Positions 1-64,000 of a stretch of 64,000 bases of DNA are shown here, piece by piece. Source of the stretch: a virus (taxonomy: Duplodnaviria; Caudoviricetes). The position numbers were made by a program, and so were the translations under genes. The notes below the pieces were generated by a model. It worked only from the letters and a program-made list of their open reading frames with translations. It was not told the DNA's origin and did not search any database. Each line of letters opens with the position of its first letter. The first letter of the stretch is position 1. The stretch spans positions 6,669 through 70,668 of IMG/VR virus record IMGVR_UViG_2974677434_000001, one strand, 5' to 3'.

Positions 1-398
1 AGGGCCAGGACGACGAGGGCGACGGCGAGGAGGAGCCGGACACCGAGGACGACGCCGACAGCTCCGCCAGCGCGGCGACCAGCGCCCGCGCGGAGTTCCT
101 GGTGGCTCACCGGATGGGCGTCGCCCGCGCGCTCGACCTCGCCGGTAAGCGCCGCCTCAAGGTCAACGACCGCGACCAGAAGGCACGGCTACGGGGCCTG
201 GCCCCGCACGACTACCACCGCGTCATGGGGCCGGTGCGCGCCGCCGAGGTGCCGAAGCTGATCGAGGGCTGGGACGCGGGCCTGGAGGCCGACGTCATGG
301 CTCGCCTGGGCGTCGACACCGACGAGCTGCGCGCGGCTGTCCGGCGCGAGATCGTCGCGCAACTGACGCGCCCGATCATCGACGTGGAGGCTGGCTGA
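1..398 (+). CDS. portal protein C-terminus (partial, runs off left edge)
   Basis: Frame is open from position 3 (acidic GQDDEGDGEEEP...) to TGA 396-398, which overlaps the next ATG (TGATG); sits directly upstream of the MuF/protease gene. Portal identity inferred from position only. Confidence 0.55.
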   Translation, partial: GQDDEGDGEEEPDTEDDADSSASAATSARAEFLVAHRMGVARALDLAGKRRLKVNDRDQKARLRGLAPHDYHRVMGPVRAAEVPKLIEGWDAGLEADVMARLGVDTDELRAAVRREIVAQLTRPIIDVEAG

Positions 399-2932
399 TG
401 TGGCCGGAGCGCGGCGAGGCACTGAGCCGGACGCTGGAGGCCGAGGAGGTACTCGCGGCGCTCTACGCGACCGCGCTCGATACCTGGGTGGTTGACGTTG
501 CGCCGCTGGCGCTGCCGAAGCTGACGGCGGCTGCCGGACTGCCTCCCGATCCTGGGGCGATTCCCGAGCAGGCGGGCGTTTTGGATCGGCTCCTCGATGA
601 GCTGATCCTAACGGGCCTGTCAACCCTCTACGCGCTGGCCCTGGTCGAGGCTGTGGAGGGGATGGAGATCGAGGTCGATTGGCCCGATATTGATCTTGAC
701 GTCGTGCCCTCGATCCCCCAGAAGGTGCTCGACGTGTTCACCGAGCACACCGAACTGACAACGGATGATGTCACCTCGGCGGTCGGCCTGGTCTACACCG
801 ACCCCTTCCTGCGCCAGCAGGCCGAGGACTTCGTGGAGACCCAGCGCGAGCTGGTGCGCTCGACGGCGGCGAAGGTCCAGGGGAAGGTCGAGGCGGCGGC
901 GCGCGACGTCAGCATCGCCGAGGCCCGGCACGCGGCGGAGGACGTCGGCCAGCCCATCATCGAGGTCTACATCGAGCGCCAGCGCGGAGCCGTGGCGGCG
1001 GTGCTGACCCCTGGCAGCGAGGAGCTGGCCGAGGTCGCCGAGCTTCAGTCCTTCCAGGCGGCGGGCGTCCAGAACGCGGCGGTGATCCAGGCGGCGGCGC
1101 TGAGCGAGGACGTGCTCGACAAGACCTGGATCGCCACCCTGGACGGCAAGACCCGCGACAGCCACTTCGCCGCCGACGGTCAGCGCTCACCCTTGGCCGG
1201 TACTTTCACAGTGGGCACGGCTGCGCTGCGCTTCCCCGGCGACCCTGCCGGACCGGCTTCGGAGGTCCGCAATTGTCGGTGTCGCGTCGGCGTGCTCGCG
1301 CCCGACGAGGCCATCCCCGACGAGGTGGACCGGCACACTGAGCGCCTCAACGGGCGCGACAGCGTGGCGGTCAACCGCAAGGGCAGCCAGCGCGACGAGA
1401 TCAACCGCCGCGCAGATCGAGGCGTCGTCCGCGCCCGCGAGGACGAGGACGGCGTAGGCAGAACCGCAGCGGGTGGCTGGACCGCCCCGAGCAGTCAGGA
1501 GTACGACATGCCCAAGAGTCCCGCACAGCTCGCCGCCGAGGCGAAGCAGCGCCAGGAGGCGGCAGCCGCCGCAGCGGTGGCCACCCTGGAGAACGACGGC
1601 GACGGCGAGGAGTCGACGTCGGAGACCTTCCGCGTGTTCAAGGACCAGCCGATCGCCTTCGTGGGCATCGAGACCTCCGACGGTCGGATGCTGGCGAAGG
1701 ACATCGAGCTGAGCTTCCGCAACTTCCCGCTGCCGGTCATGTGGTGCGAGAAGTCGGTCGGTGGTCACTACGAGAGCTACACCGTGGGCGTGGTCGAGGG
1801 CGCGGCGCTCGACGGCGACACGCTGCGCGGCTCCGGCTACTGGCTCAACGACCAGCACGCCGACGACGCCTTCGAGCCTGCCAGCCACAAGGTCAGCCGC
1901 CCCTCGGTCGACCTCGCGGCAACGGAGTGGATTCTGACCGTGGACGGCAAGGAGATCAGCGAGGAGGACTGGTGGGACTTGCCCGAGGACGCGCACGTCG
2001 TCCAGACCATCACGAAGGCCGAGCTGATCGGCTTCACGATGGTTGCAACGCCCGCCTTCGGCGACACGATGATCGAGTTCGCGCCCGAGCGCGAGACCCG
2101 CGACGTCGCCGTGGTGGCCAGCGCCGCCGCTGAGTTCCGGCCCCGCGTCTACCCGGCGGCTGCCTTCAGCGACCCCGGCCTGGCCGGACCTACCGAGATT
2201 CACATGCGCGAGGACGGTCGCATCGTCGGCCACCTCGCTTGCTTCGGGACGTGCCACCGCTCGATCCAGGCCAATTGCGTGATCGCGCCGCGCTCGCCGT
2301 CGAGCTATTCGCAGTTCTTGACCTCGCCGTCGGTCGCCCTCGACAACGGCACCCGCCAGCGTGTCGGTCGCCTGACGGTCGGCACCGGGCACGCGCCCGA
2401 CACGCTGTCCGGCCCCGTGGCGATGGCGCACTACGACAACACCGGGACGTGCTTCGCCCTCGTCAACGTCGGCGAGGACGCCCACGGCATCTGGGTGTCG
2501 GGCGTCGCGGCACCGTGGGCCACCGCCGAGCAGATCGAAATGGGCCTCGCGGCTCCGCTGTCCGGCGACTGGCGCGACTTCGGCCAGGGCCTCGACCTGA
2601 TCGCCGCCCTGGCGGTCAACACGCCCGGCTTCGCCGTGCGCGGTCGTGACGGCGCAGACGGTCGTCCGGCTGCCCTGGTGGCCAGCCTCGGCCCCGCGCC
2701 GACGGGCAAGGGCGGGAAGTCCGGCGCGGCGCTGTCCGCCGAGGACATCGCCTCGATCGTCAGCAAGGCGGTGACCGAGGCGCTCGCCGCCCGCGACACC
2801 GACGCCGAGATCGACGGGCTGCTCGCGCAGGCTGCCGAGAAGGTCGGCCCGCCGGAGCCGCCCGCGCCCGAGCTGACACCCGACGAGGAGATCGACCAGC
2901 TTCTCGCCGACGCGGGTACGGTCGACGCATGA
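398..2932 (+). CDS. MuF-like head morphogenesis protein fused to capsid maturation protease
   Basis: N-half has MuF/SPP1 gp7-type motifs KTWIATLD..TRDSH and PGDP...EVRNCRC; C-half is protease-like by position and acidic helical tail. Confidence 0.8.
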   Translation: MWPERGEALSRTLEAEEVLAALYATALDTWVVDVAPLALPKLTAAAGLPPDPGAIPEQAGVLDRLLDELILTGLSTLYALALVEAVEGMEIEVDWPDIDLDVVPSIPQKVLDVFTEHTELTTDDVTSAVGLVYTDPFLRQQAEDFVETQRELVRSTAAKVQGKVEAAARDVSIAEARHAAEDVGQPIIEVYIERQRGAVAAVLTPGSEELAEVAELQSFQAAGVQNAAVIQAAALSEDVLDKTWIATLDGKTRDSHFAADGQRSPLAGTFTVGTAALRFPGDPAGPASEVRNCRCRVGVLAPDEAIPDEVDRHTERLNGRDSVAVNRKGSQRDEINRRADRGVVRAREDEDGVGRTAAGGWTAPSSQEYDMPKSPAQLAAEAKQRQEAAAAAAVATLENDGDGEESTSETFRVFKDQPIAFVGIETSDGRMLAKDIELSFRNFPLPVMWCEKSVGGHYESYTVGVVEGAALDGDTLRGSGYWLNDQHADDAFEPASHKVSRPSVDLAATEWILTVDGKEISEEDWWDLPEDAHVVQTITKAELIGFTMVATPAFGDTMIEFAPERETRDVAVVASAAAEFRPRVYPAAAFSDPGLAGPTEIHMREDGRIVGHLACFGTCHRSIQANCVIAPRSPSSYSQFLTSPSVALDNGTRQRVGRLTVGTGHAPDTLSGPVAMAHYDNTGTCFALVNVGEDAHGIWVSGVAAPWATAEQIEMGLAAPLSGDWRDFGQGLDLIAALAVNTPGFAVRGRDGADGRPAALVASLGPAPTGKGGKSGAALSAEDIASIVSKAVTEALAARDTDAEIDGLLAQAAEKVGPPEPPAPELTPDEEIDQLLADAGTVDA

Positions 2933-3072
2933 TCATCCTCGGCATCATCCTGCTGATCGTGGGCCTGGTCTGGGTGCGTCCGCTCGCTTACGCGGGCGCG
3001 CTGCTGATCCTGATCGGCGTCGTGCTGGCCATCGCCGCGCACGGCACCCCGACCGGCTACGGCTACTACTGA
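2929..3072 (+). CDS. small 2-TM membrane protein (47 aa), absent from ORF track
   Basis: ATGA overlap with upstream stop and TGATG overlap with downstream start; MIILGIILLIVGLVWVRPLAYAGALLILIGVVLAIAAHGTPTGYGYY. Confidence 0.7.
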   Translation: MIILGIILLIVGLVWVRPLAYAGALLILIGVVLAIAAHGTPTGYGYY

Positions 3073-3371
3073 TGGGCTGCAACTGCGGCGGTGCCCGCGC
3101 CAACGCCCAGCAGGGTGGCGACACCCTCGGCTACCGGGCGATCCTGCCCGGCGGCGAGGTGATCCCGCCCGCGACCGAGCCGCCCTACTTCATGGCGGCG
3201 GAGGCTATGCGGCATGTCTCGATCGCTCGCGGCGGCACGGTCCGGCGCATCCGCCGGGATGATCCTGATGACGCCTACGCGATCGCTCAGCGGGCCGAGA
3301 CCGAGCAGCCGGTCCCGATCGACGTCGAGCCGACGGGCAGCGAAGCGCCCCCGCTCCGCGTCGTGAGTTAA
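3072..3371 (+). CDS. hypothetical protein with N-terminal MGCNCG motif
   Basis: Coupled start (TGATG), GC3-rich codons, followed by terminator. Confidence 0.7.
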   Translation: MGCNCGGARANAQQGGDTLGYRAILPGGEVIPPATEPPYFMAAEAMRHVSIARGGTVRRIRRDDPDDAYAIAQRAETEQPVPIDVEPTGSEAPPLRVVS

Positions 3372-3381
3372 TCCGCGCGCA

Positions 3382-3425
3382 AACGAAAAACCGCCCCAGG
3401 CCAGCAGGTCTGGGGCGGTCTCGTT
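3382..3425 (-). terminator. intrinsic terminator between convergent genes
   Basis: ACCGCCCCAG (3390-3399) pairs with CTGGGGCGGT (3410-3419); A-tract 3386-3390 gives a U-tract on the minus strand. Confidence 0.8.
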
Positions 3426-3432
3426 GGTCGGC

Positions 3433-3657
3433 TCAGATGTCCAGCACCTCCTTGCGGTAGGCGAAGAAGCGGTCGATGGCCGGGTTGCTCAGCGCCATCC
3501 AGGCGGCGTCGAAGGCCGGGTTAACCCGGTCGTACATCGCGGCACCGCGAGCGCGGGTGGCAGCGTCGATGCCGTTGTCGCGCAGCGCGCGGGCGACCGT
3601 GACGTCGGCCTCCAGCTCGATCAGCCGGTCGAAGGTGGCGGTCTCGGTGGCGGTCAT
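3433..3657 (-). CDS. hypothetical early protein (74 aa), leftward insert in head operon
   Basis: ATG 3657 preceded by GAGGAAGGAC SD and a full promoter cassette. Confidence 0.75.
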   Translation of the reverse strand: MTATETATFDRLIELEADVTVARALRDNGIDAATRARGAAMYDRVNPAFDAAWMALSNPAIDRFFAYRKEVLDI

Positions 3658-3727
3658 GGTGTCCTTCCTCGGCGGGTCCATCCCGCCTCACACCGACTAA
3701 GTTACCTGCCGAAGTCGGGGAAGTCAA
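3658..3727 (-). promoter_or_regulatory. early cassette copy 1: promoter + operator + stem-loop + SD
   Basis: TTGACT(3727-3722)-tccccgacttcggcagg-TAACTT(3704-3699), then GGCGGGATGGACCCGCC hairpin and SD. Confidence 0.85.
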
Positions 3728-3745
3728 GCCCGCGCTCGAAGAAGT

Positions 3746-3767
3746 TTGCACACCCGGTCTCTAGTGT
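3746..3767 (+). promoter_or_regulatory. putative late promoter for major capsid gene
   Basis: TTGCAC-N10-TAGTGT, same geometry as 8918 and 32619. Confidence 0.6.
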
Positions 3768-3856
3768 TCGTCAGCAGAGAAGCCCTCGCCCGCGTTGTGT
3801 ACCGGAGTGCCGATCGCCGCAAGATCAACAGCTTGACCCAGACCGAGGAGATTGCA

Positions 3857-5683
3857 GTGAGCCTGCCTTCCGCCCGCCATCGCCGGGTGAACATCCTTGC
3901 TCGCGCCGTCGGCCAGTTCGCGCACCAGATGCCCGAACAGCTTCCGGAGACCGTCGAGGAGCTGGACGCGCTCCTCAACGCGGCGCGAGCCGAGATCAAC
4001 GTCATTGCCGCGCGGCGTGCCAACGGGGAGACCCTGACGGGCGCTGACCGCGATCGGCTCAAGTCCATCCTGGGCGACATCGACACCCTCACCTCGGCCC
4101 GCGCCGAGGCGGCGACCGCAGCTTCGGCTGGCGAGCCTGCCGACGAGGCCGAGCTGGACGCGCTGCTCGCGCAGGCCCAGGGCGGCACCGAGGGCGGCGA
4201 GGGCCAGCCGGAGGGTGAGCCGGAAGGCCAGCCCGAGGGCGAGCCGGAAGGCGGCAACGAGGGCGGCGAAGGCCAGCCCGAGGGCCAGCCCGCCGGACAG
4301 GTCCAGGAGCCGGTCATGGCCGGAGCGCCGTCCAACGGTGCCCGCCCCGTGACCTTCGCCGGAGCCGGAGCTGGCGGCGTACCGCCCGCAGCGGTGGCGA
4401 CGAAGGCCCCCGGCTGGCAGCTCCACCCCGGCGCTCCCGGCTTCAAGGAGGGCATGGGCAAGGTCGGCTTCAAGGAGATCAGCCTGGCCCTGGAGTCGAT
4501 CCGGCCCGGCAGCCGTGCCGCGATCCGGCCCAATCGTCCGAACAAGACGATGGACGGGCAGGAGTTCGCGCGCCAGGTGGTCTCCACCCTGGAGCGCGAG
4601 GTCGAGGTCGTCGGCGACAGCCACGCGCTCGTCGCCGCGATCACCGAGGCCACGAAGTCGCGCAATCTCGCCGAGCCGACCTTCGACAAGCGGGGTAGCC
4701 TCGTCGCCGCTGGCGGCTGGTGCGCCCCGTCGGAGCAGCTCTACGACTTCTGCGACGTGCCGGACGCCACCGATCTGGTCTCGCTCCCCGAGATCACGAT
4801 CAATCGCGGCGGCATCCGCTGGCCCCGCGAGCCTGACCTGTCGGGCATCTTCGAGGACTTCGAGTGGTTCTTCACCGAGCCGGAGCTGGAGGCGACCGAC
4901 GCCGAAGGCAACCCGACCGCGATCAAGACCTGCGTCGAGGTGCCGTGCCCCGAGGACTTCGATGAAATCCGGCTCAACGCGATGGGCTGGTGCGTCGAGG
5001 CGGGCATCCTCCAGGAGCAGGGCTGGCCGGAGCTGGTCGAGTGGTTCATGCGCTCGCTCACCCAGGAGCACATCCGCGCGCTGAGCCGCCGGACGATCCT
5101 CAACATGGTGGCCGGGTCGGGTGCGCCGATCGTCATCCCGCCGACCAGCACGCTGGGAGCCGCGCCGTCGGTCCTCAACACGCTGGCGCTGATGGCGACG
5201 AACATCCGCCTGAAGCGTGGCCTGGCCCGCAACGCCACGATCGAGGGCGTCGCGCCGTCGTGGTTCCACGAAGTCCTCCGCGCCGACCTCGCCATGCGCG
5301 CGGGCGGTATCGAGGTGTTCGCCATCACCGACGCGCAGATCAACAGCGCGCTGGCGGCTCGCAACATCAGCCTCCAGTTCGTCGGCGACTGGCAGACCCG
5401 CGCCGCTGGCCTGCCCGGCAACCTGGCCACCCTGGTGTGGCCGGAGACCGTGGACGTCCTGCTCTACCCGGCGGGTACCTGGTTCCGCTCGATGTCGAAC
5501 GTCATCGAGCTGGGCGTCATGTACCCCAAGGAGCAGCTCCAGGTGAACCGCTTCACGCGGATGTTCACCGAGGACGCCCTCGCGGTCGGCAAGCGCTGCG
5601 GCGAGTCGGTCGTGGTGCGTATCCCGCTCGACGTGTCCGGCGCGACCGGGCAGCCCGTGCGGGCGACCAACGTCACCCCGTAA
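3857..5683 (+). CDS. major capsid (hexamer-type) protein with N-terminal scaffold-like region
   Basis: GAGGAG SD 6 nt before GTG 3857; helical/acidic N-terminus then capsid-like body (GGWCAPSEQLYD, FTRMFTEDALAV); position after protease. Confidence 0.8.
   Translation: MSLPSARHRRVNILARAVGQFAHQMPEQLPETVEELDALLNAARAEINVIAARRANGETLTGADRDRLKSILGDIDTLTSARAEAATAASAGEPADEAELDALLAQAQGGTEGGEGQPEGEPEGQPEGEPEGGNEGGEGQPEGQPAGQVQEPVMAGAPSNGARPVTFAGAGAGGVPPAAVATKAPGWQLHPGAPGFKEGMGKVGFKEISLALESIRPGSRAAIRPNRPNKTMDGQEFARQVVSTLEREVEVVGDSHALVAAITEATKSRNLAEPTFDKRGSLVAAGGWCAPSEQLYDFCDVPDATDLVSLPEITINRGGIRWPREPDLSGIFEDFEWFFTEPELEATDAEGNPTAIKTCVEVPCPEDFDEIRLNAMGWCVEAGILQEQGWPELVEWFMRSLTQEHIRALSRRTILNMVAGSGAPIVIPPTSTLGAAPSVLNTLALMATNIRLKRGLARNATIEGVAPSWFHEVLRADLAMRAGGIEVFAITDAQINSALAARNISLQFVGDWQTRAAGLPGNLATLVWPETVDVLLYPAGTWFRSMSNVIELGVMYPKEQLQVNRFTRMFTEDALAVGKRCGESVVVRIPLDVSGATGQPVRATNVTP
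4199..4291 (+). repeat. 12-nt tandem repeat encoding E-G-(Q/E)-P
   Basis: GA(A/G)GG(C/T)(C/G)AGCC(G/C) units giving EGQPEGEPEGQPEGEPEG...EGQPEGQP. Confidence 0.8.
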
Positions 5684-5703
5684 GGGCGGCGCGTAGCTGA
5701 GCT

Positions 5704-5764
5704 GAAGGCGGGCGACGTGGACCAGATCATCCCGAGACTGTCCGCGTCGTCCGCCTTCGTTCAT
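5704..5764 (+). terminator. long hairpin (attenuator/terminator) between the two capsid genes
   Basis: 19-bp stem 5704-5722/5740-5758 with two G-U pairs, 17-nt loop, weak T-tract GTTCAT. Confidence 0.6.
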
Positions 5765-5787
5765 CCCCGATCGAGGAAGATGGAGAC

Positions 5788-6564
5788 ATGACCGCACCTG
5801 TGCTCGCGCCGTATGTGTTCGACGCTCCGCCGGTAAACCCCGCCCCCAACGGGCTGTTTGCCGCCACCGACTGGCAGCCCGAGGGCGACCAGCGCTGGCT
5901 CAACGGCGTGGAGGTACGCGGGACCAGCTTCGGCGGCAAGAACGCCTTCGGCATCTGGCCCAACGACAACTGCGTCTACGGGAGCACGCCGACGCCAGGC
6001 CAGAAGAAGGAAGGCGACCGGCCCGAGATCATCCCGCCCTTCGACCCGATCGTGGTCTGGGCCTACGACGAGTGCGACCCGACCGACCCGAGCCGCGCCG
6101 AGGTGCGCGCCCGCGCCGCGAACATCCTCCGCCTGGAGGAGCAGACGGCGATCGAGCGCGAGTTTGGCAACCGCCTGCTGGTCGACGCGGGCGTGCTCTG
6201 GACTGATGAAGGCTACGAGGCCCGGCCCACCCTCAAGGAGGCGGTGGCATACCTGGAGGGCCAGCTCAGCACGCTGTCCTACCTCCACATCGCCGCCGAC
6301 CTGCCCGCCCTGGAGGCCGGGCTGTTCACCGGCTCGGGCACCCAGAAGAAGTCGCCCGCCGGTCACACCTGGGTGATCGGGTCCGGCTACGTCGAGGGAC
6401 TCAACAACACGATCGTCGCCACCAGCCAGCCCTACGGCTGGCGCGATGCGCCGACCGTGCGCGAGGCGCTCGACGCCAAGACCAACACCTTCGCCGCAGT
6501 GGCGGAGCGTACCGTCGTCATCGGTTACGAGGCGCTGATCGCCGCCGTGACCATCACACCGTAA
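5788..6564 (+). CDS. second capsid protein (pentamer-type by analogy to cluster B phage Rosebush)
   Basis: GGAGAC SD; 258 aa; directly after MCP; PFDPIVVWAYDEC-type capsid-like motif. Function is synteny-based. Confidence 0.6.
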   Translation: MTAPVLAPYVFDAPPVNPAPNGLFAATDWQPEGDQRWLNGVEVRGTSFGGKNAFGIWPNDNCVYGSTPTPGQKKEGDRPEIIPPFDPIVVWAYDECDPTDPSRAEVRARAANILRLEEQTAIEREFGNRLLVDAGVLWTDEGYEARPTLKEAVAYLEGQLSTLSYLHIAADLPALEAGLFTGSGTQKKSPAGHTWVIGSGYVEGLNNTIVATSQPYGWRDAPTVREALDAKTNTFAAVAERTVVIGYEALIAAVTITP

Positions 6565-6574
6565 GGAGCAGGAC

Positions 6575-7597
6575 ATGCCCGAGGGGATCATCGCCACCGA
6601 CCACGGCGACGGCTTCGTGACGCTGGACTTCGTGGACAAGTCGCTGCGCGGACCGGCGCTGGACGAGCTGGTCAAGCTCGGCGGTGCCGAGACCATCGAG
6701 ACCATCAGCCGCCGAGGTCCGCGCCGCCAGTACAAGGTGCCGCTGGGCAACGCCGTCGAGCTGGGCCTGGTGGACGACGCGGCGGAGCTTGCACCGCGCG
6801 GCGCTGGAGCCAACGAGGACGGCACCGCTCGCGGGGCCTCTGCTGGCGCTGACACGGGCGCAGCGGCGCGGACGAAGGCGTCGGACCCCAACGTCAACAA
6901 GGGCAGCGACCAGGCCGACTGGCACACTCCAGTCGCCGAGCACACCTCGGCCAACGCCTACGTCGGCCAGGTGCCCAACGCCCAGGTCTTGCACGGTCGG
7001 CCCCAGGTATTCACGGGCGACGCCGACAGCTACGGCGGTCGGTCCGCGCCGGAGAATGAGACCCACCGCGAGCTGATCGACCGCGTGAAGGAGGGCAGCT
7101 CGGTGCTCGCCGTCGGCGGCGTCCAGCCCGCGACCGAGGTCGAGCCGCGCGCCCTGACCCCGGTCTCCCAGATCAACGCCAGCCTGAAGTCGCAGACCGG
7201 CGCGCTGGGCGACGACCCCGGCGCTCGGCCCGACGCGGGCGGCGAGGCCCTCGGCGACTACAGCACGCCACAGTCGCAGCGTGTCGAGTCGCCCCAGGAC
7301 GGGCAGACCACCGAGACCCTCGGCCATGTCAGCTCGGTGCCGTCCGGCAGCGAGCGCGTCCAGACCGAGGCCAGCCCCGGCACGACCGAGCCGTCGAGCG
7401 AGCCGGAGCCGACCAACGAGCCGGTCAGCAAGCCGGACACCGAGGACGTCGTGGAGTACCCCGAGGGCGAGCCGACCAAGGAGTGGCGGCGCGACGAGCT
7501 GGACGCCTACGCGCTGAAGGTCAAGGGCCTCGACACGACCAGCCTCGGCAACAAGACCGAGGTACTCGACGCGATCAAGAACGCGCCGAAGGCGTAA
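6575..7597 (+). CDS. hypothetical virion-region protein with low-complexity linker and HeH/LEM-like C-terminus
   Basis: SD AGGAGCAGGAC; C-terminal WRRDELDAYA..KGLDTTSLGNKTEVLDAI. Confidence 0.65.
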   Translation: MPEGIIATDHGDGFVTLDFVDKSLRGPALDELVKLGGAETIETISRRGPRRQYKVPLGNAVELGLVDDAAELAPRGAGANEDGTARGASAGADTGAAARTKASDPNVNKGSDQADWHTPVAEHTSANAYVGQVPNAQVLHGRPQVFTGDADSYGGRSAPENETHRELIDRVKEGSSVLAVGGVQPATEVEPRALTPVSQINASLKSQTGALGDDPGARPDAGGEALGDYSTPQSQRVESPQDGQTTETLGHVSSVPSGSERVQTEASPGTTEPSSEPEPTNEPVSKPDTEDVVEYPEGEPTKEWRRDELDAYALKVKGLDTTSLGNKTEVLDAIKNAPKA

Positions 7598-7622
7598 TGA
7601 CCAGTAATGTCTCGGCAGTAGG

Positions 7623-8087
7623 GTGACGACCGTGAACCGCGAGGATCGACTGGCCCAGGCCGACCGCCTCGCTGCGCGGATGGAGCGCCTGGAGACCTTC
7701 GCGCAGGCTGCGACGGTCCTGCTGGGGCTGATCCCGACGGCGTATGGAGTCCTGACGTGGGTGTACGGCACGGAGCTTTGGAACGACAGCCCGATCTATC
7801 AGACGGCGCTGATGACCCCAGGAGCGCCGCAGAGCTGGGGCGCGGCGATGATCATCGTCGGCGCGCTCGTCGTCACCTCCGGCTGGCGGAGTCACCAGCG
7901 GTGTCTGCTGATCACGACGCTGCTCGCGGCGCGGCTGATGGCGACCTTCATGTCGATGTTCGTGACGGAGTTCATCCAGCACACCGACCGCGAGGGCGCA
8001 GCCGCCCCGGCTATGGTCTACGCGGTTTTGTCGATGCTGTTCCTCGCCCGCGCCCGTCTGGCCTGGGCCTCCTTGAAAGGTGGCTGA
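7623..8087 (+). CDS. multi-pass membrane protein (about 4 TM)
   Basis: Four hydrophobic stretches; TGATG coupling to next gene; start could be GTG 7632. Confidence 0.7.
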   Translation: MTTVNREDRLAQADRLAARMERLETFAQAATVLLGLIPTAYGVLTWVYGTELWNDSPIYQTALMTPGAPQSWGAAMIIVGALVVTSGWRSHQRCLLITTLLAARLMATFMSMFVTEFIQHTDREGAAAPAMVYAVLSMLFLARARLAWASLKGG

Positions 8088-8587
8088 TGGCAGTAAGTCG
8101 CCGGGTGGGGTCATGGTTGGCTCACACCCGTTTCGTACCGACCCCGCTCTACCGGCTGATCTTGACGGCGGGCGTCATCAGCTCGCTGCTCCAGTTCATC
8201 TACGGCGCGCCGGTATCGGTCGCGGCGGTGAGCGACAGCGCGGCCTTCAACTGGGCCTTCGTCGTGGTCCAGTTCGTCGGCGCGGTGCTGGCCCTGACCG
8301 GCCTCTACCTGGTCGAGGGTGAGACCCCGCCGCCCTGGGTGAGCGTCGCTGACGTTGCGCGTGGGCGTGCCGAGATCAACCCCGAGAAGCTCCATCGCTC
8401 GCTCAGCATCGAGCTGCTGGGCCTGATCTTCATCCAGACCGTGATCGCCGTCCAGCTCGCGGCGTCGACCCTCGACCAGGGGCGCATCCCGTCGAGCCTG
8501 GCTATCTGGGCGCTGGCGGTGTTCTGGGCCTGGTCCTTCATCCGCGACCGGGACATCCTGCGCGCCCTGCGGAAGCTGACACGATGA
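8087..8587 (+). CDS. multi-pass membrane protein (about 4 TM)
   Basis: ATG 8087 overlaps upstream TGA; hydrophobic segments. ORF track start 7757 is an upstream extension. Confidence 0.7.
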   Translation: MAVSRRVGSWLAHTRFVPTPLYRLILTAGVISSLLQFIYGAPVSVAAVSDSAAFNWAFVVVQFVGAVLALTGLYLVEGETPPPWVSVADVARGRAEINPEKLHRSLSIELLGLIFIQTVIAVQLAASTLDQGRIPSSLAIWALAVFWAWSFIRDRDILRALRKLTR

Positions 8588-8916
8588 CCGCCGCCCTCGT
8601 CCTTCAGATGATCGGCGGGGCGGGTTTTCTGGCAGGCATCGTAGCAATTCTGCACTTCTTCAACACCCGCAAGTCAACCCGCAGTAAGGGCAGCGCCGAG
8701 GCTTACCAGGCATATCGGACCTTCGTTGCTGGGGCCTTCGAGGACGCCGCCGGAGTGACCAGTCGCGTGACCGCCGACCGCGACAAGCTCGCCGGTATCC
8801 GCGCGACGCTGATCGACCTGGCCCAGGACTTGATCAGCTTCGCCCGGCGCAAGGGCGCGACGCCCGACGAGCTGGAGCCATACCAGGACCGGCTCGACAC
8901 CGCCCGCGACCGCTAG
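8584..8916 (+). CDS. single-TM protein with C-terminal coiled coil
   Basis: ATGA overlap; N-terminal TM GGAGFLAGIVAILHFF then amphipathic helices. Confidence 0.7.
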   Translation: MTAALVLQMIGGAGFLAGIVAILHFFNTRKSTRSKGSAEAYQAYRTFVAGAFEDAAGVTSRVTADRDKLAGIRATLIDLAQDLISFARRKGATPDELEPYQDRLDTARDR

Positions 8917-8917
8917 G

Positions 8918-8939
8918 TTGCACGGTCCTGGCCTAGTGT
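8918..8939 (+). promoter_or_regulatory. putative late promoter for major tail gene
   Basis: TTGCAC-N10-TAGTGT. Confidence 0.6.
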
Positions 8940-8999
8940 CGTGACCAGTCTCGGGAGACTGACCCGGCGCACCGCGCCCGACCCAGGAGGACCGACCAG

Positions 9000-9800
9000 A
9001 TGCCTGGCATCCAGCCCGTCAAGGGCCGACGCCTGCGGGCGACGAAGATCAACGGCTGCGGTATGCCCATCGCCGGGCCTCGCAACCGCCTCGTTACCGG
9101 CGGCTACGTCAGCCTCACGCTGACCCCGGTGATGCGGGAAGCCACCGACCTGACCCAGGACAACGCCGAGGGCAAGGAATGCTTCTCGGACCGCACCGCA
9201 CCCGAGCGCCGCTGGTACACCCCGGCGCTGGAGCTGTGCAACGTGAACACGGGTCTGCTGACCATGTTCACCGGCTGGGAGTCCATCCTCGACGCCAACG
9301 ATCTGCCGGTCGGCTTCCGCGACCAGAAGGAGATCGAGTCGGAGTTTGGCATCGCCCTGGAGCTGTGGACAGCCGGGAAGATGGAGGAGGACTGCGACGA
9401 GATTCCGACGACCGACGCGGTGCTCACCCAGACCGGCTCGGGTCGCAGCTACGGCTACTTCCTGTTTGGCGGGACGGAGTGGACGCCCGGCGACATCACG
9501 ATCGGCGCGACGGTCTCGACCTTCACGCTGACGGGCCGGACGATCGCCCTCCCGTCGTGGGGTCGCGGTCCGTACAACGTCACCCTCAACGCGGACGGCG
9601 ATCCCGCCCGCCTGCTCCAGCCGACGTCGAAGAAGGAGCACCTCACGGTGTTCCGTACCTACGTCGCGCCGCCGGAGCCGACCGAGGGCAGCGAGCCGGT
9701 CGCGTTGGCCACCAACACGATCTTTACCGCGCCCAACTTCTACTACGGCGGACCGGCCAACGAGCCGGAGGCCGACGTCGCACCTCCGCAGGCAGCGTAA
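9000..9800 (+). CDS. major tail protein
   Basis: AGGAGG SD; GRRLRATKINGCG and LELCNVNTGLL motifs typical of actinophage tail tubes; followed by terminator. Confidence 0.8.
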   Translation: MPGIQPVKGRRLRATKINGCGMPIAGPRNRLVTGGYVSLTLTPVMREATDLTQDNAEGKECFSDRTAPERRWYTPALELCNVNTGLLTMFTGWESILDANDLPVGFRDQKEIESEFGIALELWTAGKMEEDCDEIPTTDAVLTQTGSGRSYGYFLFGGTEWTPGDITIGATVSTFTLTGRTIALPSWGRGPYNVTLNADGDPARLLQPTSKKEHLTVFRTYVAPPEPTEGSEPVALATNTIFTAPNFYYGGPANEPEADVAPPQAA

Positions 9801-9826
9801 GCTCCTCGGCATCAGCGAAGCGGCAA

Positions 9827-9853
9827 CCGCCCCGGTCCTCTGGACCGGGGCGG
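9827..9853. terminator. hairpin between convergent genes
   Basis: Perfect 12-bp stem CCGCCCCGGTCC/GGACCGGGGCGG with 3-nt loop. Confidence 0.7.
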
Positions 9854-9868
9854 CTGTCGTTGTGGCGC

Positions 9869-10351
9869 TCAGCGCCCGCTGGCGCGCATCAGGGCGGCGT
9901 TGTCGGCGCGGTCCTGCTCCATGAGGGCCTCGGCGCTGCCTGCCGCCTTCAGGTGCCCGATGGCGGTGTGGATGTTGCCGGACAGGTTGCCGCCGGTCAC
10001 GTTCATCAGGAAGTGAGCGTGACGCACGACCGCGCCGCGATCGTTGGCGGCGACCGGCATCAGCGCCGCCGCCTGGCGGTCGTGCATCCGGCTGACCGCT
10101 TCGTCCGACATGAAGTAGGGCGACGGCTCCAGGACCAGCCCGCCGTCGGCGGTCGGCGTGCCCTCGGCGAGGATCGCCTCGGCGGCGTCGACATCGGGGC
10201 GCTCGGTGGCCTTGAAGATTCCAAGGCCCTGCTCGGCGATCACGCGGAGCGCGGCGTCGACAAGGCCCTGCTTGCCCAGCGCGAGGTGAAGTCCTCGCAG
10301 GAAGGCGTCGGTCTCCTCGGCGGTCAGCTCGCGGGTGTCGTAGTCGGTCAT
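9869..10351 (-). CDS. hypothetical early protein (160 aa), leftward insert in tail operon
   Basis: ATG 10351 with GAGGAGAGG SD and full promoter cassette. Confidence 0.75.
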   Translation of the reverse strand: MTDYDTRELTAEETDAFLRGLHLALGKQGLVDAALRVIAEQGLGIFKATERPDVDAAEAILAEGTPTADGGLVLEPSPYFMSDEAVSRMHDRQAAALMPVAANDRGAVVRHAHFLMNVTGGNLSGNIHTAIGHLKAAGSAEALMEQDRADNAALMRASGR

Positions 10352-10424
10352 GGTGTCCTCTCCTCGGCGGGACCATCCCGCCTCTGACAAATAGAAAGTT
10401 ACCCGACATCGGCAGGCATGTCAA
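10352..10424 (-). promoter_or_regulatory. early cassette copy 2
   Basis: TTGACA(10424-10419)-tgcctgccgatgtcggg-TAACTT(10401-10396), hairpin GGCGGGATGGTCCCGCC, SD. Confidence 0.85.
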
Positions 10425-10460
10425 CACATCGCCGACACCGCCGCGCGATACCCTGAGCGC

Positions 10461-11210
10461 GTGACATTCACCTGGCCCGTTGACCAGTCCGGTCTGCCCG
10501 AGCTGCCCGCCGTCGGCGACCCGCCCTCGGCGGAGTACATCAAGGCGGCGACCGAGCGCAACGCGGCGCTGAGCCTCGCGGTCCAGATCATGCACCGGCT
10601 CAGCGGTCGCCAGTTTGGCCTCGCCGAGCACACCGTCCGGCCATGCCGAGGGCGGCTGCCCGGCCACCACGGCGGCGGTCCCGTGACGAGCTACCTGCTG
10701 AGCTGGGAGGGTGACCGCTGGGTCAACTGGGCCTGCGGGTGCGTCGGCGCGTGCAAGCTCACTGGCCCGCGCCAGGTCCACCTCCCCGGCCCCGTCCACA
10801 GCGTCACCGAGGTGAAGATCGCGGGCGTCGTGCTCGATCCCGTCGTCTGGGTGGTCGAGGGCAACCTGCTCTACCGGCGCGAGACCACCTGGCCCCCGCA
10901 AGACCTCGGGCGTCCGCTCGGCGAGCCGAACACCTGGAGCGTGACCTACAAGCGCGGCATCCAGGTGCCCGCCGGGGTCGACGCACTGACCGGCATCCTG
11001 GCCAAGGAGATTCTCAAGGCGATTGCCGACGGCGGGCGCGAGTGCCGACTGCCGCGCACCGTGACGGTCGCCAGCCGCCAGGGGATCACCTACCGCGCCT
11101 ACGACCCGGCGGTGATCTACAAGACCGGCAAGGTCGGCATTCCCGAGATCGACCTCTGGCTCGCCAGCGTCAACCCGTCGGCCCTGATGTCCGCCCCGAG
11201 CGTGATCTGA
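10461..11210 (+). CDS. head-to-tail adaptor
   Basis: LAVQIMHRLSGRQFG and CRLPRTVTVASRQGIT motifs; position after major tail; likely leaderless (TACCCT 6 nt upstream). Confidence 0.7.
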   Translation: MTFTWPVDQSGLPELPAVGDPPSAEYIKAATERNAALSLAVQIMHRLSGRQFGLAEHTVRPCRGRLPGHHGGGPVTSYLLSWEGDRWVNWACGCVGACKLTGPRQVHLPGPVHSVTEVKIAGVVLDPVVWVVEGNLLYRRETTWPPQDLGRPLGEPNTWSVTYKRGIQVPAGVDALTGILAKEILKAIADGGRECRLPRTVTVASRQGITYRAYDPAVIYKTGKVGIPEIDLWLASVNPSALMSAPSVI

Positions 11211-11728
11211 TGCCGTGCAAGACCGACCCCGCCGGACCCGTCATCGACGCGGTGGCCGAGGCGCTGCTCGGGTGGTTCGCACCTAACGAGGAGTGCCCGC
11301 CCGCGATCGGCGCGGTGGAGACCGTGCGCTTCCTGGCCGGTGACTCCATCCCGCTGTCGGCGTGGAATAGCGTTGCGGGCTGCGACAATCCCTTCGCCTG
11401 GCTGCGCGTCATGTCGCGCTACCGCTCCTCGACCTTCCCGACGCCGACGACCGCGACCAACCCCTGCGGGCTGCCTCGCGTCGTGGCCATCGAGGTGGGC
11501 GTCGCGTGGTGCGCGGTGACCGACCAGGAGCCGCGCTGGGACGACTGGGCAGCCGAGGCGGCGAAGTCGCTCGATACCTCCTGGCGGCTGGAGGAGGCCC
11601 TCTGCGCCGCCTCGAAGAAGCTCGACCTGGCCGAGGAGCAGCGGCAAGTCGGGACCAGCACCCTGACCCCGTATGGTCCAGACGGGGATGCCATCGCCTG
11701 GACCGGCATCATCTACGCGAGCTTGTGA
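11210..11728 (+). CDS. putative head-tail connector / tail terminator
   Basis: TGATG coupling; synteny. Specific role is inferred. Confidence 0.55.
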   Translation: MPCKTDPAGPVIDAVAEALLGWFAPNEECPPAIGAVETVRFLAGDSIPLSAWNSVAGCDNPFAWLRVMSRYRSSTFPTPTTATNPCGLPRVVAIEVGVAWCAVTDQEPRWDDWAAEAAKSLDTSWRLEEALCAASKKLDLAEEQRQVGTSTLTPYGPDGDAIAWTGIIYASL

Positions 11729-11738
11729 GGAGCAGATC

Positions 11739-12065
11739 ATGGCCAAGGTAACCATCGAGGGCAGCCTGTCGCCGAGCGCGTACCTGGCACGCGGCGAGCG
11801 CCGCGAAGTCCAGCGCGACGAGCACGTCGAGAACCTGATCCGGCTGGGCTTCGTCAACGTCGTGGACGAGGACGGCGACGTCGAGCCTGCGCCGCTGCCG
11901 GAGCCGGTCAAGGCCCCGAGCAAGAGCGCGAGCCGCGACGACTGGGCGGAGTTCCTCGCCAAGTACACCGACATCGTGACCGAGGGCAAGAACCGCGACG
12001 CCCTCCAGGCCGAATACGACGAGTGGCTGGAGACCCACGACCTCCCCGCTGCTGACGCGGAGTAA
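11739..12065 (+). CDS. hypothetical protein (108 aa) in neck region
   Basis: GAGGAG SD before ATG 11739. Confidence 0.7.
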   Translation: MAKVTIEGSLSPSAYLARGERREVQRDEHVENLIRLGFVNVVDEDGDVEPAPLPEPVKAPSKSASRDDWAEFLAKYTDIVTEGKNRDALQAEYDEWLETHDLPAADAE

Positions 12066-12068
12066 CCC

Positions 12069-12485
12069 GTGGCGCGCGTCCGCGCTCGGGTCGAGATCAA
12101 CGAGCCAGCCCTGGAGCGCGAGTCGGGCGCGGAGCTGCGGCGCTTCCACCGCTCACTGACCCGGCGCATCGCCAACCAGGCCCGCGCCGACGTCCCGGTC
12201 CGCACCGGCAACCTGGGCCGGATGATGGCCGAGCAGCAGCAGGTCTATACGCCCTTCCACGTCAGCGGCGGCGTCGAGAACAACGCCGACTACGCCGCGC
12301 CGGTCCACGAAGGCAGCCGACCGCACAGGATCACCGCTCGCAACGCCGAGGCGCTCCACTTCTTCTGGCACGGGCGCGAGGTGTTCCGGCGCTCGGTGTG
12401 GCACCCAGGCACCCGCAGCAGGCCCTTCCTGCGCAACGCCGCCCGCCGCGTCGCGGGCAGCGACCCTCGCATCCGCATGTCGTAG
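12069..12485 (+). CDS. HK97 gp10-like neck/tail completion protein
   Basis: VPVRTGNL...YAAPVHEG...PFL motifs. Confidence 0.7.
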   Translation: MARVRARVEINEPALERESGAELRRFHRSLTRRIANQARADVPVRTGNLGRMMAEQQQVYTPFHVSGGVENNADYAAPVHEGSRPHRITARNAEALHFFWHGREVFRRSVWHPGTRSRPFLRNAARRVAGSDPRIRMS

Positions 12486-12546
12486 TTCCCCGCCCCTGTC
12501 GGGTATGCTCGCGCCGGAGACCTACTCACGACCTCGGGAGCAATTC

Positions 12547-13188
12547 ATGGCGCGGACCTTCGGCGAAAACGGCAAGCTCGGCGTGGCAGGCGGTGCCGCC
12601 CCCGACGAGGAGCAGCTCCAGCCGCCCGCCGACCTCACGGTCCCGAGCACCGACGAGAGCGAGCACACCGACGAGGACGCGCGCATCGAGGCGGCGATCG
12701 CCGAGGCGGCGACCGACGAGGACATCCTCAAGCCGGAGCCGGAGCCGGGCGTCAAGGTCGAGACCCCCGAGGTCATCGAGAAGCCGAAGCCGACGAGCAC
12801 CGAGGTGGCCCAGGTCGACATCGAGCCAGGGACCGCGATCGCCGCCGTCGAGCGCTTCGACGTCACGAAGTCCGGCGAGGCGTGGCCCTACGACATGCTG
12901 GAGTTTAAGGGCGACCTGCTCGGCGTCCGGCTGCCCGACCGCAAGGCCCTGGCGGCGTTCTCGCTGGCCAGCTCGAAGTACGTCAAGCTGGAGGTGAAGA
13001 ACGACCTCACGGGTCTGTTCATCGCCCGCCACCTGTCGCCGGAGTCCTACGGTCGCGTGTTCTCGCGCCTGATGGACCCCGACGAGGAGAGCTACGACGT
13101 CGAGACCGTCGGCGAGCTGTTCAACGCCGTTGTCACCGCCTCGCTGGAGGCCGACAAGGACGCAGCTAAGGGCAACGACGCGGGGTAA
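12547..13188 (+). CDS. tail assembly chaperone
   Basis: Immediately upstream of tape measure; GGGAG SD before ATG 12547; acidic N-terminus. Confidence 0.7.
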   Translation: MARTFGENGKLGVAGGAAPDEEQLQPPADLTVPSTDESEHTDEDARIEAAIAEAATDEDILKPEPEPGVKVETPEVIEKPKPTSTEVAQVDIEPGTAIAAVERFDVTKSGEAWPYDMLEFKGDLLGVRLPDRKALAAFSLASSKYVKLEVKNDLTGLFIARHLSPESYGRVFSRLMDPDEESYDVETVGELFNAVVTASLEADKDAAKGNDAG

Positions 13189-13207
13189 TCGCGCCCTACT
13201 GCGATAG

Positions 13208-19144
<5,937 letters not shown>

Positions 19145-19153
19145 GGAGACCCC

Positions 19154-20587
19154 GTGGCGTTTCGTGGCTACTTCGCCCTCGATGGGGTCGAGATCGCCAA
19201 CAGCAGCCGCGTCGTGTCGCACATCGGCGCAGAGGTGCCGACCAACGACCTCGGGCTGATGACCGCGCCCGGCGACTGCTCGGTCGACATGATCGCGCCC
19301 GACCGCCTGCTGGCCCCGCTGGGCCAGGGCGAGGTGCCCGTCGAGGCCGGTCGACTGCTCGGCACGCCGCCCAACGGCTCGCGGCTCTACGGGCCGGGCC
19401 TCGCGCTCGTCGGCGACTGCTGGGATACGTCCAACCTCTGCTTCGGCTGCCGGTCCTCGATCGAGTACGACGACAGTTGGACCGGCTTGCCGGACTTCCT
19501 CGATGATCACATCTACCGCCCCGAGCTGGCCCCGTGGGCGACCTCGCGGCTGCCGGAGTCGCTGGAGTTTGGCGGCGTCTGGGTGCTCGACGTCAAGGGC
19601 CTCGACGTCACGCCGACGAGCCGCGACGTCACCGAGAACGCGGGCGACGGCGGCGCGCCCGGCCCGTCGCGGGTGCCGAGCCGCAAGGTGTCCTTCGACG
19701 CCCTCCTGGTCGCCTGTACCAACGCGGGGCTGACCTATGGCCTCCAGTGGCTCGCAACCCAGCTCCGGTCCACCGAGGGGCGTAGGGACGCCGTTCTGCG
19801 CTACCTGGCGGCGCATCCCGAGCACTCCGACGTCGACCCGGCCAGCCTGGTGCGCGAGGTCCACGGCGTCATCCTGAGCCAGGAGCCACAGATCAGCGAG
19901 CTGATGAACACGACGCGCGGCGAGCACAGCCAGGCGACGATGGCCCGCGTCACCTGGGAGCTGACGGTCACCCGTCCGCACGCCTACAGCCCGCCCGTGG
20001 AGGTGCCGGTGATGTGGGATGAGATCACCGTCGAGCCGATCAAGTTCGTCCACGCCGCCGACTGCAAGAAGCCATATAGCTGCGAGCCGATGCCTGCGCT
20101 GTTCGCGCGCAACTGCCAGGTCGAGCGCATCGAGGTGGTCACCTCGCCGCCTCCGAATTGCGGCGGGTGCCTGCCGGTCTGCGCGGTGGCCAGCCACATC
20201 TTCAGGGTGCCGACCTTCGACTACCCGCTGCGCTCGCGCGAGACCGTGGCCAGCCTGGCGATCCGCAACACCTCGCCGCGCGACCTGACGATCCAGGGCT
20301 ACTGGCGGCGGTGCAACTTCCGCAGCGATTGCGACGACCAGCGCTTCCCGATCCAGGTCAACGAGCTGCCGCCGTCCGGCGAGCTGATCCTCGACGGGGT
20401 GGGTCGGAGCTACTGGGTCAACCTCGGCGGGCGCAAGCGCCGCCCCTTCGGGATCGTGGGCACGCCGACCGGCGCGCCGTGGCGTCCGGCCATCATCGAC
20501 CGCTCCCTCTGCTGGGAGTTCGTCATCGTCACCGACGGGATGGCGACCTTCGAGGTCGACATGACGCTGCGCGACCGCGAGGCGTAG
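19154..20587 (+). CDS. minor tail protein (distal tail-like)
   Basis: AAGGAG SD; first gene after tape measure; Cys-containing beta-rich protein. Confidence 0.75.
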   Translation: MAFRGYFALDGVEIANSSRVVSHIGAEVPTNDLGLMTAPGDCSVDMIAPDRLLAPLGQGEVPVEAGRLLGTPPNGSRLYGPGLALVGDCWDTSNLCFGCRSSIEYDDSWTGLPDFLDDHIYRPELAPWATSRLPESLEFGGVWVLDVKGLDVTPTSRDVTENAGDGGAPGPSRVPSRKVSFDALLVACTNAGLTYGLQWLATQLRSTEGRRDAVLRYLAAHPEHSDVDPASLVREVHGVILSQEPQISELMNTTRGEHSQATMARVTWELTVTRPHAYSPPVEVPVMWDEITVEPIKFVHAADCKKPYSCEPMPALFARNCQVERIEVVTSPPPNCGGCLPVCAVASHIFRVPTFDYPLRSRETVASLAIRNTSPRDLTIQGYWRRCNFRSDCDDQRFPIQVNELPPSGELILDGVGRSYWVNLGGRKRRPFGIVGTPTGAPWRPAIIDRSLCWEFVIVTDGMATFEVDMTLRDREA

Positions 20588-20591
20588 GCCG

Positions 20592-21656
20592 ATGACGGTC
20601 GTCACCGATAACCAGATCGTCAGCCTTCACACCGCCAGCGGCGTGCAATGGCTCGACTTCACGCCCGAGAACTACACCAGTTGCTCCTGGGGCCGGAAGC
20701 AGCGCGATGCGTCGAGCTGCGATCTGGTGCTGCCGCCCGGCGACGACGCGGTGGCCCTCTACGAGCGCATCGCCCAGTGGCGCGACTGGCTCAGTGTCTA
20801 CGACGGCGACGTCGGGACGCTGCTCTGGTCCGGCCCCATCCAGCAGACCCGGCGCGGTCGGCGCGGGCTGTCGATCAACGCCAAGGACCACGGGGCCTAC
20901 CTGCTGCGCACCCGTAATCCGATCACCCGGCGCTGGGATGGCGCGGACCCCTCGGCGGTGGCCGGGCGGCTGTGGGAGGCGATGGTCGAGGCCCAGGGCC
21001 TCACGTCGCGCGTGATCATCAACCCCGACCCCGAGGGCGACCGCTACGACTTCCAGGTGCTCACCGACGAGCAGATGCTCGACCAGACGATCCGCGACCT
21101 GGTGAACCTCGGGCTGAAGTGGACCGTGGTCAGCAACACCGCCATCATCGGCCCGCTCGGGCTGGAGCCGATCGCCACGCTGAGCGAGGACGACTTCCAG
21201 GGTGACGGGCTGGAGTTCATCCGCGACGGCAGCCAGACCTTCAACGACGTGCTGGTGCGCGGGCCGGACAACCTCGCGCGGGCGACCGTCGACTACTACG
21301 GGCAGAACCTCCAGACGATCGCCAACGTCGACTCGATGTTTGGCGTGTCCAACGTGAGCAAGGCGGCGCAGCAGTACGTCGGCCACACCGGCAAGGTCCG
21401 CACGCGCCTGGAGCTGGCGGCGGGCACCGAGCTGTCGCCGGACGCGCCGGTCTCGATCGAGGAGCTGATGCCCGCGACCCGCTTCGTGATCGAGGGCGAC
21501 GGCGTGCGCCAGCTATTCGAGCTGACCGCTGTCGACGTCGACCGCAGCTCGCGGGGCGCTAGCGTGAAGGTCACGATGGAGTCGGTCGAGGAGGACATCG
21601 AGCTGCTGGACACGAAGGACCAGCCAGTGATGACGCTGGGAGGTCAGACCCTATGA
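20592..21656 (+). CDS. minor tail protein (baseplate hub-like)
   Basis: Second gene after tape measure; typical size and position. Confidence 0.7.
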   Translation: MTVVTDNQIVSLHTASGVQWLDFTPENYTSCSWGRKQRDASSCDLVLPPGDDAVALYERIAQWRDWLSVYDGDVGTLLWSGPIQQTRRGRRGLSINAKDHGAYLLRTRNPITRRWDGADPSAVAGRLWEAMVEAQGLTSRVIINPDPEGDRYDFQVLTDEQMLDQTIRDLVNLGLKWTVVSNTAIIGPLGLEPIATLSEDDFQGDGLEFIRDGSQTFNDVLVRGPDNLARATVDYYGQNLQTIANVDSMFGVSNVSKAAQQYVGHTGKVRTRLELAAGTELSPDAPVSIEELMPATRFVIEGDGVRQLFELTAVDVDRSSRGASVKVTMESVEEDIELLDTKDQPVMTLGGQTL

Positions 21657-24133
21657 CGATCGCGCTGCCGGGCCGGGCACCGGCCAACGATCAAGAGCTG
21701 ATCCGGTCCTTCCACGATCGCATCCGCGCCCTGGAGCACGCCCGCACGCTGCGGGTCGGCCCCTGGGTGCTGGCGACCGACGCACTGACCGGCAACCTGG
21801 TGGCCAGCCGCCCCGGCCAGACCGTCCTGATCGACGGCGAGGGCGCGACCGAGGTCGAGCCGCAGTCCATCAACCTGTCGAAGCTGTCCAACTACGTCAC
21901 GACCTCCCAGCTCGATGACGCGCTCGCGGGCATCGGCGGCGGTGGTCTGCCCGACCTCGGCGAGATCGCGGAGTCGCTGTGGTCGAGCCTCTACGAGCAG
22001 CTCACCGGCCTGCTCAACCCGACCAACGCCCTCGCGGCGCTGGCTAACTTCTTCAAGCTGGAGCTGGGCGCGCCGATCACCAGCGACCGGCTGCCGCTGA
22101 TCCCGCTGTCGCACATCCGCAACGTCAATCCCAACCTGCTGGTCGACGGCTCCTTCGATGACGAGCGCACCCTCCTGGGCTTCCCAGATTGGGACTACGA
22201 CGAGGCCGACGGCAAGAGCCGCCCCGGCTGCGCCTACACGATCGCCGACGGGTCGACGCACGTCCTGCGGTCCAACGTGATCGAGGTCGGCACCGACGAC
22301 AAGATCGACTTCGAGGTCTGGACGAAGTGGATCGACCTGACCATGAGCGGGTCGTTGCCCATCAAGCTGTCGGTGGCCAGCTACCAGAAGGCGGCGGTCC
22401 CTGGTGGCCAGCCGACGCTGATCGGCGGCGGGCCGGTCGTGCTGGCCCAGGGCGGCGCAACGGGCAGCAGCGCGGGCTGGGTGAAGCTGTCGGCGACGAA
22501 CTGGGCACCGCCCGCCGGGGCCGACTTCATCCTCCTGGAGCTGACCGTCGCCGCCACCGCGACCAGCGGCGCGGTGAAGTTTGACGACGGCATCGTGCGC
22601 AAGACCGGCTCGCTGCCGCAGGGCTATGTCGACGGGCTGGTCTCGGCGCTGGCCCAGATCAACGCGCGCATCCAGGAGATTCTCAACAAGGCATGGGACG
22701 CGGTTTTCGGCGACGACGAGGGGATCATCGACCGCACCGCCGACGAGCTGGCGCTCGCGCTCAAGAACATCCCCGGCGCGAACGTCGTCGGCGTCGGCGC
22801 GGCGACGATGGTCGACACCATTACCGACATCCTCGATAACGTCTGGCGCGGCTTCACCCGCCAGGGCGGCAGCGGGAAGTCGATCGCCGACGTCGCCAAC
22901 GCGGCGACCAACGCCGCCGACACCGCCGACACCGGCCTGGAGGTCGGCGAGTGGAATAACGCGGTGATCGGCATCCGCGACAACACGCCGCTGGGGATGG
23001 GCACCGACCCGACGGCGGTCTCGATGTTCGACCGCCCGCAGGCGTCGCCGTCGACCGGCGACCTGCCCTTCATCAGCGTGACCAGCGCGGCGGTCCCGCT
23101 GGCCTTCTGGGTCTCGCCCAACGACGCGAAGCGCGGCTCGATCCAGTGGGTCGGGCGGGGCCTGACCAACGTCACCGCGCTCTACCTCGACTTCTACGCG
23201 GTCAACAAGGAGACCCAGACGGTCACCTTGCTGCACTCCAGCCCCGACCAGGTGCCCAAGCTCACCGCCAACTGGCAGAACCTCCGCTATGACATGGCCA
23301 CGCCGCTGCGCGTCGACACCGCTCACGGCGATCTGCTCGCCGTCGGCTTCCGCGTCACCGGCACCGGGTCGCACCAGGTCGCTGCCCGCCTCGATAACGC
23401 GACCTGGCCCGCCGACGCGGCGGCGATCCCGCGCCGCCCGAGCGCTCAGCGCGTCGGTGTCGGCAATACGACCCTCGGGGCGCTCACCTGGTCCGGCGAC
23501 ACGCCCTGGATCGCCCTGGGCATCGTGGAGGGCGACGTCGCGCCGCCGTACTTCGCACCGCGCACCCAGCAGATCGGTGCCGCCGGGGCCTGGGCCTACG
23601 AGATTCCGACCTGGGCCAACTTCGTGGACGTCATCAAGCTGGGCGATGGCGGCGGCGGTGCTGGCGGCAACGGCGGCGTCGGCATCGCTGGCGAGGGCGG
23701 CGACGCGGGCCAGTGGCACGCCGAGACCCTCCAGCGCGGCGTCCACTTCCCGAGCGCGGGCGCGACGCTGACCGGCCTGATTGGCGCGGGCGGCAACGCG
23801 GGCGCGCGTGAGTCCAACGGCGGCAACGGCTCCGGCACGACCCGCGCGGCGATCGCTGGCGGCGCGGCGGCGACGCTGGCAGCGGGCGGCGGTGGCGGCA
23901 CGGGCGAGGGCACCGATGGGGATTACATCTATGGCGACTCGCCGGGCAACTTCGTCTATCGCGGCGTGACCTACTTCGGCGGCAGCCGGGCGGTCGGCGG
24001 CAACGGCAACGGCGCGGCGGGTCAGCCTCCCGGCGGTGGCGGCGGTGGCGGTCAAGGCGGCTTCTACACCGTGGCCTGGCCCGGCGGTAAGGGCGGGCGC
24101 GGCGACGTCTGGATCGTGGCGAGGCAAAGCTGA
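21653..24133 (+). CDS. minor tail protein with carbohydrate-binding-like domain and Gly-rich C-terminus
   Basis: ATGA overlap; NPNLLVDGSFD motif; GGGGGGAGG repeats. Confidence 0.75.
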   Translation: MTIALPGRAPANDQELIRSFHDRIRALEHARTLRVGPWVLATDALTGNLVASRPGQTVLIDGEGATEVEPQSINLSKLSNYVTTSQLDDALAGIGGGGLPDLGEIAESLWSSLYEQLTGLLNPTNALAALANFFKLELGAPITSDRLPLIPLSHIRNVNPNLLVDGSFDDERTLLGFPDWDYDEADGKSRPGCAYTIADGSTHVLRSNVIEVGTDDKIDFEVWTKWIDLTMSGSLPIKLSVASYQKAAVPGGQPTLIGGGPVVLAQGGATGSSAGWVKLSATNWAPPAGADFILLELTVAATATSGAVKFDDGIVRKTGSLPQGYVDGLVSALAQINARIQEILNKAWDAVFGDDEGIIDRTADELALALKNIPGANVVGVGAATMVDTITDILDNVWRGFTRQGGSGKSIADVANAATNAADTADTGLEVGEWNNAVIGIRDNTPLGMGTDPTAVSMFDRPQASPSTGDLPFISVTSAAVPLAFWVSPNDAKRGSIQWVGRGLTNVTALYLDFYAVNKETQTVTLLHSSPDQVPKLTANWQNLRYDMATPLRVDTAHGDLLAVGFRVTGTGSHQVAARLDNATWPADAAAIPRRPSAQRVGVGNTTLGALTWSGDTPWIALGIVEGDVAPPYFAPRTQQIGAAGAWAYEIPTWANFVDVIKLGDGGGGAGGNGGVGIAGEGGDAGQWHAETLQRGVHFPSAGATLTGLIGAGGNAGARESNGGNGSGTTRAAIAGGAAATLAAGGGGGTGEGTDGDYIYGDSPGNFVYRGVTYFGGSRAVGGNGNGAAGQPPGGGGGGGQGGFYTVAWPGGKGGRGDVWIVARQS

Positions 24134-25500
24134 TGCCGGTCGGCTGGTTCCCAGACGCGGATATGTCGCCGGGGTTGATCATCCCCGGCTGGTGGGCTGT
24201 GCTCACGATCGACCCGCGCGAGGTCGCCGACCCCGTGCAGTCCGCCACCCTGATGACGGTCAAGGCGACCGCCGTCGCGCAGCTCGCTGCCGCCACCCAG
24301 TCGGCGGTCCTGCGCAAGATCGCCGTGATGAGCTTCGCGGAGTTCGCCGACCCGGTGAACCTCGCGGCGCTGGCCAAGATCGCCAAGGTCCAGCTCGCCA
24401 ACGTCAGCGCGTCGACCCAGGCGCTCGGCCTGGCCAAGGTGATGGGGATCGCCCTCGCGTCCGGCGCGGTGCCCGCCACCCAGTCCGCCGCGCTGGCGCG
24501 CATCAGCCCGATCCAGGTCGTCCGCACCGCGCCGAGCTTCCAGCAGGTCGGCCAGATTTACATCGGCGCGCTGAGCGTTGCGCGGATGGTCCCGAGCAGC
24601 CAGACCGGCAGCCTCGCGGGCATTTACACCCTGACGCTGGCCAACGCGGGCATCGCCAGCTCGCTGCTCGGCATCGAGCTGATCAGCGCCTTCACGCCCG
24701 TGACCCAGACCGACATCGTGCTCAGCGGGCAGTCCTTCCCCGTCGGCGCTCACGGCGTCTGGGTCGAGGTCGCCGGGGCGGGCGGCTCCGGCGGCGGCGC
24801 GGGCATCCGAGGCAGCACGGGCACCGGCAACGGCGGCGGCGGTGGCCAGGGCGGCGGACGCTGCCGGGTCTACGTCCCGTCGGAGCTATTCGGGTCCACC
24901 TGGTCGATCACGCGCGGCGCGGGCGGCACCGACAACCGCGCCCAGGGCACCCTCGGCGTTGCGGGCGGTGACACCGTTTTCTCGATCGACGGCGTGCCGG
25001 TCGTCTGGGCCAACGGCGGGCAAGGCGGCGGCACGACAACCAACCCCTTCGGCGGCAGCACGGGCGGAGCCGTCGGCGCGATCGGCGGCACCACGACCGA
25101 CTTCGCCGAGAACGGCGGGCCGGGTCAGGCGGGTGCGACGGCGGCGGGCCACCTCCCCGACAACACCGCCAACACGACCTACGCGGGGCCGGGCGGTGGC
25201 GGCGGCGGTGCCAACAAGTCGAGCGCCTACAACGGCGGCAACGGCGCATCGTCGCCGTATGTGGCGGGCGGCGCGAACGGCAACCCCGGCGGCAGCCCCG
25301 CGTCGGCCAGCCCCAACCCTGGCGGTGGCGGCGGTGGCGGTAATGCCGGGTCGGGCTTCGGTGCCAACGGTGCCAACGGCGGCGTCGGCTCGGGCATCGG
25401 CGCAGGCGGTGGAGGCGGTGGCGGCAAGGAAGGCATCTCGGGCAGCGGCGGACAGGGGCGCGCGGGCGGCATCGGATGGAATCAGCTCCAGTGGGTCTGA
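24133..25500 (+). CDS. Gly-rich minor tail protein
   Basis: TGATG coupling; extensive GGGG repeats. Confidence 0.7.
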   Translation: MPVGWFPDADMSPGLIIPGWWAVLTIDPREVADPVQSATLMTVKATAVAQLAAATQSAVLRKIAVMSFAEFADPVNLAALAKIAKVQLANVSASTQALGLAKVMGIALASGAVPATQSAALARISPIQVVRTAPSFQQVGQIYIGALSVARMVPSSQTGSLAGIYTLTLANAGIASSLLGIELISAFTPVTQTDIVLSGQSFPVGAHGVWVEVAGAGGSGGGAGIRGSTGTGNGGGGGQGGGRCRVYVPSELFGSTWSITRGAGGTDNRAQGTLGVAGGDTVFSIDGVPVVWANGGQGGGTTTNPFGGSTGGAVGAIGGTTTDFAENGGPGQAGATAAGHLPDNTANTTYAGPGGGGGGANKSSAYNGGNGASSPYVAGGANGNPGGSPASASPNPGGGGGGGNAGSGFGANGANGGVGSGIGAGGGGGGGKEGISGSGGQGRAGGIGWNQLQWV

Positions 25501-25536
25501 CCAGCAGGCCCACCCTCGACAGATAGGATCACCCGC

Positions 25537-25926
25537 ATGTCCGTAGGACCGACCGCGTACCTGGTCAACAAGCTGCTCGACCACACCTTTCGCAACGTGG
25601 TCTATACGCCGCCCGCCGTCGTCTACGTCAAAATGCACACGGGCGACCCCGGCGCGGCGGGCGCGAACAACGCCAGCGCTCAGACGACGCGCATCGCCAC
25701 CTCCTGGTCGGCGGCAGCCTCGGGCCTGATCAACATCAGCGGTACACCGGAGAACACCCTCAACGCGACCGAGACAATCTCTCACGTTTCGTTCTGGGAT
25801 GCCCTCGGCCCGGCTGGCGGTAACTGCCTGTGGACCGCCCAGGCGACGGTCTCGAAGTCCGGCGCTAACCTCGACATCATCCGTATCACCTCGGTCCAGC
25901 TCGGCTTTACCGGCCTGGCAGCGTAA
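25537..25926 (+). CDS. minor tail / tail fiber-associated protein
   Basis: YVKMHTGDPG motif common in phage tail modules; TAGGAT 7 nt upstream (leaderless). Confidence 0.65.
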   Translation: MSVGPTAYLVNKLLDHTFRNVVYTPPAVVYVKMHTGDPGAAGANNASAQTTRIATSWSAAASGLINISGTPENTLNATETISHVSFWDALGPAGGNCLWTAQATVSKSGANLDIIRITSVQLGFTGLAA

Positions 25927-25934
25927 GGAGTACC

Positions 25935-26297
25935 ATGACCCTGAGCCAGCCCGTCAACATCGTCTGGGGTGTCCAGTGGGAGATTTTCGTCATGCCGCCC
26001 GCCTTCGAGGAGTCACGCCCGAAGGCCCCCGAGGCGATGAGCGACGACCCCACGCCCGAGGAGCAGCAGGCATGGCAGGACTTCCTCGCCGCCGACGCCG
26101 CCTTCGAGCAGCAGATGGTCACTCTGGCAGCCGACGAGGACAACTGGGCGACCACGGTCTCGGTCTCGGCCACGGGCGAGGAGGAGGCCCGCTCGACGCT
26201 GGCGATCCTCCGCGATTCCAACGAGGGCAACCCGTTTAACCGCAACTTCGTGCTGGTCCAGTCGGTCGAGCCGACCTGGACCGTGGTCGAGGACTAG
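25935..26297 (+). CDS. hypothetical protein
   Basis: AAGGAG SD; GC3-rich codons. Confidence 0.7.
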   Translation: MTLSQPVNIVWGVQWEIFVMPPAFEESRPKAPEAMSDDPTPEEQQAWQDFLAADAAFEQQMVTLAADEDNWATTVSVSATGEEEARSTLAILRDSNEGNPFNRNFVLVQSVEPTWTVVED

Positions 26298-26584
26298 CGC
26301 CAGACGGGCAAGAAGGGCTTCAGGAAGTCCGGCAGCAGCGTGTCGATGACGTCGTGGGCTGCCTTGCCCGCGTCCTGGACGTCGACCCGCCCGTCCTCGT
26401 TGACGTCGGCGATCGAGCGGACGTGCTCCATCGTCTTGTCGACGGCGGCGGTCACGATCGCGGGCAGGATCGGCGTGACGTACTTCGTGATGACCTGACC
26501 GACGAGCTTCTCGGCGACTGCCTGGGTGCGCTCGTCCTCGATCAGGCTGATGACAAACTCGCGTGCGGTGTCCTTGAAGGCCAT
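26294..26584 (-). CDS. hypothetical protein, leftward insert with EF-hand-like DVNEDGRVD segment
   Basis: TAGCCT 7 nt upstream of ATG on minus strand; coherent codon usage. Confidence 0.65.
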   Translation of the reverse strand: MAFKDTAREFVISLIEDERTQAVAEKLVGQVITKYVTPILPAIVTAAVDKTMEHVRSIADVNEDGRVDVQDAGKAAHDVIDTLLPDFLKPFLPVWR

Positions 26585-26615
26585 AGTCAGCAGGCTACGC
26601 CGCTACGATGAGGCG

Positions 26616-27260
26616 GTGACCTCGCCGACCGTCTGCCTCGCGGAGAATCTGGTCCTCGGCGACGACGGCAAGCTCCGCCTCGCGCCCTGGTCGGTACCCC
26701 GCAACGCCGTGGACGAGATCGTGCTGTCCGGCGGCGACACGACCAAGCTCCTGGTCACCGACGACCTGCCCGGTCGGCTGCTGATCAATCGTCAGGTGAA
26801 GTGGACCAACGACTCGCCGGTCGACCATACGGTCCGCGTCGAGGTCCACCGCCGCTATCGGCGCTGGGTGACGTCCAACCCCAACGCGGTGCAATTCCGC
26901 GACCGCTGGTCCTGGGCGATCAGCGAGAAGGGCGACGAGGTGGTCGACCCGGCGGAGCCGAACACCGCCGACACCTTCAACAGCCAGGCGGGCAGCGCGG
27001 GCGACATCGGGACCAACACCGTGGCCGAGCCGTTCCCCGGCAAGTTCTGGCACTGGTGGGGTACGACGGCGACCGAGGAGTGGCTCGGCCCCGTCCGGCC
27101 CGGCGCGACGATCGCGGTCTGGTATCGCTGCTACGTCTGGACGCCGCCGCCCTGGAGCGACAACGCCAACAAGAACGCGCCCGCGCACGAAGCCGAGGCG
27201 GGCTGGGCCAGGATCGCCCTCCAGGTGTTCCCGAAGCAGGGCGGGCTGGTGACCGGATGA
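26616..27260 (+). CDS. minor tail protein, paralog 1 of 3
   Basis: GTG 26616 with TACGAT 6 nt upstream; WTNDSP motif shared with next two genes. Confidence 0.65.
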   Translation: MTSPTVCLAENLVLGDDGKLRLAPWSVPRNAVDEIVLSGGDTTKLLVTDDLPGRLLINRQVKWTNDSPVDHTVRVEVHRRYRRWVTSNPNAVQFRDRWSWAISEKGDEVVDPAEPNTADTFNSQAGSAGDIGTNTVAEPFPGKFWHWWGTTATEEWLGPVRPGATIAVWYRCYVWTPPPWSDNANKNAPAHEAEAGWARIALQVFPKQGGLVTG

Positions 27261-27865
27261 GCTTGAAGCTGTGCTCGGGCGAGTACATGATCAGCGATAC
27301 CAACGGGCTGGGTGTCGCGCGCACCTGGCTGCCCGACATCCTGACCGAGCAATTCCTGGAGTCGACCAAGGACGGCGAGATCAAGCTCGCGCCGGACCCC
27401 GTGACGATGATCGACGGCGACCTGACCTGGTTCAACAACAGCCGCCACCGCGTCCGCGCCTGGGTGCTGGTCCACACCGCGCCTCGGACGATCATCGCCC
27501 AGAATCCCTCGACGGTCTGCATCCACGACGCCTGGAGCTTCCGCGTCGGGCGCAGCCCCGAGGCCGACTTCCCGAGCGCGATCGCCAACACCTTCGGCGG
27601 GCGGCTCCAGATCGACCGCGCCAGCGTCGCGGCGAACGATATTCAGTTCGCCCGGTACTTCCTCGACGGCGACGACAGCCAGACCTGGGTCGACCTCGGC
27701 GTCGTGCCGCCGATGCAGTCCTTCCACTTCCGCTACCGCGCCGCCGTCCAGACGCCCGGCACCTGGACCGCCCCCGGCCCCGACAGCGAGGTGACGCCGC
27801 GCTGGGAGGCTTACGCGCGGTGGACCCGGCTAGTGGCCCTCGGTGGCCCCGTAGGAGCGACATGA
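27257..27865 (+). CDS. minor tail protein, paralog 2 of 3
   Basis: ATGA overlap; WFNNS motif. Confidence 0.65.
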   Translation: MSLKLCSGEYMISDTNGLGVARTWLPDILTEQFLESTKDGEIKLAPDPVTMIDGDLTWFNNSRHRVRAWVLVHTAPRTIIAQNPSTVCIHDAWSFRVGRSPEADFPSAIANTFGGRLQIDRASVAANDIQFARYFLDGDDSQTWVDLGVVPPMQSFHFRYRAAVQTPGTWTAPGPDSEVTPRWEAYARWTRLVALGGPVGAT

Positions 27866-28485
27866 CGCTACCCCTGGACTGCTTCGACCCGAACCACTTC
27901 CAGATCGTGGACGGGGCCATTGCGCCGCAACCCTGGATGCAGTGGCGGCACCTCCGCCGCGTCGAGGCGGCGACCAAGACCCAGACCTATGCGGTGACCG
28001 GCGGGGCCAACAAGAACGACCTTCTCCACGCCCTCCAGCTCGGCTGGCTCAACGACACGCCCGTGCCGCAGTGGGTCTATGGGAAGATCACGCGCGGTGG
28101 CGCACGGGTCAGCCTGACCGCCCGCAGCCGTGGCTACCTCCAGCTCGCGTCCGGCTACAAGCTCGCGGCGGGCGACCCCGGCGCGCTGGTCGTCTGCGAT
28201 CGCTTCGGCGTCGGGGCCGACCTCGCGCGCTCCGGCACGCTGGGCACCGGGACGACCTTCGCCGTGATCGAGGAGCGCCAGCCCAGCAAGACGATCAACC
28301 TCGCGCCCGAGCGCACCGGCTGGCAGCGGGTCAACCCCGGCCAGTCGATCACCGCCCGCGCCGAGCTGCGCTTCATCAGCGAGTTCTGGGAGAACGCGAC
28401 GATTGACGGCGGCGACTCCGGCGCAGACTCCAGCATCGAGACCGGCGGGACGCGCCTCGATCTGTTCGCGGTGCCGGTAATCTAG
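27862..28485 (+). CDS. minor tail protein, paralog 3 of 3
   Basis: ATGA overlap with AGGAG SD; WLNDTP motif. Confidence 0.65.
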   Translation: MTLPLDCFDPNHFQIVDGAIAPQPWMQWRHLRRVEAATKTQTYAVTGGANKNDLLHALQLGWLNDTPVPQWVYGKITRGGARVSLTARSRGYLQLASGYKLAAGDPGALVVCDRFGVGADLARSGTLGTGTTFAVIEERQPSKTINLAPERTGWQRVNPGQSITARAELRFISEFWENATIDGGDSGADSSIETGGTRLDLFAVPVI

Positions 28486-28514
28486 GCGGGACATCCCCGA
28501 CCTCGGAGGGCAAT

Positions 28515-28889
28515 TTGGCGCTCTATCCCCCGCCTCCCGGCTACGTCGACTGCGAGTCCGACGCCGAGGACCACCCGACCCCGCCGGAGCGCGGCTACCA
28601 CGCGATCGAGGTCGAGGGCATCGGCACCTTCCACGCCCGCAAGCCCCTGCCCAACGCGATCCCGGCGCTGGCCGGAGCCGCCAACGCGAAGGTCAGCGGC
28701 TCCTCGCGCATCGACTACCTGACGATCTTCGTCCAGAACCACCTCGCCGACGGCGAAGCCGAGGCGCTGCTGGCGCGGATGATGGACCCCGACGAGGAGC
28801 TACCCGAGGACGCGATGCTGCGGGTCTCCCGCGCGATCGCCACGGCGGGCAGCGCCCGCCCTACTCCGCCGTCATCAACCTCGCGTTGA
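28515..28889 (+). CDS. tail assembly chaperone-like protein (paralog of 12547..13188)
   Basis: GGAGG SD before TTG; shares F(I/V)..HL...R(L/M)MDPDEE with the chaperone at 12547. Confidence 0.6.
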   Translation: MALYPPPPGYVDCESDAEDHPTPPERGYHAIEVEGIGTFHARKPLPNAIPALAGAANAKVSGSSRIDYLTIFVQNHLADGEAEALLARMMDPDEELPEDAMLRVSRAIATAGSARPTPPSSTSR

Positions 28890-29200
28890 TGGCGGCTCAC
28901 AACTGGCGCTCACTCCGCGAGCGCGCCGCGTCCAACGGCATCGGCAACCTGATGGAGCTGCCGACGATGCACGTCGTCCTGGACATGATCGAGCAACTGG
29001 GAGCCGAGGCCAGCACCGCCGGGGCCAAGACCCAGCAGGAGGCGAAGTCGTCGCTCGACGCCTACTTCGACAAGCTCTATAAGCCCGACAAGATCACCCA
29101 GCGCATCAACGGCGACGGGTATCTGCCGCCGCCTCCTGGCTTCTCCGACGAGGAGGTCGAGGCCAGCTTCGACGCCTTCCTGGCCAACCCGATGCGGTGA
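28889..29200 (+). CDS. chaperone GT-like C-terminal partner
   Basis: -1 frame relative to upstream gene, TGATG overlap; ends in acidic PPGFSDEEVEASFDAF. Confidence 0.55.
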   Translation: MAAHNWRSLRERAASNGIGNLMELPTMHVVLDMIEQLGAEASTAGAKTQQEAKSSLDAYFDKLYKPDKITQRINGDGYLPPPPGFSDEEVEASFDAFLANPMR

Positions 29201-29211
29201 CGCTCGGGGAA

Positions 29212-29233
29212 TTGCCCGCCGACCCGATACCCT
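29212..29233 (+). promoter_or_regulatory. putative late, leaderless promoter
   Basis: TTGCCC-N10-TACCCT, ATG 7 nt downstream. Confidence 0.55.
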
Positions 29234-29240
29234 GGCCATC

Positions 29241-29651
29241 ATGGCGATCACCTCCGTATTCTTCGACACGGCTGCCGCGCCTGGGTCGAAGCTCGATCCA
29301 GAGGTCGCGGCGGAAGTCGAACACCTGGCCCCTGGCCTGGAGGCGGGCGAGGTCGGCGAGACCGAGCTGGCCAACGATGCCGTCACCCGCGACAAGATCG
29401 CGCCCGGCGCGGTCGGCAGCGTCGAGATCGGCGCGGACCAGGTGGACACCGAGCACTACGCGCCCGACAGCGTGGACACCGCCGCGATCGCGCCGGACGC
29501 GGTGACGGCAACCGAGGCGGGCATCGGCGTGTCGACCGCCTACGACATCAACGGCAACCCCATCGAGGACAAGCGGGTTTACTGCACCGCCGCGCAATAC
29601 GCCGCGCTCGCCGTAAAAGACCCCAACACTGAGTACCTGGTGAGCGCCTAA
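29241..29651 (+). CDS. tail fiber-like repeat protein
   Basis: 10-residue repeats (LANDAVTRDK/IAPGAVGSVE/IGADQVDTEH/YAPDSVDTAA/IAPDAVT) and C-terminal AQYAAL.VKDPNTEY motif. Confidence 0.6.
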   Translation: MAITSVFFDTAAAPGSKLDPEVAAEVEHLAPGLEAGEVGETELANDAVTRDKIAPGAVGSVEIGADQVDTEHYAPDSVDTAAIAPDAVTATEAGIGVSTAYDINGNPIEDKRVYCTAAQYAALAVKDPNTEYLVSA

Positions 29652-29654
29652 GCG

Positions 29655-30842
29655 ATGCCAGGCTATCGCGGCTCGACGCCGATCATCGCCCGCTACCGGG
29701 GAGGCACGCCGATCACGCGGGTCTACCGTGGCAGCACGCTGGTCTGGAGCGCCGCGACCGTGCGCGACCCCTTCGACTGCCTCAACGAGACCAACCCGCT
29801 GGACTGCCTGCTCGACTGGATCAACGAGCAATGTACCGACCCCGGCGGACTGTTCGCCGACCCCTTCGGCGCGCTGGTCGATGGCCTCGGCAACCCCGTC
29901 GGCCAGATCACGAAGTTTGTCCAGGAGGGCTACGACCGTATCGGCACCCTGGTGTCCGGCGCGAACACCTCGCTGGCTGACGCCTACTGCGGGATGTGGG
30001 GCGGCACCGCTCCGCCGGACGGGCTGCTCGGCCTGGTCAACGGCATCCCCGTGTTTGGCCCGATCGTGTCCGGCGGCATCAAGGCGCTGATTGACCTGCT
30101 CGACTCGATCTTCGGCACGGGCGGCGATCCCGTCGAGGCCATCACCTCGATCATCGGCAACGTCCCGATCGTCGGCGACGTGGCGAAGATGATCGGCCTG
30201 GTGCCCGGCGAGGGTGGCCTGCTCGGCGAGGGCCTCAACTTCGTGACCGACGCCTTCGGCGAGGTCATCGGCTCGATTACCTGCGGGGCCTACACGGGCG
30301 TCGGCGGCATCGGCGAGGGCATCTGCTTCGTGATCGGCGTCGTGGGCAACGCGGCGCGGATGATCATCCCCGACGGCTTGATGAGCCTCAACCCGCAGGT
30401 CTCGCGCCTGCGCCACTCGATCCCGCTGCTGAGCGACGACGGCTTCCTGGAGACCGAGGTCGCCGAGATCGGCTCGCCCGGCATGGTCACCCAGCTATTC
30501 CGCCGCTACGCCAACGACGGCAGCGGCGCTCGCGGCGTCGGTCTCCACCTCCAGGACAGCGTTGTCTCGCTCGTCCGGCGCGTCGGCGGCGTCGACTCGA
30601 TCGTGACGCCCGGCGGTCTCGGGGCCTTCGGTCCGGCCAGCCGCCTGCGCCTGGTCCAGCAGGGCAACACTCACACCGTCCTGCGCGACGGCGAGCCGCT
30701 GGGCCTGCCCTGGGTCGACGGCACCGGCACCGCCGCGACGGGCGCGCTCAACCGCTCGGTCGCCATGCGGATGAGCGGGGCCAAGGAGCTGTTTGGTACG
30801 CGGAAGTTCTCGCCGACGCTGAGCTACGTCGAGGCGGCGTAG
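29655..30842 (+). CDS. minor tail protein with YRG(S/G)T triple repeat and beta-rich C-terminal domain
   Basis: MPGYRGSTPIIARYRGGTPITRVYRGSTLVW; last gene of the tail module. Confidence 0.65.
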   Translation: MPGYRGSTPIIARYRGGTPITRVYRGSTLVWSAATVRDPFDCLNETNPLDCLLDWINEQCTDPGGLFADPFGALVDGLGNPVGQITKFVQEGYDRIGTLVSGANTSLADAYCGMWGGTAPPDGLLGLVNGIPVFGPIVSGGIKALIDLLDSIFGTGGDPVEAITSIIGNVPIVGDVAKMIGLVPGEGGLLGEGLNFVTDAFGEVIGSITCGAYTGVGGIGEGICFVIGVVGNAARMIIPDGLMSLNPQVSRLRHSIPLLSDDGFLETEVAEIGSPGMVTQLFRRYANDGSGARGVGLHLQDSVVSLVRRVGGVDSIVTPGGLGAFGPASRLRLVQQGNTHTVLRDGEPLGLPWVDGTGTAATGALNRSVAMRMSGAKELFGTRKFSPTLSYVEAA

Positions 30843-30997
30843 CGCAGGCGCAGCGCCAGCAGGATCAGCACGACCCCGACCAGGATCAGCCACGGCGTCG
30901 AGTCGGGCGTCAGCACCCAGGCCAGCAGCACCAGGAGGCCGGTCCCGCCAACTGTCCACTCGTTGACGGGCCAGCCTCGCCGGGTGTAGCGGGTCAC
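30824..30997 (-). CDS. small membrane protein (57 aa)
   Basis: GTGA overlap with AlpA-like stop; two hydrophobic segments. Confidence 0.55.
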   Translation of the reverse strand: MTRYTRRGWPVNEWTVGGTGLLVLLAWVLTPDSTPWLILVGVVLILLALRLRYAAST

Positions 30998-31209
30998 GCT
31001 CCGCGCGAGCCGTGCCACCCACGACCGGGGCGCATGGCGTGCCAGGCGTCGATGGTCTCGGGCAACCAGCCCTTGTGCTTGCCGACCTCGACGTCGTGGG
31101 GCGGCAGCTCGATGCCGTTGAGATTGCGCACGTTCTTGATGCCGATACGGTGCGCCACGTCGGTGCGCGACAGGTAGCGCTTCACCTCGGGCGGCGCGGC
31201 GGTGGTCAT
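30994..31209 (-). CDS. AlpA/excisionase-like winged-HTH DNA-binding protein
   Basis: YLSRTDVAHRIGI...GWLPETIDAW; GAGGAG SD. Confidence 0.7.
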   Translation of the reverse strand: MTTAAPPEVKRYLSRTDVAHRIGIKNVRNLNGIELPPHDVEVGKHKGWLPETIDAWHAMRPGRGWHGSRGA

Positions 31210-31628
31210 CAGGTACTCCTCTGCTTGGACTTACCCGACATCGTAAGGGTGATAGGGGCGTCGGCGCTAGTCTCGACCGCCGCGCGTCCGGCGACGAGGC
31301 GCTCCCACTCCTTGCCCGGCGACCCGTCCTCGATCACCTCGATGACCAACGGGGTGCCGTGCTCGTCGGCGTGCTTCTCGGCCTCGTCGCAGACGCGCTC
31401 GACCTGGTAGGCGAAGGCGTCGGCCAGCTCCTCGATCATGCCCAGGAGGCCAGGAGGGCAGGCGTCGCGCCCGTTCTCGATGCGCTGGTAGTCGCGGCGG
31501 TCCTTGCCCATCCGGTCGGCCATATCGCGCTGGCTCAGCCCGATGTAGAGCCGCAGCGCGCGGATGTGCTCGCCCAGACCGTGGGTGTAGGTCTCGGGGC
31601 GGCGGGTCGCGGTGGCGGTGTCGGTCAT
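31209..31628 (-). CDS. XRE-family HTH DNA-binding protein
   Basis: LGEHIRALRLYIGLSQRDMADRMGKDRRDYQRIENG; AAGGAG SD before ATG 31628 (GTG 31724 is an alternative start). Confidence 0.8.
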   Translation of the reverse strand: MTDTATATRRPETYTHGLGEHIRALRLYIGLSQRDMADRMGKDRRDYQRIENGRDACPPGLLGMIEELADAFAYQVERVCDEAEKHADEHGTPLVIEVIEDGSPGKEWERLVAGRAAVETSADAPITLTMSGKSKQRST

Positions 31629-31720
31629 GTCGTGCTCCTTCGTGGGGTGGTAAGTGGCGACCACGACGGTCCTCTCGGGGTAGAGGACCATCGTGGCCAG
31701 GGCTAGCAGGTCGGTCTGGT

Positions 31721-32524
31721 TCACCAGCCGAATTTCTTCCGGCAGTCGGGGCCGATGCCCGCCTCGCGGCTGGTCTTGTTGGTCAGCCGGGTGTGGCAGA
31801 CACCGCACTTCTGGACCGCGTGCCCGTAGCGGATGCTCGCGGCGGCGGGGTCGACGGCGATCTGGGCCAGGACCGTGGCGGCAGCCTTGCCGCGCACCGG
31901 CTGCTCCTCGGGGCCGACGATCTGGTTGACGAACACCCGGCCCGCCCAGCGTCCCTCGGTCGGGCGGTCGACCTTGTAGAAGGCCAGATCGTTGCCGACC
32001 GAGGAGTCCTTCAGCTCGACGGCGTAGCGCCCGGCGGGCACCTCGACCGAGGAGTCCTCGCTGCCCTGCTGGACCGAGGCCCGCGTGTCGATCGCCGAGC
32101 CGGGCTGGTCGGCCAGCCAGCCGATCAGCTTCGACGCGCCCTCCTTGGACAGCGGCGCGTAGAGCTTCTCCGCCGACAGCGTGCCGGTGATGTGGGCCGG
32201 GTCGGTGACCATCGCCAGGTGGGCGAGGATCGCGTTGGCGCGCTCGCCGTAGGCGGCACCGCGACCGACGGCGTTGTGGATCGCACGCGACACGGCGGGC
32301 GGCGTCGAGTCGGCCATCGGGTTGACCGCCCAGGTCAGCACCAGCTTGATGACGGCGGCGCGCTCGACGTATCCGGCCTGCGAGCTGTCGGCCCAGCGGC
32401 GGTCGTCCAGCATCGGCATCAGCGCGCGGGTGATCTGCGCATCGGTGGCCGGGCGGACGTCGGCCTGGGTGACCTCGACGCTGTTGTCGAGTCCGGCGAT
32501 CTGGGTCTTGAAGGGGCTTGCCAT
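31721..32524 (-). CDS. hypothetical protein with C-terminal DUF6011-like Cys4 zinc finger
   Basis: KCGVCHTRLTNKTSREAGIGPDC; AGGAG SD and promoter cassette before ATG 32524. Confidence 0.7.
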   Translation of the reverse strand: MASPFKTQIAGLDNSVEVTQADVRPATDAQITRALMPMLDDRRWADSSQAGYVERAAVIKLVLTWAVNPMADSTPPAVSRAIHNAVGRGAAYGERANAILAHLAMVTDPAHITGTLSAEKLYAPLSKEGASKLIGWLADQPGSAIDTRASVQQGSEDSSVEVPAGRYAVELKDSSVGNDLAFYKVDRPTEGRWAGRVFVNQIVGPEEQPVRGKAAATVLAQIAVDPAAASIRYGHAVQKCGVCHTRLTNKTSREAGIGPDCRKKFGW

Positions 32525-32599
32525 GATGTTCTCTCCTGGTCCGGCGGGTCCATCCCGCCTCACATCCACGAAGTTACCCGACATCGGCAGGCTTGTCAA
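32525..32599 (-). promoter_or_regulatory. early cassette copy 3
   Basis: TTGACA(32599-32594)-agcctgccgatgtcggg-TAACTT(32576-32571), hairpin GGCGGGATGGACCCGCC, SD. Confidence 0.85.
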
Positions 32600-32618
32600 C
32601 ACGCCGAGAATCCCCGAC

Positions 32619-32640
32619 TTGCACGGGGAAGTCGTACCGT
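32619..32640 (+). promoter_or_regulatory. putative late, leaderless promoter of lysis cassette
   Basis: TTGCAC-N10-TACCGT, GTG 7 nt downstream. Confidence 0.6.
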
Positions 32641-32647
32641 TGTGGAC

Positions 32648-34171
32648 GTGACCCTCGGGATGATTCTGGAGAACGGCTGGCCGGAGTGTGACCCTGCCGA
32701 CTGCGACACCCTGACGATCCCCGGCAAGCCCCTTCGCCTGCTGATCCAGCGAGGTCAGCCCCACATCATCATGCAAGCGTTCTTCCGCGATGTGGACGCC
32801 TTCATCGAGCCAGCCGACAACAGCCGGGGCTACAACGACGAGGGAAGCTGGACCCAGGACAACAGCGTCTACACGTCAAACCACAAGGGCGCGACCGCCG
32901 TCGATTGGAACTGGAGCGACCACCCGCTCGGCGTGAAGGACGGCGGCTGGGGCGGCTCGATCCTGATCAACGGCAGCCAGGTGCCCGCCATGCGCGAGCT
33001 GCTCGCCTGGTATGAGGGCATGATCTTCTGGGGTAACGACTGGCGCTCGCCGGTCGACTCGATGCACTTCCAGATGGGCTACAACACCTACGGCTCGCAG
33101 AACGTCGCGCGGGTCCAGTCCTTCATCGACCGCAAGATCAGGGCCGACGGCTACTCGACCTTCCGCCGGGGCGGCGTACCCCGAGGCGGCGGGACGGCGA
33201 CCGCGCCCACCGCTCCGGCCAACCCCATCCCGCCGAAGGTCGGCCTGACCGGCGCGGTCCTCTGGGACATCGCCGGACGCCCGCAGCGGGTCTCGATCGC
33301 CCGCTACGACGAGCTGCTCCCGCGCCTGGTCGAGTGCCAGGAAGCCTGCGGTTGCGACACGATCGACCGCCGCGCGATGTGGTACGCGCAGGTTTTCCAT
33401 GAGTCCGGCGGGCTGTTCTACACCGAGGAGATTGCCTCGGGCGACGCCTACGACACGCGCACCGATCTGGGCAATACCCCGCAGGTCGACGGCGACGGTC
33501 GGCTCTACAAGGGCCGGTCATATATCCAGGTCACGGGCAAGAACAACTACGCGAAGATGTCCGGCTGGGCCTTCGAGCACGGCTACGTCCCGACCCGCGA
33601 CTACTTCGTCGTCCACCCTGACCGGCTCGATGACGACGAGTATGCCTTCCTCGGCGTGACCTGGTACTGGACCACCCAGCGACCGATGAACGCCGCCGCC
33701 GACGCCCGCAACCTGGAGCTGGCGACCCGCTACGTCAACGGCGGTCAGAATGGCCTGGCCGACCGTCGGGCGATCTACAACCGAGCGCTCGCGCACAACG
33801 CCGAGCTGATCCCCAACCTGGCCCCGACTGACCCCTGGGAGGCACTGATGGCCGACAACACGCCCGAGCAGTCGCGCTCGATCTACCGGAGCGATGACGT
33901 CAAATTCCTGACCGCCCGCGATGCGGTCTACAACATCGACGGGATGTGCCACGGCGCGCTCGTCGTGGAGCCTGCCGCGCTGCGCGGCGAGCCGTGGGCA
34001 GTCAAGGCGGTGGCCGAGCTTGCCGCCGGTACCGCGCCGGGTGCCCATATGTGGTGGGACCACTCGAAGCCCGACACCTGGGCGATCGAGCGGGCGAAGT
34101 CAGTCCTCGCGTGGGTACCCACCGAGGCCAAGGAGCGCGCCCTGGCGGCGCAGAAGGTGAGCACCCGATGA
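32648..34171 (+). CDS. lysA: endolysin: M15-like peptidase + GH19 glycoside hydrolase + C-terminal domain
   Basis: SNHKGATAVD...WGNDW...DSMHFQ (peptidase); HESGG...YKGRSYIQVTGKNNY (GH19). Start GTG 32648 or ATG 32660. Confidence 0.9.
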   Translation: MTLGMILENGWPECDPADCDTLTIPGKPLRLLIQRGQPHIIMQAFFRDVDAFIEPADNSRGYNDEGSWTQDNSVYTSNHKGATAVDWNWSDHPLGVKDGGWGGSILINGSQVPAMRELLAWYEGMIFWGNDWRSPVDSMHFQMGYNTYGSQNVARVQSFIDRKIRADGYSTFRRGGVPRGGGTATAPTAPANPIPPKVGLTGAVLWDIAGRPQRVSIARYDELLPRLVECQEACGCDTIDRRAMWYAQVFHESGGLFYTEEIASGDAYDTRTDLGNTPQVDGDGRLYKGRSYIQVTGKNNYAKMSGWAFEHGYVPTRDYFVVHPDRLDDDEYAFLGVTWYWTTQRPMNAAADARNLELATRYVNGGQNGLADRRAIYNRALAHNAELIPNLAPTDPWEALMADNTPEQSRSIYRSDDVKFLTARDAVYNIDGMCHGALVVEPAALRGEPWAVKAVAELAAGTAPGAHMWWDHSKPDTWAIERAKSVLAWVPTEAKERALAAQKVSTR

Positions 34172-34674
34172 GCTACAACTTCGGCGAGCTGCGCAAGACC
34201 GTGGCGGCGGCTGGTGGTCTGGCGATCACCGGCCTGGCCTACGTCCTCGCAGACGAGACCCTCAGCTCGATGATCCCGCCCAAGCTGGTGGCGGTCCTCG
34301 GCGCGGTGGCGACGATCTACGGCGTGTTCCGCGCCAAGGACGATCGCATCGCCGACCCCAACAAGCCGGTCCAGTCGATCCAGGTCGCGCTCGACGCGAT
34401 CGCCAAGGCCCAGGCGAAGATCGAGCAGGACAAGGCGACCGTGGCGGCGCAGGACCAGGCGCTCCAGACCGCGCTCACCCAGGCGGCAAACCAGACCCCG
34501 ACCTTGGCCCCGAGCGGGACGACGCCCTTCTCGCTGCCGCCGACGGCGATCCCGGTCCCGCCGGGCAGCGGTGGCTTCGGCCTGCCGCCGATCGCGGCGA
34601 AGGAGCTGTCGGCGCTCGACCATGAGCTGATCGACACCTTCCGCGCCGACCAGCGGGAGCCGGTCAGTGCTTGA
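34168..34674 (+). CDS. holin (2 TM + coiled coil)
   Basis: Between lysA and lysB; N-terminal TMs; ATGA overlap. Confidence 0.7.
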   Translation: MSYNFGELRKTVAAAGGLAITGLAYVLADETLSSMIPPKLVAVLGAVATIYGVFRAKDDRIADPNKPVQSIQVALDAIAKAQAKIEQDKATVAAQDQALQTALTQAANQTPTLAPSGTTPFSLPPTAIPVPPGSGGFGLPPIAAKELSALDHELIDTFRADQREPVSA

Positions 34675-35668
34675 CCTCGGCAGCTCGGGGCTGATGACCG
34701 CCGCCTGGACGGCGGTCATGCGGCGGCGCTTCGCCAGCTACGCGCTCGGGCGCGACGGCAAGCCGATCAAGATCGACGGCTACTTCGGCTACGACGAGCA
34801 GGCGGTCCAGGAGGAATACCAGCGGCGCACCGGCCAGACCAACGCGAAGCCCGGCCAGGTCTCCGATCAAGACCTCCACCGCCTCGGCCTGCTGCCGACA
34901 CTGATCACGACGCACGGCTCCGGCCAGCCCGACCCCTTCGGCATCGGCTACCCAGCGGACATCGCGCGCCGCCTGCTCCACCTCTACTGGTGGCAGCCGA
35001 CGGGCAATTACCCGGCCACCTCGGTGCCGATGAACAAGTCCGCCGACCAGGGCACCGCCGAGATTATGCGCTTCCTCGGCGACCCCAACATCGTGCCGGG
35101 GCCGACCGCCTGGGTCGACTACTCGCAGGGGTCGATCTGCGGCGGGCGGGCGCGCAACGCGATCAGGGCGGGCAAGGTCCGCCCAGGCGTCACGATCCTG
35201 GGCGGGGCCACCTTCGGCAACCCGATGCGCCGCGCGGGCGACTACGCGGGCACCGTGGACCCCGGCGGCTCGGGCCTGGACCCCGTGCTGGAGTCGAGCA
35301 ACGAGCCGGGCCTGATCCACATGGCCCACCCGAAGGACATCTACACCGCCTGGCCGGACGACGACAGCAAGGAGATGGCGCGGGCCATCTTCAACGGGGT
35401 GTTTATGCGCTTCACCGGGCGCGACTCGATCCTGGAGCAGATGGGCGAGCTGCTGTCCGGCAACCCCTTCGAGCTGTTCGCCGCCGGTCGGGCGATCCTG
35501 CGCGGCGGTGCCTTCGTCGCCAAGGGCACCGGCCCGCACGTCCAGTACCACATCAACGAGTGCCCCGGCACCGGCCAGACCTACTACGAGCACGCGGTCA
35601 CTCACCTGGAGCGCCTGGCGACGGCGCGCCTGGAGCGGATCGTGGCCGAAGCGAAGGCAGCCGCGTAA
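34667..35668 (+). CDS. lysB: mycolylarabinogalactan esterase (lysin B)
   Basis: Peptidoglycan-binding-like N-terminus (IDGYFG); cutinase-like DYSQG nucleophile motif, GNPMR, and late His (GPHVQY). Confidence 0.88.
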   Translation: MLDLGSSGLMTAAWTAVMRRRFASYALGRDGKPIKIDGYFGYDEQAVQEEYQRRTGQTNAKPGQVSDQDLHRLGLLPTLITTHGSGQPDPFGIGYPADIARRLLHLYWWQPTGNYPATSVPMNKSADQGTAEIMRFLGDPNIVPGPTAWVDYSQGSICGGRARNAIRAGKVRPGVTILGGATFGNPMRRAGDYAGTVDPGGSGLDPVLESSNEPGLIHMAHPKDIYTAWPDDDSKEMARAIFNGVFMRFTGRDSILEQMGELLSGNPFELFAAGRAILRGGAFVAKGTGPHVQYHINECPGTGQTYYEHAVTHLERLATARLERIVAEAKAAA

Positions 35669-35706
35669 GCTGCCCTCGGGCCTTCGTGGTTGTTGGCACC
35701 AGCGCA

Positions 35707-35748
35707 GAAGCCCCGGTCGACCTCGCGGGGGAGGTCTACCGGGGCTTC
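35707..35748. terminator. hairpin between convergent lysis and replication arms
   Basis: GAAGCCCCGGT/ACCGGGGCTTC plus inner GACCTC/GAGGTC. Confidence 0.75.
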
Positions 35749-35762
35749 CTCGGTGTCAGGGA

Positions 35763-36380
35763 CTAGCGCCCCTTCGACGCCCGCCACTCCGCGTAGAGGG
35801 CCTTGTCCTCGTCGCTGGCGGGCTTCAGGATCACCGGGGCGTCCTGGTTGGGCTTGCGCTCACCCTTCGTGATGCGCCCGAGCACCCAGGGGATGCCCTT
35901 GCGCAGCGCACGCTCGGCCTCGCGGACCAGCGGCTTGTTGAAGAACATCAGTTCCTCCAGGCGCTCGCCCACCTCGAACTCGTCGCACGCCTCGTACTCG
36001 CCGTGCTTGTTGGTGAAGCCGAACTCGTCCGGCAGCGTCAGCGGGATGAGGTCGAGCTTGCAGTAGGGCGACTTCCCGTCCGGCTCGTTGCCGCTGTTGA
36101 CGGTCTTCATCCGCCCGGTCTCGTAGAAGTTGCACAGGACGAGCTGATCCATGAAATGGCCCGGCTTGAAGCCGGACATCCCGCCGGGATCAGCGGCGTT
36201 GTAGGGGTCGTCGGCACCGGCCCCCGTGGCGTCGGGCAGGTCCGCCGGATTGGCAGCCTTGCTCGACTTCAGCTCCTCACCCTCGCCGTCGGCAGGCGCG
36301 GAGGCGGGCTGCTTCTTGGCGGTCGGTGCGGAGGTGGCGGTGGCAGCGCCACCCTGACCCTTGAACGGGCTTCCAGCCAT
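35763..36380 (-). CDS. hypothetical replication-arm protein, possibly ssDNA-binding
   Basis: SD AGAGG; beta-rich core; adjacent to exonuclease. SSB role is speculative. Confidence 0.6.
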   Translation of the reverse strand: MAGSPFKGQGGAATATSAPTAKKQPASAPADGEGEELKSSKAANPADLPDATGAGADDPYNAADPGGMSGFKPGHFMDQLVLCNFYETGRMKTVNSGNEPDGKSPYCKLDLIPLTLPDEFGFTNKHGEYEACDEFEVGERLEELMFFNKPLVREAERALRKGIPWVLGRITKGERKPNQDAPVILKPASDEDKALYAEWRASKGR

Positions 36381-36419
36381 GATGATGTTTCCTCTGGTGT
36401 TGGTTGTGGTGATGGTTGG

Positions 36420-37814
36420 TTACAGCAAGCCCGCGACGGATGCCGCGAACTCCCCCAGGTCGTCGTCCCAGACGTCCTGGTAGGTCTCGTAGACCGCCTG
36501 ACCCTCGTCGGCGGTCGTGATGGCGAGGAGCGCCTGGCGCGCCTCGACGTAGCGGAGGGACTCGCGCGTCGGCGAGGGCAGCGCGAACTTCGGCACCTCG
36601 ACCTTGGCCTCCTTGCGGGTGCCGCGCAGCGCCACCGACTCGATCAGCCGGTAGCCTCCCCATTCCTTGTTGATCGTGAGCGCGGCGGCGTTCTCGGGGT
36701 GGTCGCTGGGCACGCTGATGATCACCGCGTAGTCCTCGGCCACCTCGGGCATCGGCTCCCACCCGTCGCCCTCGATGTTGAGCATGTGGGTGGCCCACCC
36801 GTAGACCCCGCCGACCTGGCAGGCCCAGGTGATCCAGTTGTACTGGATCGAGTCGGACTTCGTGGTCTTGATGTCGCCGAGGATCAGCTCGCCGGTCGAC
36901 ACGCTGCGCAGGATGCAGTCGAGCTTGCCCGCGACGTGCTCGCTCAGCTCCTCGTTTGCGTTGAGGACCGTCCGCTCGACGTACTGCGGGACGACGATCA
37001 GCCCGTGCCGGGCGAGGACGCGGTGGAAGGCGTCGACATGCGGGCGCGCCATCGGCGGGACGTCGCGCAGCAGCACGATCCCGGCGGCGAGCGCTTCGAG
37101 CCAGGCGTGGATGCACTCGCCGAACTCGCGGGCCTCCGCGCCGCCCATCATGTCGTAGAGCTTCTCGACGGCGGCGTCGATCTGGTTGACCTTCGTGCTG
37201 GTGCGGTAGGCCCCGACGAGGTTCTCCCACAGCTCGCCAGCGGTGTGGCCGGGCACGACGCCCGCCGGGGCGTCCGGCCCGTGCTCCTCCAGGATGGCGA
37301 GGAGCTGGACCACCGCGCCGACAGTCTCGCGCCGCCGCCACTTCTCCAGGCCGGTGACGTCATCGAGCACCTTCGCCACGGTCGTGGCGCGCGGGTAGAG
37401 GGTGGCCCGCCCGGTCTCGGGGTGCGGGAGCTTGTAGTAGCCCCATTGCCCGAACTTCGACGGGGCGCGCGGGACCAGCGGAGGCAGCGGGTAGCCCATC
37501 CACTCCGTTGTCCGCTGGGCCTCCTCGAAGTCGTTGCCGATGTCCATCGCTGTGCTCTCCTCTGCGGTTGTTGGCTGTGCTGATACCGCCGGGGCGGTGT
37601 TCGTGCGGCTGTGGGGCTGCTGGGCGGTCGTTTGGGGCTGATCTGGGTCGCCGTCCCAGGTGATGACCGAGCCGTCCGGCGCGATCACGACCTTGTAGTC
37701 GGGATGGGCGAGCGCCGGGTTAGCGCTCCAGCCGTCCTGGTCGGACTTGCCGGACCGGAAGAACACCCGGCCATCGGGCTGGCGGTGAGCGGGGAAGGCC
37801 CGCGCGATGTTCAT
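36420..37814 (-). CDS. PD-(D/E)XK (Cas4/RecB-like) exonuclease
   Basis: HVAGKLDCIL...LILGDIKTTK motif; ATGA overlap; second in-frame start at 37547. Confidence 0.8.
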   Translation of the reverse strand: MNIARAFPAHRQPDGRVFFRSGKSDQDGWSANPALAHPDYKVVIAPDGSVITWDGDPDQPQTTAQQPHSRTNTAPAVSAQPTTAEESTAMDIGNDFEEAQRTTEWMGYPLPPLVPRAPSKFGQWGYYKLPHPETGRATLYPRATTVAKVLDDVTGLEKWRRRETVGAVVQLLAILEEHGPDAPAGVVPGHTAGELWENLVGAYRTSTKVNQIDAAVEKLYDMMGGAEAREFGECIHAWLEALAAGIVLLRDVPPMARPHVDAFHRVLARHGLIVVPQYVERTVLNANEELSEHVAGKLDCILRSVSTGELILGDIKTTKSDSIQYNWITWACQVGGVYGWATHMLNIEGDGWEPMPEVAEDYAVIISVPSDHPENAAALTINKEWGGYRLIESVALRGTRKEAKVEVPKFALPSPTRESLRYVEARQALLAITTADEGQAVYETYQDVWDDDLGEFAASVAGLL

Positions 37815-38275
37815 CGGCCCGCCATCAGGTCGGCGTAGTCGAAGCGATCGCCGAGCGCGTCGTGGATGGTCACCGGGTCGCCCTCCAGCTCCAGGCAGCG
37901 GTTGTCATAGATCACCGCGTACTTCGGCACGGTCGTCTGGCCGGTCACCCAGGCCACGCCCTCGGCTGTCAGCCGCCACCAGCCGGTCCGCGTCGAGCCG
38001 TCGGGGCGGCGGTCGGCGTCGCGGGCGATCAGCGCCCAGTGGCGCGTCAGCACCTCGTCCTGGCCAGCGGAGCGGATCGAGGGCAGATGGACCCAGGCGG
38101 TGCCGTGGTCGCGGTGCATGTCGATCAGGACGCGCGCCATCGAGGCGGTGATCTTGCGCCGGTAGACCTTGACATTCTGGGAGCAGCACGGGCACTCGCC
38201 GCCCTCGTCATACATCACGGTCTCCAGCCAGGCCCGCCCCTCGGCGATCGTGGCGTCCAGCCCCGGCGCGGTCAT
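37811..38275 (-). CDS. hypothetical protein with CPCC knuckle and winged-helix-like region
   Basis: Coupled at both ends; GC3-rich. Confidence 0.7.
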   Translation of the reverse strand: MTAPGLDATIAEGRAWLETVMYDEGGECPCCSQNVKVYRRKITASMARVLIDMHRDHGTAWVHLPSIRSAGQDEVLTRHWALIARDADRRPDGSTRTGWWRLTAEGVAWVTGQTTVPKYAVIYDNRCLELEGDPVTIHDALGDRFDYADLMAGR

Positions 38276-40038
38276 GCGCTGGCCTCCGGCGCTACCTCGC
38301 GGCGGACCTTGCGGTCGAGCACCCGGCTGACGACGCGGTTGCTGATCTCGTCGGACAGCCGCGCCTTCGTCATGTTGTCCGCGCCGACGATCCCCAGGCC
38401 CCGCGCGTAGTCGAGCTGCTTCTCGCTCGGCGGCTGATTACGCCGCCAGGCGTCCTGCTTCGAGGGGAGGCGCTGGTCGGTCTCCACGATCCAGGTCTCG
38501 GCACCTTCGAGGGCCTGGTCGAGGCTCACGAAGTCCGGCTCGTCCACGATGAACATCCCCGAGCCGGAGGCCCAGCCGCCCACCTTCGTGCGGGTGTTGA
38601 GCTGGCCGATGGCCCAGGTGGTCGAGTAGGGGTCGATCGGGCGGTAGCCGTCCTTCGGGAAGATGAAAACGACCTCGTTGTCCTCCAGCAAGCTGATGAA
38701 CGGCAGGCCCTTGACGGTCTCGCCCCAGGTGACGTCCGACCCGGCCAGCAGGTCGATCGAGACCATATCGACCGGCCCCATACGGACGAGCTTCTCGGCC
38801 TTCTCGACCGGCTCGGGGTCGCCGTCCAGCTCCGCCGCGCACGCTTCGCACTCGCCGCCCGGCTGGATGCGAGCGCCGCAGACCGAGCAGATGGTCAGCT
38901 CGTTGCCGTCCTCGTCCACGTCCTTGGTCTCGGCACCGGGCACCAGTTGGGTCAGGTTGACGAGCTTCATCGTGCGAGCCGACCCGGCGAGGTCGAGCAC
39001 CAGCGCGTCGTCCTTGCCGGGGTGGAGGCGCAGCGAGCGCCCGATCATCTGGCTGTAGAGGTTCTTCGAGCGCGTCGGGCGGGCCAGCACCACGCTGTCG
39101 CACATCGGGAAGTCTGCGCCCTCGGTGAGCACCTGGACCGTGACGAGCGCCTTCGCGTCGCCCTGGCGGTAAGCCTCGTAGAGGGGCTGGCGGTCGGCGT
39201 AACCCAGCTCGCCGGTCACCGCGACGGCGGGGAAGTCGGCGGCGGTCAGGCTCTCGGCGATGTGGTGCGCGGCGTCGACCGAGGCGGCGAAGATGATCGG
39301 CTGGCGGTCAGCGGCGTGGAGCTTGATCGCGTCGACAACGTACTGGGTCGCCGCCTCCATGACCTCGGCCAGCTCCGCCTGGTGGAAGTCGCCCGCGACC
39401 GTGCGGACGTCATCGAGCTTGTCCAGGCCCTTGATCTTCACGGTCAGACCGTGCGGCATGACCAGGTAGCCCTTGCGGATCGCCCAGAGGATGTCCTTCT
39501 CGTAGACGACCTTCTGGATCACGTCGCCGAGGCCGACCTTGCCGCCGCCCTGGCGGCTCATCGTGGCGGTGAAGCCCGCCATCAGCGCGTGGTCGTACCC
39601 GCCCAGCTCGCGGAAGGTCGCATGAAAGCCGTCAGCGCCCGCGTGGTGTACCTCGTCCCAGAGGATGCGACGGCGCGGTCCGAGGGACTCGCGGCGCTTG
39701 GCGGTGGCCAGCGTTTGGAGGGTGGCGACGACGATCGGGGCGCTGTGCTCGTCCTGGTCGGCGCGCACGATGCCGACGTCGCCGCGAGGGATCGAGGGGT
39801 CGACCTCGAAGATCGTCCCGGCCATCTGGTCGACCAGCTCGCCACGGTGCGCGATCATCAGGACGGGATCGCCCTGGTGGTAGCCGTTGACGGCGGTCTT
39901 GCTGATGACGGTCGACTTGCCGGTCCCGGTCGGGAGAACGACACCGACGCGCTGGCTGTCCGGTCCGGCTGCCCAGGCCGACTCGATGGCCTCGACGGCT
40001 TCGAGCTGATACGGGCGGAGGGTGCGGGGCTGGTTCAT
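38272..40038 (-). CDS. superfamily 2 DNA helicase
   Basis: LRPYQ, PTGTGKS, DEVHH, TAT, VLTEGADFP, QMIGRSLR motifs. Confidence 0.93.
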   Translation of the reverse strand: MNQPRTLRPYQLEAVEAIESAWAAGPDSQRVGVVLPTGTGKSTVISKTAVNGYHQGDPVLMIAHRGELVDQMAGTIFEVDPSIPRGDVGIVRADQDEHSAPIVVATLQTLATAKRRESLGPRRRILWDEVHHAGADGFHATFRELGGYDHALMAGFTATMSRQGGGKVGLGDVIQKVVYEKDILWAIRKGYLVMPHGLTVKIKGLDKLDDVRTVAGDFHQAELAEVMEAATQYVVDAIKLHAADRQPIIFAASVDAAHHIAESLTAADFPAVAVTGELGYADRQPLYEAYRQGDAKALVTVQVLTEGADFPMCDSVVLARPTRSKNLYSQMIGRSLRLHPGKDDALVLDLAGSARTMKLVNLTQLVPGAETKDVDEDGNELTICSVCGARIQPGGECEACAAELDGDPEPVEKAEKLVRMGPVDMVSIDLLAGSDVTWGETVKGLPFISLLEDNEVVFIFPKDGYRPIDPYSTTWAIGQLNTRTKVGGWASGSGMFIVDEPDFVSLDQALEGAETWIVETDQRLPSKQDAWRRNQPPSEKQLDYARGLGIVGADNMTKARLSDEISNRVVSRVLDRKVRREVAPEASA

Positions 40039-40104
40039 GGTGTCGGTGTTCCTGCCGGTGCTGGTGCTGGTGAGTGGTGTTGGTAGTGGTGGGCTGGTCG
40101 CTCG

Positions 40105-40160
40105 GGATCGCCGGGCGACCGGCCACCTCTGAAGTTACCCGACTTCGGCGGGCTTGTCTA
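40105..40160 (-). promoter_or_regulatory. early cassette copy 4 (helicase operon)
   Basis: TAGACA(40160-40155)-agcccgccgaagtcggg-TAACTT(40137-40132); hairpin is divergent. Confidence 0.75.
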
Positions 40161-40334
40161 CTACCTCCGCGCGATCAGGTAGCGCTCGATCGTCACGCGC
40201 ATGTCCTCGCGGAGCGCCGCGCGCACCGCCTTGAATGCCTGCCAGGCCGAGGTGCCCCGGTAGAGCAGGTTGTCGCGGAAGCCGTCGGGCGTCTGGTCCT
40301 CGCCGGACACGATCCAGCCCTGGCGCGCCTTCAC
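40161..40334 (-). CDS. hypothetical protein (57 aa)
   Basis: GTGA overlap with upstream stop. Confidence 0.55.
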   Translation of the reverse strand: MKARQGWIVSGEDQTPDGFRDNLLYRGTSAWQAFKAVRAALREDMRVTIERYLIARR

Positions 40335-41035
40335 GGCGTCACCTCGGCAGCAGCCGCGAGGCGCTCGGCCTTCTCCTCCATGAGCTTGGCCAGGACCGAC
40401 AGCGGCATCCGGTGCCAGACGTCCTCGTCCCAGACGAACTCCTTGCGCCGCGTCTGCTCCTCGGTGATGCGATCGGGGTCGCCGCCGCAGTAGGCCCAGA
40501 CGCACTCCGCGCCGCGCCGGTAGTTGACGGCGTACATCGTGCCGCCTCCCCAGCCCCGGTCCTCCAGGTAGAGGTCGGTCGGCAGGCCGGACAGGTAGCG
40601 CTTCACGTTGGGCAGGCGCTCGACGGCGGCGAACGCCGCGCAGATCGGCCCGTTACGCAGCGCCTTCGTCTTGCGCGCCGGGACCAGCTTCGGCGTCGCG
40701 GTCTGGCGGTGGATGCGCCAGCCCTCGGGCACCGGCTGAGCGTCGGGGTGCCCGGCCCAGTAGGTCATGGCGACCGGCACGCGGAAGCCGACCAGATCGG
40801 TGCGGTTGCCAAAGCTGCTGATGTAGGCGTCCTCGGCGGTCAGGCCGATGGTCGCCGCCAGCTCGCCGATCTTGTCGACGTGCGCCCGGTAGTCCTCGGC
40901 CCAGCGGTCGAAGGCGGCGATCTGCTCGGCGTCGGTGGTCAGCCACCAGGCGGCGGGCAGCGGACCCTTGCTCGGCAGCTTGTCGCCCATCAGCTCGCGG
41001 GCGACGTTGACGTCGGTCACCTCGATGGCGGTCAC
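40331..41035 (-). CDS. hypothetical protein
   Basis: GTGA coupling with GGAGG SD; coherent ORF. Confidence 0.7.
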   Translation of the reverse strand: MTAIEVTDVNVARELMGDKLPSKGPLPAAWWLTTDAEQIAAFDRWAEDYRAHVDKIGELAATIGLTAEDAYISSFGNRTDLVGFRVPVAMTYWAGHPDAQPVPEGWRIHRQTATPKLVPARKTKALRNGPICAAFAAVERLPNVKRYLSGLPTDLYLEDRGWGGGTMYAVNYRRGAECVWAYCGGDPDRITEEQTRRKEFVWDEDVWHRMPLSVLAKLMEEKAERLAAAAEVTP

Positions 41036-41484
41036 GCGGAGACCTCCTCGGCGGGCAGGTACCCGGCGGCGCGGAGCACGCCCGCGACGTCGGGCGGCTG
41101 CCAGCCCTCGGGCTTCAGCAGCTTGCCGTCCTCGCGGCGCACGATGTCGCCGAAGGTGCCGTCGACCTTGGACAGGTTGGACGACCAGACCTCGCGGCAG
41201 ACGTTGCGGGCGACCTCCTCGCCGAAGTAGGTCAGCAGCGTGCCCCAGGCGATGACGATCACGTCGGCCAGCCCGTCGGCGACCTCGACGGGATCGGCGT
41301 CGCCCCAGATGATCACCTCGTCGGGGCCTTCCACGGTCGCCTTCTCGCCGGACAGGTACTCGCGGAACTCCTCGGCCAGTAGCCGGACCCGCAGGCTGCG
41401 GGTCTCGGTGTCGGCCAGGCCGACCGCCTCGGGAAGCTCGGCCAGACGGGCAAACTCCGTCGTGGCCTCGATGATGCGGGACAT
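41032..41484 (-). CDS. MazG-like nucleotide pyrophosphohydrolase
   Basis: LLAEEFREY...EVADGLADVIV...SNLSK...REDGKLLKPEGWQPPD. Confidence 0.85.
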   Translation of the reverse strand: MSRIIEATTEFARLAELPEAVGLADTETRSLRVRLLAEEFREYLSGEKATVEGPDEVIIWGDADPVEVADGLADVIVIAWGTLLTYFGEEVARNVCREVWSSNLSKVDGTFGDIVRREDGKLLKPEGWQPPDVAGVLRAAGYLPAEEVSA

Positions 41485-41515
41485 GAATCTCCTTGTCGTG
41501 GTTGTTGTTCCGGCG

Positions 41516-44512
41516 CTATTCAGCGTCGGTGATCTCGGCAGCGGCAGCGGTGCGGGCCTGGGCAGGCGTCGCGCCGGGATTGTCGGGGTCTGCCGGGTCG
41601 GTGGGGATGTACCTCGCGCCGGACGGGGTGCCGGTGAGGGTCTGGACCAGCCGGTAGGTGATCGCCTTGTCGACCGCCAGATGGATGCGCTGCTTCCAGT
41701 ACGCCGGAGCGTCCTTGCGGCTGAGCGCGTAGGCGTCGGGCCGGATCGCGGCGACCAGATCGGCGCGGGTCGCGCCCTGCTCGGGACGGTCGAGGACGTA
41801 GGCGTGGATACGGATCGCGGTCTCCACGATCGGCTCGGGCAGCGGGCGCGCGAGCACGATCTCGCCCTGCATCGGGTCGACGTGACCGTTGGGGCCGGTG
41901 ATCACCGGGGCGCTCAGCGCCACGGTGTCGTCCGGCTCGTCGGCGTCGTGCTCGACCAGCCCGCCGACGTCGATCATCAGCAGCGGGATGGCGTCCTCCA
42001 ACTGCTCGGCGTTCTTCTGCTTCGACGTCCAGACCTCGATCGGCTTGCCGGGCAGCCGCCCGTCGGCGTCGGTGATCTGCTCGGTATCCCAGCGCGCCGG
42101 GCGGACCAGCAGCTCGCTGTCGAGCGCGCCGTTGAGCGCCGAGCTGCCGCGTGCGACGTCGGGCGCGTGCTTGGCGCTGTGGTGGACGACGCAGACGCCC
42201 GCGTTGGTCAGCTCCTTGAGCTTGTCGTAGCGGCGCACCGCCCGCCCGACGTCGGTCGCGCTGTTCTCCTCCAGCCCCGAGGCCATACGGGCGAAGGTGT
42301 CGAAGATGACCAGGCCGATGCCGTTGCGCGCGATGTACGCCGCGAGGTCGCCCCATGCCTCGTTGCTCGCCTGGACCAGGATGATCGAGTCGCCCAGGAG
42401 CAGGTCGTGGCTCAGCTCGACGCCGTGCGCCGCCTCCCAGGCGCGGAGCCGCTGGACCGCGCCGGACAGGCCCTCGCCGGGCAGGTAGAGAACCTTGGTC
42501 TTGAGCGTGCGCCGCCCCTGCCAGCGCTTGCCGATGGCGATGTGGCAGGCCATATCCAGGGCCACGGTCGACTTCCCGACACCGGGCGGGCCGACGATGC
42601 AGCTCAGACCGCCGTGCTCGATCAGGCCCTCGATGATGTACTCCGGCGGCGGCATGTCGCGCCAATGCGAGAAGGGCGCGATGCGCGGCACGCCGCTGTG
42701 CTTCGACTCGAAAACGTCGGGGTCGTCGGCCTCGTCGCCAGCGCCGACGAAGGGCGCGTCGGCGGCGGGCTTCTTCTCGCGCTGCTTGGCCGGAGCGTCG
42801 CCGCGTGTCGGCAGGCTGGCCAGGTCGGTGTCGACGTCGATCGGCGCGGCGGTCGAGCCGCCCTCGTTGACGTCCTCGGGATCGTCGCCGCCGTCGGCCT
42901 CCTCGCGCCGGGCCTCGGCGACCATCGAGGTGATCGTGTCGCCGTCGCTGGCGAGGTGCCCGCCGGTTTCGGCGGCGTCGTCCTCGTCCTTGGCGTGCCA
43001 GAGCGCGCCGTCCTCGTCCTCGACAAACAGCCCCGCGCCGGTCTTGCACACCCGGCAGAAGTGCCCGTCGTCGGAGCAGGCGCACTCGACCGCGCCGCAG
43101 ACCGGGCACGGTCCCTCGGGGTCGGTCTCGGTGCCGCTGTTGACATCGGACGCGGTGCCGGACAGGTGATTGCTCGGGGCGGCGGGCAGCTCGAAGTCGC
43201 CGTCGCCCTCCATCTGGTGCTCCTCGTCGGCGCGCTGGCTGCGCGGCGCGATGTCGGGGTCGACCTCGGTCCCGCCGGGCGTCAGCTCCATGTCGTCCAT
43301 CGCCTTGCCGACGTTGCCGCCGTAGGCGATCAGCGCGACAGCCTGGAGCTTCGAGAAGGTCGGACGCCAGTTGTCCTCGCCGATGCCGTCGGTGAACGGC
43401 GGCGCGTCGTGGTCGGTCCAGAGGTGAAGCGGGGCGTTGACCTCGGTGTAGCGCCCGAGCGAGCAACCCGCGTCGTGGGCGGTGGCCGACTTCGGCGAGG
43501 CGTGGACACCGGGCGCGGTCCAGGCGGCGCACCCGCAGGCGTCGGCGCGCGGTGCCATCGTCCAGCCCAGCGGCTCCAGGATGGCCGACCACGGGGTCGC
43601 CTCGGCCCAGGAGGCGATCGAGCGGGCCAGGTCGGAGGCGTCCTCGTCGTCGTCGCGGTTGCCGGTAGCGCGCTCGATGCGCCGGGCGGCGGTCTCGGTG
43701 ATCGCGCTCAGAATCCAGGGTGAGTCCTCGACGTCGTAGTCCCGACCGAGCAGCTCGTAGCGCCCCTCCGGCCTGGTCGACGGCGGGATCAGCACATAGC
43801 GGCGATCCCAGAGGATGGCGAAGCCGTCGTCGCCGCCCCAGGTCATCGCCCCGAGGTTGCGCGGCAGCGTCGGCATCAGCTTGTCGGGCACCGTGAAGTA
43901 GAAATGACCGCCGTCGGCGTGCGCCCAGGTGCTCGGGTCGTCGGGGTCGGCGTCGTCGCCCATATGGCCGGGCGTGACGACCGTCGGCGCGGGCCGGTCC
44001 TCGACGGGGAAGTCGGCGGGCAGCGCGACCTGGTAGAAGCGCTCCAGTTGCGCCTTCGTGTCGCAGTCGACCACGATCAGGCCGGACGCGCCCACCTCGA
44101 CGGCGAGGTTGACGGCGGCGGGCTTGACCATCGTCAGCTCGCTGGCCTTCTTGGCGTTGTAGGGCACCTCCTCGCCGTCGGCGTTCTCCCAGGTGGAGAA
44201 CAGCTCGATGTAGCGCTTGAGGTAGCGGTCGAGGACGGTCTTGTTGGTCGTCGCCAGCGCCAGCCCGGCGGGTGACTTGATGCGCCGCCAGTCCTTGCGC
44301 CCGGCCTCCTTCGCCTCGGCCTGGGCAGCCTTGTCGTCCTTGTTGCGCTGCTGGATCGTGCGCAGGTCGGCGGGCACCTTCGAGTCGGGGTAGATGAACA
44401 GCACCGCCAGGCCGATGTCGGCGGCGGAGCGGATGAACGCCTTTACGGCGTCGTGGTCGGTGTTGTCGACACCGGAGCCGAGCACCGCCTGGAGCGGGGT
44501 AGAGCCGAGCAT
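41516..44512 (-). CDS. DNA primase/polymerase fused to AAA_25 (RepA-like) helicase
   Basis: Prim-pol motifs LIVVDCD, GGHFYF, VLIPPS; Walker A GPPGVGKS, Walker B VIFDT, VVHH, RGSSAL. Confidence 0.9.
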   Translation of the reverse strand: MLGSTPLQAVLGSGVDNTDHDAVKAFIRSAADIGLAVLFIYPDSKVPADLRTIQQRNKDDKAAQAEAKEAGRKDWRRIKSPAGLALATTNKTVLDRYLKRYIELFSTWENADGEEVPYNAKKASELTMVKPAAVNLAVEVGASGLIVVDCDTKAQLERFYQVALPADFPVEDRPAPTVVTPGHMGDDADPDDPSTWAHADGGHFYFTVPDKLMPTLPRNLGAMTWGGDDGFAILWDRRYVLIPPSTRPEGRYELLGRDYDVEDSPWILSAITETAARRIERATGNRDDDEDASDLARSIASWAEATPWSAILEPLGWTMAPRADACGCAAWTAPGVHASPKSATAHDAGCSLGRYTEVNAPLHLWTDHDAPPFTDGIGEDNWRPTFSKLQAVALIAYGGNVGKAMDDMELTPGGTEVDPDIAPRSQRADEEHQMEGDGDFELPAAPSNHLSGTASDVNSGTETDPEGPCPVCGAVECACSDDGHFCRVCKTGAGLFVEDEDGALWHAKDEDDAAETGGHLASDGDTITSMVAEARREEADGGDDPEDVNEGGSTAAPIDVDTDLASLPTRGDAPAKQREKKPAADAPFVGAGDEADDPDVFESKHSGVPRIAPFSHWRDMPPPEYIIEGLIEHGGLSCIVGPPGVGKSTVALDMACHIAIGKRWQGRRTLKTKVLYLPGEGLSGAVQRLRAWEAAHGVELSHDLLLGDSIILVQASNEAWGDLAAYIARNGIGLVIFDTFARMASGLEENSATDVGRAVRRYDKLKELTNAGVCVVHHSAKHAPDVARGSSALNGALDSELLVRPARWDTEQITDADGRLPGKPIEVWTSKQKNAEQLEDAIPLLMIDVGGLVEHDADEPDDTVALSAPVITGPNGHVDPMQGEIVLARPLPEPIVETAIRIHAYVLDRPEQGATRADLVAAIRPDAYALSRKDAPAYWKQRIHLAVDKAITYRLVQTLTGTPSGARYIPTDPADPDNPGATPAQARTAAAAEITDAE

Positions 44513-44596
44513 GTGGAGCCTTCCTGCGGGGTGTGGTTGTTGGCCAGAAGCGCGAGCCTAGCGGTGGCCGGAGGGTCCGGCCACCAGGCCCAAAAC

Positions 44597-45673
44597 CTAT
44601 GGGGCGTCGGGCGAGTCGACCCCAACATCTACTGCTTGTCGGCGGCGATGAATACCTCCGCCGAGCGCGAAGTAGGCGGTGGCGTCGACCCAGGAGTCGT
44701 CGTGGTGCGGGCTGTTGTTGAGGCGGGCGACCTTGATCAGGCCCGACATGATGGCGACCTGCTCGGCGGTGATCGCCGCGCCCGGCTGGAGGATGGGCCG
44801 GAGCACGACCGACCAGAGGTCCGCGATGTCCTGGAAGTTGTCGGTGGCGTCGCCGTAGTCGACGTTGCGGTCGCCGGTAAACAGGTCGATGGCGTGCTGG
44901 GCGATGTCGGCGGCGTAGCCCCCGGTCGGGCGCAGCTCGCCGGGGCCGACCTCGACCTCGACGGCGTGCTGGCCCTCGGCCCAGCGCAGCCCGCCCCGAG
45001 GGCCGATCCAGCCGTTGTCGACCGGCGCGACGTAGTGCGGGCAGTTGCGGGTGTGGTGCGGCGGCAGCGCGGCGCAGGCCGGGCACGGCTCGGCGACGAT
45101 CGCCAGGTCGCGCTCGATCGCCTCCATGTTGTCCTGGACGAAGCGCGGCGGGCGCGGTACCCCGGTCGCTGCCTCGATCGGGTCGCGGGTCCGGCTGCCG
45201 AGCGTGCCGTCCGGCTCGCGGACGCCGACCCGCGTCCCGTGGACCGGGCAGAACTCGTCAAACTTCGGCTCACCGGGGCGGGTCGGCCACTCCAGGCAGG
45301 TGCAATCGTCGGCGTCGTAGAACCGATCACCGCTGAAGGGCGATGGGCCGGTGCCGACCGTGCCCGGCTTCGGCGGTGCGCCGGGCCAGCCCTCCTCGAT
45401 CGCCTCGCGCTCGACGCGGCGCTGCTCGGCCTCGGCGATGGCGCGACCCTGGGCGGCGGCGGGGTCGTGGCGCACCTCGGCGGCGTCGGTCAGGACGTGC
45501 GTCCGCGCCCGGCAGCCGGGTGCGATCAGCGGGCTGTGAGGCTCGCAGATGCAGCGCCCCTCCTGGACGTCGGCGGCGCGCTTGACCGCCTCGACGTCGG
45601 CGGCGATCTGCGCCCGCCGGTCGCCTTCGATGTTCTCGCCCTGCGGCATGTCGGTCTCCTTCGTGTTGGTCAT
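44597..45673 (-). CDS. Cys-rich N-terminus + DUF6378-like C-terminal domain
   Basis: GDRNVDYGDATDNFQDIADLW...KVARL...DSWVDATAY; ATGA overlap with polA stop (alternative start 45649 with AAGGAG). Confidence 0.7.
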   Translation of the reverse strand: MTNTKETDMPQGENIEGDRRAQIAADVEAVKRAADVQEGRCICEPHSPLIAPGCRARTHVLTDAAEVRHDPAAAQGRAIAEAEQRRVEREAIEEGWPGAPPKPGTVGTGPSPFSGDRFYDADDCTCLEWPTRPGEPKFDEFCPVHGTRVGVREPDGTLGSRTRDPIEAATGVPRPPRFVQDNMEAIERDLAIVAEPCPACAALPPHHTRNCPHYVAPVDNGWIGPRGGLRWAEGQHAVEVEVGPGELRPTGGYAADIAQHAIDLFTGDRNVDYGDATDNFQDIADLWSVVLRPILQPGAAITAEQVAIMSGLIKVARLNNSPHHDDSWVDATAYFALGGGIHRRRQAVDVGVDSPDAP

Positions 45674-47514
45674 ACCTTGGCCCAAGCTGCGCCCATATCG
45701 GCGCGGTCGGTGCGGAGCACGGGCACCCGCCCGCCGGTCCACTTCAGCAGGAAGTCCGGCGGCGTCGCCATGATCTCCTGGACCTCCTCGGCCACCTCGG
45801 TGTCGACCACTACCTCGTCGTGCATGGCGAGCTGGAGGTGGTCGCCCAGGCCCCGCGCCTCCATCGTGGTGATCGTGCGCGCGAGCACGTCGTAGGCCGA
45901 CCCCTGGATCGAGTAGTTGACCGCCTTGAACACGCCGCCCTCGTCCACGGGCAGGATGCGCCCGCCGATCGTGACGACGCAGCCGAAGCCCCGCGCGATC
46001 TCCTCGACCTTGAACATCCAGCGCTCGCAGCGCTTCATCTTCGAGAACATCTGCCGCCTGATCTGCGCCGCCGACTCCTCGGTGTGGCCGATCTGGGCGG
46101 CGATCTTGGCGATGCCCGCGCCGTACATCGTGGACAGCAGCAGCACCTTCGCCGACTGCCGCCCGTCCTTGGTCAGCGGCAGCCCGGCGGCGAGCTGGAG
46201 CGGCTCGTAGAGGTCCAGGCCCGCCTCGTAGGGCGCGAGGAAGTCGAGGTCGCGGGCCATGTTGCCCATCGTCACCGGCTCGATCTGGCTCCAGTCGATC
46301 GACGTCAGCCCTTGCCCGTCGTCGCAGATGATCGCGCGAGCTGGCCCCGAGAACTGCTGAAGCTCCGGCGAGCCGTAGCTCATCCGGCCCGTGGCCGACG
46401 CGCCGAGGGTGGCGACCTGGGGATGGCACCGGCCCGTCACCTCGGCCTGGCGGGCGACCTTCTCCAGGTAGCCCATCACCTTGTCGATCTCGGCGAGTCG
46501 GCGCTGCGCACCGGCCAGCGGGTTGACCTCGGCGAGCACCTCCATGTCCGCCTTCGTCGCGCGGAGGCTGCCCTTCGGCGTGCGCGGCCACGGCTGCGGC
46601 AGCTCGCCCCGGCTGTCGAGGTAGTCCACCAGCGCCTTGCCCTTGCCGGTCCCGCCCTCCAGCCCGTGCGCCGCCAGCTCGGCGATCGCCAGGTTGCGCT
46701 CGACGTCGACCTCCTCCTGGTAGCGCTCCAGGTAGGCGGTATCGACGGCGAGGCCCTTCGCCGACCGGCGCAGCATGACGCGGTGGACGGTCTCCTGCTC
46801 GCCGAGGATGCGCTCGGCCTCGGCGTCGGTGGTCGCGCCGTAGAAGTCGAAGGGGTGGTCGAGCGTCCAGTTGATCGCCATCGCGCGCAGCAGCGGCTCC
46901 AGGCGCAGCGTCGCCACGGTGTCGGCCATCGCGCCCTGGCGGTAGATCGGGCTGCCGATGTCGAGGCCCTCGAAGCCCGCCGCGATCGTCTTGTAGCCAG
47001 CCGCCTTGAATGCGCGCTCCATGCCGCCCTTGAACTCCGACAGCCCGAGGTACTTCGTGGCGAGCTGCTCCAGCTTCTTGCCCGGCCCGAAGGGCGGCGG
47101 CTCCGGCAGCGCGAAGCGGGCCAGCACCAGGGTGTCGACCACCTTGTCGATCTGCTCGCGCGTCATCAGGTCGCGCTGGTAGAGCACCGGGATGTCGAAG
47201 GGCGCGTTGTGGAGGATGATCTTGCCCGCGTGCTCATACATCGCGCGGACCAGGCGGGCGTGCTTGGCGTTGCGGCGCGGGTCGAGCAGGATCGAGTGAA
47301 TGCCGCCGGTCGGCCAGCTCCAGGCCATCGTGACGCAGTTGATCGTGAAGGCGCGCTCGAAGCCTGGGGTCTCGATGTCGGTCGCCAGGTCGGTGTCCGG
47401 CGGGGTGCGCTCGATGAACGCCGCCGCCATCTGCTCGGCGTCGAGGCCGGTCGACATATGGCTGCCGAGCAGCGGGTCCGGCCAGGTGCGGCTCGGGACG
47501 TGAGGCTCACTCAC
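45670..47514 (-). CDS. polA: DNA polymerase I (family A) with 3'-5' exonuclease
   Basis: DIET, HNAPFD (exo); DWSQIE (motif A), RQSAKVLLLSTMYG (B), MHDEV (C). Confidence 0.93.
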   Translation of the reverse strand: MSEPHVPSRTWPDPLLGSHMSTGLDAEQMAAAFIERTPPDTDLATDIETPGFERAFTINCVTMAWSWPTGGIHSILLDPRRNAKHARLVRAMYEHAGKIILHNAPFDIPVLYQRDLMTREQIDKVVDTLVLARFALPEPPPFGPGKKLEQLATKYLGLSEFKGGMERAFKAAGYKTIAAGFEGLDIGSPIYRQGAMADTVATLRLEPLLRAMAINWTLDHPFDFYGATTDAEAERILGEQETVHRVMLRRSAKGLAVDTAYLERYQEEVDVERNLAIAELAAHGLEGGTGKGKALVDYLDSRGELPQPWPRTPKGSLRATKADMEVLAEVNPLAGAQRRLAEIDKVMGYLEKVARQAEVTGRCHPQVATLGASATGRMSYGSPELQQFSGPARAIICDDGQGLTSIDWSQIEPVTMGNMARDLDFLAPYEAGLDLYEPLQLAAGLPLTKDGRQSAKVLLLSTMYGAGIAKIAAQIGHTEESAAQIRRQMFSKMKRCERWMFKVEEIARGFGCVVTIGGRILPVDEGGVFKAVNYSIQGSAYDVLARTITTMEARGLGDHLQLAMHDEVVVDTEVAEEVQEIMATPPDFLLKWTGGRVPVLRTDRADMGAAWAKV

Positions 47515-47761
47515 TGGGGTGGTCCTTCTTCGGTCGTCGGGGCGGCATCACGCCGCCGGTCAGGTCAAGCATCTGGGTGCCGAACTTCAGGCCCTCGCTG
47601 ATCGCGCGGAGGTGGAGGGCCTCCCACTCGTTGAGGCCAAACTTCACGATGTAGCCGTCGATGATCTGCGCCGCGTAGCTCAGACCATCCTGCCGCCCCT
47701 CCAGGTAGTCGGGCGAGCGCTCCTGGTCGCTGTCGTGGAGGGGCCGGTGCTCACCGCTCAT
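47507..47761 (-). CDS. hypothetical protein
   Basis: Overlaps both neighbours; YLEGRQDG motif common in small phage proteins. Confidence 0.6.
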   Translation of the reverse strand: MSGEHRPLHDSDQERSPDYLEGRQDGLSYAAQIIDGYIVKFGLNEWEALHLRAISEGLKFGTQMLDLTGGVMPPRRPKKDHPSE

Positions 47762-48305
47762 CGAAGTCAGGCACCGACCCGGCCATCGTCTGGCGGTGCG
47801 CCGCCTCGCCCATCGAGCAGTCGGTCTCCGGCTCGGTCACGGTGTCCTGGAGCAGCCACTCCTCGAAGCGGGCGGCGGTCTTGATGATCTCGCCGTCGCG
47901 GTCGCGGATCGCCGACATGCCCGCCCAGGCCCGCGCCGCGCACTCCAGCGCCTTGTCGCGCGGGTAGGTGCCGCCGGACAGCAACGTGCCGACCTCGACC
48001 GGCGGGACCGGCAGCTCGGGCAGGTAGCCGGTCGCGTGCGTCGGGGTGTCGTCGCCGAGGCGGATCACGCGGACCGGGTAGGTGATCCCGGCCTCCTCGA
48101 CGGTCATCGGCTGCCAGCCGCCGGGGCTGATCCAGGTGACCGGCCCCTCGGCGATCGTGCGCCCGTCGGCGTCGGTCTGGACCTCGACCTCGCGGTGGAT
48201 GTAGGCGACGGCGGTCGAGGTGTGGTCGCCCTGGATGCGCTCCCACTCGATGATCGAGCCGTCGGGGATGTGGGCGAGGCTGGCCTCGTTGTAGACCTCG
48301 ATCAC
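47751..48305 (-). CDS. hypothetical protein
   Basis: GTG 48305 overlaps upstream TGA. Confidence 0.6.
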   Translation of the reverse strand: MIEVYNEASLAHIPDGSIIEWERIQGDHTSTAVAYIHREVEVQTDADGRTIAEGPVTWISPGGWQPMTVEEAGITYPVRVIRLGDDTPTHATGYLPELPVPPVEVGTLLSGGTYPRDKALECAARAWAGMSAIRDRDGEIIKTAARFEEWLLQDTVTEPETDCSMGEAAHRQTMAGSVPDFDER

Positions 48306-48766
48306 TTCCGGCCACCCGTCAGCGTGGCGACCTCGGTCTCGTAGGCGCGCAGCCTGTCGGCGATCACCTTCGGCAGCGGGACGTCGTAGCTGCCGAGGCC
48401 GGTCGCGTCGGGATCGAGCGAGCGCCCGCGCCACTCCTGCTCGCGGCTCTCGGCGTGGCGGTTGATCCCCTCGCCCTGGAGCTTGCCGGACTTCAGCCGA
48501 CGCGGGCCGGTCGCGCGGACGCGCTCCAGCTTGCCGTCCACCCAGGTGGCGGTGATGAACCTCGGCGCGAAGGTCTGCGACCCGTAACGGTGCGTCATGT
48601 CGGGCACGACGCCCTCCTCGGCGGCGAAGCGCGCGTAGTGCTCGACGCTGATCTCCGGCTCCGCGCCGGAGCCGGTGCGCTCGACTCGCGTCGTCGTGGT
48701 CGAGCGCAGGAAGTCGATCTTGGACGGGTCGGACACGACATCGAGGTCGGTCGGGGTGTCGGTCAT
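48302..48766 (-). CDS. hypothetical protein
   Basis: AAGGAG SD with CA-rich leader. Confidence 0.7.
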   Translation of the reverse strand: MTDTPTDLDVVSDPSKIDFLRSTTTTRVERTGSGAEPEISVEHYARFAAEEGVVPDMTHRYGSQTFAPRFITATWVDGKLERVRATGPRRLKSGKLQGEGINRHAESREQEWRGRSLDPDATGLGSYDVPLPKVIADRLRAYETEVATLTGGRK

Positions 48767-48862
48767 GGTGCTCCTTCGTGGTGTGCTGTGGGGTGGCGGG
48801 CCGGGGCTGGGTGCTCAACCCCGGTCCGCCCCGCGCCTGGCAGGCGGCGCGGTTGCTTGTGG

Positions 48863-49189
48863 TTACGGCAGGTCGTCGGTGATGCCGTGGAAGTCGCAGA
48901 GCGCCTGGCGCAGCTCCACGATGTCGGCGCAGCTAAACGGCGGATCGAAGCTGACCACCTCGCCCTCCTCGAAGGACTCCTCGCGCTCGGCCCCGTAGCC
49001 GTAGGTCAGCGAGGTGCGCCCCTCGACGTGGCTCACCTGGCGCAGCTCGGCGGTCACGACCGTGCTCATCTGCCGCTGGGCGTCCCAGGTGAAGAAGCGG
49101 ATCATCCGCCCGATGTCGTCGCCGCTGATCGTCTGCACCGCCTTGAGGGTCCACTTCTGGGCGGGCGGCAGCGCCGTCGACCTAGCCAC
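48863..49189 (-). CDS. hypothetical protein
   Basis: GAGGAGG SD before GTG. Confidence 0.65.
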   Translation of the reverse strand: MARSTALPPAQKWTLKAVQTISGDDIGRMIRFFTWDAQRQMSTVVTAELRQVSHVEGRTSLTYGYGAEREESFEEGEVVSFDPPFSCADIVELRQALCDFHGITDDLP

Positions 49190-49382
49190 GGTCGCCCTCC
49201 TCGGTCGGCGGGAGGTCGAGCGTCGGCGTCAGGTCGGTGATGCGTACCCGCCCGATCACCTCGCCCTCCATGACGAGATTCAGCCAGACGACCGGGCGGC
49301 GCACCTCGCGCCGACCGGCAGCCTTGCCGATCGCCCAGGCGAGGATCACCAGGGCGATGTGCCAGAAGGTGGCCCAGTCCAT
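49182..49382 (-). CDS. small membrane protein
   Basis: MDWATFWHIALVILAWAIG; TGATG coupling. Confidence 0.6.
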   Translation of the reverse strand: MDWATFWHIALVILAWAIGKAAGRREVRRPVVWLNLVMEGEVIGRVRITDLTPTLDLPPTEEGDRG

Positions 49383-49534
49383 CAGGCCCTCGCCTTCGGG
49401 TCGACGCCGCGACCGTAGAGTCCTGCGGTCGGCTTCTCGATGCGACCGACCCGGCCCGTGACGTAGCCACACCAGCAGACCCCGGTCGTGGCGTGCGGAC
49501 CCCTCGGCGGCGTGACCGACTGCCAGCTCGGCAT
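49382..49534 (-). CDS. hypothetical protein (50 aa), absent from ORF track
   Basis: TGATG overlaps at both ends exactly fill the gap: MPSWQSVTPPRGPHATTGVCWCGYV... Confidence 0.5.
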   Translation of the reverse strand: MPSWQSVTPPRGPHATTGVCWCGYVTGRVGRIEKPTAGLYGRGVDPKARA

Positions 49535-49932
49535 CAGCGGACCCCGCCGAGCATCATCGAGCGCAGCACGATCTTGTCCTGGTCCTCGCGCTCGATGCCG
49601 TGGCGGTGGTTGACCGCCGCGACGTACTCGCGGACCCAGACGTGCTCGGCGACCGGCGGGTGCTCCCAGATCGGCAGGTAGCCCGCCTCCTCCTCGTTGA
49701 CCAGGCCGACGCCCATCACTTCATCGAAGTAGAGGCAGGTCCGCGCGTTGCGGTTGTCGTTGACCCGGCTCAGCGTGAGCGCCTCGACCGTGCCGCAGCC
49801 CGAGCAGATCGAGCGGTTGACGTAACGGCTTAGCGCGTTGCGGACGTCCTCGACGTGCATCGGTCCGGCGCACAGCGGGCAGACCGGAGGCGCGGCGACG
49901 ATCGCGTCGGCCTCGTTGCGAACGGTGCCCAT
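49534..49932 (-). CDS. hypothetical zinc-ribbon protein
   Basis: CPLC...NALSRY...ICSGCG; TGATG coupling. Confidence 0.65.
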   Translation of the reverse strand: MGTVRNEADAIVAAPPVCPLCAGPMHVEDVRNALSRYVNRSICSGCGTVEALTLSRVNDNRNARTCLYFDEVMGVGLVNEEEAGYLPIWEHPPVAEHVWVREYVAAVNHRHGIEREDQDKIVLRSMMLGGVR

Positions 49933-50264
49933 CAGCGGACACCCTCGCCCGTGTTGTCGATGACCAGGGCCGAGGACTCGCCGGTCGAGAACCACCAGTT
50001 ACCCGTGTCGCGGTCCAGCCACAGCCCGATCTGGCCGGGCTGGTCCGAGCAGTCCTCCTCGACGCAGGTCGGGATCGCGTCGATGTTGCCGAAGTCGGTC
50101 AGGTTGATGGTCGCCGGGCCAGGTGCCGCGCCGGAGCCGATGTGGGTCTCGGTCTCGTCGGCGTGCGCCTCGCTGATCCAGCCCCCGGCGGGTACGCCGA
50201 TGGCGAGGCCGAGCGCCAGGCCCGTGGCGAAGGCAACGGTCTTGGCGGCGGTGGTTGTTGGCAT
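49932..50264 (-). CDS. secreted or membrane-anchored small protein
   Basis: N-terminal hydrophobic helix ending AHA; PTCVEEDCS motif; AAGGAG SD. Confidence 0.65.
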   Translation of the reverse strand: MPTTTAAKTVAFATGLALGLAIGVPAGGWISEAHADETETHIGSGAAPGPATINLTDFGNIDAIPTCVEEDCSDQPGQIGLWLDRDTGNWWFSTGESSALVIDNTGEGVR

Positions 50265-50353
50265 GATGCTCCTTCTTCGATCCCGGCGGGTCGGTCCCGA
50301 CTGCGGGTTACCAAGGTGTACCCGACGGCGGGTCTCGGTGTCAAGCAGTTCCC

Positions 50354-50680
50354 CTACTTCGGGTGGCGTTCTCCGGTACGCGCCCAGCGCTGACCGCGCT
50401 GGACCTGGTAGAGCAGGCCCAGCGAGCGCGCCAACGGCATCGGCAGCAAACGCATGAGCCGGGTCCACTCCGACTCCTGCGGGGTGCCGCGCCCCATCAG
50501 CTCCTCGACCATCGCGCAGAAGGGGCCGAAGGTGTTGGCCGACTGCGGGCGCGCGGTGGCGTACCCGAGGGCGAAGGCCAGCGCGACGATCGGGGCCTGG
50601 CTCAGCGGGACGTTGCGGTCGTCGTCACCGAAGCGGGCGTCGGCGCGAGCCTGCGCCGGAAGGAAGGGGTTGTCGGTCAT
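50354..50680 (-). CDS. hypothetical protein (108 aa), leaderless
   Basis: TACTCT 6 nt upstream of ATG 50680. Confidence 0.6.
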   Translation of the reverse strand: MTDNPFLPAQARADARFGDDDRNVPLSQAPIVALAFALGYATARPQSANTFGPFCAMVEELMGRGTPQESEWTRLMRLLPMPLARSLGLLYQVQRGQRWARTGERHPK

Positions 50681-50686
50681 CGGCTC

Positions 50687-50715
50687 AGAGTAGCCCGCCG
50701 AAGTCGGGGAACAAA
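50687..50715 (-). promoter_or_regulatory. operator-containing promoter variant
   Basis: Consensus operator CCCGAC-TTC-GGCGGG next to -10 TACTCT; -35 is poor. Confidence 0.6.
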
Positions 50716-51010
50716 CATATGCACATCTGCGCATGAGTGCATGGACCCCGTGCGCGTGCGCGCGACAGCGTACTCAGCGCGCTACATCTTGTCTATGTCG
50801 GGTAGAAAATTTTTTCGCCCCTTGACAATGACCTTGACAGGGCCACTAGGCTTAGCTCATCTAAGAGCAGCCGTGACGGGGCCATGTCGTGGTCCAGGTG
50901 GTTGTCCTCGCCTCTCACAATCTCCTTAGTTTTCTCATCGTCCCGTGACCTGACCCGTGGCGACGCCCCGGTGCTGCTTCGTCCCTTTGATGGGCCGAAG
51001 CCACGCGGGC
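50716..51010. other. non-coding, lower-GC strand-switch region
   Basis: No well-coded ORF; AAAATTTTTT run, CCTTGACA direct repeat at 12-bp spacing. Confidence 0.55.
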
Positions 51011-51047
51011 CTTGCCGAAGGTGGGCATAGCTGGCTATGCTCGCGGG

Positions 51048-51848
51048 ATGACCACGAAGAAGCGCCGCCCGGCGCGCACGAAGCCAGACACGACCTTGCC
51101 CGAGACCCTGGAGCAGTTCGCCGCCAAACTCGACGCCGAGGCGGGCGAGGCCCAGCAGTTCGCCGACCGGGTGCGCGAGCTGTACGTCGTCCGCCACCAC
51201 ATCGACCGCCTCGACAGCCGCCGCAAGGACATCTACGAGGAGGTCAAGGTCCGCTTCCGCCGGGGTAACGATGTGGTGCTTGACCAGGGCGAAGCCTCGG
51301 GCGGGTACTACCTGCGCGAGATTACGACGAAGGTATCGACCTATCGCACGGTCGAGGCGGCGACCGTGAAGAAGGTCAAGCCGGAGCTGTGGAAGGCGGC
51401 GCGGTCGAGGCAGCCGTGGGTCAGCGTCAAGGCCCCCGACGAGTACCCCGTCCCGCCCCTGGCCGGTCGCAGTGCGAAGCTGCCGCCGGGCGGCGCGGTG
51501 CTGCGCCAGCTCGACATGGCCACGCTCATGCGCCACTACAAGGCCCCCGTGTTCGATCGCATCGGCGAGCTGCGCGAGGACGAGAAGGCGCTCAAGGCCG
51601 AGCTGGAGGCTGTGGCGGCGGTGACTAGCTGGGACGGCGAGGCGACCAAGTTCGCCGACGGCTGGACTGCCGGGCTGTGGCGGCTGGCCTTCGACGGCGA
51701 CCTGGCGCGGCGGCTGGACCCCAAGACCTGGGAGGCCCTGGCCATCGAGAAGCAGCGGGGCGGTGTGACGCGCATCCAGGTGACCGGCCTCGACCGTGCC
51801 GAGGAGTTCGGCCTGGTCGACCTCGACGGCGAGGAGCGGGCGCAGTGA
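51048..51848 (+). CDS. hypothetical coiled-coil protein with internal duplication
   Basis: TATGCT 6 nt upstream of ATG 51048; two similar coiled-coil + helix halves. Confidence 0.7.
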   Translation: MTTKKRRPARTKPDTTLPETLEQFAAKLDAEAGEAQQFADRVRELYVVRHHIDRLDSRRKDIYEEVKVRFRRGNDVVLDQGEASGGYYLREITTKVSTYRTVEAATVKKVKPELWKAARSRQPWVSVKAPDEYPVPPLAGRSAKLPPGGAVLRQLDMATLMRHYKAPVFDRIGELREDEKALKAELEAVAAVTSWDGEATKFADGWTAGLWRLAFDGDLARRLDPKTWEALAIEKQRGGVTRIQVTGLDRAEEFGLVDLDGEERAQ

Positions 51849-51912
51849 CTTGACTAGCTAAGTCGGGCAAGTGGCTGGACGTGGCGGCATAGCTAGGGAT
51901 ACCTTGGTAACC

Positions 51913-52146
51913 ATGCCGACCACCCAGCGCCCCGCAGAGACCCGCCCGGTGCCCACGAAGCCGATCCAGGTCAAGGGGATGACCGACGACCTGATCCGGC
52001 GCTTCAAGGTGGCAGCGGCGGAGGAGGGCACCAGCTACGCGGGCCTGATCGAGCAATGGCTCGACGCCCGCGACCGTGCCGCCGAGCGCCAGCGCGCCCG
52101 CCAGGCCCACCCGCTACACCGACCACGACAGGAGGCAACCGCGTGA
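51913..52146 (+). CDS. ribbon-helix-helix DNA-binding protein
   Basis: KPIQVKGMTDDLIRRFKVAAAEEGTSYAGLIEQWL; TACCTT 7 nt upstream. Confidence 0.75.
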   Translation: MPTTQRPAETRPVPTKPIQVKGMTDDLIRRFKVAAAEEGTSYAGLIEQWLDARDRAAERQRARQAHPLHRPRQEATA

Positions 52147-52334
52147 CCCAGACCAGCAAGACCACCCGCCTGCTCGCCCTGCTCGGCGTGCTGACCCTCG
52201 TCTACAACGTGACCGCCTTCGTGGCCGGGATCGTCGCCGGGGTGCGCTCGGCGGTGGCCAAGCACCGCGCCAAGATCGCCGCAGGCGACGAGCTGGCGCG
52301 CCGCCGGAAGGCGTCCGACCGTGGCGCTGGGTGA
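52143..52334 (+). CDS. small single-TM protein
   Basis: GTGA overlap with GGAGG SD. Confidence 0.65.
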   Translation: MTQTSKTTRLLALLGVLTLVYNVTAFVAGIVAGVRSAVAKHRAKIAAGDELARRRKASDRGAG

Positions 52335-52536
52335 CCTCCACGACGACGAGATAAAGGCTCGACTGGGCCTGGACCTGGGCGACACGATGGAGGACCGCAT
52401 CGTCGCGCACGCGCTGCGCGCGATGCCCGAGGACTTCGACCCCGAGACCGAGGTCGAGCTGGAGCTGTTGGACATGACGAAGGAGCGAGGAGGTGACGAT
52501 CAGCATCGTGGCAATCCAGGAGGAGCGCGGGACTAA
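52321..52536 (+). CDS. hypothetical protein
   Basis: Fills operon; GC3-rich. Confidence 0.5.
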   Translation: MALGDLHDDEIKARLGLDLGDTMEDRIVAHALRAMPEDFDPETEVELELLDMTKERGGDDQHRGNPGGARD

Positions 52537-52744
52537 GCCCGTGACGCGCAGCCGTGTCGACCGCGCGACGGCGTGCTACTACCCCGACAGCAAGCGCGTC
52601 GTGGTCGTCGCCGACCGCGCCGACTTCGCCGCAGCCGAGCAGGCCATCCGCGAGCTGCGCGACCACATCAGCCCGGCGGAGTACGTCCAGACGTGCGTCG
52701 ACTGCAATCACACCGAGCGCGCCGACGACGTGGTGACGATGTGA
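52493..52744 (+). CDS. hypothetical protein with CVDC motif
   Basis: GAG-rich SD upstream of GTG. Confidence 0.55.
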   Translation: MTISIVAIQEERGTKPVTRSRVDRATACYYPDSKRVVVVADRADFAAAEQAIRELRDHISPAEYVQTCVDCNHTERADDVVTM

Positions 52745-52995
52745 CCGGCGATCCGACGATGTGGGTCGCTGTTCGCATCGGGCGCGGCAAGAAGCCCTAC
52801 GCGGTGCGCCTCGGCGAGTCCGGCCCCTTCGCCGTCGGGCGTCCTGGCCCGTGGCGACCAAACGGCGCGGTGATCACCTTCGCGTCGTTGATCAACGCCG
52901 AGGCCCGCGCGGCGAAGCTCAACCTGGCCGACCGCGAGGCCCGGCGCAAGGCCCAGGCCGGGCTGACGCGCCGCCTGCCCGAGGTGGCCGGGTGA
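52741..52995 (+). CDS. hypothetical protein
   Basis: GTGA overlaps at both ends. Confidence 0.6.
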   Translation: MTGDPTMWVAVRIGRGKKPYAVRLGESGPFAVGRPGPWRPNGAVITFASLINAEARAAKLNLADREARRKAQAGLTRRLPEVAG

Positions 52996-53333
52996 CGACG
53001 AGGGGCGACTGCCCGCACGGGTGGCAGCCGGAGCTGTGCTGGCGATGTGAGGAGGGAGGCACGACCGTGATCGAGATTGGTACGCGCGTGCCGGAGCTGA
53101 CCCAGGAGCACGCCGACGGCACGGTCTGGGTCGACATCGAAGGCGATCTCTGGGAGGCGGTCGCGGTGTTCACGATGGCCGGGCCGGTCGTCGCCTGGCG
53201 CGTGACCCGTCGCCGTCCGTTCTGCATCAGCAGCGAGCTGGGCAGCGTGCCGGGCGTGGAGTTCGGCCCTTATGTCGCCGTGCTCGGCCCGCCACCGCAG
53301 CCGCAGGCCACCGAGGAAGATGGGCAACCATGA
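52992..53333 (+). CDS. hypothetical protein
   Basis: GTGA overlap; CPHG...CWRC N-terminus; alternative start at VIEIGT. Confidence 0.55.
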   Translation: MTTRGDCPHGWQPELCWRCEEGGTTVIEIGTRVPELTQEHADGTVWVDIEGDLWEAVAVFTMAGPVVAWRVTRRRPFCISSELGSVPGVEFGPYVAVLGPPPQPQATEEDGQP

Positions 53334-54259
53334 GCGCCGAAGCCTTCGACCCCGCCGACCACAGCTTCACCGACGAGGAGCTGGCCGACTACTTCGAGGC
53401 CGAGCTGGAGAATCGCCGGGCCGGGGTGCTGCTCGACCGGCTGAAGGGCAAGACCTACGCCGAGATTGCGCGCGAGCGCGGCATCAGCATGTCGACCGCG
53501 CGCAAGGACTACCGCCTCGCCCTGGCCGGGCAGATGGAGGAGTCGCCCGAGCTGGGCATCGCCAAGCACCGCGCCGTCATCAACGAGGTGCTCAAGGCCA
53601 ACATGGACGCGATGATGAAGGGCGACAAGGACGCCGCCGCGACCATCCTCCGCGCGCTGGAGCGTGACGCGAAGCTCAAGGGCTACGACGCGCCGACCCG
53701 CGTGCTCGCCGCCGTCAACACCCGTGACTTCGCCAACGAGGCAGCCCAGCTCATCAGCAGAATCCAGCAGCTCGACCCCGACACCCTCAAGGAGCTAACC
53801 CGTGTCCACCGACCAGCCCGGCCCATCCTCGACCAGCTCGGCCAGCGCGAAGTCATCGACGCCGAGACCGTCGAAGTCCCGCCCGCCTCACCCGCTCCTG
53901 CGCCCGACCCTGGACCCGAGCCAGAAGCCGAGCCTGTCGGAGCGCCTGGTGACGACCCCGGCCCGGCTCTTGGCATGGCTGACCGGCGGCGACCCGCTCC
54001 AGCGCCCGGCGGCAAGGGCGGCGACGTCTACTCCGCCCTCGGCTTCCCCGACGTCCTCGGCGGGCCTCGGCAACCCGACGAGGAAGGTCGGCCAGATCGT
54101 GCTGCCGGTGCGCAGCGAGGTGACGCTCCACACCAGCGAGCCGCCGATGCCGCCGACGTCGGAGCTGACGACGCGGGGCCGGGTGAGCTGGGCGCAGGCG
54201 GGGATCAGCCAGGAGGTGGAGACCTCGACGGCTGGAGCAACATCGAGGACGACTTCTAG
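53330..54259 (+). CDS. HTH protein resembling terminase small subunits
   Basis: KTYAEIARERGISMSTARKDY (HTH) and ERDAKLKGYDAP; ATGA overlap. Confidence 0.7.
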   Translation: MSAEAFDPADHSFTDEELADYFEAELENRRAGVLLDRLKGKTYAEIARERGISMSTARKDYRLALAGQMEESPELGIAKHRAVINEVLKANMDAMMKGDKDAAATILRALERDAKLKGYDAPTRVLAAVNTRDFANEAAQLISRIQQLDPDTLKELTRVHRPARPILDQLGQREVIDAETVEVPPASPAPAPDPGPEPEAEPVGAPGDDPGPALGMADRRRPAPAPGGKGGDVYSALGFPDVLGGPRQPDEEGRPDRAAGAQRGDAPHQRAADAADVGADDAGPGELGAGGDQPGGGDLDGWSNIEDDF

Positions 54260-54980
54260 CCCGTCCATCCAGCACGACGTCGAGCTGACCGAGCGCCACT
54301 CGATCAGCCTGCGCGCGGGCGACCTGCCCGACAACGGGGCCGGGGCCATCGACGTGCTGCGCCTCCACGCCCAGGCATACGCCCGCGACCGGGGCTTCGA
54401 GATTACCGGCGGCATCATGGCGCGCGTGAGCACGCCCGTGCCCGACCCGCGCGAGCAGATCATCGCCGTGGAGTTCGACGTCATCGTCGGCAAGGGCCAC
54501 CTCGGCATCGACCGGCCCGAGGACGACACCTGGGTCTGGAGCTTCCCCGCCCTCGATCACAACTGGCGGCTCCTCGACGGCGCGCTGTCCGACCCCGAGG
54601 ACCGGCCCCGTCGGCGTCGCGTCAACGTCCGGCCCGAGGGCCAGGGCGGCGCAGGCGGCGGCAAGGTCGTGCCGATGCCGGGCGTCGTGCTCGGCCCCGG
54701 CGGCGGAGGTGTCAGCGGCACGATCTCCGGCCAGGGCGGCAGGGGCGGAATGCCCGGCGGCTGGCAGGGTGGCCCGGCGATCAGGGGCGAGGGCATCGCG
54801 CCGCCGATCCACCCGGCCTGGAGCGACCCCGACCACCCGGTCAGCAAGGAGCTGCGCGAGACCTACGCGCCGCCGATCCCGCCGGTCGACCAGCGCCCGC
54901 CCTGGATGCGCCGGGGCGAGGGCTGGGACGAGGACGGCGAAGGCCCGCTCGGTGAGCAGCGCCCACCCGGCCTGGACTGA
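53802..54980 (+). CDS. hypothetical protein overlapping upstream gene by 458 nt in another frame
   Basis: AAGGAG 7 nt before GTG 53802; very high GC3 in this frame across the overlap. Confidence 0.6.
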   Translation: MSTDQPGPSSTSSASAKSSTPRPSKSRPPHPLLRPTLDPSQKPSLSERLVTTPARLLAWLTGGDPLQRPAARAATSTPPSASPTSSAGLGNPTRKVGQIVLPVRSEVTLHTSEPPMPPTSELTTRGRVSWAQAGISQEVETSTAGATSRTTSSPSIQHDVELTERHSISLRAGDLPDNGAGAIDVLRLHAQAYARDRGFEITGGIMARVSTPVPDPREQIIAVEFDVIVGKGHLGIDRPEDDTWVWSFPALDHNWRLLDGALSDPEDRPRRRRVNVRPEGQGGAGGGKVVPMPGVVLGPGGGGVSGTISGQGGRGGMPGGWQGGPAIRGEGIAPPIHPAWSDPDHPVSKELRETYAPPIPPVDQRPPWMRRGEGWDEDGEGPLGEQRPPGLD

Positions 54981-55341
54981 CCCGCTCGGCGACATCGCCC
55001 GCTTCGCCGAGCAGGCCCGCGCCAACTACCCCGCCGTCGTCGCCGACGCGCGCCAGACCGAGGAGGCCCTGATGGGCAAGGCCCGAGGCGTCACCCGTAC
55101 CCGCTTCCCCGGCGGCGAGCGGCGTCGGCCTCGCCGCGACCACGACACCGTGGCGCGCGATCGCCACAAGCACCGCCTGGAGAACAACTGGCGCATCGTG
55201 ACCACCGAGGACGGCGAGGTGCTGGCGCTGGAGCCGGGGCGCGACTTCGAGCAGACCTTCGAGGGTGGGCCGGACCCGTTCTGGGACGCGGTGGAGTTCG
55301 CCGCCCGCTGCTTGCGTGGCGAGGCCGACCCGACGAGCTAA
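54952..55341 (+). CDS. hypothetical protein
   Basis: Probable GTG 54952; start uncertain. Confidence 0.55.
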   Translation: MSSAHPAWTDPLGDIARFAEQARANYPAVVADARQTEEALMGKARGVTRTRFPGGERRRPRRDHDTVARDRHKHRLENNWRIVTTEDGEVLALEPGRDFEQTFEGGPDPFWDAVEFAARCLRGEADPTS

Positions 55342-55350
55342 CATGCGGGT

Positions 55351-55629
55351 GTGACTTCCCCGACCCCGCAGCGCTCCACCGACCTGTCCACCCGCCACTC
55401 CTCGGTCGCCTCGGTGGCCGGGTGGCTGACCAACGTCAACCCCAACTTGCCTGGTCCGCAGCGCCTCCTCGCCCAGGACATCGCGCAGCTCACCGGCCTG
55501 CTGCTCACCCGGCTGGACGATGGCCCCGAGCTGACCGCCGGTCTGCGCAAGCTGCTGGAGGCCAAGGACTGCTTCGTGCGCCAGTCGCTCGCCGACGAGC
55601 GCGCCGCGACCGGGGAGCTGAGCAACTGA
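55351..55629 (+). CDS. helical-hairpin protein, possible Acb2/Tad1-like fold
   Basis: DGPELTAGLRKLLEAKDCFVR motif. Confidence 0.65.
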   Translation: MTSPTPQRSTDLSTRHSSVASVAGWLTNVNPNLPGPQRLLAQDIAQLTGLLLTRLDDGPELTAGLRKLLEAKDCFVRQSLADERAATGELSN

Positions 55630-56072
55630 TGGGCGAGGTGGTCGACATCCGCTCCGGCGAGGTGATCGAGGGCGAGGTCGTGGAGCCGGACGCCCTGGAC
55701 CGCCTCGACGCCGCCGAGCCGCCCCTGATCCCGGCGGGCGAGTTCATCGAGCAGCGCGTCCGGCTGACCCGTCAGGAGTTCGCCGCCGTCGCGGCGGGCG
55801 AGTACCCGGCGGGCCGGACACCCGAGCACGGCGGGCCGGTGATCATCGACAAGCGCGGCAGCCGCAACCCGAGCGCCGCCGCCCACAAGGCCGAGCAGCA
55901 GGCGCGCGAGCAGCAGCGCCAGGCCCAGGCGCACTGGACCCAACAGGCTGCCGGGACGATGTTCTGGGAGGCCCAGCGCGTCGCGGTGGCCGACCCCGAC
56001 CTCGGCGAGGCGATCCTGGCCAAGCGCGCCGAGCTGGTGGCCGGAGCCAAGAAGAAGGGCATCCTGGTCTGA
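55629..56072 (+). CDS. hypothetical protein
   Basis: TGATG overlaps at both ends. Confidence 0.65.
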   Translation: MGEVVDIRSGEVIEGEVVEPDALDRLDAAEPPLIPAGEFIEQRVRLTRQEFAAVAAGEYPAGRTPEHGGPVIIDKRGSRNPSAAAHKAEQQAREQQRQAQAHWTQQAAGTMFWEAQRVAVADPDLGEAILAKRAELVAGAKKKGILV

Positions 56073-56203
56073 TGGTTCACACCCTCGCCTACTGGCTCGG
56101 CGTCCTGGTCGCGGCGGCGATCATCGTCGTGGCGATCGTCGCGGTGCTGGCGGGCATCGTCTGGGCCGGGTCGGCGATCTTCGAGCTGGCGGGCCTGGCA
56201 TGA
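56072..56203 (+). CDS. small membrane protein (43 aa), absent from ORF track
   Basis: Coupled at both ends; long hydrophobic stretch. Confidence 0.6.
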   Translation: MVHTLAYWLGVLVAAAIIVVAIVAVLAGIVWAGSAIFELAGLA

Positions 56204-56919
56204 CCGAGCACGCGACCGGACGGGTGGTCAATCACGACCCGCGCAACCGCGACTACGAGGCCCCGCGCGCAGCGGTCCGGCCCGTGTCGGTGCTGCACAC
56301 CCTCGGCCCGGTGCTCAACCAGCGCGACGTCAACGGGTGCGTCGGCTGGACCGGCGCGAACCTACTCAACGCCGCGCTCGCCGTCGGCGCGCGGTCGAAG
56401 TTCTGGGGCCGGACCACTCAACGCTTCACCCGGTCCTACCTCGGCGACGAGCAGGGCAAGGAGCTTTACTCGCTGGCCACCCGCAACGACCCCTTCCGCT
56501 GGACCTACCCGCCGAGCGACAACGGCTCCTCGGGCCTGGGCCTGGGTAAGGCGCTGGTGGCCCTGGGCGCGATCGACGGCTACGACTGGACCTTCGACTT
56601 CGGCCAGCTCATCGCGCACGCGCAGCGCCAGCCCGTGGCGATCGGCATCGTCTGGACCGATGCGATGGGCGACCCCGACAGCAAGGGCCTGATCCACATC
56701 GGCACCGACGCCCAGCTCCGGCGGGCAGTCGACCGCAACCTCGGCCATGAGGTGACGCTGCGCGGGATCAACTGGCCCCGCAAGCTCGCGCGCATCCGCA
56801 ACCAGTGGGGGCCGGACTGGGGCCTCAAGGGCGACGCGCTCATCCCGCTGGACGAGCTGGAGCGCCTGGTCATCGACCACAAGGGCGATTGCATGGTGCC
56901 CAGGCTGGCGGCGGCATGA
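56200..56919 (+). CDS. papain-like (C1A) cysteine peptidase
   Basis: PVLNQRDVNGCVGW (Gln, catalytic Cys), GHEVTLRG (His), IRNQWGPDWGLKG (Asn). Confidence 0.85.
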   Translation: MTEHATGRVVNHDPRNRDYEAPRAAVRPVSVLHTLGPVLNQRDVNGCVGWTGANLLNAALAVGARSKFWGRTTQRFTRSYLGDEQGKELYSLATRNDPFRWTYPPSDNGSSGLGLGKALVALGAIDGYDWTFDFGQLIAHAQRQPVAIGIVWTDAMGDPDSKGLIHIGTDAQLRRAVDRNLGHEVTLRGINWPRKLARIRNQWGPDWGLKGDALIPLDELERLVIDHKGDCMVPRLAAA

Positions 56920-57044
56920 CCGCGCCGCGCCCGTTCTCCTGCGCCAGCCAGGCCCACGTCTGGACGGCGATCGTCCTATCGTGCCTGGCCATAGGGCTGG
57001 GCATCGCCAACCTCGGCATCCTGCTGGCGGCGGTGATCGAGTGA
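56916..57044 (+). CDS. small membrane protein (42 aa)
   Basis: ATGA and GTGA overlaps; hydrophobic helix. Confidence 0.55.
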   Translation: MTAPRPFSCASQAHVWTAIVLSCLAIGLGIANLGILLAAVIE

Positions 57045-57592
57045 CCGGGGGCGCAGGCGAGGCCGACTTCCCGACCGAGCGCTGGCAGCCCGACGAGCTG
57101 CTCGTCCCGGCGATCCTGGCCGGGTCGCGCACGACGATGGCCGACCTGTCCGCGCCGGACCGAGCCTGGGTGGTCGCTCACATGAAGCTGGCCGGGTACA
57201 CCGCCGAGCAGACCGCCGACCGCCTGGACTGCTCGGTGCGCTCGGTGCGCTCGGTCTGGTCGGACGCGGGCGTCATCGTGGCGCTCTACCTGACCGAGGC
57301 CGACAACTTCGGCCAGACCTACCGGATGCTCGACGGCGAGCTGCGCCAGATCGTGGTCGCCCTCGGGGAGGCCGAGCGCGACCGCGACCGATACAAGGCC
57401 CAGCTCGACCGGATGCTCGACACGCTGATGACCGACGGGCGGGTGCTGTCCTTCCCGTGCGGATGCCCGCGCACGCGCTACAACACCTACGTCGCGCCCA
57501 AGACCGGCAAGGCCGGATGTCGTGAGCACCGCCGCCAGGCGGTGGCCCGGCACCGAGCGCGACGTCGTGAGCTGAGCACGGCGTCGGCCTAG
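57041..57592 (+). CDS. HTH + coiled coil + Cys/His knuckle protein
   Basis: GYTAEQTADRLDCSVRSV (sigma region 4/LuxR-like HTH); FPCGCPRTRYNTY...GCREH. Confidence 0.7.
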   Translation: MTGGAGEADFPTERWQPDELLVPAILAGSRTTMADLSAPDRAWVVAHMKLAGYTAEQTADRLDCSVRSVRSVWSDAGVIVALYLTEADNFGQTYRMLDGELRQIVVALGEAERDRDRYKAQLDRMLDTLMTDGRVLSFPCGCPRTRYNTYVAPKTGKAGCREHRRQAVARHRARRRELSTASA

Positions 57593-57595
57593 CCT
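57574..57595 (+). promoter_or_regulatory. putative late-class promoter
   Basis: GAGCAC-N10-TAGCCT, ATG 6 nt downstream. Confidence 0.45.
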
Positions 57596-57601
57596 GGAGG
57601 C

Positions 57602-57922
57602 ATGGCCAGACCAGGACGCGCCAAGGGCGTGAGCAGCAGATCGCGCGGCACCCGCGCGTCCGGCACGATCAAGGGCGCTCGCCGGGGCCGGTCGCCCTCG
57701 ATGGCCTTCGGCAAGCGCGGCGGTGGCCACAGCGGCACGACGACGCCCTACGGCAAGGGCACGCCCTCGATCAAGCGCCGCGACGTCTACGACGCGCTCC
57801 GGCGCGAGGGGAAGTCCAAGCGCGTGGCGGCGAAGATCGCCAACGCGGTGGCCAACGGGACCAACGGGCGCGGCATCCGAGGCCCGGCTGGCGGCGGCAA
57901 GCGCCGGAGCCGCAAGGGCTGA
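57602..57922 (+). CDS. very basic Arg/Lys/Gly-rich protein
   Basis: SIKRRDVYDALRREGKSKRVAAKIANA motif with protamine-like flanks. Confidence 0.7.
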   Translation: MARPGRAKGVSSRSRGTRASGTIKGARRGRSPSMAFGKRGGGHSGTTTPYGKGTPSIKRRDVYDALRREGKSKRVAAKIANAVANGTNGRGIRGPAGGGKRRSRKG

Positions 57923-57985
57923 AGGGACCGACTTAGCGGGTGTAATGACCACGGTCATTACCAGCCGCCAGCGGTTACCCTCCAC

Positions 57986-58029
57986 AACGAAAACCGCCCC
58001 GCTGGCGGCGGGGCGGGGCGGTTCTCGAT
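57986..58029 (-). terminator. intrinsic terminator
   Basis: ACCGCCCCGC/GCGGGGCGGT stem with AACGAAA flank; same design as 3382. Confidence 0.8.
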
Positions 58030-58032
58030 TCA

Positions 58033-58233
58033 TCAGGCGATGGGCCTCCCGTTGTGCTCGATGTTGAAGGCGATCGTGTCGGCGAGGTCGGCGCGGGCGG
58101 CTTCTTCGGTGTCGCCGTAACCGAGGGCGGCGGAGCCGCCGGGGCCTCGGAGGGTGGCACGGTAACGGCTGTTCGGAGGGCAGAAGCGATCGAAGTCGAC
58201 TTCGGCGGTCTCGGCAAGCTCGATAGCGGTCAT
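58033..58233 (-). CDS. small protein with HicB-like N-terminal motif
   Basis: LGYGDTEEAARADLADTI; has its own promoter cassette. Confidence 0.6.
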   Translation of the reverse strand: MTAIELAETAEVDFDRFCPPNSRYRATLRGPGGSAALGYGDTEEAARADLADTIAFNIEHNGRPIA

Positions 58234-58260
58234 CTTGAGACTCGATTCTCTATTTAGGTC

Positions 58261-58317
58261 CGGCGGGGCGATCCCGCCTACAAGAGATAACTTACCTGCC
58301 TAAGTCGGGTAAGTCAA
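58261..58317 (-). promoter_or_regulatory. early cassette copy 5
   Basis: TTGACT(58317-58312)-tacccgacttaggcagg-TAAGTT(58294-58289), hairpin GGCGGGATCGCCCCGCC. Confidence 0.85.
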
Positions 58318-58718
58318 GCCGATTGCAGAAGTTCGTAATACTCGCAGGTCAGAGGGTGCTTGTCGAGGTAGTGCGCGCGGCATGATCGGCAATGATCGTC
58401 CGGCCCGTAGGGGTCGAAGTGGATCGAGCCGGGGTCGTCGCGCAGCTCGCACATCCGCCGGTAGCCCTGGCGATGCGAGCACGTCGGGCAATGGGGCCGG
58501 ATGTTGTCGCGGCGGTAGGTGCCGCCCTCCTCGCCGGGGATGATCCGGTCGACGCACATCGTCGCCGTGGAGACCATCGCGCCGCATTCCCAGCAAGGCA
58601 CCTTCTCGCCGTCGCCGCCCCAGGGCGCAGCCGTCGAGACCAGCCACTCGCGCCGGGCGCGCCGGTCGTAGCTCGATCCGCGTTTGTCGTTGCCGGTGAT
58701 CGAGCGCGACAGCCCCAT
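58314..58718 (-). CDS. HNH endonuclease
   Basis: CWEC...VDRIIPGEEGGTYRRDNIRPHCPTC. Confidence 0.8.
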   Translation of the reverse strand: MGLSRSITGNDKRGSSYDRRARREWLVSTAAPWGGDGEKVPCWECGAMVSTATMCVDRIIPGEEGGTYRRDNIRPHCPTCSHRQGYRRMCELRDDPGSIHFDPYGPDDHCRSCRAHYLDKHPLTCEYYELLQSA

Positions 58719-58930
58719 CAGCTCATCCTGCCGCGTCGGCGTGCGCGGGCGTCGATCGACGCGCAGGCGGGCAGATGGTCGCCGTCCTCGGGCGTCCGGC
58801 AGCACGCGCGGAGGTGCGGGCGCTCGGTCTCGGTGCTGGCGGGCTTGCCGCAGATGACGCACGAAGGCCAGCCGAAGCCACCCGAGGGGTCGGCGAAGTA
58901 GCAGCGGTGATCGCCCGCCCACTCGCTCAT
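58718..58930 (-). CDS. small Cys-rich protein
   Basis: Coupled at both ends. Confidence 0.55.
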   Translation of the reverse strand: MSEWAGDHRCYFADPSGGFGWPSCVICGKPASTETERPHLRACCRTPEDGDHLPACASIDARARRRGRMS

Positions 58931-59220
58931 CGGCCCGAGCACCGCCCGCCAGGCGGGCACGATGGGCACCCGTGGCGATCGTGGGCCAGCTCGCGGTCGC
59001 TGATCTCCAGCAGCGTCATGTCGACGCTGAAGCGCGGGTAGCCGGGCCGGTGCTTGGCCTCCGGCGGCGTCCACCCGTGCGGTCGGCGCAGCAGCACCGT
59101 GGTGCGGGCGTGCTCGGCGTCGTTCTCCTCGACGCGGTAGACGTGGCCGGTCGCATAGCCGACGTAGACGATCCCCGGCGGGTAGTGCGGGGCCTGCTCG
59201 GGCATCGCGTGGCGGCTCAT
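58927..59220 (-). CDS. hypothetical protein
   Basis: ATGA overlaps. Confidence 0.6.
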   Translation of the reverse strand: MSRHAMPEQAPHYPPGIVYVGYATGHVYRVEENDAEHARTTVLLRRPHGWTPPEAKHRPGYPRFSVDMTLLEISDRELAHDRHGCPSCPPGGRCSGR

Positions 59221-59489
59221 CGGTCGCACCGCCCTGGGCGGTGGACCAGGAAGCACGCCGAGCAGACCACCTCGTCGGGCCGGACGGTCAGGTCGGCCAG
59301 CGTCAGCGGGTCGGCGCTGTGGCGCTGGGTCGGCCCCTCGGCGGGGTCGTCAACATAGAGACCGTTCTCGTCGGAGTAGGGCCAGCCGTCGGGGTCGGCC
59401 ACGCTCTCGGGGTCGGGCACCGCGCCGCGCTCAGCGCGCCGGAGCTGCTCGGCCTGGTAGCTCATTGCCTGGCTCACCTGGTCGCTCAT
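59217..59489 (-). CDS. DUF4193-like small protein
   Basis: C-terminal PDEVVCSACFLVH. Confidence 0.6.
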   Translation of the reverse strand: MSDQVSQAMSYQAEQLRRAERGAVPDPESVADPDGWPYSDENGLYVDDPAEGPTQRHSADPLTLADLTVRPDEVVCSACFLVHRPGRCDR

Positions 59490-59905
59490 CCGCCCAGCCC
59501 CTTGCGTCGCTCCAGCCGCCGGAGCTGCCGCCCCAGGACCGCGCGCTCGGACTTCTCCTGGGCGCTGAGAACGTGGAAGCCGGGCACCCGGCGGCGGATG
59601 GTCGCCCAGTCGCGCCCGAGGGTCAGGGCGACCGCCCAGTAGCTCGCGCCGTCCTCCAGCATCAGGCGGGCCTTCTCGACCTCCTCGGGCGTCATCGGGG
59701 GCTTGCCGCCGTGCTTCTCGACCAGGCCCTCGTCTACGAGGTAGCGCTGGACCTGGCGGTCGCCGACGCCGAGCGCCTCGGCGATCTGCTTCCTGGTCGC
59801 GCCCTGGCTCCACAGCTCGCGCACCTCGGCCCGGCGGGCGAGCGACTTCGCGCGCTGCGCCTCGCGGGCCTGCGGGCTGAAGCGCGCCGAGGGGTTACCC
59901 GGCAT
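59486..59905 (-). CDS. tandem HTH DNA-binding protein
   Basis: GATRKQIAEALGVGDRQVQRY and GASYWAVALTLGRDWATIRR. Confidence 0.75.
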   Translation of the reverse strand: MPGNPSARFSPQAREAQRAKSLARRAEVRELWSQGATRKQIAEALGVGDRQVQRYLVDEGLVEKHGGKPPMTPEEVEKARLMLEDGASYWAVALTLGRDWATIRRRVPGFHVLSAQEKSERAVLGRQLRRLERRKGLGG

Positions 59906-60287
59906 CGTCGTGTCCTCCTGACGCGCTCGCCTGCCGGACGTCGCCCGCGCCCTCGCGGGAGCACTCCGGCCACAGCTCGCGCAGATTGCACTGGTTGTAG
60001 ACCTGCTCGGACACCTCGACGCTGCCCACCCAGTCGGGGTTATCCAGGTCGGTGATCGTCAGCCGCCACTCGTCGGGGTAGGGGATGAACATCGGCGGCG
60101 TGCCCGGCGAGCAGACCATCGTCGTGCCCGCGCCCGAGCAACTGCCCGGCATCCCAGGGATGAACGTGACCCCGGCGGGTGTGAAGTTCGCGTCGGTGAC
60201 GAGACCGTGCTCGGGCACGGGGCGGCGGTCGTCGCCACACCCGGCGAGCACCAGCGCCGCAGCGGCGGCGATCAGTGCGCGCTTCAT
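59895..60287 (-). CDS. lipoprotein
   Basis: MKRALIAAAAALVLAG-C lipobox. Confidence 0.8.
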   Translation of the reverse strand: MKRALIAAAAALVLAGCGDDRRPVPEHGLVTDANFTPAGVTFIPGMPGSCSGAGTTMVCSPGTPPMFIPYPDEWRLTITDLDNPDWVGSVEVSEQVYNQCNLRELWPECSREGAGDVRQASASGGHDDAG

Positions 60288-60511
60288 CGCTGCGAGTCCA
60301 ACGTCGGCACGCGGACAGGCCCGTGGGTCGGGCAGGCCAGCCGCCCGACCTGATCGCAGGCCCCGCAGACGTGCGCGGTCTCGCGCTCCTCGCGGCGCTT
60401 CTCGATCTCCAGCAGCTCGCCGAGCTTCGAGTCCATGCCCTCCAGCAGGCCGAGGAAGCGGTCCACGGTCTCCTTGATGTTGATGTCCAGCTTAAGCCCA
60501 GGTAGGCCCAT
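60284..60511 (-). CDS. hypothetical protein with coiled coil and CGAC...CPTH knuckle
   Basis: ATGA overlap; coherent ORF. Confidence 0.6.
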   Translation of the reverse strand: MGLPGLKLDINIKETVDRFLGLLEGMDSKLGELLEIEKRREERETAHVCGACDQVGRLACPTHGPVRVPTLDSQR

Positions 60512-60524
60512 TTACTTAGCCCTT

Positions 60525-60773
60525 CTACTTGATGTCAAGACCGGCCCGGCGGAGCTGGGCCAGCGCGTTCTTCAGTCCTCGCCAGTCCGACGGCGTGCCC
60601 GCCAGGCTGCCGATCAATACCCCGGCCTTGTAGACCTTCCAGTGGCCGGTCTTGCTGCGCGACGGGCGCACCTCGCCGCCCGCTTCCTCGATGCGCCGGA
60701 GTAGCTCGCGGACGTCCTTGTGGGTGCCTCGTTTGCCGCCTCCGGTACCGGGCACCGGCCCGCCCCGCGTCAT
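60525..60773 (-). CDS. HicA-like toxin
   Basis: LLRRIEEAGGEV...GHWKV...TPSDWRGLKNALAQLRRAG. Confidence 0.65.
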   Translation of the reverse strand: MTRGGPVPGTGGGKRGTHKDVRELLRRIEEAGGEVRPSRSKTGHWKVYKAGVLIGSLAGTPSDWRGLKNALAQLRRAGLDIK

Positions 60774-60970
60774 CGGGCGCGCTCCGCCAGCCAGGTGGTC
60801 AACTGGCGCACGATCGCACCGACCTGGGAGGCATCGAGCGCCGCCTCCAGGTCGGGCTGATCGAAGGCGGCGAACATCGAGACCCCGACCTCGGCGAGGT
60901 GCGGGTCGGTCTCGATGATCACGCCCGCGCTGTCGGTCGGGTCCGCCGAGGCGTAGGTCTCGCGGATCAT
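60770..60970 (-). CDS. hypothetical protein
   Basis: ATGA overlaps; AGGAGG SD. Confidence 0.65.
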   Translation of the reverse strand: MIRETYASADPTDSAGVIIETDPHLAEVGVSMFAAFDQPDLEAALDASQVGAIVRQLTTWLAERAR

Positions 60971-61233
60971 GCCGCCGCCTCCTGCGCCATCGCCAGGCCC
61001 TTGGCCAGGTGGGCGAAGAAGTGCATCACGTCGCCGTTGCGGAAGTCGATCTTGACCAGCACGGTCTTGATCTGGGCCTGCTCGGCGGGGCTGGCGGACT
61101 TCGCCGCGTCGATCACGACGCCGAGCGGGATCGAGTGATGGCCCCAGAAGCCGTCGGTCTCGATCTCGAAGCGGTGCTCGCGGTCCAGGCCCTTCTCGTC
61201 GGCCAGGGTGTCGATCCAGGTTGAGAACTTCAT
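60967..61233 (-). CDS. hypothetical protein
   Basis: GAGGAG SD and promoter cassette before ATG 61233. Confidence 0.75.
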   Translation of the reverse strand: MKFSTWIDTLADEKGLDREHRFEIETDGFWGHHSIPLGVVIDAAKSASPAEQAQIKTVLVKIDFRNGDVMHFFAHLAKGLAMAQEAAA

Positions 61234-61311
61234 CGGGTGCTCCTCGGGGTCGTGGGCCGGTCGCTCCGGCCTGCTGATATAGAACTTACCCGACAAGGGC
61301 GGGCAAGTCAA
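61234..61311 (-). promoter_or_regulatory. early cassette copy 6
   Basis: TTGACT(61311-61306)-tgcccgcccttgtcggg-TAAGTT(61288-61283), hairpin GGCCGGAGCGACCGGCC. Confidence 0.8.
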
Positions 61312-61555
61312 CATTTCGCGCCCGACGAATAGAACGGGCTTCTCGCCTGCGCAGACGCCGCCGGGGCGGGGCTGCTTCGGCGAGGTATTCGGGCGTCCAG
61401 GACATCACCACGCCCGGCCCGTGGACCGGGTGGTCGACCTCGCGGCGCTCGAAGCGCGTCCTGATCCAGTGGTGGCCCTGGCAGTCCGAGGAGCCGCAGA
61501 CGATCTGGCGGACCGGGCGCGTGCGCCCCGGTAGTGCGCGATGCTTCGCCATCAC
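61286..61555 (-). CDS. hypothetical basic protein
   Basis: GTGA overlap; its TAA stop lies in the -10 of cassette 6. Confidence 0.55.
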   Translation of the reverse strand: MMAKHRALPGRTRPVRQIVCGSSDCQGHHWIRTRFERREVDHPVHGPGVVMSWTPEYLAEAAPPRRRLRRREARSIRRARNVDLPALVG

Positions 61556-61692
61556 TCGCCGCCCAGCTCGGCGGCGCTCGCGCCCTCGCCGGGGATGTAG
61601 GGGTCGGCGATCACGCGGCGCAGCTCGCTGCCGGGGATGCCGGAGTAGTCGACGCCTCCGAGGTACGTCTGGGGTTGATCTTGTTGTGCCAT
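61552..61692 (-). CDS. hypothetical protein (46 aa)
   Basis: AGGAGG SD before ATG 61692. Confidence 0.5.
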   Translation of the reverse strand: MAQQDQPQTYLGGVDYSGIPGSELRRVIADPYIPGEGASAAELGGE

Positions 61693-61786
61693 GATGGCGG
61701 GGCCTCCTGTCGGGGTAGGCGGTTGGGTGGTCGGGGTCGGTGTTGCCCGGCGGGTGTTGACACTCACCCGCCGGGCCTGGGCGAGG

Positions 61787-62164
61787 TTATCGGCCCTGCT
61801 TCACCTCCTCCAGCTCCTCGGCGGTCACGCGGCGGATGGTCCCGCCGACGTAGAACTCGCGGGCCTGGGCGCGGACCTCGGCCTCGGTGCCGGTGAAGGG
61901 CACCTCGCGGGCGGCGGTCTCGATGACCCAGTAGAGGTGGGCGTCGTCCTCGACGTCGACCAGGGTCCAGGAGCCGATCGGGTCGCCGACGGTCAGGCGG
62001 TCGCGGCTCAGCGCGTTGAGCGTGCCCTCGTCGCTTCCCCAGCCCTTGACGAAGGTCTTGCTGGCGGTCGCAATGTCGATCATGCGGGCGCGGGCCTCGC
62101 GGCGGTCGGCGTGGGTCGTGACCTCGGTGCGTCCGTAGAGGTGGACGGTCAGCTTGGCGATCAT
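61787..62164 (-). CDS. hypothetical early protein
   Basis: AAGGAG SD and promoter cassette. Confidence 0.75.
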   Translation of the reverse strand: MIAKLTVHLYGRTEVTTHADRREARARMIDIATASKTFVKGWGSDEGTLNALSRDRLTVGDPIGSWTLVDVEDDAHLYWVIETAAREVPFTGTEAEVRAQAREFYVGGTIRRVTAEELEEVKQGR

Positions 62165-62239
62165 GTCGGTGGTCTCCTTGTCCGGCGGGTCGATCCCGCC
62201 TCTACAAATGAAATTACCCTACTTCGGCAGGCATGTCAA
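62165..62239 (-). promoter_or_regulatory. early cassette copy 7
   Basis: TTGACA(62239-62234)-tgcctgccgaagtaggg-TAATTT(62216-62211), hairpin GGCGGGATCGACCCGCC. Confidence 0.85.
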
Positions 62240-62275
62240 CATCTGGGGCGCGACAAATTGCCGCGCCCCGCGCGC

Positions 62276-62479
62276 CTACCCGCAGAGGCGGGCCTGGCGC
62301 AGGTACTCCCAGCCCTGGGCGATCAGCTCGGCCTGGATCGGCTCGCCCGCGAACAGCGAGGCGCGCTCGGCCATGTCCTCCGCCGCCTGGAGCAGGATCG
62401 CCTTGCGCTCGGCGAGCTGGACGCGCGCCTCGGCGGCGTTGCGGGCGGTGAGCCGGGGGAGGGTGAGGGTTGCGGACAT
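62276..62479 (-). CDS. hypothetical protein
   Basis: AGGAGG SD; preceded by a cassette-type hairpin without promoter. Confidence 0.7.
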   Translation of the reverse strand: MSATLTLPRLTARNAAEARVQLAERKAILLQAAEDMAERASLFAGEPIQAELIAQGWEYLRQARLCG

Positions 62480-62550
62480 GGTGACCTCCTGGGGTCGAGG
62501 GGCGGCGGGACGGTCCCGCCTGCCTGCTGGTTGTGGCCGGGTGGCCCCGG

Positions 62551-62787
62551 TCAGACGATGCTGACCGGGACGGCGACGGCGGCGTCGGTGCGCCAGTTCC
62601 AGATGCGGTCCTTGGCTGCCTTGAGCGCCAGCTCGGCGGAGCCGTGGAAGCTGACGACCGCCCAGCCGATCTCGTCGTCGCTGCGACCGTCGAAGTGAAG
62701 GGCGAGCGCGTGGGTGTACTCGCGGGCCGAGGTGCGGGTGGCGGTGTGGCCCTCGTAGGTGGCGGTGTACTTGATCTTCTTGGCCAT
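62551..62787 (-). CDS. hypothetical early protein
   Basis: GAGGAAGG SD and promoter cassette. Confidence 0.75.
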   Translation of the reverse strand: MAKKIKYTATYEGHTATRTSAREYTHALALHFDGRSDDEIGWAVVSFHGSAELALKAAKDRIWNWRTDAAVAVPVSIV

Positions 62788-62862
62788 GATCTTGGTCCTT
62801 CCTCCGGCGGGTCCGTCCCGCCTCACATGAACTAAGTTACCTGCCGAAGTCGGGGAAGTCAA
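62788..62862 (-). promoter_or_regulatory. early cassette copy 8
   Basis: TTGACT(62862-62857)-tccccgacttcggcagg-TAACTT(62839-62834); this 29-bp core is identical to copy 1. Confidence 0.85.
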
Positions 62863-62904
62863 GCCCCAGACCGAAGTTTCTTCGATCTGGGGCTTGACCT
62901 GCGA

Positions 62905-63423
62905 TTACTCGCCGTAGGGGCCGGTGATCAGTCCGCCCCGTGCGAAGCCGACCCGGCGGGTCGACTCGACCCGGCCATAGTCGCCCATCCGCTCGGCGAC
63001 GGGCGGCTCGACGCCCTCGGGGAGCAGGAAGTCGCCGGGCGTCAGGACGCGCAGCGTCGACCAGTTCGCCTCGCCGATCGTCTGGAGCAGCCCGGCCCAG
63101 TTGAGCCGGTCGCGCGTGGCCTGGCTGCCGGTGACCATCCAGCGCACCGAGCGAGGCCCGACGCGCCAGCCGACGGCGGCGTAGTGATACTCGCGCCCGC
63201 TCATGTACTTGCTGAAGGTCACGAAGGCCGGACCGTCGTCGCCGACGGTCGGCTGCTTCGGCCTGGTGGCCTCCGCCTCGGCGGCTGCCGCTGCTGCCGC
63301 CTGCTGGCGCAGCTCCTCGGCGATCGCGGCGGCGCGGTTGGCCTCCGCCATCAACTGGGCAGCGGTGACCGGGCGGGCCACGCTTCCCTCGGTGCCCTCC
63401 ACGGGCCTGTCATCTTCGGACAC
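62905..63423 (-). CDS. hypothetical protein
   Basis: AAGGAGG SD before GTG. Confidence 0.7.
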   Translation of the reverse strand: MSEDDRPVEGTEGSVARPVTAAQLMAEANRAAAIAEELRQQAAAAAAAEAEATRPKQPTVGDDGPAFVTFSKYMSGREYHYAAVGWRVGPRSVRWMVTGSQATRDRLNWAGLLQTIGEANWSTLRVLTPGDFLLPEGVEPPVAERMGDYGRVESTRRVGFARGGLITGPYGE

Positions 63424-63487
63424 GGGCGTGCCCTCCTTCCTCGGGTGGTTGACCCCGCCGGACGGTCCGGCGGGGCCTCGGGGCGAT

Positions 63488-63817
63488 CTACCGCTCGGTG
63501 CGGATGATCTTCCAGACCAGCTCCACGGTGTCGCCGGTCTGCGAGCTGACGGCTGCCTGGCTCCAGGGCACGCCCTCGGCAGGCTCCAGGGCCATCACGC
63601 GGTCGGCAGCCTCCAGGATGTCGGCGGCGCGGCGCAGGCCCGTGGCGCTGCGGTAGCGGTCGCTGACCAGCCAGTCGGCCTCCTTGCGCATGTAGTCGCG
63701 GAGGGCGACGCGGGCCTCGTCCAGCGACTCGCCGGAGTAGATGCTGACGTGAGCCATTGCGGCATCCTCGTCGGTGCGAGCGCCCTTGCTGTCGCGGGTG
63801 GCGAAGTAGCGGATCAT
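63488..63817 (-). CDS. hypothetical early protein
   Basis: AAGGAGG SD and promoter cassette. Confidence 0.75.
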   Translation of the reverse strand: MIRYFATRDSKGARTDEDAAMAHVSIYSGESLDEARVALRDYMRKEADWLVSDRYRSATGLRRAADILEAADRVMALEPAEGVPWSQAAVSSQTGDTVELVWKIIRTER

Positions 63818-63896
63818 GGTTGCCTCCTTGGGCAGTGGCGGCGGGCCGGTCCCGCCTGACATCCACGAAGTTACCCGCCTAAGTCGGGGAAGTCAA
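63818..63896 (-). promoter_or_regulatory. early cassette copy 9
   Basis: TTGACT(63896-63891)-tccccgacttaggcggg-TAACTT(63873-63868), hairpin GGCGGGACCGGCCCGCC. Confidence 0.85.
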
Positions 63897-63931
63897 GCGA
63901 ATATCCGAAACTATTTTTCTGACCCCAGATG

Positions 63932-64000
63932 TTGACAAGCCTGCCGAAGTCGGGTAACTTCGTATTCAGAGGCGGGACGGACCCGCCGAGGAAGGCAGAC
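63932..64000 (+). promoter_or_regulatory. early cassette copy 10 (rightward, gene starts beyond window)
   Basis: TTGACA(63932-63937)-agcctgccgaagtcggg-TAACTT(63955-63960), hairpin GGCGGGACGGACCCGCC, GAGGAAGG SD. Confidence 0.85.

Follow-up and report, generated by a model that had tools for sequence, protein, structure and literature searches.

The recurrence of one promoter-like sequence across a phage genome raises two questions: whether the copies belong to a single, standardised control module, and whether such a module also serves as a point of gene exchange. The window, which is the whole stretch of 64,000 nucleotides that was analysed, comprises bases 6669-70668 of the 70,668-bp genome of a Cluster B (Bclasvirinae, Birdsnestvirus-like) mycobacteriophage. 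The window was searched with the pattern TWGACW-N17-TAABTT. In total, exactly 10 matches were obtained (Table 1), at all ten positions listed in an earlier note on this DNA, whereas 0 matches were found in 100 dinucleotide-preserving shuffles, so that none is expected by chance. Copies 1 and 8 were confirmed to be identical over 29 bp (3699-3727 and 62834-62862). An 11th copy is located outside the window at genome position 216 on the plus strand. A weight-matrix scan of the genome gave the 11 copies scores of 43-48 bits against 29.7 bits for the runner-up, which leaves a gap of 14 bits. Nearly all dispersed repeats of this phage and of two relatives are copies of the module, and eleven gene units of the phage each begin with such a control module of ~75 bases. 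The observation of a ten-site repeat is thereby confirmed, and the copies form one coherent family, in which a SigA-type promoter is combined with a spacer palindrome and a leader hairpin.

The module consists of four parts. The promoter (TTGACW-N17-TAABTT) is near the SigA consensus in sequence, and its spacer contains a 15-bp pseudo-palindrome, CCCGAC-N3-GNCNGG, in either orientation. Downstream of the -10 hexamer follows a hairpin of the form GGCGGG-N5-CCCGCC, and after each copy there is an SD and then an ATG. The SD regions vary (GAGGAAGGA, CAAGGAG and others).

Table 1. Coordinates of the module copies, their genes and the candidate regulator in the window.
Feature	Position	Strand	-35 hexamer	Parts and genes
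Module 1	3655-3727	-	3727	promoter 3699-3727; hairpin 3671-3688; SD; ATG at 3657; 74-aa ORF 3433-3657, antisense within virion gene block
Module 2	10349-10424	-	10424	promoter 10396-10424; hairpin 10366-10383; ATG at 10351; 160-aa gene 9869-10351, antisense within virion block
Module 3	32522-32599	-	32599	promoter 32571-32599; hairpin 32543-32560; ATG at 32524; operon of DUF6011 protein, XRE-type HTH (31209-31664) and small AlpA-like protein (30994-31209)
Module 4	40036-40160	-	40160	weaker -35 (TAGACA); operator same as other copies; ATG at 40038
Module 5	57994-58317	-	58317	promoter 58289-58317; hairpin 58262-58279; 66-aa ORF 58033-58233; closing intrinsic terminator with T-run 57994-58016
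Module 6	61231-61311	-	61311	promoter 61283-61311; hairpin 61255-61272, compensated stem GGCCGG/CCGGCC; ATG at 61233
Module 7	62162-62239	-	62239	promoter 62211-62239; hairpin 62184-62201; ATG at 62164; strong hairpin immediately upstream of -35
Module 8	62476-62862	-	62862	promoter 62834-62862; hairpin 62806-62823; 78-aa gene 62551-62787; second hairpin 62504-62521 (promoter-less) and SD ahead of next gene, ATG at 62479
Module 9	63815-63896	-	63896	promoter 63868-63896; hairpin 63840-63857; ATG at 63817; leftward half of divergent pair
Module 10	63932-64000	+	63932	promoter 63932-63960; hairpin 63970-63987; ATG at first base past the window, base 1 of genome record (gene 1)
Decayed copy	50262-50344	-		TTGACA; 18-bp spacer; damaged operator; poor -10; hairpin 50285-50302 with one mismatch; SD; ATG at 50264
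Operator-only copy	50678-50720	-		exact operator 50694-50708, then TACTCT, ATG 7 nt on; no good -35, no hairpin
Decayed/partial copy	12489-12509	+		
XRE-type helix-turn-helix protein	31209-31664	-		151 aa; best candidate binder of the spacer palindrome

The hairpin was searched for in the window with the pattern AGGCGGGA-N4-CCCGCC, which gave exactly 9 matches. Eight of these lie 9-12 nt past a promoter copy, and the remaining one is the promoter-less hairpin of the module 8 region. The claim that a hairpin and an SD follow most copies thus holds for 8 of the 10 promoters with the exact hairpin, while module 6 carries a compensated variant and module 4 a different one, which is longer and stronger (-21.1 kcal/mol, z -3.2) and is followed by a CA-rich 122-nt leader ahead of helicase/exonuclease genes. 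In this phage and in Baee, unrelated hairpins take the same position at the helicase promoters, and a variant with the stem GGCCGGG/CCCGGCC is found in Gordonia phage Mariokart. In 49 of 50 copies the hairpin starts 10-13 nt past the -10 hexamer, and its loop, of 3 to 6 nt overall, measures 5 nt in 42 of 50 copies and is free to vary in sequence (ATGGA, ACGGA, ACCGG, ATCGC, AGA and others). The stem is GGCGGG/CCCGCC in 41 of 50 copies and near-invariant across four genera. Pairing is retained in 96.3% of the cells, with double-sided changes at three pairs, and 0 of 500 shuffles reached this level; covariation of the stem is thin because its sequence hardly changes. This near-invariance could alternatively be explained by sequence-specific recognition or by homogenisation through gene conversion. 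No T-run follows the module hairpins, and a terminator scan gave only the separate terminator of unit 5. Since it lies inside the transcript, immediately after the point of predicted initiation, and lacks a U-tract, the hairpin is read as a 5′ leader element and not as a terminator of the PeSL type. A terminator hairpin upstream of the promoter was ruled out as a module component, as a strong hairpin precedes the -35 hexamer in just 2 of 11 copies.

The pseudo-palindrome overlaps the core promoter as a dyad-symmetric site, and its conservation does not depend on that of the -35 and -10 hexamers. Folding the palindromes of 61 copies, drawn from six genomes, gives the half-site consensus C-C-(C/T)-G-(A/C)-C; of the 122 halves, 52 are CCCGAC. 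Both orientations were found in every genome, and the orientation differs between orthologous copies. The two halves show a consistent asymmetry (CCCGAC versus CCTGCC), unlike the expectation for a simple homodimer. As RNA, the core folds weakly and in an orientation-dependent manner (-0.6 to -7 kcal/mol). For this reason, an RNA hairpin or terminator in the spacer was ruled out, and recognition as double-stranded DNA is indicated.

The XRE-type protein from the module 3 operon is the most likely binder of this putative operator, being a candidate by its conservation and by co-variation of its predicted recognition helix with the operator. It was found at the syntenic place in 5 of 5 relatives tested, and Baee (B5) and Mariokart have conserved both the operon of module 3 and its leader. 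The helix DRRDYQRIE is kept in six genomes with the operator CCCGAC-N3-GNCGGG and altered in Phlyer and Mariokart, where the operators have diverged too; this link comes from few, phylogenetically related genomes, and Phlyer retains one CCGAC half-site. An HTH_23 protein (59486-59905) was ruled out as the common regulator due to its absence from B1, B3, B5 and B6 relatives. Among the incomplete copies, the operator-only one is a possible leaderless promoter of the long leftward replication operon. Two rightward copies read toward terminase, whose gene is not typically among the early ones.

The module was found in 387 phage records by blastn, and a pattern scan of IMG/VR matched 8 stretches, a number too small for work at population level. 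For the region 58000-64000, a search of sequencing runs gave no RNA run and only wastewater DNA runs with small shares. Zenteno07 contains 12 and Hashim76 13 copies, which are mostly syntenic, and 13, 9 and 5 copies are present in PDRPv (B1), 39HC (B6) and Baee (B5), respectively. The module is therefore not peculiar to one genome but is a predicted Cluster B-wide standard expression unit, with 5-13 copies per genome in B1, B5 and B6. The spacer core persists across genera that share no other alignable non-coding DNA, and in one pair of orthologous units conservation is far higher in the module than in the cargo (42% protein identity). The 74-aa and 78-aa ORFs and that of Zenteno07 gene 16 are lineage-restricted ORFans; for the 74-aa ORF, Hashim76 is the only carrier among 50,697 phage records.

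The earlier note had also proposed that the repeats act as recombination points for the swapping of single genes, so that gene-content differences between relatives should break at them. Structural differences were compared among three genomes, namely this phage, Zenteno07 and Hashim76. By raw count, 5 of ~34 differences touch a module, whereas the remainder do not, and most mosaic boundaries lie elsewhere. Rough gene calls put 19% of the genome between genes. For three of these five, the crossover lies within the module or its terminator, one inside the hairpin and the others inside the -10/leader region and the terminator. In Hashim76 a single hybrid hairpin replaces the hairpin-gene-hairpin arrangement of this phage and Zenteno07, and the stretch between the hairpins 62806-62823 and 62504-62521 is missing. 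Zenteno07 genes 16 and 88 are unrelated ORFs flanked by a 56-bp leader and a 38-bp terminator, both 100% identical between the two loci. The other two cases (Hashim76 gene 84; Zenteno07/Hashim76 genes 9-10) are moron-like, as the module travels with the gene and the target has no resident module. Hashim76 gene 84 and its promoter form a 227-bp insertion that is absent from this phage and Zenteno07. With a moron defined as a single gene that has its own promoter and terminator and that a close relative lacks at that place, the set includes moron-type units: Hashim76 gene 84 as an insertion with its promoter, and unit 5 by its promoter, ORF and terminator. Support for gene shuffling at the modules thus appears real but limited.

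Taken together, it seems probable that the modules are promoters for the host RNA polymerase, probably early ones, that they are controlled by one conserved phage repressor, that their transcripts open with a protective or insulating 5′ hairpin, and that they occasionally exchange cargo. The near-consensus SigA promoter would let unmodified host RNA polymerase initiate, so that expression of the units most likely begins at the onset of infection. The 15-bp pseudo-palindrome with the half-site CCCGAC would be the operator of a dimeric phage DNA-binding protein, which on binding would occlude the promoter and jointly shut off or tune all units; if the XRE-type protein is the binder, it would also regulate itself. 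The transcript is predicted to start 3-7 nt ahead of the 6-bp G+C hairpin with its 5-nt loop, next to which comes an unstructured SD. The hairpin most likely shields the 5′ end from 5′-end-dependent RNases and insulates the ribosome site from whichever cargo comes next. Because the units share 30-75 bp, and some also a terminator, small genes would occasionally be exchanged, inserted or deleted by ordinary homologous recombination.

Other explanations were weighed against this one. Instead of a passive 5′ cap, the hairpin might be bound as RNA by some factor of the phage or the host, serving as a translational operator or a boxB-like antiterminator loading site, or it might be a second DNA operator. 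Its stem is conserved over four genera beyond the needs of pairing (41/50), it is also seen without a promoter between two genes (62504-62521) and in the decayed copy, and its place between promoter and first gene resembles that of a nut site. The variable sequence and length of the loop (3-6 nt) do not suit a loop-reading protein or a DNA dimer site of fixed spacing, however, and with pairing kept by symmetric double changes and unrelated hairpins substituting at the helicase promoters, such a factor-binding site is regarded as unlikely. Nor is it likely that the modules are ordinary moron-type promoters which were spread by duplication, which owe their shared spacer and hairpin to common descent and gene conversion, and which have no operator and only incidental exchanges. 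The dyad-symmetric core is conserved across genera and kept despite orientation flips, and a palindrome that survives inversion is not predicted by neutral descent. These features speak against an explanation that would otherwise accommodate unit 5 as a textbook promoter-gene-terminator moron, the two of five module-linked differences that carry a whole module with the gene to a target lacking one, and the majority of mosaic boundaries away from modules.

A further possibility is that an active system of recombination or mobility, for instance a hairpin- or cruciform-recognising nuclease or resolvase, acts on the palindrome and the hairpin, and that the modules are true mobile cassettes forming mini-circles as proposed for PeSLs. 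This is considered very unlikely, since the genome has no integrase or dedicated recombinase, the events are few, and the crossover tracts, with 14-56 bp of identity, suffice for generic phage homologous recombination. In its favour are the crossovers inside the hairpin (one) and inside the -10/leader and terminator (others), the inversion of the core between orthologues, and the RuvC-like resolvase, HNH endonuclease and exonuclease that the genome encodes according to the annotation of relatives. Quite unlikely as well is an integron-like gene-cassette system of Cluster B that works without an integrase. There, a promoter-operator-hairpin "socket", joined in some slots by a standard terminator, would owe its uniformity to gene conversion, template switching would invert its palindromic core, and phage recombination functions would excise, circularise and re-insert single ORFans within or between co-infecting phages at appreciable frequency.

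The literature was searched in full text, both by topic and for motif strings, and no published description of the module was found. This agrees with the earlier note, according to which it is not known to have been described for cluster B-like actinophages; a B1 preprint goes no further than to note that at least ten SigA-like promoters with top scores lie in the right arm. Cluster B ranks among the largest mycobacteriophage groups that have been sequenced, and B1 alone accounts for hundreds of genomes, yet essentially no publications on transcription control in its lytic phages were found. One precisely defined module before 5-13 gene units per genome provides a concrete, testable regulon, for which the candidate regulators are narrowed to one or two. 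For mycobacterial genetics, it also offers compact promoter-leader parts that are probably strong and repressible. Beside the PeSLs of T4-type phages, it would be a second, independent case in which regulatory repeats also serve for the exchange of small accessory genes, and this role, if confirmed, bears on the origin of phage mosaicism.

The PeSL (promoter-early stem-loop) cassettes of the T4-type phages RB49/phi1 (Arbiol et al. 2010, PMC2839356; Comeau et al. 2014, PMC4122927) had been named as the analogue. The analogy stands in so far as both are intergenic composites of ~100 bp with a strong host-type promoter (its activity here being predicted from sequence), a G+C stem-loop and an SD, repeated many times ahead of small lineage-restricted ORFs, and in so far as some insertions, deletions or replacements between close relatives cross inside the repeat, even inside the stem-loop. 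It does not extend to the stem-loop's role: that of PeSLs is a terminator/attenuator at a variable position, whereas that of Cluster B is a leader element at one fixed transcript position, the terminator, where present, being a separate element behind the gene. Furthermore, the Cluster B spacer is filled by a conserved, putative palindromic operator, an AT-rich upstream block is lacking, the copies also serve antisense genes of the virion block and a replication operon, and host and phage lineage are unrelated. The association of differences with cassettes is also weaker, with 5 of ~34 against the 10 of 14 reported for RB49/phi1.

Morons are promoter-gene-terminator insertions in lambdoid and other phages (PMC3029335, PMC2839356). 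Unit 5, the gene-16 slot and Hashim76 gene 84 resemble them as single small genes with their own promoter, placed between or against neighbouring operons, the former two also having their own terminator. They differ in that all units share one standardised promoter-operator-leader, which implies joint regulation and supplies homology at which genes can be exchanged, features that lie outside the moron concept.

Among mycobacteriophage repeats, the SAS of Cluster K is a 13-bp asymmetric motif (GGGATAGGAGCCC) that is located 3-7 bp before the start codon and overlaps the RBS, and the ESAS, an inverted repeat of 17 bp, has no support for RNA pairing; neither includes a promoter (Pope et al. 2011, PMC3203893). 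Like the module, they are a cluster-wide repeat just before non-structural start codons of varied gene families, with an inverted repeat that is thought to bind a protein. The Cluster B unit differs in combining a promoter, an operator and a pairing-competent hairpin, the sequences are unrelated, and the SAS motif was not found in the module leaders. Cluster O phages have 8-9 strong SigA-like promoters and >30 copies of TGTTCGG-N3-CCGAACA (Cresawn et al. 2015, PMC4351075). Shared with the module are several predicted strong SigA-like promoters, one of them for a leftward gene in the structural operon, and a short dyad with a 3-bp centre and irrelevant orientation; a single-gene indel in Cluster O is likewise flanked by a short direct repeat. 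The Cluster O palindrome, in contrast, is dispersed and outside the promoter spacer, its sequence is different, and no common leader hairpin is reported.

Finally, the stoperators of Cluster A, bound by L5 gp71 and Bxb1 gp69 (PMC3029335), are comparable in that one (here putative) repressor-binding site is present in many copies genome-wide and mediates control by one protein. They are 13-bp, asymmetric, transcription-oriented sites which act on elongation during the lysogenic state of temperate phages, whereas in this phage, which lacks an integrase, the site is dyad-symmetric and lies inside promoters in either orientation.

The search with the pattern TWGACW-N17-TAABTT resulted in ten matches in the window, nine on the minus and one on the plus strand, and in none in 100 shuffles. 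These are, coordinate for coordinate, the ten promoter copies claimed in the earlier note, and an 11th copy was located at position 216 (+) of the whole 70,668-bp phage record, of which the window covers bases 6669-70668. A weight-matrix scan gave 43-48 bits for the 11 copies and 29.7 bits for the next site. By self-comparison, the dispersed repeats of this genome and of Mycobacterium phages Zenteno07 and Hashim76 are practically only these modules, in which the promoter is followed by a leader hairpin, a Shine-Dalgarno sequence (SD) and an ATG. The -35 box reads TTGAC(A/T) in all copies but 40160 (TAGACA; copies are named by their -35 coordinate) and the -10 box TAA(C/G/T)TT, and the spacer measures 17 bp without exception, as had been proposed. 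The 29-bp core described as shared by copies 1 and 8 is identical at 29 of 29 positions, and across 72 bp the two copies are 93% identical. A purine-rich SD and an ATG stand behind every copy, where an SD had been claimed for most.

Two divergent modules have their -35 boxes just 35 AT-rich bp apart; the rightward module of this pair crosses the record end and enters gene 1, in keeping with a circularly permuted genome. Directly upstream of the -35 boxes of modules 7 and 8 there are hairpins that are absent at other modules and may be the ends of the preceding units.

Coordinates of the modules (given by the -35 box) and of further features in the window
Feature	Coordinates	Strand	Remark
Module 1	3727	-	
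Module 2	10424	-	
Module 3	32599	-	
Module 4	40160	-	
Module 5	58317	-	
Module 6	61311	-	
Module 7	62239	-	
Module 8	62862	-	
Module 9	63896	-	
Module 10	63932	+	
Divergent module pair	63868-63960		
Hairpin upstream of module 7	62240-62275	-	-34 kcal/mol
Hairpin upstream of module 8	62863-62895	-	-33 kcal/mol
Exact operator	50694-50708 (within 50678-50720)	-	Then TACTCT, ATG 7 nt on; without good -35 and without hairpin
Operator-like dyad CCCGCCCCTGTCGGG	12489-12503 (within 12489-12509)	+	Directly followed by TATGCT
Promoter-less hairpin with SD	62504-62521		Between two genes
Decayed module	50262-50344		
Separate element from terminator scan	57994-58016		
XRE-type protein	31209-31664		
AlpA-like protein	30994-31209	-	
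First gene of XRE operon	31721-32524	-	DUF6011 at C-terminus
HTH_23 protein	59486-59905		
Sigma-like protein	53330-54259	+	Rightward operon
Sigma-like protein	56981-57592	+	Rightward operon
Leader region of helicase operon	40039-40131	-	122-nt leader; strong hairpin, then long C/A-rich tract

Zenteno07 (taxonomy line: Bclasvirinae; Birdsnestvirus) and Hashim76 are the nearest public relatives, with ~84-90% nucleotide identity across most of the genome (G+C ~70%), and the remoter matches are further Cluster B mycobacteriophages. The two relatives carry 12 and 13 copies, respectively, mostly syntenic with the 11 of the window phage. A blastn search with one module as query matched 387 phage records, the majority of subcluster B1, and pattern searches found 13 copies in PDRPv (Pegunavirus, B1), nine in 39HC (Julieunavirus) and five in Baee (Acadianvirus), all with a common promoter frame, the CCCGAC half-site, hairpin and SD. 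In Phlyer (Pipefishvirus, B3) and Gordonia phage Mariokart the -10/hairpin/SD layout is kept and the spacers have diverged. One orthologous pair combines an almost unaltered module with encoded proteins of 42% identity. The module is thus a real element that is old, lineage-wide and under selection, and its proposed regulatory logic, as read from the sequence, is well defined.

The genes behind the modules are diverse. Two single leftward genes (74 and 160 aa) lie antisense within the rightward virion block, a leftward operon located opposite the lysis genes carries the genes for a DUF6011, an XRE-type HTH and a small AlpA-like protein, and one module drives the helicase/exonuclease genes. Furthermore, five units with small genes of unknown function are located at the right end and two rightward units at the conventional genome start. 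Compared with all public phages, the tested first-gene products are confined to the nearest relatives. Hashim76 gene 101 (69309-70043; L012:19309-20043 in the Hashim76 piece used) is a fusion, in which ~135 extra N-terminal residues, similar to small 'MA..TYTAT..TRTS' proteins from genes behind other modules, precede a homologue of the 109-aa first gene of the window phage.

The putative operator is a 15-bp pseudo-palindrome at positions 9-23 of the 29-mer promoter, with the half-sites CCCGAC and CC(T/C)GCC 3 bp apart. The CCCGAC half faces the -35 box in five of the 11 copies and the -10 box in six, and the orientation differs between orthologous copies of the three close relatives; copy 58317 is flipped, with retained flanks, at Zenteno07 64627 and Hashim76 65018. 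As RNA, the spacer core folds weakly and in an orientation-dependent manner. Exact putative-operator sequences beyond the 11 promoters are rare, and such extra-promoter sites occupy meaningful places. The exact copy heads the long leftward replication operon, of which the surrounding stretch looks like a leaderless promoter, and the operator-like dyad, on the strand of the late genes, lies in the gap ahead of the tail-chaperone genes.

Candidates for a protein binding this palindrome were drawn from the window's set of DNA-binding proteins. The XRE-type protein has syntenic homologues in five of five relatives examined; the HTH_23 protein, unlike it, is without such homologues and was rejected. 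The aligned homologues have (K/F/M)DRRDYQ(R/H)IE as the predicted recognition helix in the six genomes with the operator CCCGAC-N3-GNCGGG, and this helix is altered in Phlyer and Mariokart, where the spacers differ too. This co-variation is suggestive of the XRE-type protein as the binder, with the lineages compared being few and non-independent and Phlyer retaining one CCGAC half-site. As its gene lies behind module 3, the candidate would regulate itself. The DUF6011 gene adjoins the XRE-type gene also in Baee and Mariokart. Two further proteins gave weak sigma-factor region 4 / ECF sigma matches (E = 1.7e-5 and 3.6e-4, both narrowly below the Pfam cut-offs) and may be phage factors that serve a second, later class of promoters.

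For the leader, the motif AGGCGGGA-N4-CCCGCC has exactly nine matches, eight of which lie behind a promoter copy, in agreement with the claim of a hairpin downstream of most copies. The stem of copy 61311 is GGCCGG/CCGGCC, and copy 40160 has a different, stronger hairpin. In six genomes, the hairpin starts 10-13 nt past the -10 box in 49 of 50 copies, with a 5-nt loop in 42 and the stem GGCGGG/CCCGCC in 41, and the gap from stem to start codon is 13-29 nt in nearly all copies. Transcription from sigma70-type promoters usually starts 6-8 nt after the -10 box, so that the hairpin is predicted to lie 3-7 nt from the RNA 5′ end.

The conserved element could be read as a double-stranded DNA site or as an RNA hairpin. 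The hairpin is favoured because the loop is free in sequence (3-6 nt long), pairing survives symmetric double changes in the stem, and the same position holds unrelated hairpins at the helicase promoters of the window phage and Baee and the stem variant GGCCGGG/CCCGGCC in Mariokart. Among 53 leaders, 96.3% of the cells are paired compared with 36-54% with a slid partner, both partners are changed in three stem pairs, and none of 500 shuffles reaches the observed values; this covariation is thin, since the stem is nearly invariant. There is no T-run behind the hairpin, and a terminator scan of 57500-64000 reported only one separate element. From the established behaviour of 5′-terminal stem-loops against 5′-end-dependent RNases we infer a protective or insulating role. 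The orthologous helicase promoter of PDRPv has a CA-rich leader similar to that of the window phage.

When the three close relatives were aligned pairwise and the alignments chained, ~34 distinct structural differences emerged, of which five (a-e) touch a module. After the terminase gene, Zenteno07 and Hashim76 have a module with genes 9-10 and the window phage an unrelated leftward ORF (a), the boundary being ~20 bp upstream of the -35 box; a 227-bp insertion in Hashim76 comprises a module and a 48-aa ORF (c). Both resemble a moron-type transfer of an entire module together with its gene, whereas the other three resemble an exchange at a module already resident. Behind module 1, the window phage and Hashim76 have one ORF in the slot, and Zenteno07 has an ORFan unrelated to it (b). 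Where the window phage and Zenteno07 show promoter-hairpin-SD-gene-hairpin-SD-gene, Hashim76 shows promoter-hairpin-SD-gene (d); its lone hairpin is hybrid, and the alignments share an overlap of 17-18 bp. Directly behind the hairpin of the leftmost module, 422 extra bases in Hashim76 give the first gene an N-terminal domain (e).

Difference (b) is the most telling. The gene-16 and gene-88 units of Zenteno07, 54 kb apart, share a 56-bp leader (L009:10613-10668 and 64551-64606, in the Zenteno07 pieces L009 and L010) and a 38-bp terminator (L009:10371-10408 and 64296-64333), both 100% identical between the loci, and the window phage and Hashim76 have another leader and another terminator in the gene-16 slot. 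Because the identical elements flank unrelated ORFs, the crossovers are placed within the -10/leader and the terminator tail that the two units share. The earlier note had taken the repeats for recombination points in the swapping of single-gene modules. A few clean junctions among the five differences support this shuffling role; most mosaic boundaries are away from modules, and five of ~34 is a raw count rather than an enrichment over intergenic DNA. Shuffling at the modules is not the chief cause of the mosaicism.

The earlier note knew of no description in Cluster B, and the only literature text found to touch the feature there is a B1 preprint, which reports for the right-arm block at least ten SigA-like promoters with top scores, without operator, hairpin or exchange. 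The nearest mycobacteriophage features are the SAS/ESAS of Cluster K (PMC3203893), the SigA-like promoters with a dispersed 17-bp dyad of Cluster O (PMC4351075) and the stoperators of Cluster A (PMC3029335), each of which lacks the combination of a promoter with a spacer operator and a leader hairpin. By analogy, the closest functional counterparts are the promoter-early stem-loop cassettes (PeSLs) of T4-type phages (PMC2839356), which have a stem-loop acting as terminator among their defining features. The module is not a PeSL, because its stem-loop is no terminator, yet it is PeSL-like in some respects, and to this extent the analogy drawn earlier stands.

Follow-up and report, generated by a model that had tools for sequence, protein, structure and literature searches.

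Putative late promoters of the form (T)GCAC-N10-TAnnnT before virion and lysis genes of a Cluster-B-type mycobacteriophage

Background

Do the virion and lysis genes of this phage have a promoter class of their own, and if so, what reads it? The window, a stretch of 64,000 nucleotides from the IMG/VR record IMGVR_UViG_2974677434_000001, belongs to a Cluster-B-type mycobacteriophage with about 90% identity to Hashim76. Cluster B is among the largest mycobacteriophage groups. Few mycobacteriophage late promoters have been characterised, according to a 2022 review (PMC9262239). In our literature search, we found no published description of the motif (T)GCAC-N10-TAnnnT or of the protein g83 discussed below. 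The evidence underlying the reading of these sites as late promoters, which it supports, is wholly comparative.

Motif sites in the window

The original prediction, made from the sequence of the window, proposed a second promoter class upstream of virion and lysis genes on the basis of eight quoted sites, all of which were verified at their coordinates (Table 1). TGCAC-N10-TAnnnT occurs three times in the window against 0.16 expected, a count reached in none of 100 shuffles. The shorter form GCAC-N10-TAnnnT is present five times (1.56 expected), and taken alone it attained five matches in two of 100 shuffles. When both strands of the window were scanned with at most one mismatch allowed, only eight matches appeared, five of them intergenic, on the plus strand and immediately 5' of plus-strand genes.

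The spacing between the two boxes was examined in the whole 70.7-kb genome. GCAC-Nd-TAnnnT has six forward and no reverse matches at d = 10, and zero to two at each other spacing from d = 4 to 23. A clear peak at d = 10 is also present in Hashim76 and in four of five other relatives, the exception being G004, with only two matches at this spacing. A weight matrix built from the capsid and tail sites of other genomes (noise floor around 8.5 bits) lifts only three sites above noise, those of the capsid (24.1 bits), major tail (26.5 bits) and lysA (11.4 bits) genes; it is overly stringent for leaderless sites, in which the first T is often missing.

Table 1 Motif sites, host-type promoters and candidate regulatory genes in the window
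Feature	Position	Strand	Details
Promoter, major capsid (hexamer) gene	3746..3767	+	TTGCAC-N10-TAGTGT; 89-nt leader; GTG 3857
Promoter, major tail protein gene	8918..8939	+	TTGCAC-N10-TAGTGT; 60-nt leader; ATG 9000
Leaderless promoter, head-to-tail adaptor gene	10433..10454	+	CGACAC-N10-TACCCT (ACAC variant); GTG 10461
Uncertain site, 3' end of g27, 61 nt before g28	11656..11677	+	CAGCAC-N10-TATGGT
Weak site, tape measure gene	13189..13210	+	TCGCGC-N10-TAGCCT; GTG 13217
Weak site, g37	25508..25529	+	GCCCAC-N10-TAGGAT; ATG 25537
Weak site, g44 (tail-fibre-like)	29212..29233	+	TTGCCC-N10-TACCCT; ATG 29241
Promoter, lysin A	32619..32640	+	TTGCAC-N10-TACCGT; box ends 7 nt before GTG 32648
Leaderless promoter, g85 (DUF7218 protein)	57574..57595	+	GAGCAC-N10-TAGCCT; ATG 57602
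Host-type promoter	3699..3727	-	TTGACT-N17-TAACTT; leftward; back-to-back with capsid late-type promoter
Host-type promoter	10396..10424	-	TTGACA-N17-TAACTT; leftward; back-to-back with adaptor site
Host-type promoter	32571..32599	-	TTGACA-N17-TAACTT; leftward; back-to-back with lysA late-type promoter
g83, best candidate reader of (T)GCAC	57041..57592	+	183 aa; predicted HTH, long helix and zinc ribbon
g76, rival candidate	53330..54259	+	N-terminal sigma-region-4-like HTH; Pfam Sigma70_r4_2, E 1.7e-5

Conservation in related phages and in a host genome

Of 52 distinct orthologous regions 5' of the capsid gene, 48 contain the exact motif, always with N10; for the major tail gene the count is 36 of 40. 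None of the capsid or tail upstream regions has the motif at a spacing of 6-9 or 11-15, and the first 310 nt of the genes, used as a control, contain it once (capsid) or not at all (tail). The spacer and flanks of these sites diverge among relatives while the boxes stay. At the portal gene, which is outside the window, GCAC or ACAC is found at about 45 of 46 loci.

In the provirus G005 the motif precedes the genes for portal, capsid, tail, adaptor, chaperone, tape measure and an M23 peptidase, and in Taptic and SPI1 it stands before the same gene set. Forward and reverse counts are 8 and 0 in prophiT49-1, and 6 and 0 in the Gordonia phage CaiB. Across phages infecting Mycobacterium, Gordonia and Skermania and a prophage of Rhodococcus, with capsid identities as low as about 48%, the motif recurs at fixed spacing before orthologues of the genes for capsid, tail, portal, adaptor, tape measure and lysin. 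The claim of a separate promoter class before virion and lysis genes is strongly supported by this conservation, and such a class, as judged from sequence comparison, is very probably real. The genome of Rhodococcus sp. SMB37 has 28 motif matches versus 72 for a reversed control, eight of the 28 lying on one strand within 32 kb of prophage; there is no enrichment outside the prophage, which argues against a host promoter type.

The eight quoted sites fared unequally. The capsid, tail and lysA sites are exact, the lysA site being identical in Hashim76 and reading TGCAT-N10-TACGTT in G003. The g85 and adaptor sites are backed by GCAC at orthologous positions: Hashim76 has GCGCAC-N10-TAGCCT-N6-ATG at g85 despite a different upstream context, and at the adaptor gene GCAC is found in about half of the relatives and full TGCAC in G005, with TAnCCT retained 5-6 nt ahead of the start codon in most relatives. 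The remaining three, at the tape measure gene, g37 and g44, do not stand as full motif sites, since their upstream box is unconserved, while the -10 box and leaderless geometry are kept (in G001-G004 for g44; as TAGGAT in G001 and G002 for g37; as a conserved TAGCCT 6 nt ahead of the start codon for the tape measure gene). In G005, Taptic and SPI1, full TGCAC or GCAC occupies the tape measure position. A further match at the 3' end of g27 is retained in Hashim76 only, perhaps as no more than a consequence of coding conservation, and other relatives lack it at g28. Sites at g20 and g39, with a -10-like box at leaderless distance and a poor or unconserved upstream box, were not counted.

Structure of the promoter

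Over about 87 distinct sites, the TA and the final T of the -10 box TAnnnT are invariant, and the base directly 5' of TA is C in 67 of 87. The site alignment holds no information content beyond the two boxes. The spacer of sigma-70-type promoters is established as 16-19 bp, and the gap of 10 bp was rightly judged too short for a SigA -35: no TTGACA-like hexamer is found 16-19 bp upstream of the -10 box at the aligned sites, the columns at the true -35 position hold at most 0.4 bit, and nothing upstream is conserved apart from TGCAC at 10 bp. We rejected a register in which TTGCAC is the -35 box and the spacer is 17 bp long, because the resulting -10 hexamer is unconserved. An extended -10 (TGn) is likewise not present, the expected T occurring in 5 and the expected G in 17 of the 87 sites. 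A sigma-54-like reading, in which TGCAC would resemble TGGCAC, fails for lack of a -12 element; sigma-54 is not known from Actinobacteria. (T)GCAC appears in the alignment as a single asymmetric element of 5 bp, not as a dyad.

A leaderless form, (G/A)CAC-N10-TAnCCT, is found at lysA, the adaptor gene, g85 and the portal gene, where 6-7 nt separate the end of the hexamer from start codons with no Shine-Dalgarno sequence; the distance at lysA implies a leaderless mRNA.

The same phage also has a host-type class, TTGACA-N17-TAACTT, with 12 copies against 0.83 expected. Unlike the late-type sites, these have a canonical -35 box with a conserved 17-bp spacer and serve non-virion genes, mostly leftward; they resemble them in having leaderless starts too (g7, g11 and g68). 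Three copies lie back-to-back with late-type promoters.

Candidate regulatory proteins

The gene proposed originally as one candidate for a regulator, g83, encodes a protein in which an N-terminal HTH of the sigma-region-4/LuxR type is predicted to be followed by a helix of some 65 residues and, at the C-terminus, a Cys-rich zinc ribbon, the last of which is missing from the proviral and SPI1 versions. Weak Pfam matches to Sigma70_ECF and r4_2 cover residues 32-74, the protein belongs to phrog_928 (function unknown), and its AF2 model has a pLDDT of 90. Conservation is highest in the predicted recognition helix (C64, S65, R67, V69, R70), which fits an invariant DNA target. As an alternative sigma factor the protein would lack a region 2 for core binding and -10 recognition, only the region-4-like HTH being detected. 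Foldseek found no PDB match to the model at E <=0.001, only a resemblance at the level of the HTH to sigma-4/LuxR-type domains, and VIA-align returned coiled-coil matches only (Z <=6.6). A profile search of PDB sequences yielded nothing beyond weak matches to HTHs of the DosR type and an odd 'CAP REPEAT' entry in which no stretch qualified. Locus searches with g83 returned nothing from the single sequence and Cluster-B-type genomes only from an alignment.

The candidacy of g83 has nevertheless gained support, as its family is the sole one from outside the virion block found in every motif-bearing genome tested, although this co-occurrence is largely co-inheritance with one virion module and not a series of independent events. 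In the g83 search alone, 494 records of Mycobacterium phages gave a match, and the family is also present in Taptic, SPI1, prophiT49-1 and phages of Gordonia, Tsukamurella and Nocardia. The Rhodococcus genome has a single member, a little upstream of the motif cluster. In the window, as in Cluster B proper, g83 sits in a rightward operon of the right arm, far from the late genes, and a consensus promoter scan over 48.7-58.4 kb found no promoter for this operon.

Outside the virion block, g76 and g83 are the only genes common to G001-G005. The two have no detectable similarity to each other. A query with g76, searched as a single sequence only (g83 was searched as a profile too), gave no match in Taptic, SPI1 or the Rhodococcus genome.

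Alternative explanations

The virion block of integrated relatives contains such promoters dispersed throughout, one of which precedes the M23 peptidase gene in G005, and these must therefore be silent in lysogens. It is rather improbable that unaided SigA polymerase uses the sites as -10-only promoters, with (T)GCAC an auxiliary element acting through polymerase or a host factor and timing set by genome entry, replication or early shut-off. Eight such promoters across integrated virion genes would be costly or lethal if constitutive, no excess is seen in the Rhodococcus host outside the prophage, and no known polymerase contact reads -27 to -23; yet the -10 box is canonical and correctly positioned for leaderless starts, -10-only promoters are the mycobacterial norm, and the same motif occurs in phages of four host genera, as if a conserved host component read it. 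Were (T)GCAC instead the site of a negative regulator holding constitutive -10-only promoters off until late, its place at -27 to -23 would suit blocking of polymerase, and several HTH proteins are encoded in the window. Such a regulator would not need exactly 10 bp, yet no other spacing exists among about 90 distinct sites, and a single asymmetric 5-bp element offers no dyad; we regard this as very improbable. Chance resemblance among a few upstream regions chosen by eye could account for the three weak sites, in keeping with the shuffles of the shorter motif; spacing, strand and conservation at orthologues speak against it and already refute it for the strong sites, leaving it a negligible probability overall.

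A dependence of these promoters on a phage factor is what we consider probable from the comparisons, and the identity of this factor with g83 is a tentative assignment. That another phage protein reads (T)GCAC is unlikely, the options being g76, an unrecognised small sigma-like protein, or the small conserved g12-like protein encoded ahead of the portal gene. The HTH of g76 has a better Pfam score than that of g83 and the gene is shared by G001-G005, but its single-sequence query gave no match in three motif-bearing genomes. The g12-like gene, also common to G001-G005, itself lies behind a late-type promoter in G005 and Taptic, which makes it an unlikely first switch.

Comparison with known promoter systems

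Middle promoters of T4 combine a MotA box with a sigma-70 -10 box and are served by MotA/AsiA sigma appropriation. The sites described here resemble them in that the -35 is replaced by a short phage-specific box lying closer to a host-type -10, at a constant distance; in T4 an earlier-made phage protein reads the box and the -10 is left to the host sigma, and the same is proposed here. The systems differ in the box itself ((T)GCAC here, TGCTT in the MotA box), in its position (centred around -25 and 10 bp from the -10, versus around -30 and 11-13 bp) and in the host, here an actinobacterium. Pfam gave no MotA or AsiA match among the eight phage proteins scanned, g83 and g76 included.

The Ltr late activators (RinA, ArpU, LtrC) are small phage DNA-binding proteins of Gram-positive siphoviruses, encoded beside the terminase and late block. 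The g83 family similarly adjoins the terminase gene in G005, G006, Taptic, SPI1 and prophiT49-1 (integrated or distant relatives), unlike its right-arm location in the window. No Pfam, NCBIfam or PHROG match links g83 to the RinA, ArpU or LtrC families, and many promoters are dispersed inside the late block here, whereas Ltr proteins act at a single promoter ahead of the terminase gene.

A -10 alone suffices for most mycobacterial promoters, and -10-only SigA promoters there give leaderless mRNAs. The motif sites are similar in having TAnnnT 6-7 nt upstream of a start codon (ATG or GTG) that lacks a Shine-Dalgarno sequence at lysA, the adaptor gene, g44, the tape measure gene, g37 and g85, and dissimilar in their additional invariant box at a fixed spacing, which is unenriched in the Rhodococcus host genome.

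Proposed mechanism and significance

We find it reasonably likely that the sites are Cluster-B-type late promoters in which a SigA -10 is combined with (T)GCAC read by a phage factor, best represented by g83. In each, a SigA-type -10 box (TAnnnT) would occupy roughly -12 to -7. A -35 box is missing, and in its stead the 5-bp element (T)(G/A)CAC would lie around -27 to -23, separated from the -10 by exactly 10 bp. The capsid and major tail genes would be driven by two strong copies that have long leaders, and the copies 6-7 nt before the start codons of lysA, adaptor, g85 and portal, which lack a Shine-Dalgarno sequence, would produce leaderless mRNAs. Host RNA polymerase with SigA would read the -10 box, and the phage factor, made from an earlier transcription unit, would read (T)GCAC and replace the -35 contact, g83 being the best candidate. 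We infer the late timing of these promoters.

A more specific version is possible but doubtful, in which the g83 family (phrog_928) would be a novel type of polymerase-bound specificity subunit: a sigma-region-4-like domain that stands alone, is carried on a long helical arm, docks on the SigA holoenzyme and reads TGCAC at -27 to -23 in a compact 10-bp-spacer geometry. Phages and prophages of Mycobacterium, Gordonia, Rhodococcus, Skermania and related hosts would share it, in their hundreds. We know of no sigma-70-type enzyme with this geometry.

These results provide a precise consensus, about six promoters per genome, a predicted set of late mRNAs without leaders and one named candidate for the activator, and thereby a testable late-promoter model for a phage group with almost no late promoters known. 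If the idea of a phage factor is true, this would be the first late-gene switch described for the Cluster B group, with an unusual promoter geometry, and it may offer a tight off/on phage-inducible expression element for mycobacteria.

Genome organization

The window covers positions 6669-70668 of a phage record 70,668 bp long and has a G+C content of 70%. It is ~90% identical to Mycobacterium phage Hashim76 over the virion genes, and its farther relatives are Cluster-B-type mycobacteriophages, in the hundreds, and some phages of Gordonia. Genes were named by carrying the Hashim76 annotation across by tblastn.

Gene blocks, candidate factors and promoter sites (window positions unless genome is stated; blocks from tblastn with the Hashim76 annotation)
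Feature	Position	Strand or direction	State in relatives
Virion genes	window start to ~30.8 kb	rightward	
lysA, holin, lysB	32.6-35.7 kb		
Replication genes	35.7-50.7 kb	leftward	
Operon containing g76 and g83	51.1-57.9 kb	rightward	
Small genes	beyond 57.9 kb (remainder of window)	leftward	
g76	53330-54259	+	
g83	57041-57592	+	
Motif, portal	genome 5119, just outside window		GCAC or ACAC in ~45/46 loci
Motif, adaptor	10433		GCAC in about half (window itself ACAC)
Motif, lysA	32619		box exact in Hashim76; TGCAT in relative G003
Motif, g85	57574		GCAC in Hashim76
Motif, tape measure	13189		conservation limited to -10 box and geometry
Motif, g37	25508		conservation limited to -10 box and geometry
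Motif, g44	29212		conservation limited to -10 box and geometry
Host-type promoters	3699-3727, 10396-10424, 32571-32599, 40132-40160, 58289-58317	-	
Host-type promoters	61283-61311, 62211-62239, 62834-62862, 63868-63896	-	
Host-type promoter	63932-63960	+	

A promoter-like motif with fixed spacing

The original prediction described a promoter class of virion and lysis genes in which NNGCAC lies 10 bp before a TAnnnT (-10) box, and all eight sites that it quoted were found where it had placed them. TGCAC-N10-TAnnnT is enriched over shuffled sequence, occurring three times against 0.16 expected, a count reached by none of 100 shuffles. With up to one mismatch, only eight matches are present on both strands of the window, five of them intergenic, on the plus strand and immediately 5' of plus-strand genes (capsid, major tail, g44, lysA and g85). 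Across the whole genome, GCAC-Nd-TAnnnT gives six forward and no reverse matches at d = 10, against zero to two at each other spacing from 4 to 23. A clear peak at d = 10 is also present in Hashim76 and in four of the five other relatives; in the same scan the fifth, G004, shows no clear peak, with just two matches at this spacing. Since the scan of spacing and strand acts as an internal control, it removes the doubt over by-eye selection of sites.

A search of IMG/VR with the capsid protein gave 56 loci, the most divergent at ~48% capsid identity. Of 52 distinct capsid upstream regions, 48 have the exact motif no more than 300 nt 5' of the gene, and for the major tail gene 36 of 40 do; none of these regions has it at spacings of 6-9 or 11-15. 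Within the genes themselves, the opening 310 nt contain one match (capsid) and none (major tail). The spacer and upstream flank are essentially free of constraint. Beyond the two boxes just four preferences stand out: A is avoided 5' of TGCAC, G or C is preferred 3' of it, C is preferred immediately 5' of the TA, so that an extended -10 box is lacking, and a CAG is conserved ~7-9 nt 3' of the -10 box, at the predicted transcript start. The capsid leader (3775-3862) is also strongly conserved in relatives, reading CAGAGAGTTCCTG..C.G.GyTaTGTrCCGrGG and then GAGGAGnTCGCAGTG, and a small hairpin with one co-varying pair (UA in eight sequences, CG in eight) is predicted within it; the major tail leader has a separate conserved block, CCAGCCTCGGAGACCGAC.

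Several late genes have no Shine-Dalgarno sequence, and their TAnnnT box ends 6-7 nt 5' of the start codon, the arrangement seen in leaderless mRNAs of mycobacteria. Comparison of the boxes across relatives (Table) indicates a core of (T)(G/A)CAC and a graded series of sites; the tape-measure position has GCAC or TGCAC in the provirus G005 and in the motif-bearing genomes Taptic and SPI1. The g85 homologue of Hashim76 is annotated from the codon equivalent to 57629, and a conserved ATG at 57602, which follows the TAGCCT box by 6 nt, would provide a leaderless start adding nine residues.

Phage or host signal

A capsid search of bacterial genomes identified a prophage in Rhodococcus sp. SMB37, whose 6.2-Mb genome has 28 exact motif matches versus 72 for the control pattern in reverse. 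Eight of these 28 fall on a single strand inside a 32-kb stretch of prophage. These counts argue that the motif is a phage signal, not a host signal. Strand bias is strong elsewhere, with forward/reverse counts of 7/0 in Taptic, 4/1 in SPI1, 8/0 in prophiT49-1 and 6/0 in CaiB. In G005, forward sites number eight and lie before a g12-like gene and the portal, capsid, major tail, adaptor, tail assembly chaperone, tape measure and M23 peptidase genes. Its only exact reverse-strand match (2825-2845, minus, TTGCAC-N10-TACATT), in the left non-virion part, could be due to chance or be a late-type promoter of a leftward gene.

Host-type promoters

The first promoter class of the original prediction, TTGAC(A/T)-N17-TAA(C/G/T)TT, in which the spacer is conserved and partly palindromic (..CCGAnnTCGG..), has 12 matches versus 0.83 expected; downstream of most copies come a GGCGGG-N5-CCCGCC hairpin and a Shine-Dalgarno sequence. 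The large divergent intergenic region at 50690-51090, lower in G+C than its surroundings, presumably contains the promoter of the rightward g76/g83 operon; a T-run and a pair of overlapping TTGACA boxes (~50822 and ~50834) lie in this region, and no clean -10 box was identified in it. Before the window, the adenylate-kinase/terminase operon and the divergent RuvC-like/g12 pair (genome 1440-2010 and 4640-4700) have leaderless promoters of the host type at their start (GTCGGGTAACAT, 7 nt 5' of the ATG). The terminase therefore appears to lie outside the late class.

Candidate factors

Of the genes outside the virion block, g76 and g83 alone have a homologue in each of the five relatives compared in full. 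The two proteins each carry a weak sigma-region-4-like HTH at the N terminus, and their comparison found no similarity beyond it. In g76 this is the sole detectable feature; its relatives align over about half its length, and it sits in a PHROG labelled 'Rnase E', a name used in some phage records. The g83 protein falls in phrog_928, a family of unknown function. In its alignment, a conserved W-PD-LL-PAILAGS motif lies at the N terminus, the HTH recognition helix is the best-conserved stretch, and a cluster CGCP..YNTY..GK.GCR.H lies at the C terminus. An AlphaFold model (pLDDT 90) comprises the HTH, a ~65-residue helix and a small zinc ribbon, and structure searches with it found no significant relative.

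A single-sequence tblastn search with g83 matches 522 phage records, among them Taptic, prophiT49-1 of M. abscessus and phages of Gordonia, Tsukamurella, Rhodococcus, Nocardia and Skermania; g76 matches are confined to Mycobacterium and Gordonia phages. A g83 profile has one match each in G004, G005, Taptic and SPI1, and one in the Rhodococcus genome, directly upstream of the motif cluster; the g76 single-sequence query gave no match in Taptic, SPI1 or the Rhodococcus genome. The g83-bearing genomes scanned for the motif, among them Taptic, SPI1, prophiT49-1 and CaiB, all have it. This co-occurrence supports the candidate originally proposed and ranks g83 first as the putative factor, although, within one broad lineage, it is not proof. 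In more distant relatives, integrated prophages included, the g83-like gene adjoins the terminase, 5' of the portal promoter. In the present phage, the host-type rather than late promoter of the terminase operon is consistent with a factor produced ahead of late gene expression.

Proposed mechanism

The host SigA holoenzyme would recognise TAnnnT, and a phage protein, most likely g83, would recognise the asymmetric 5-bp box near positions -27 to -23, substituting for the missing -35 contact. An invariant, exact 10-bp spacing and a single short asymmetric box look like an element read by a polymerase-held reader; were the box read by a free dimeric activator or by a repressor, such a pattern would not be expected. 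The nearest known system in working principle is the T4 middle promoter with MotA/AsiA, although the proposed system is outside that family and outside the RinA/ArpU/LtrC late-activator families. A literature search found no published description of the motif or of g83; according to a 2022 review, few late promoters of mycobacteriophages have been characterised (PMC9262239).

From the sequence we infer late timing, transcript starts and activation at the motif sites. The motif promoters across the prophage virion block, and before the G005 peptidase gene, would have to be silent in lysogens, which argues that they would depend on some phage product, itself shut off in the prophage state.
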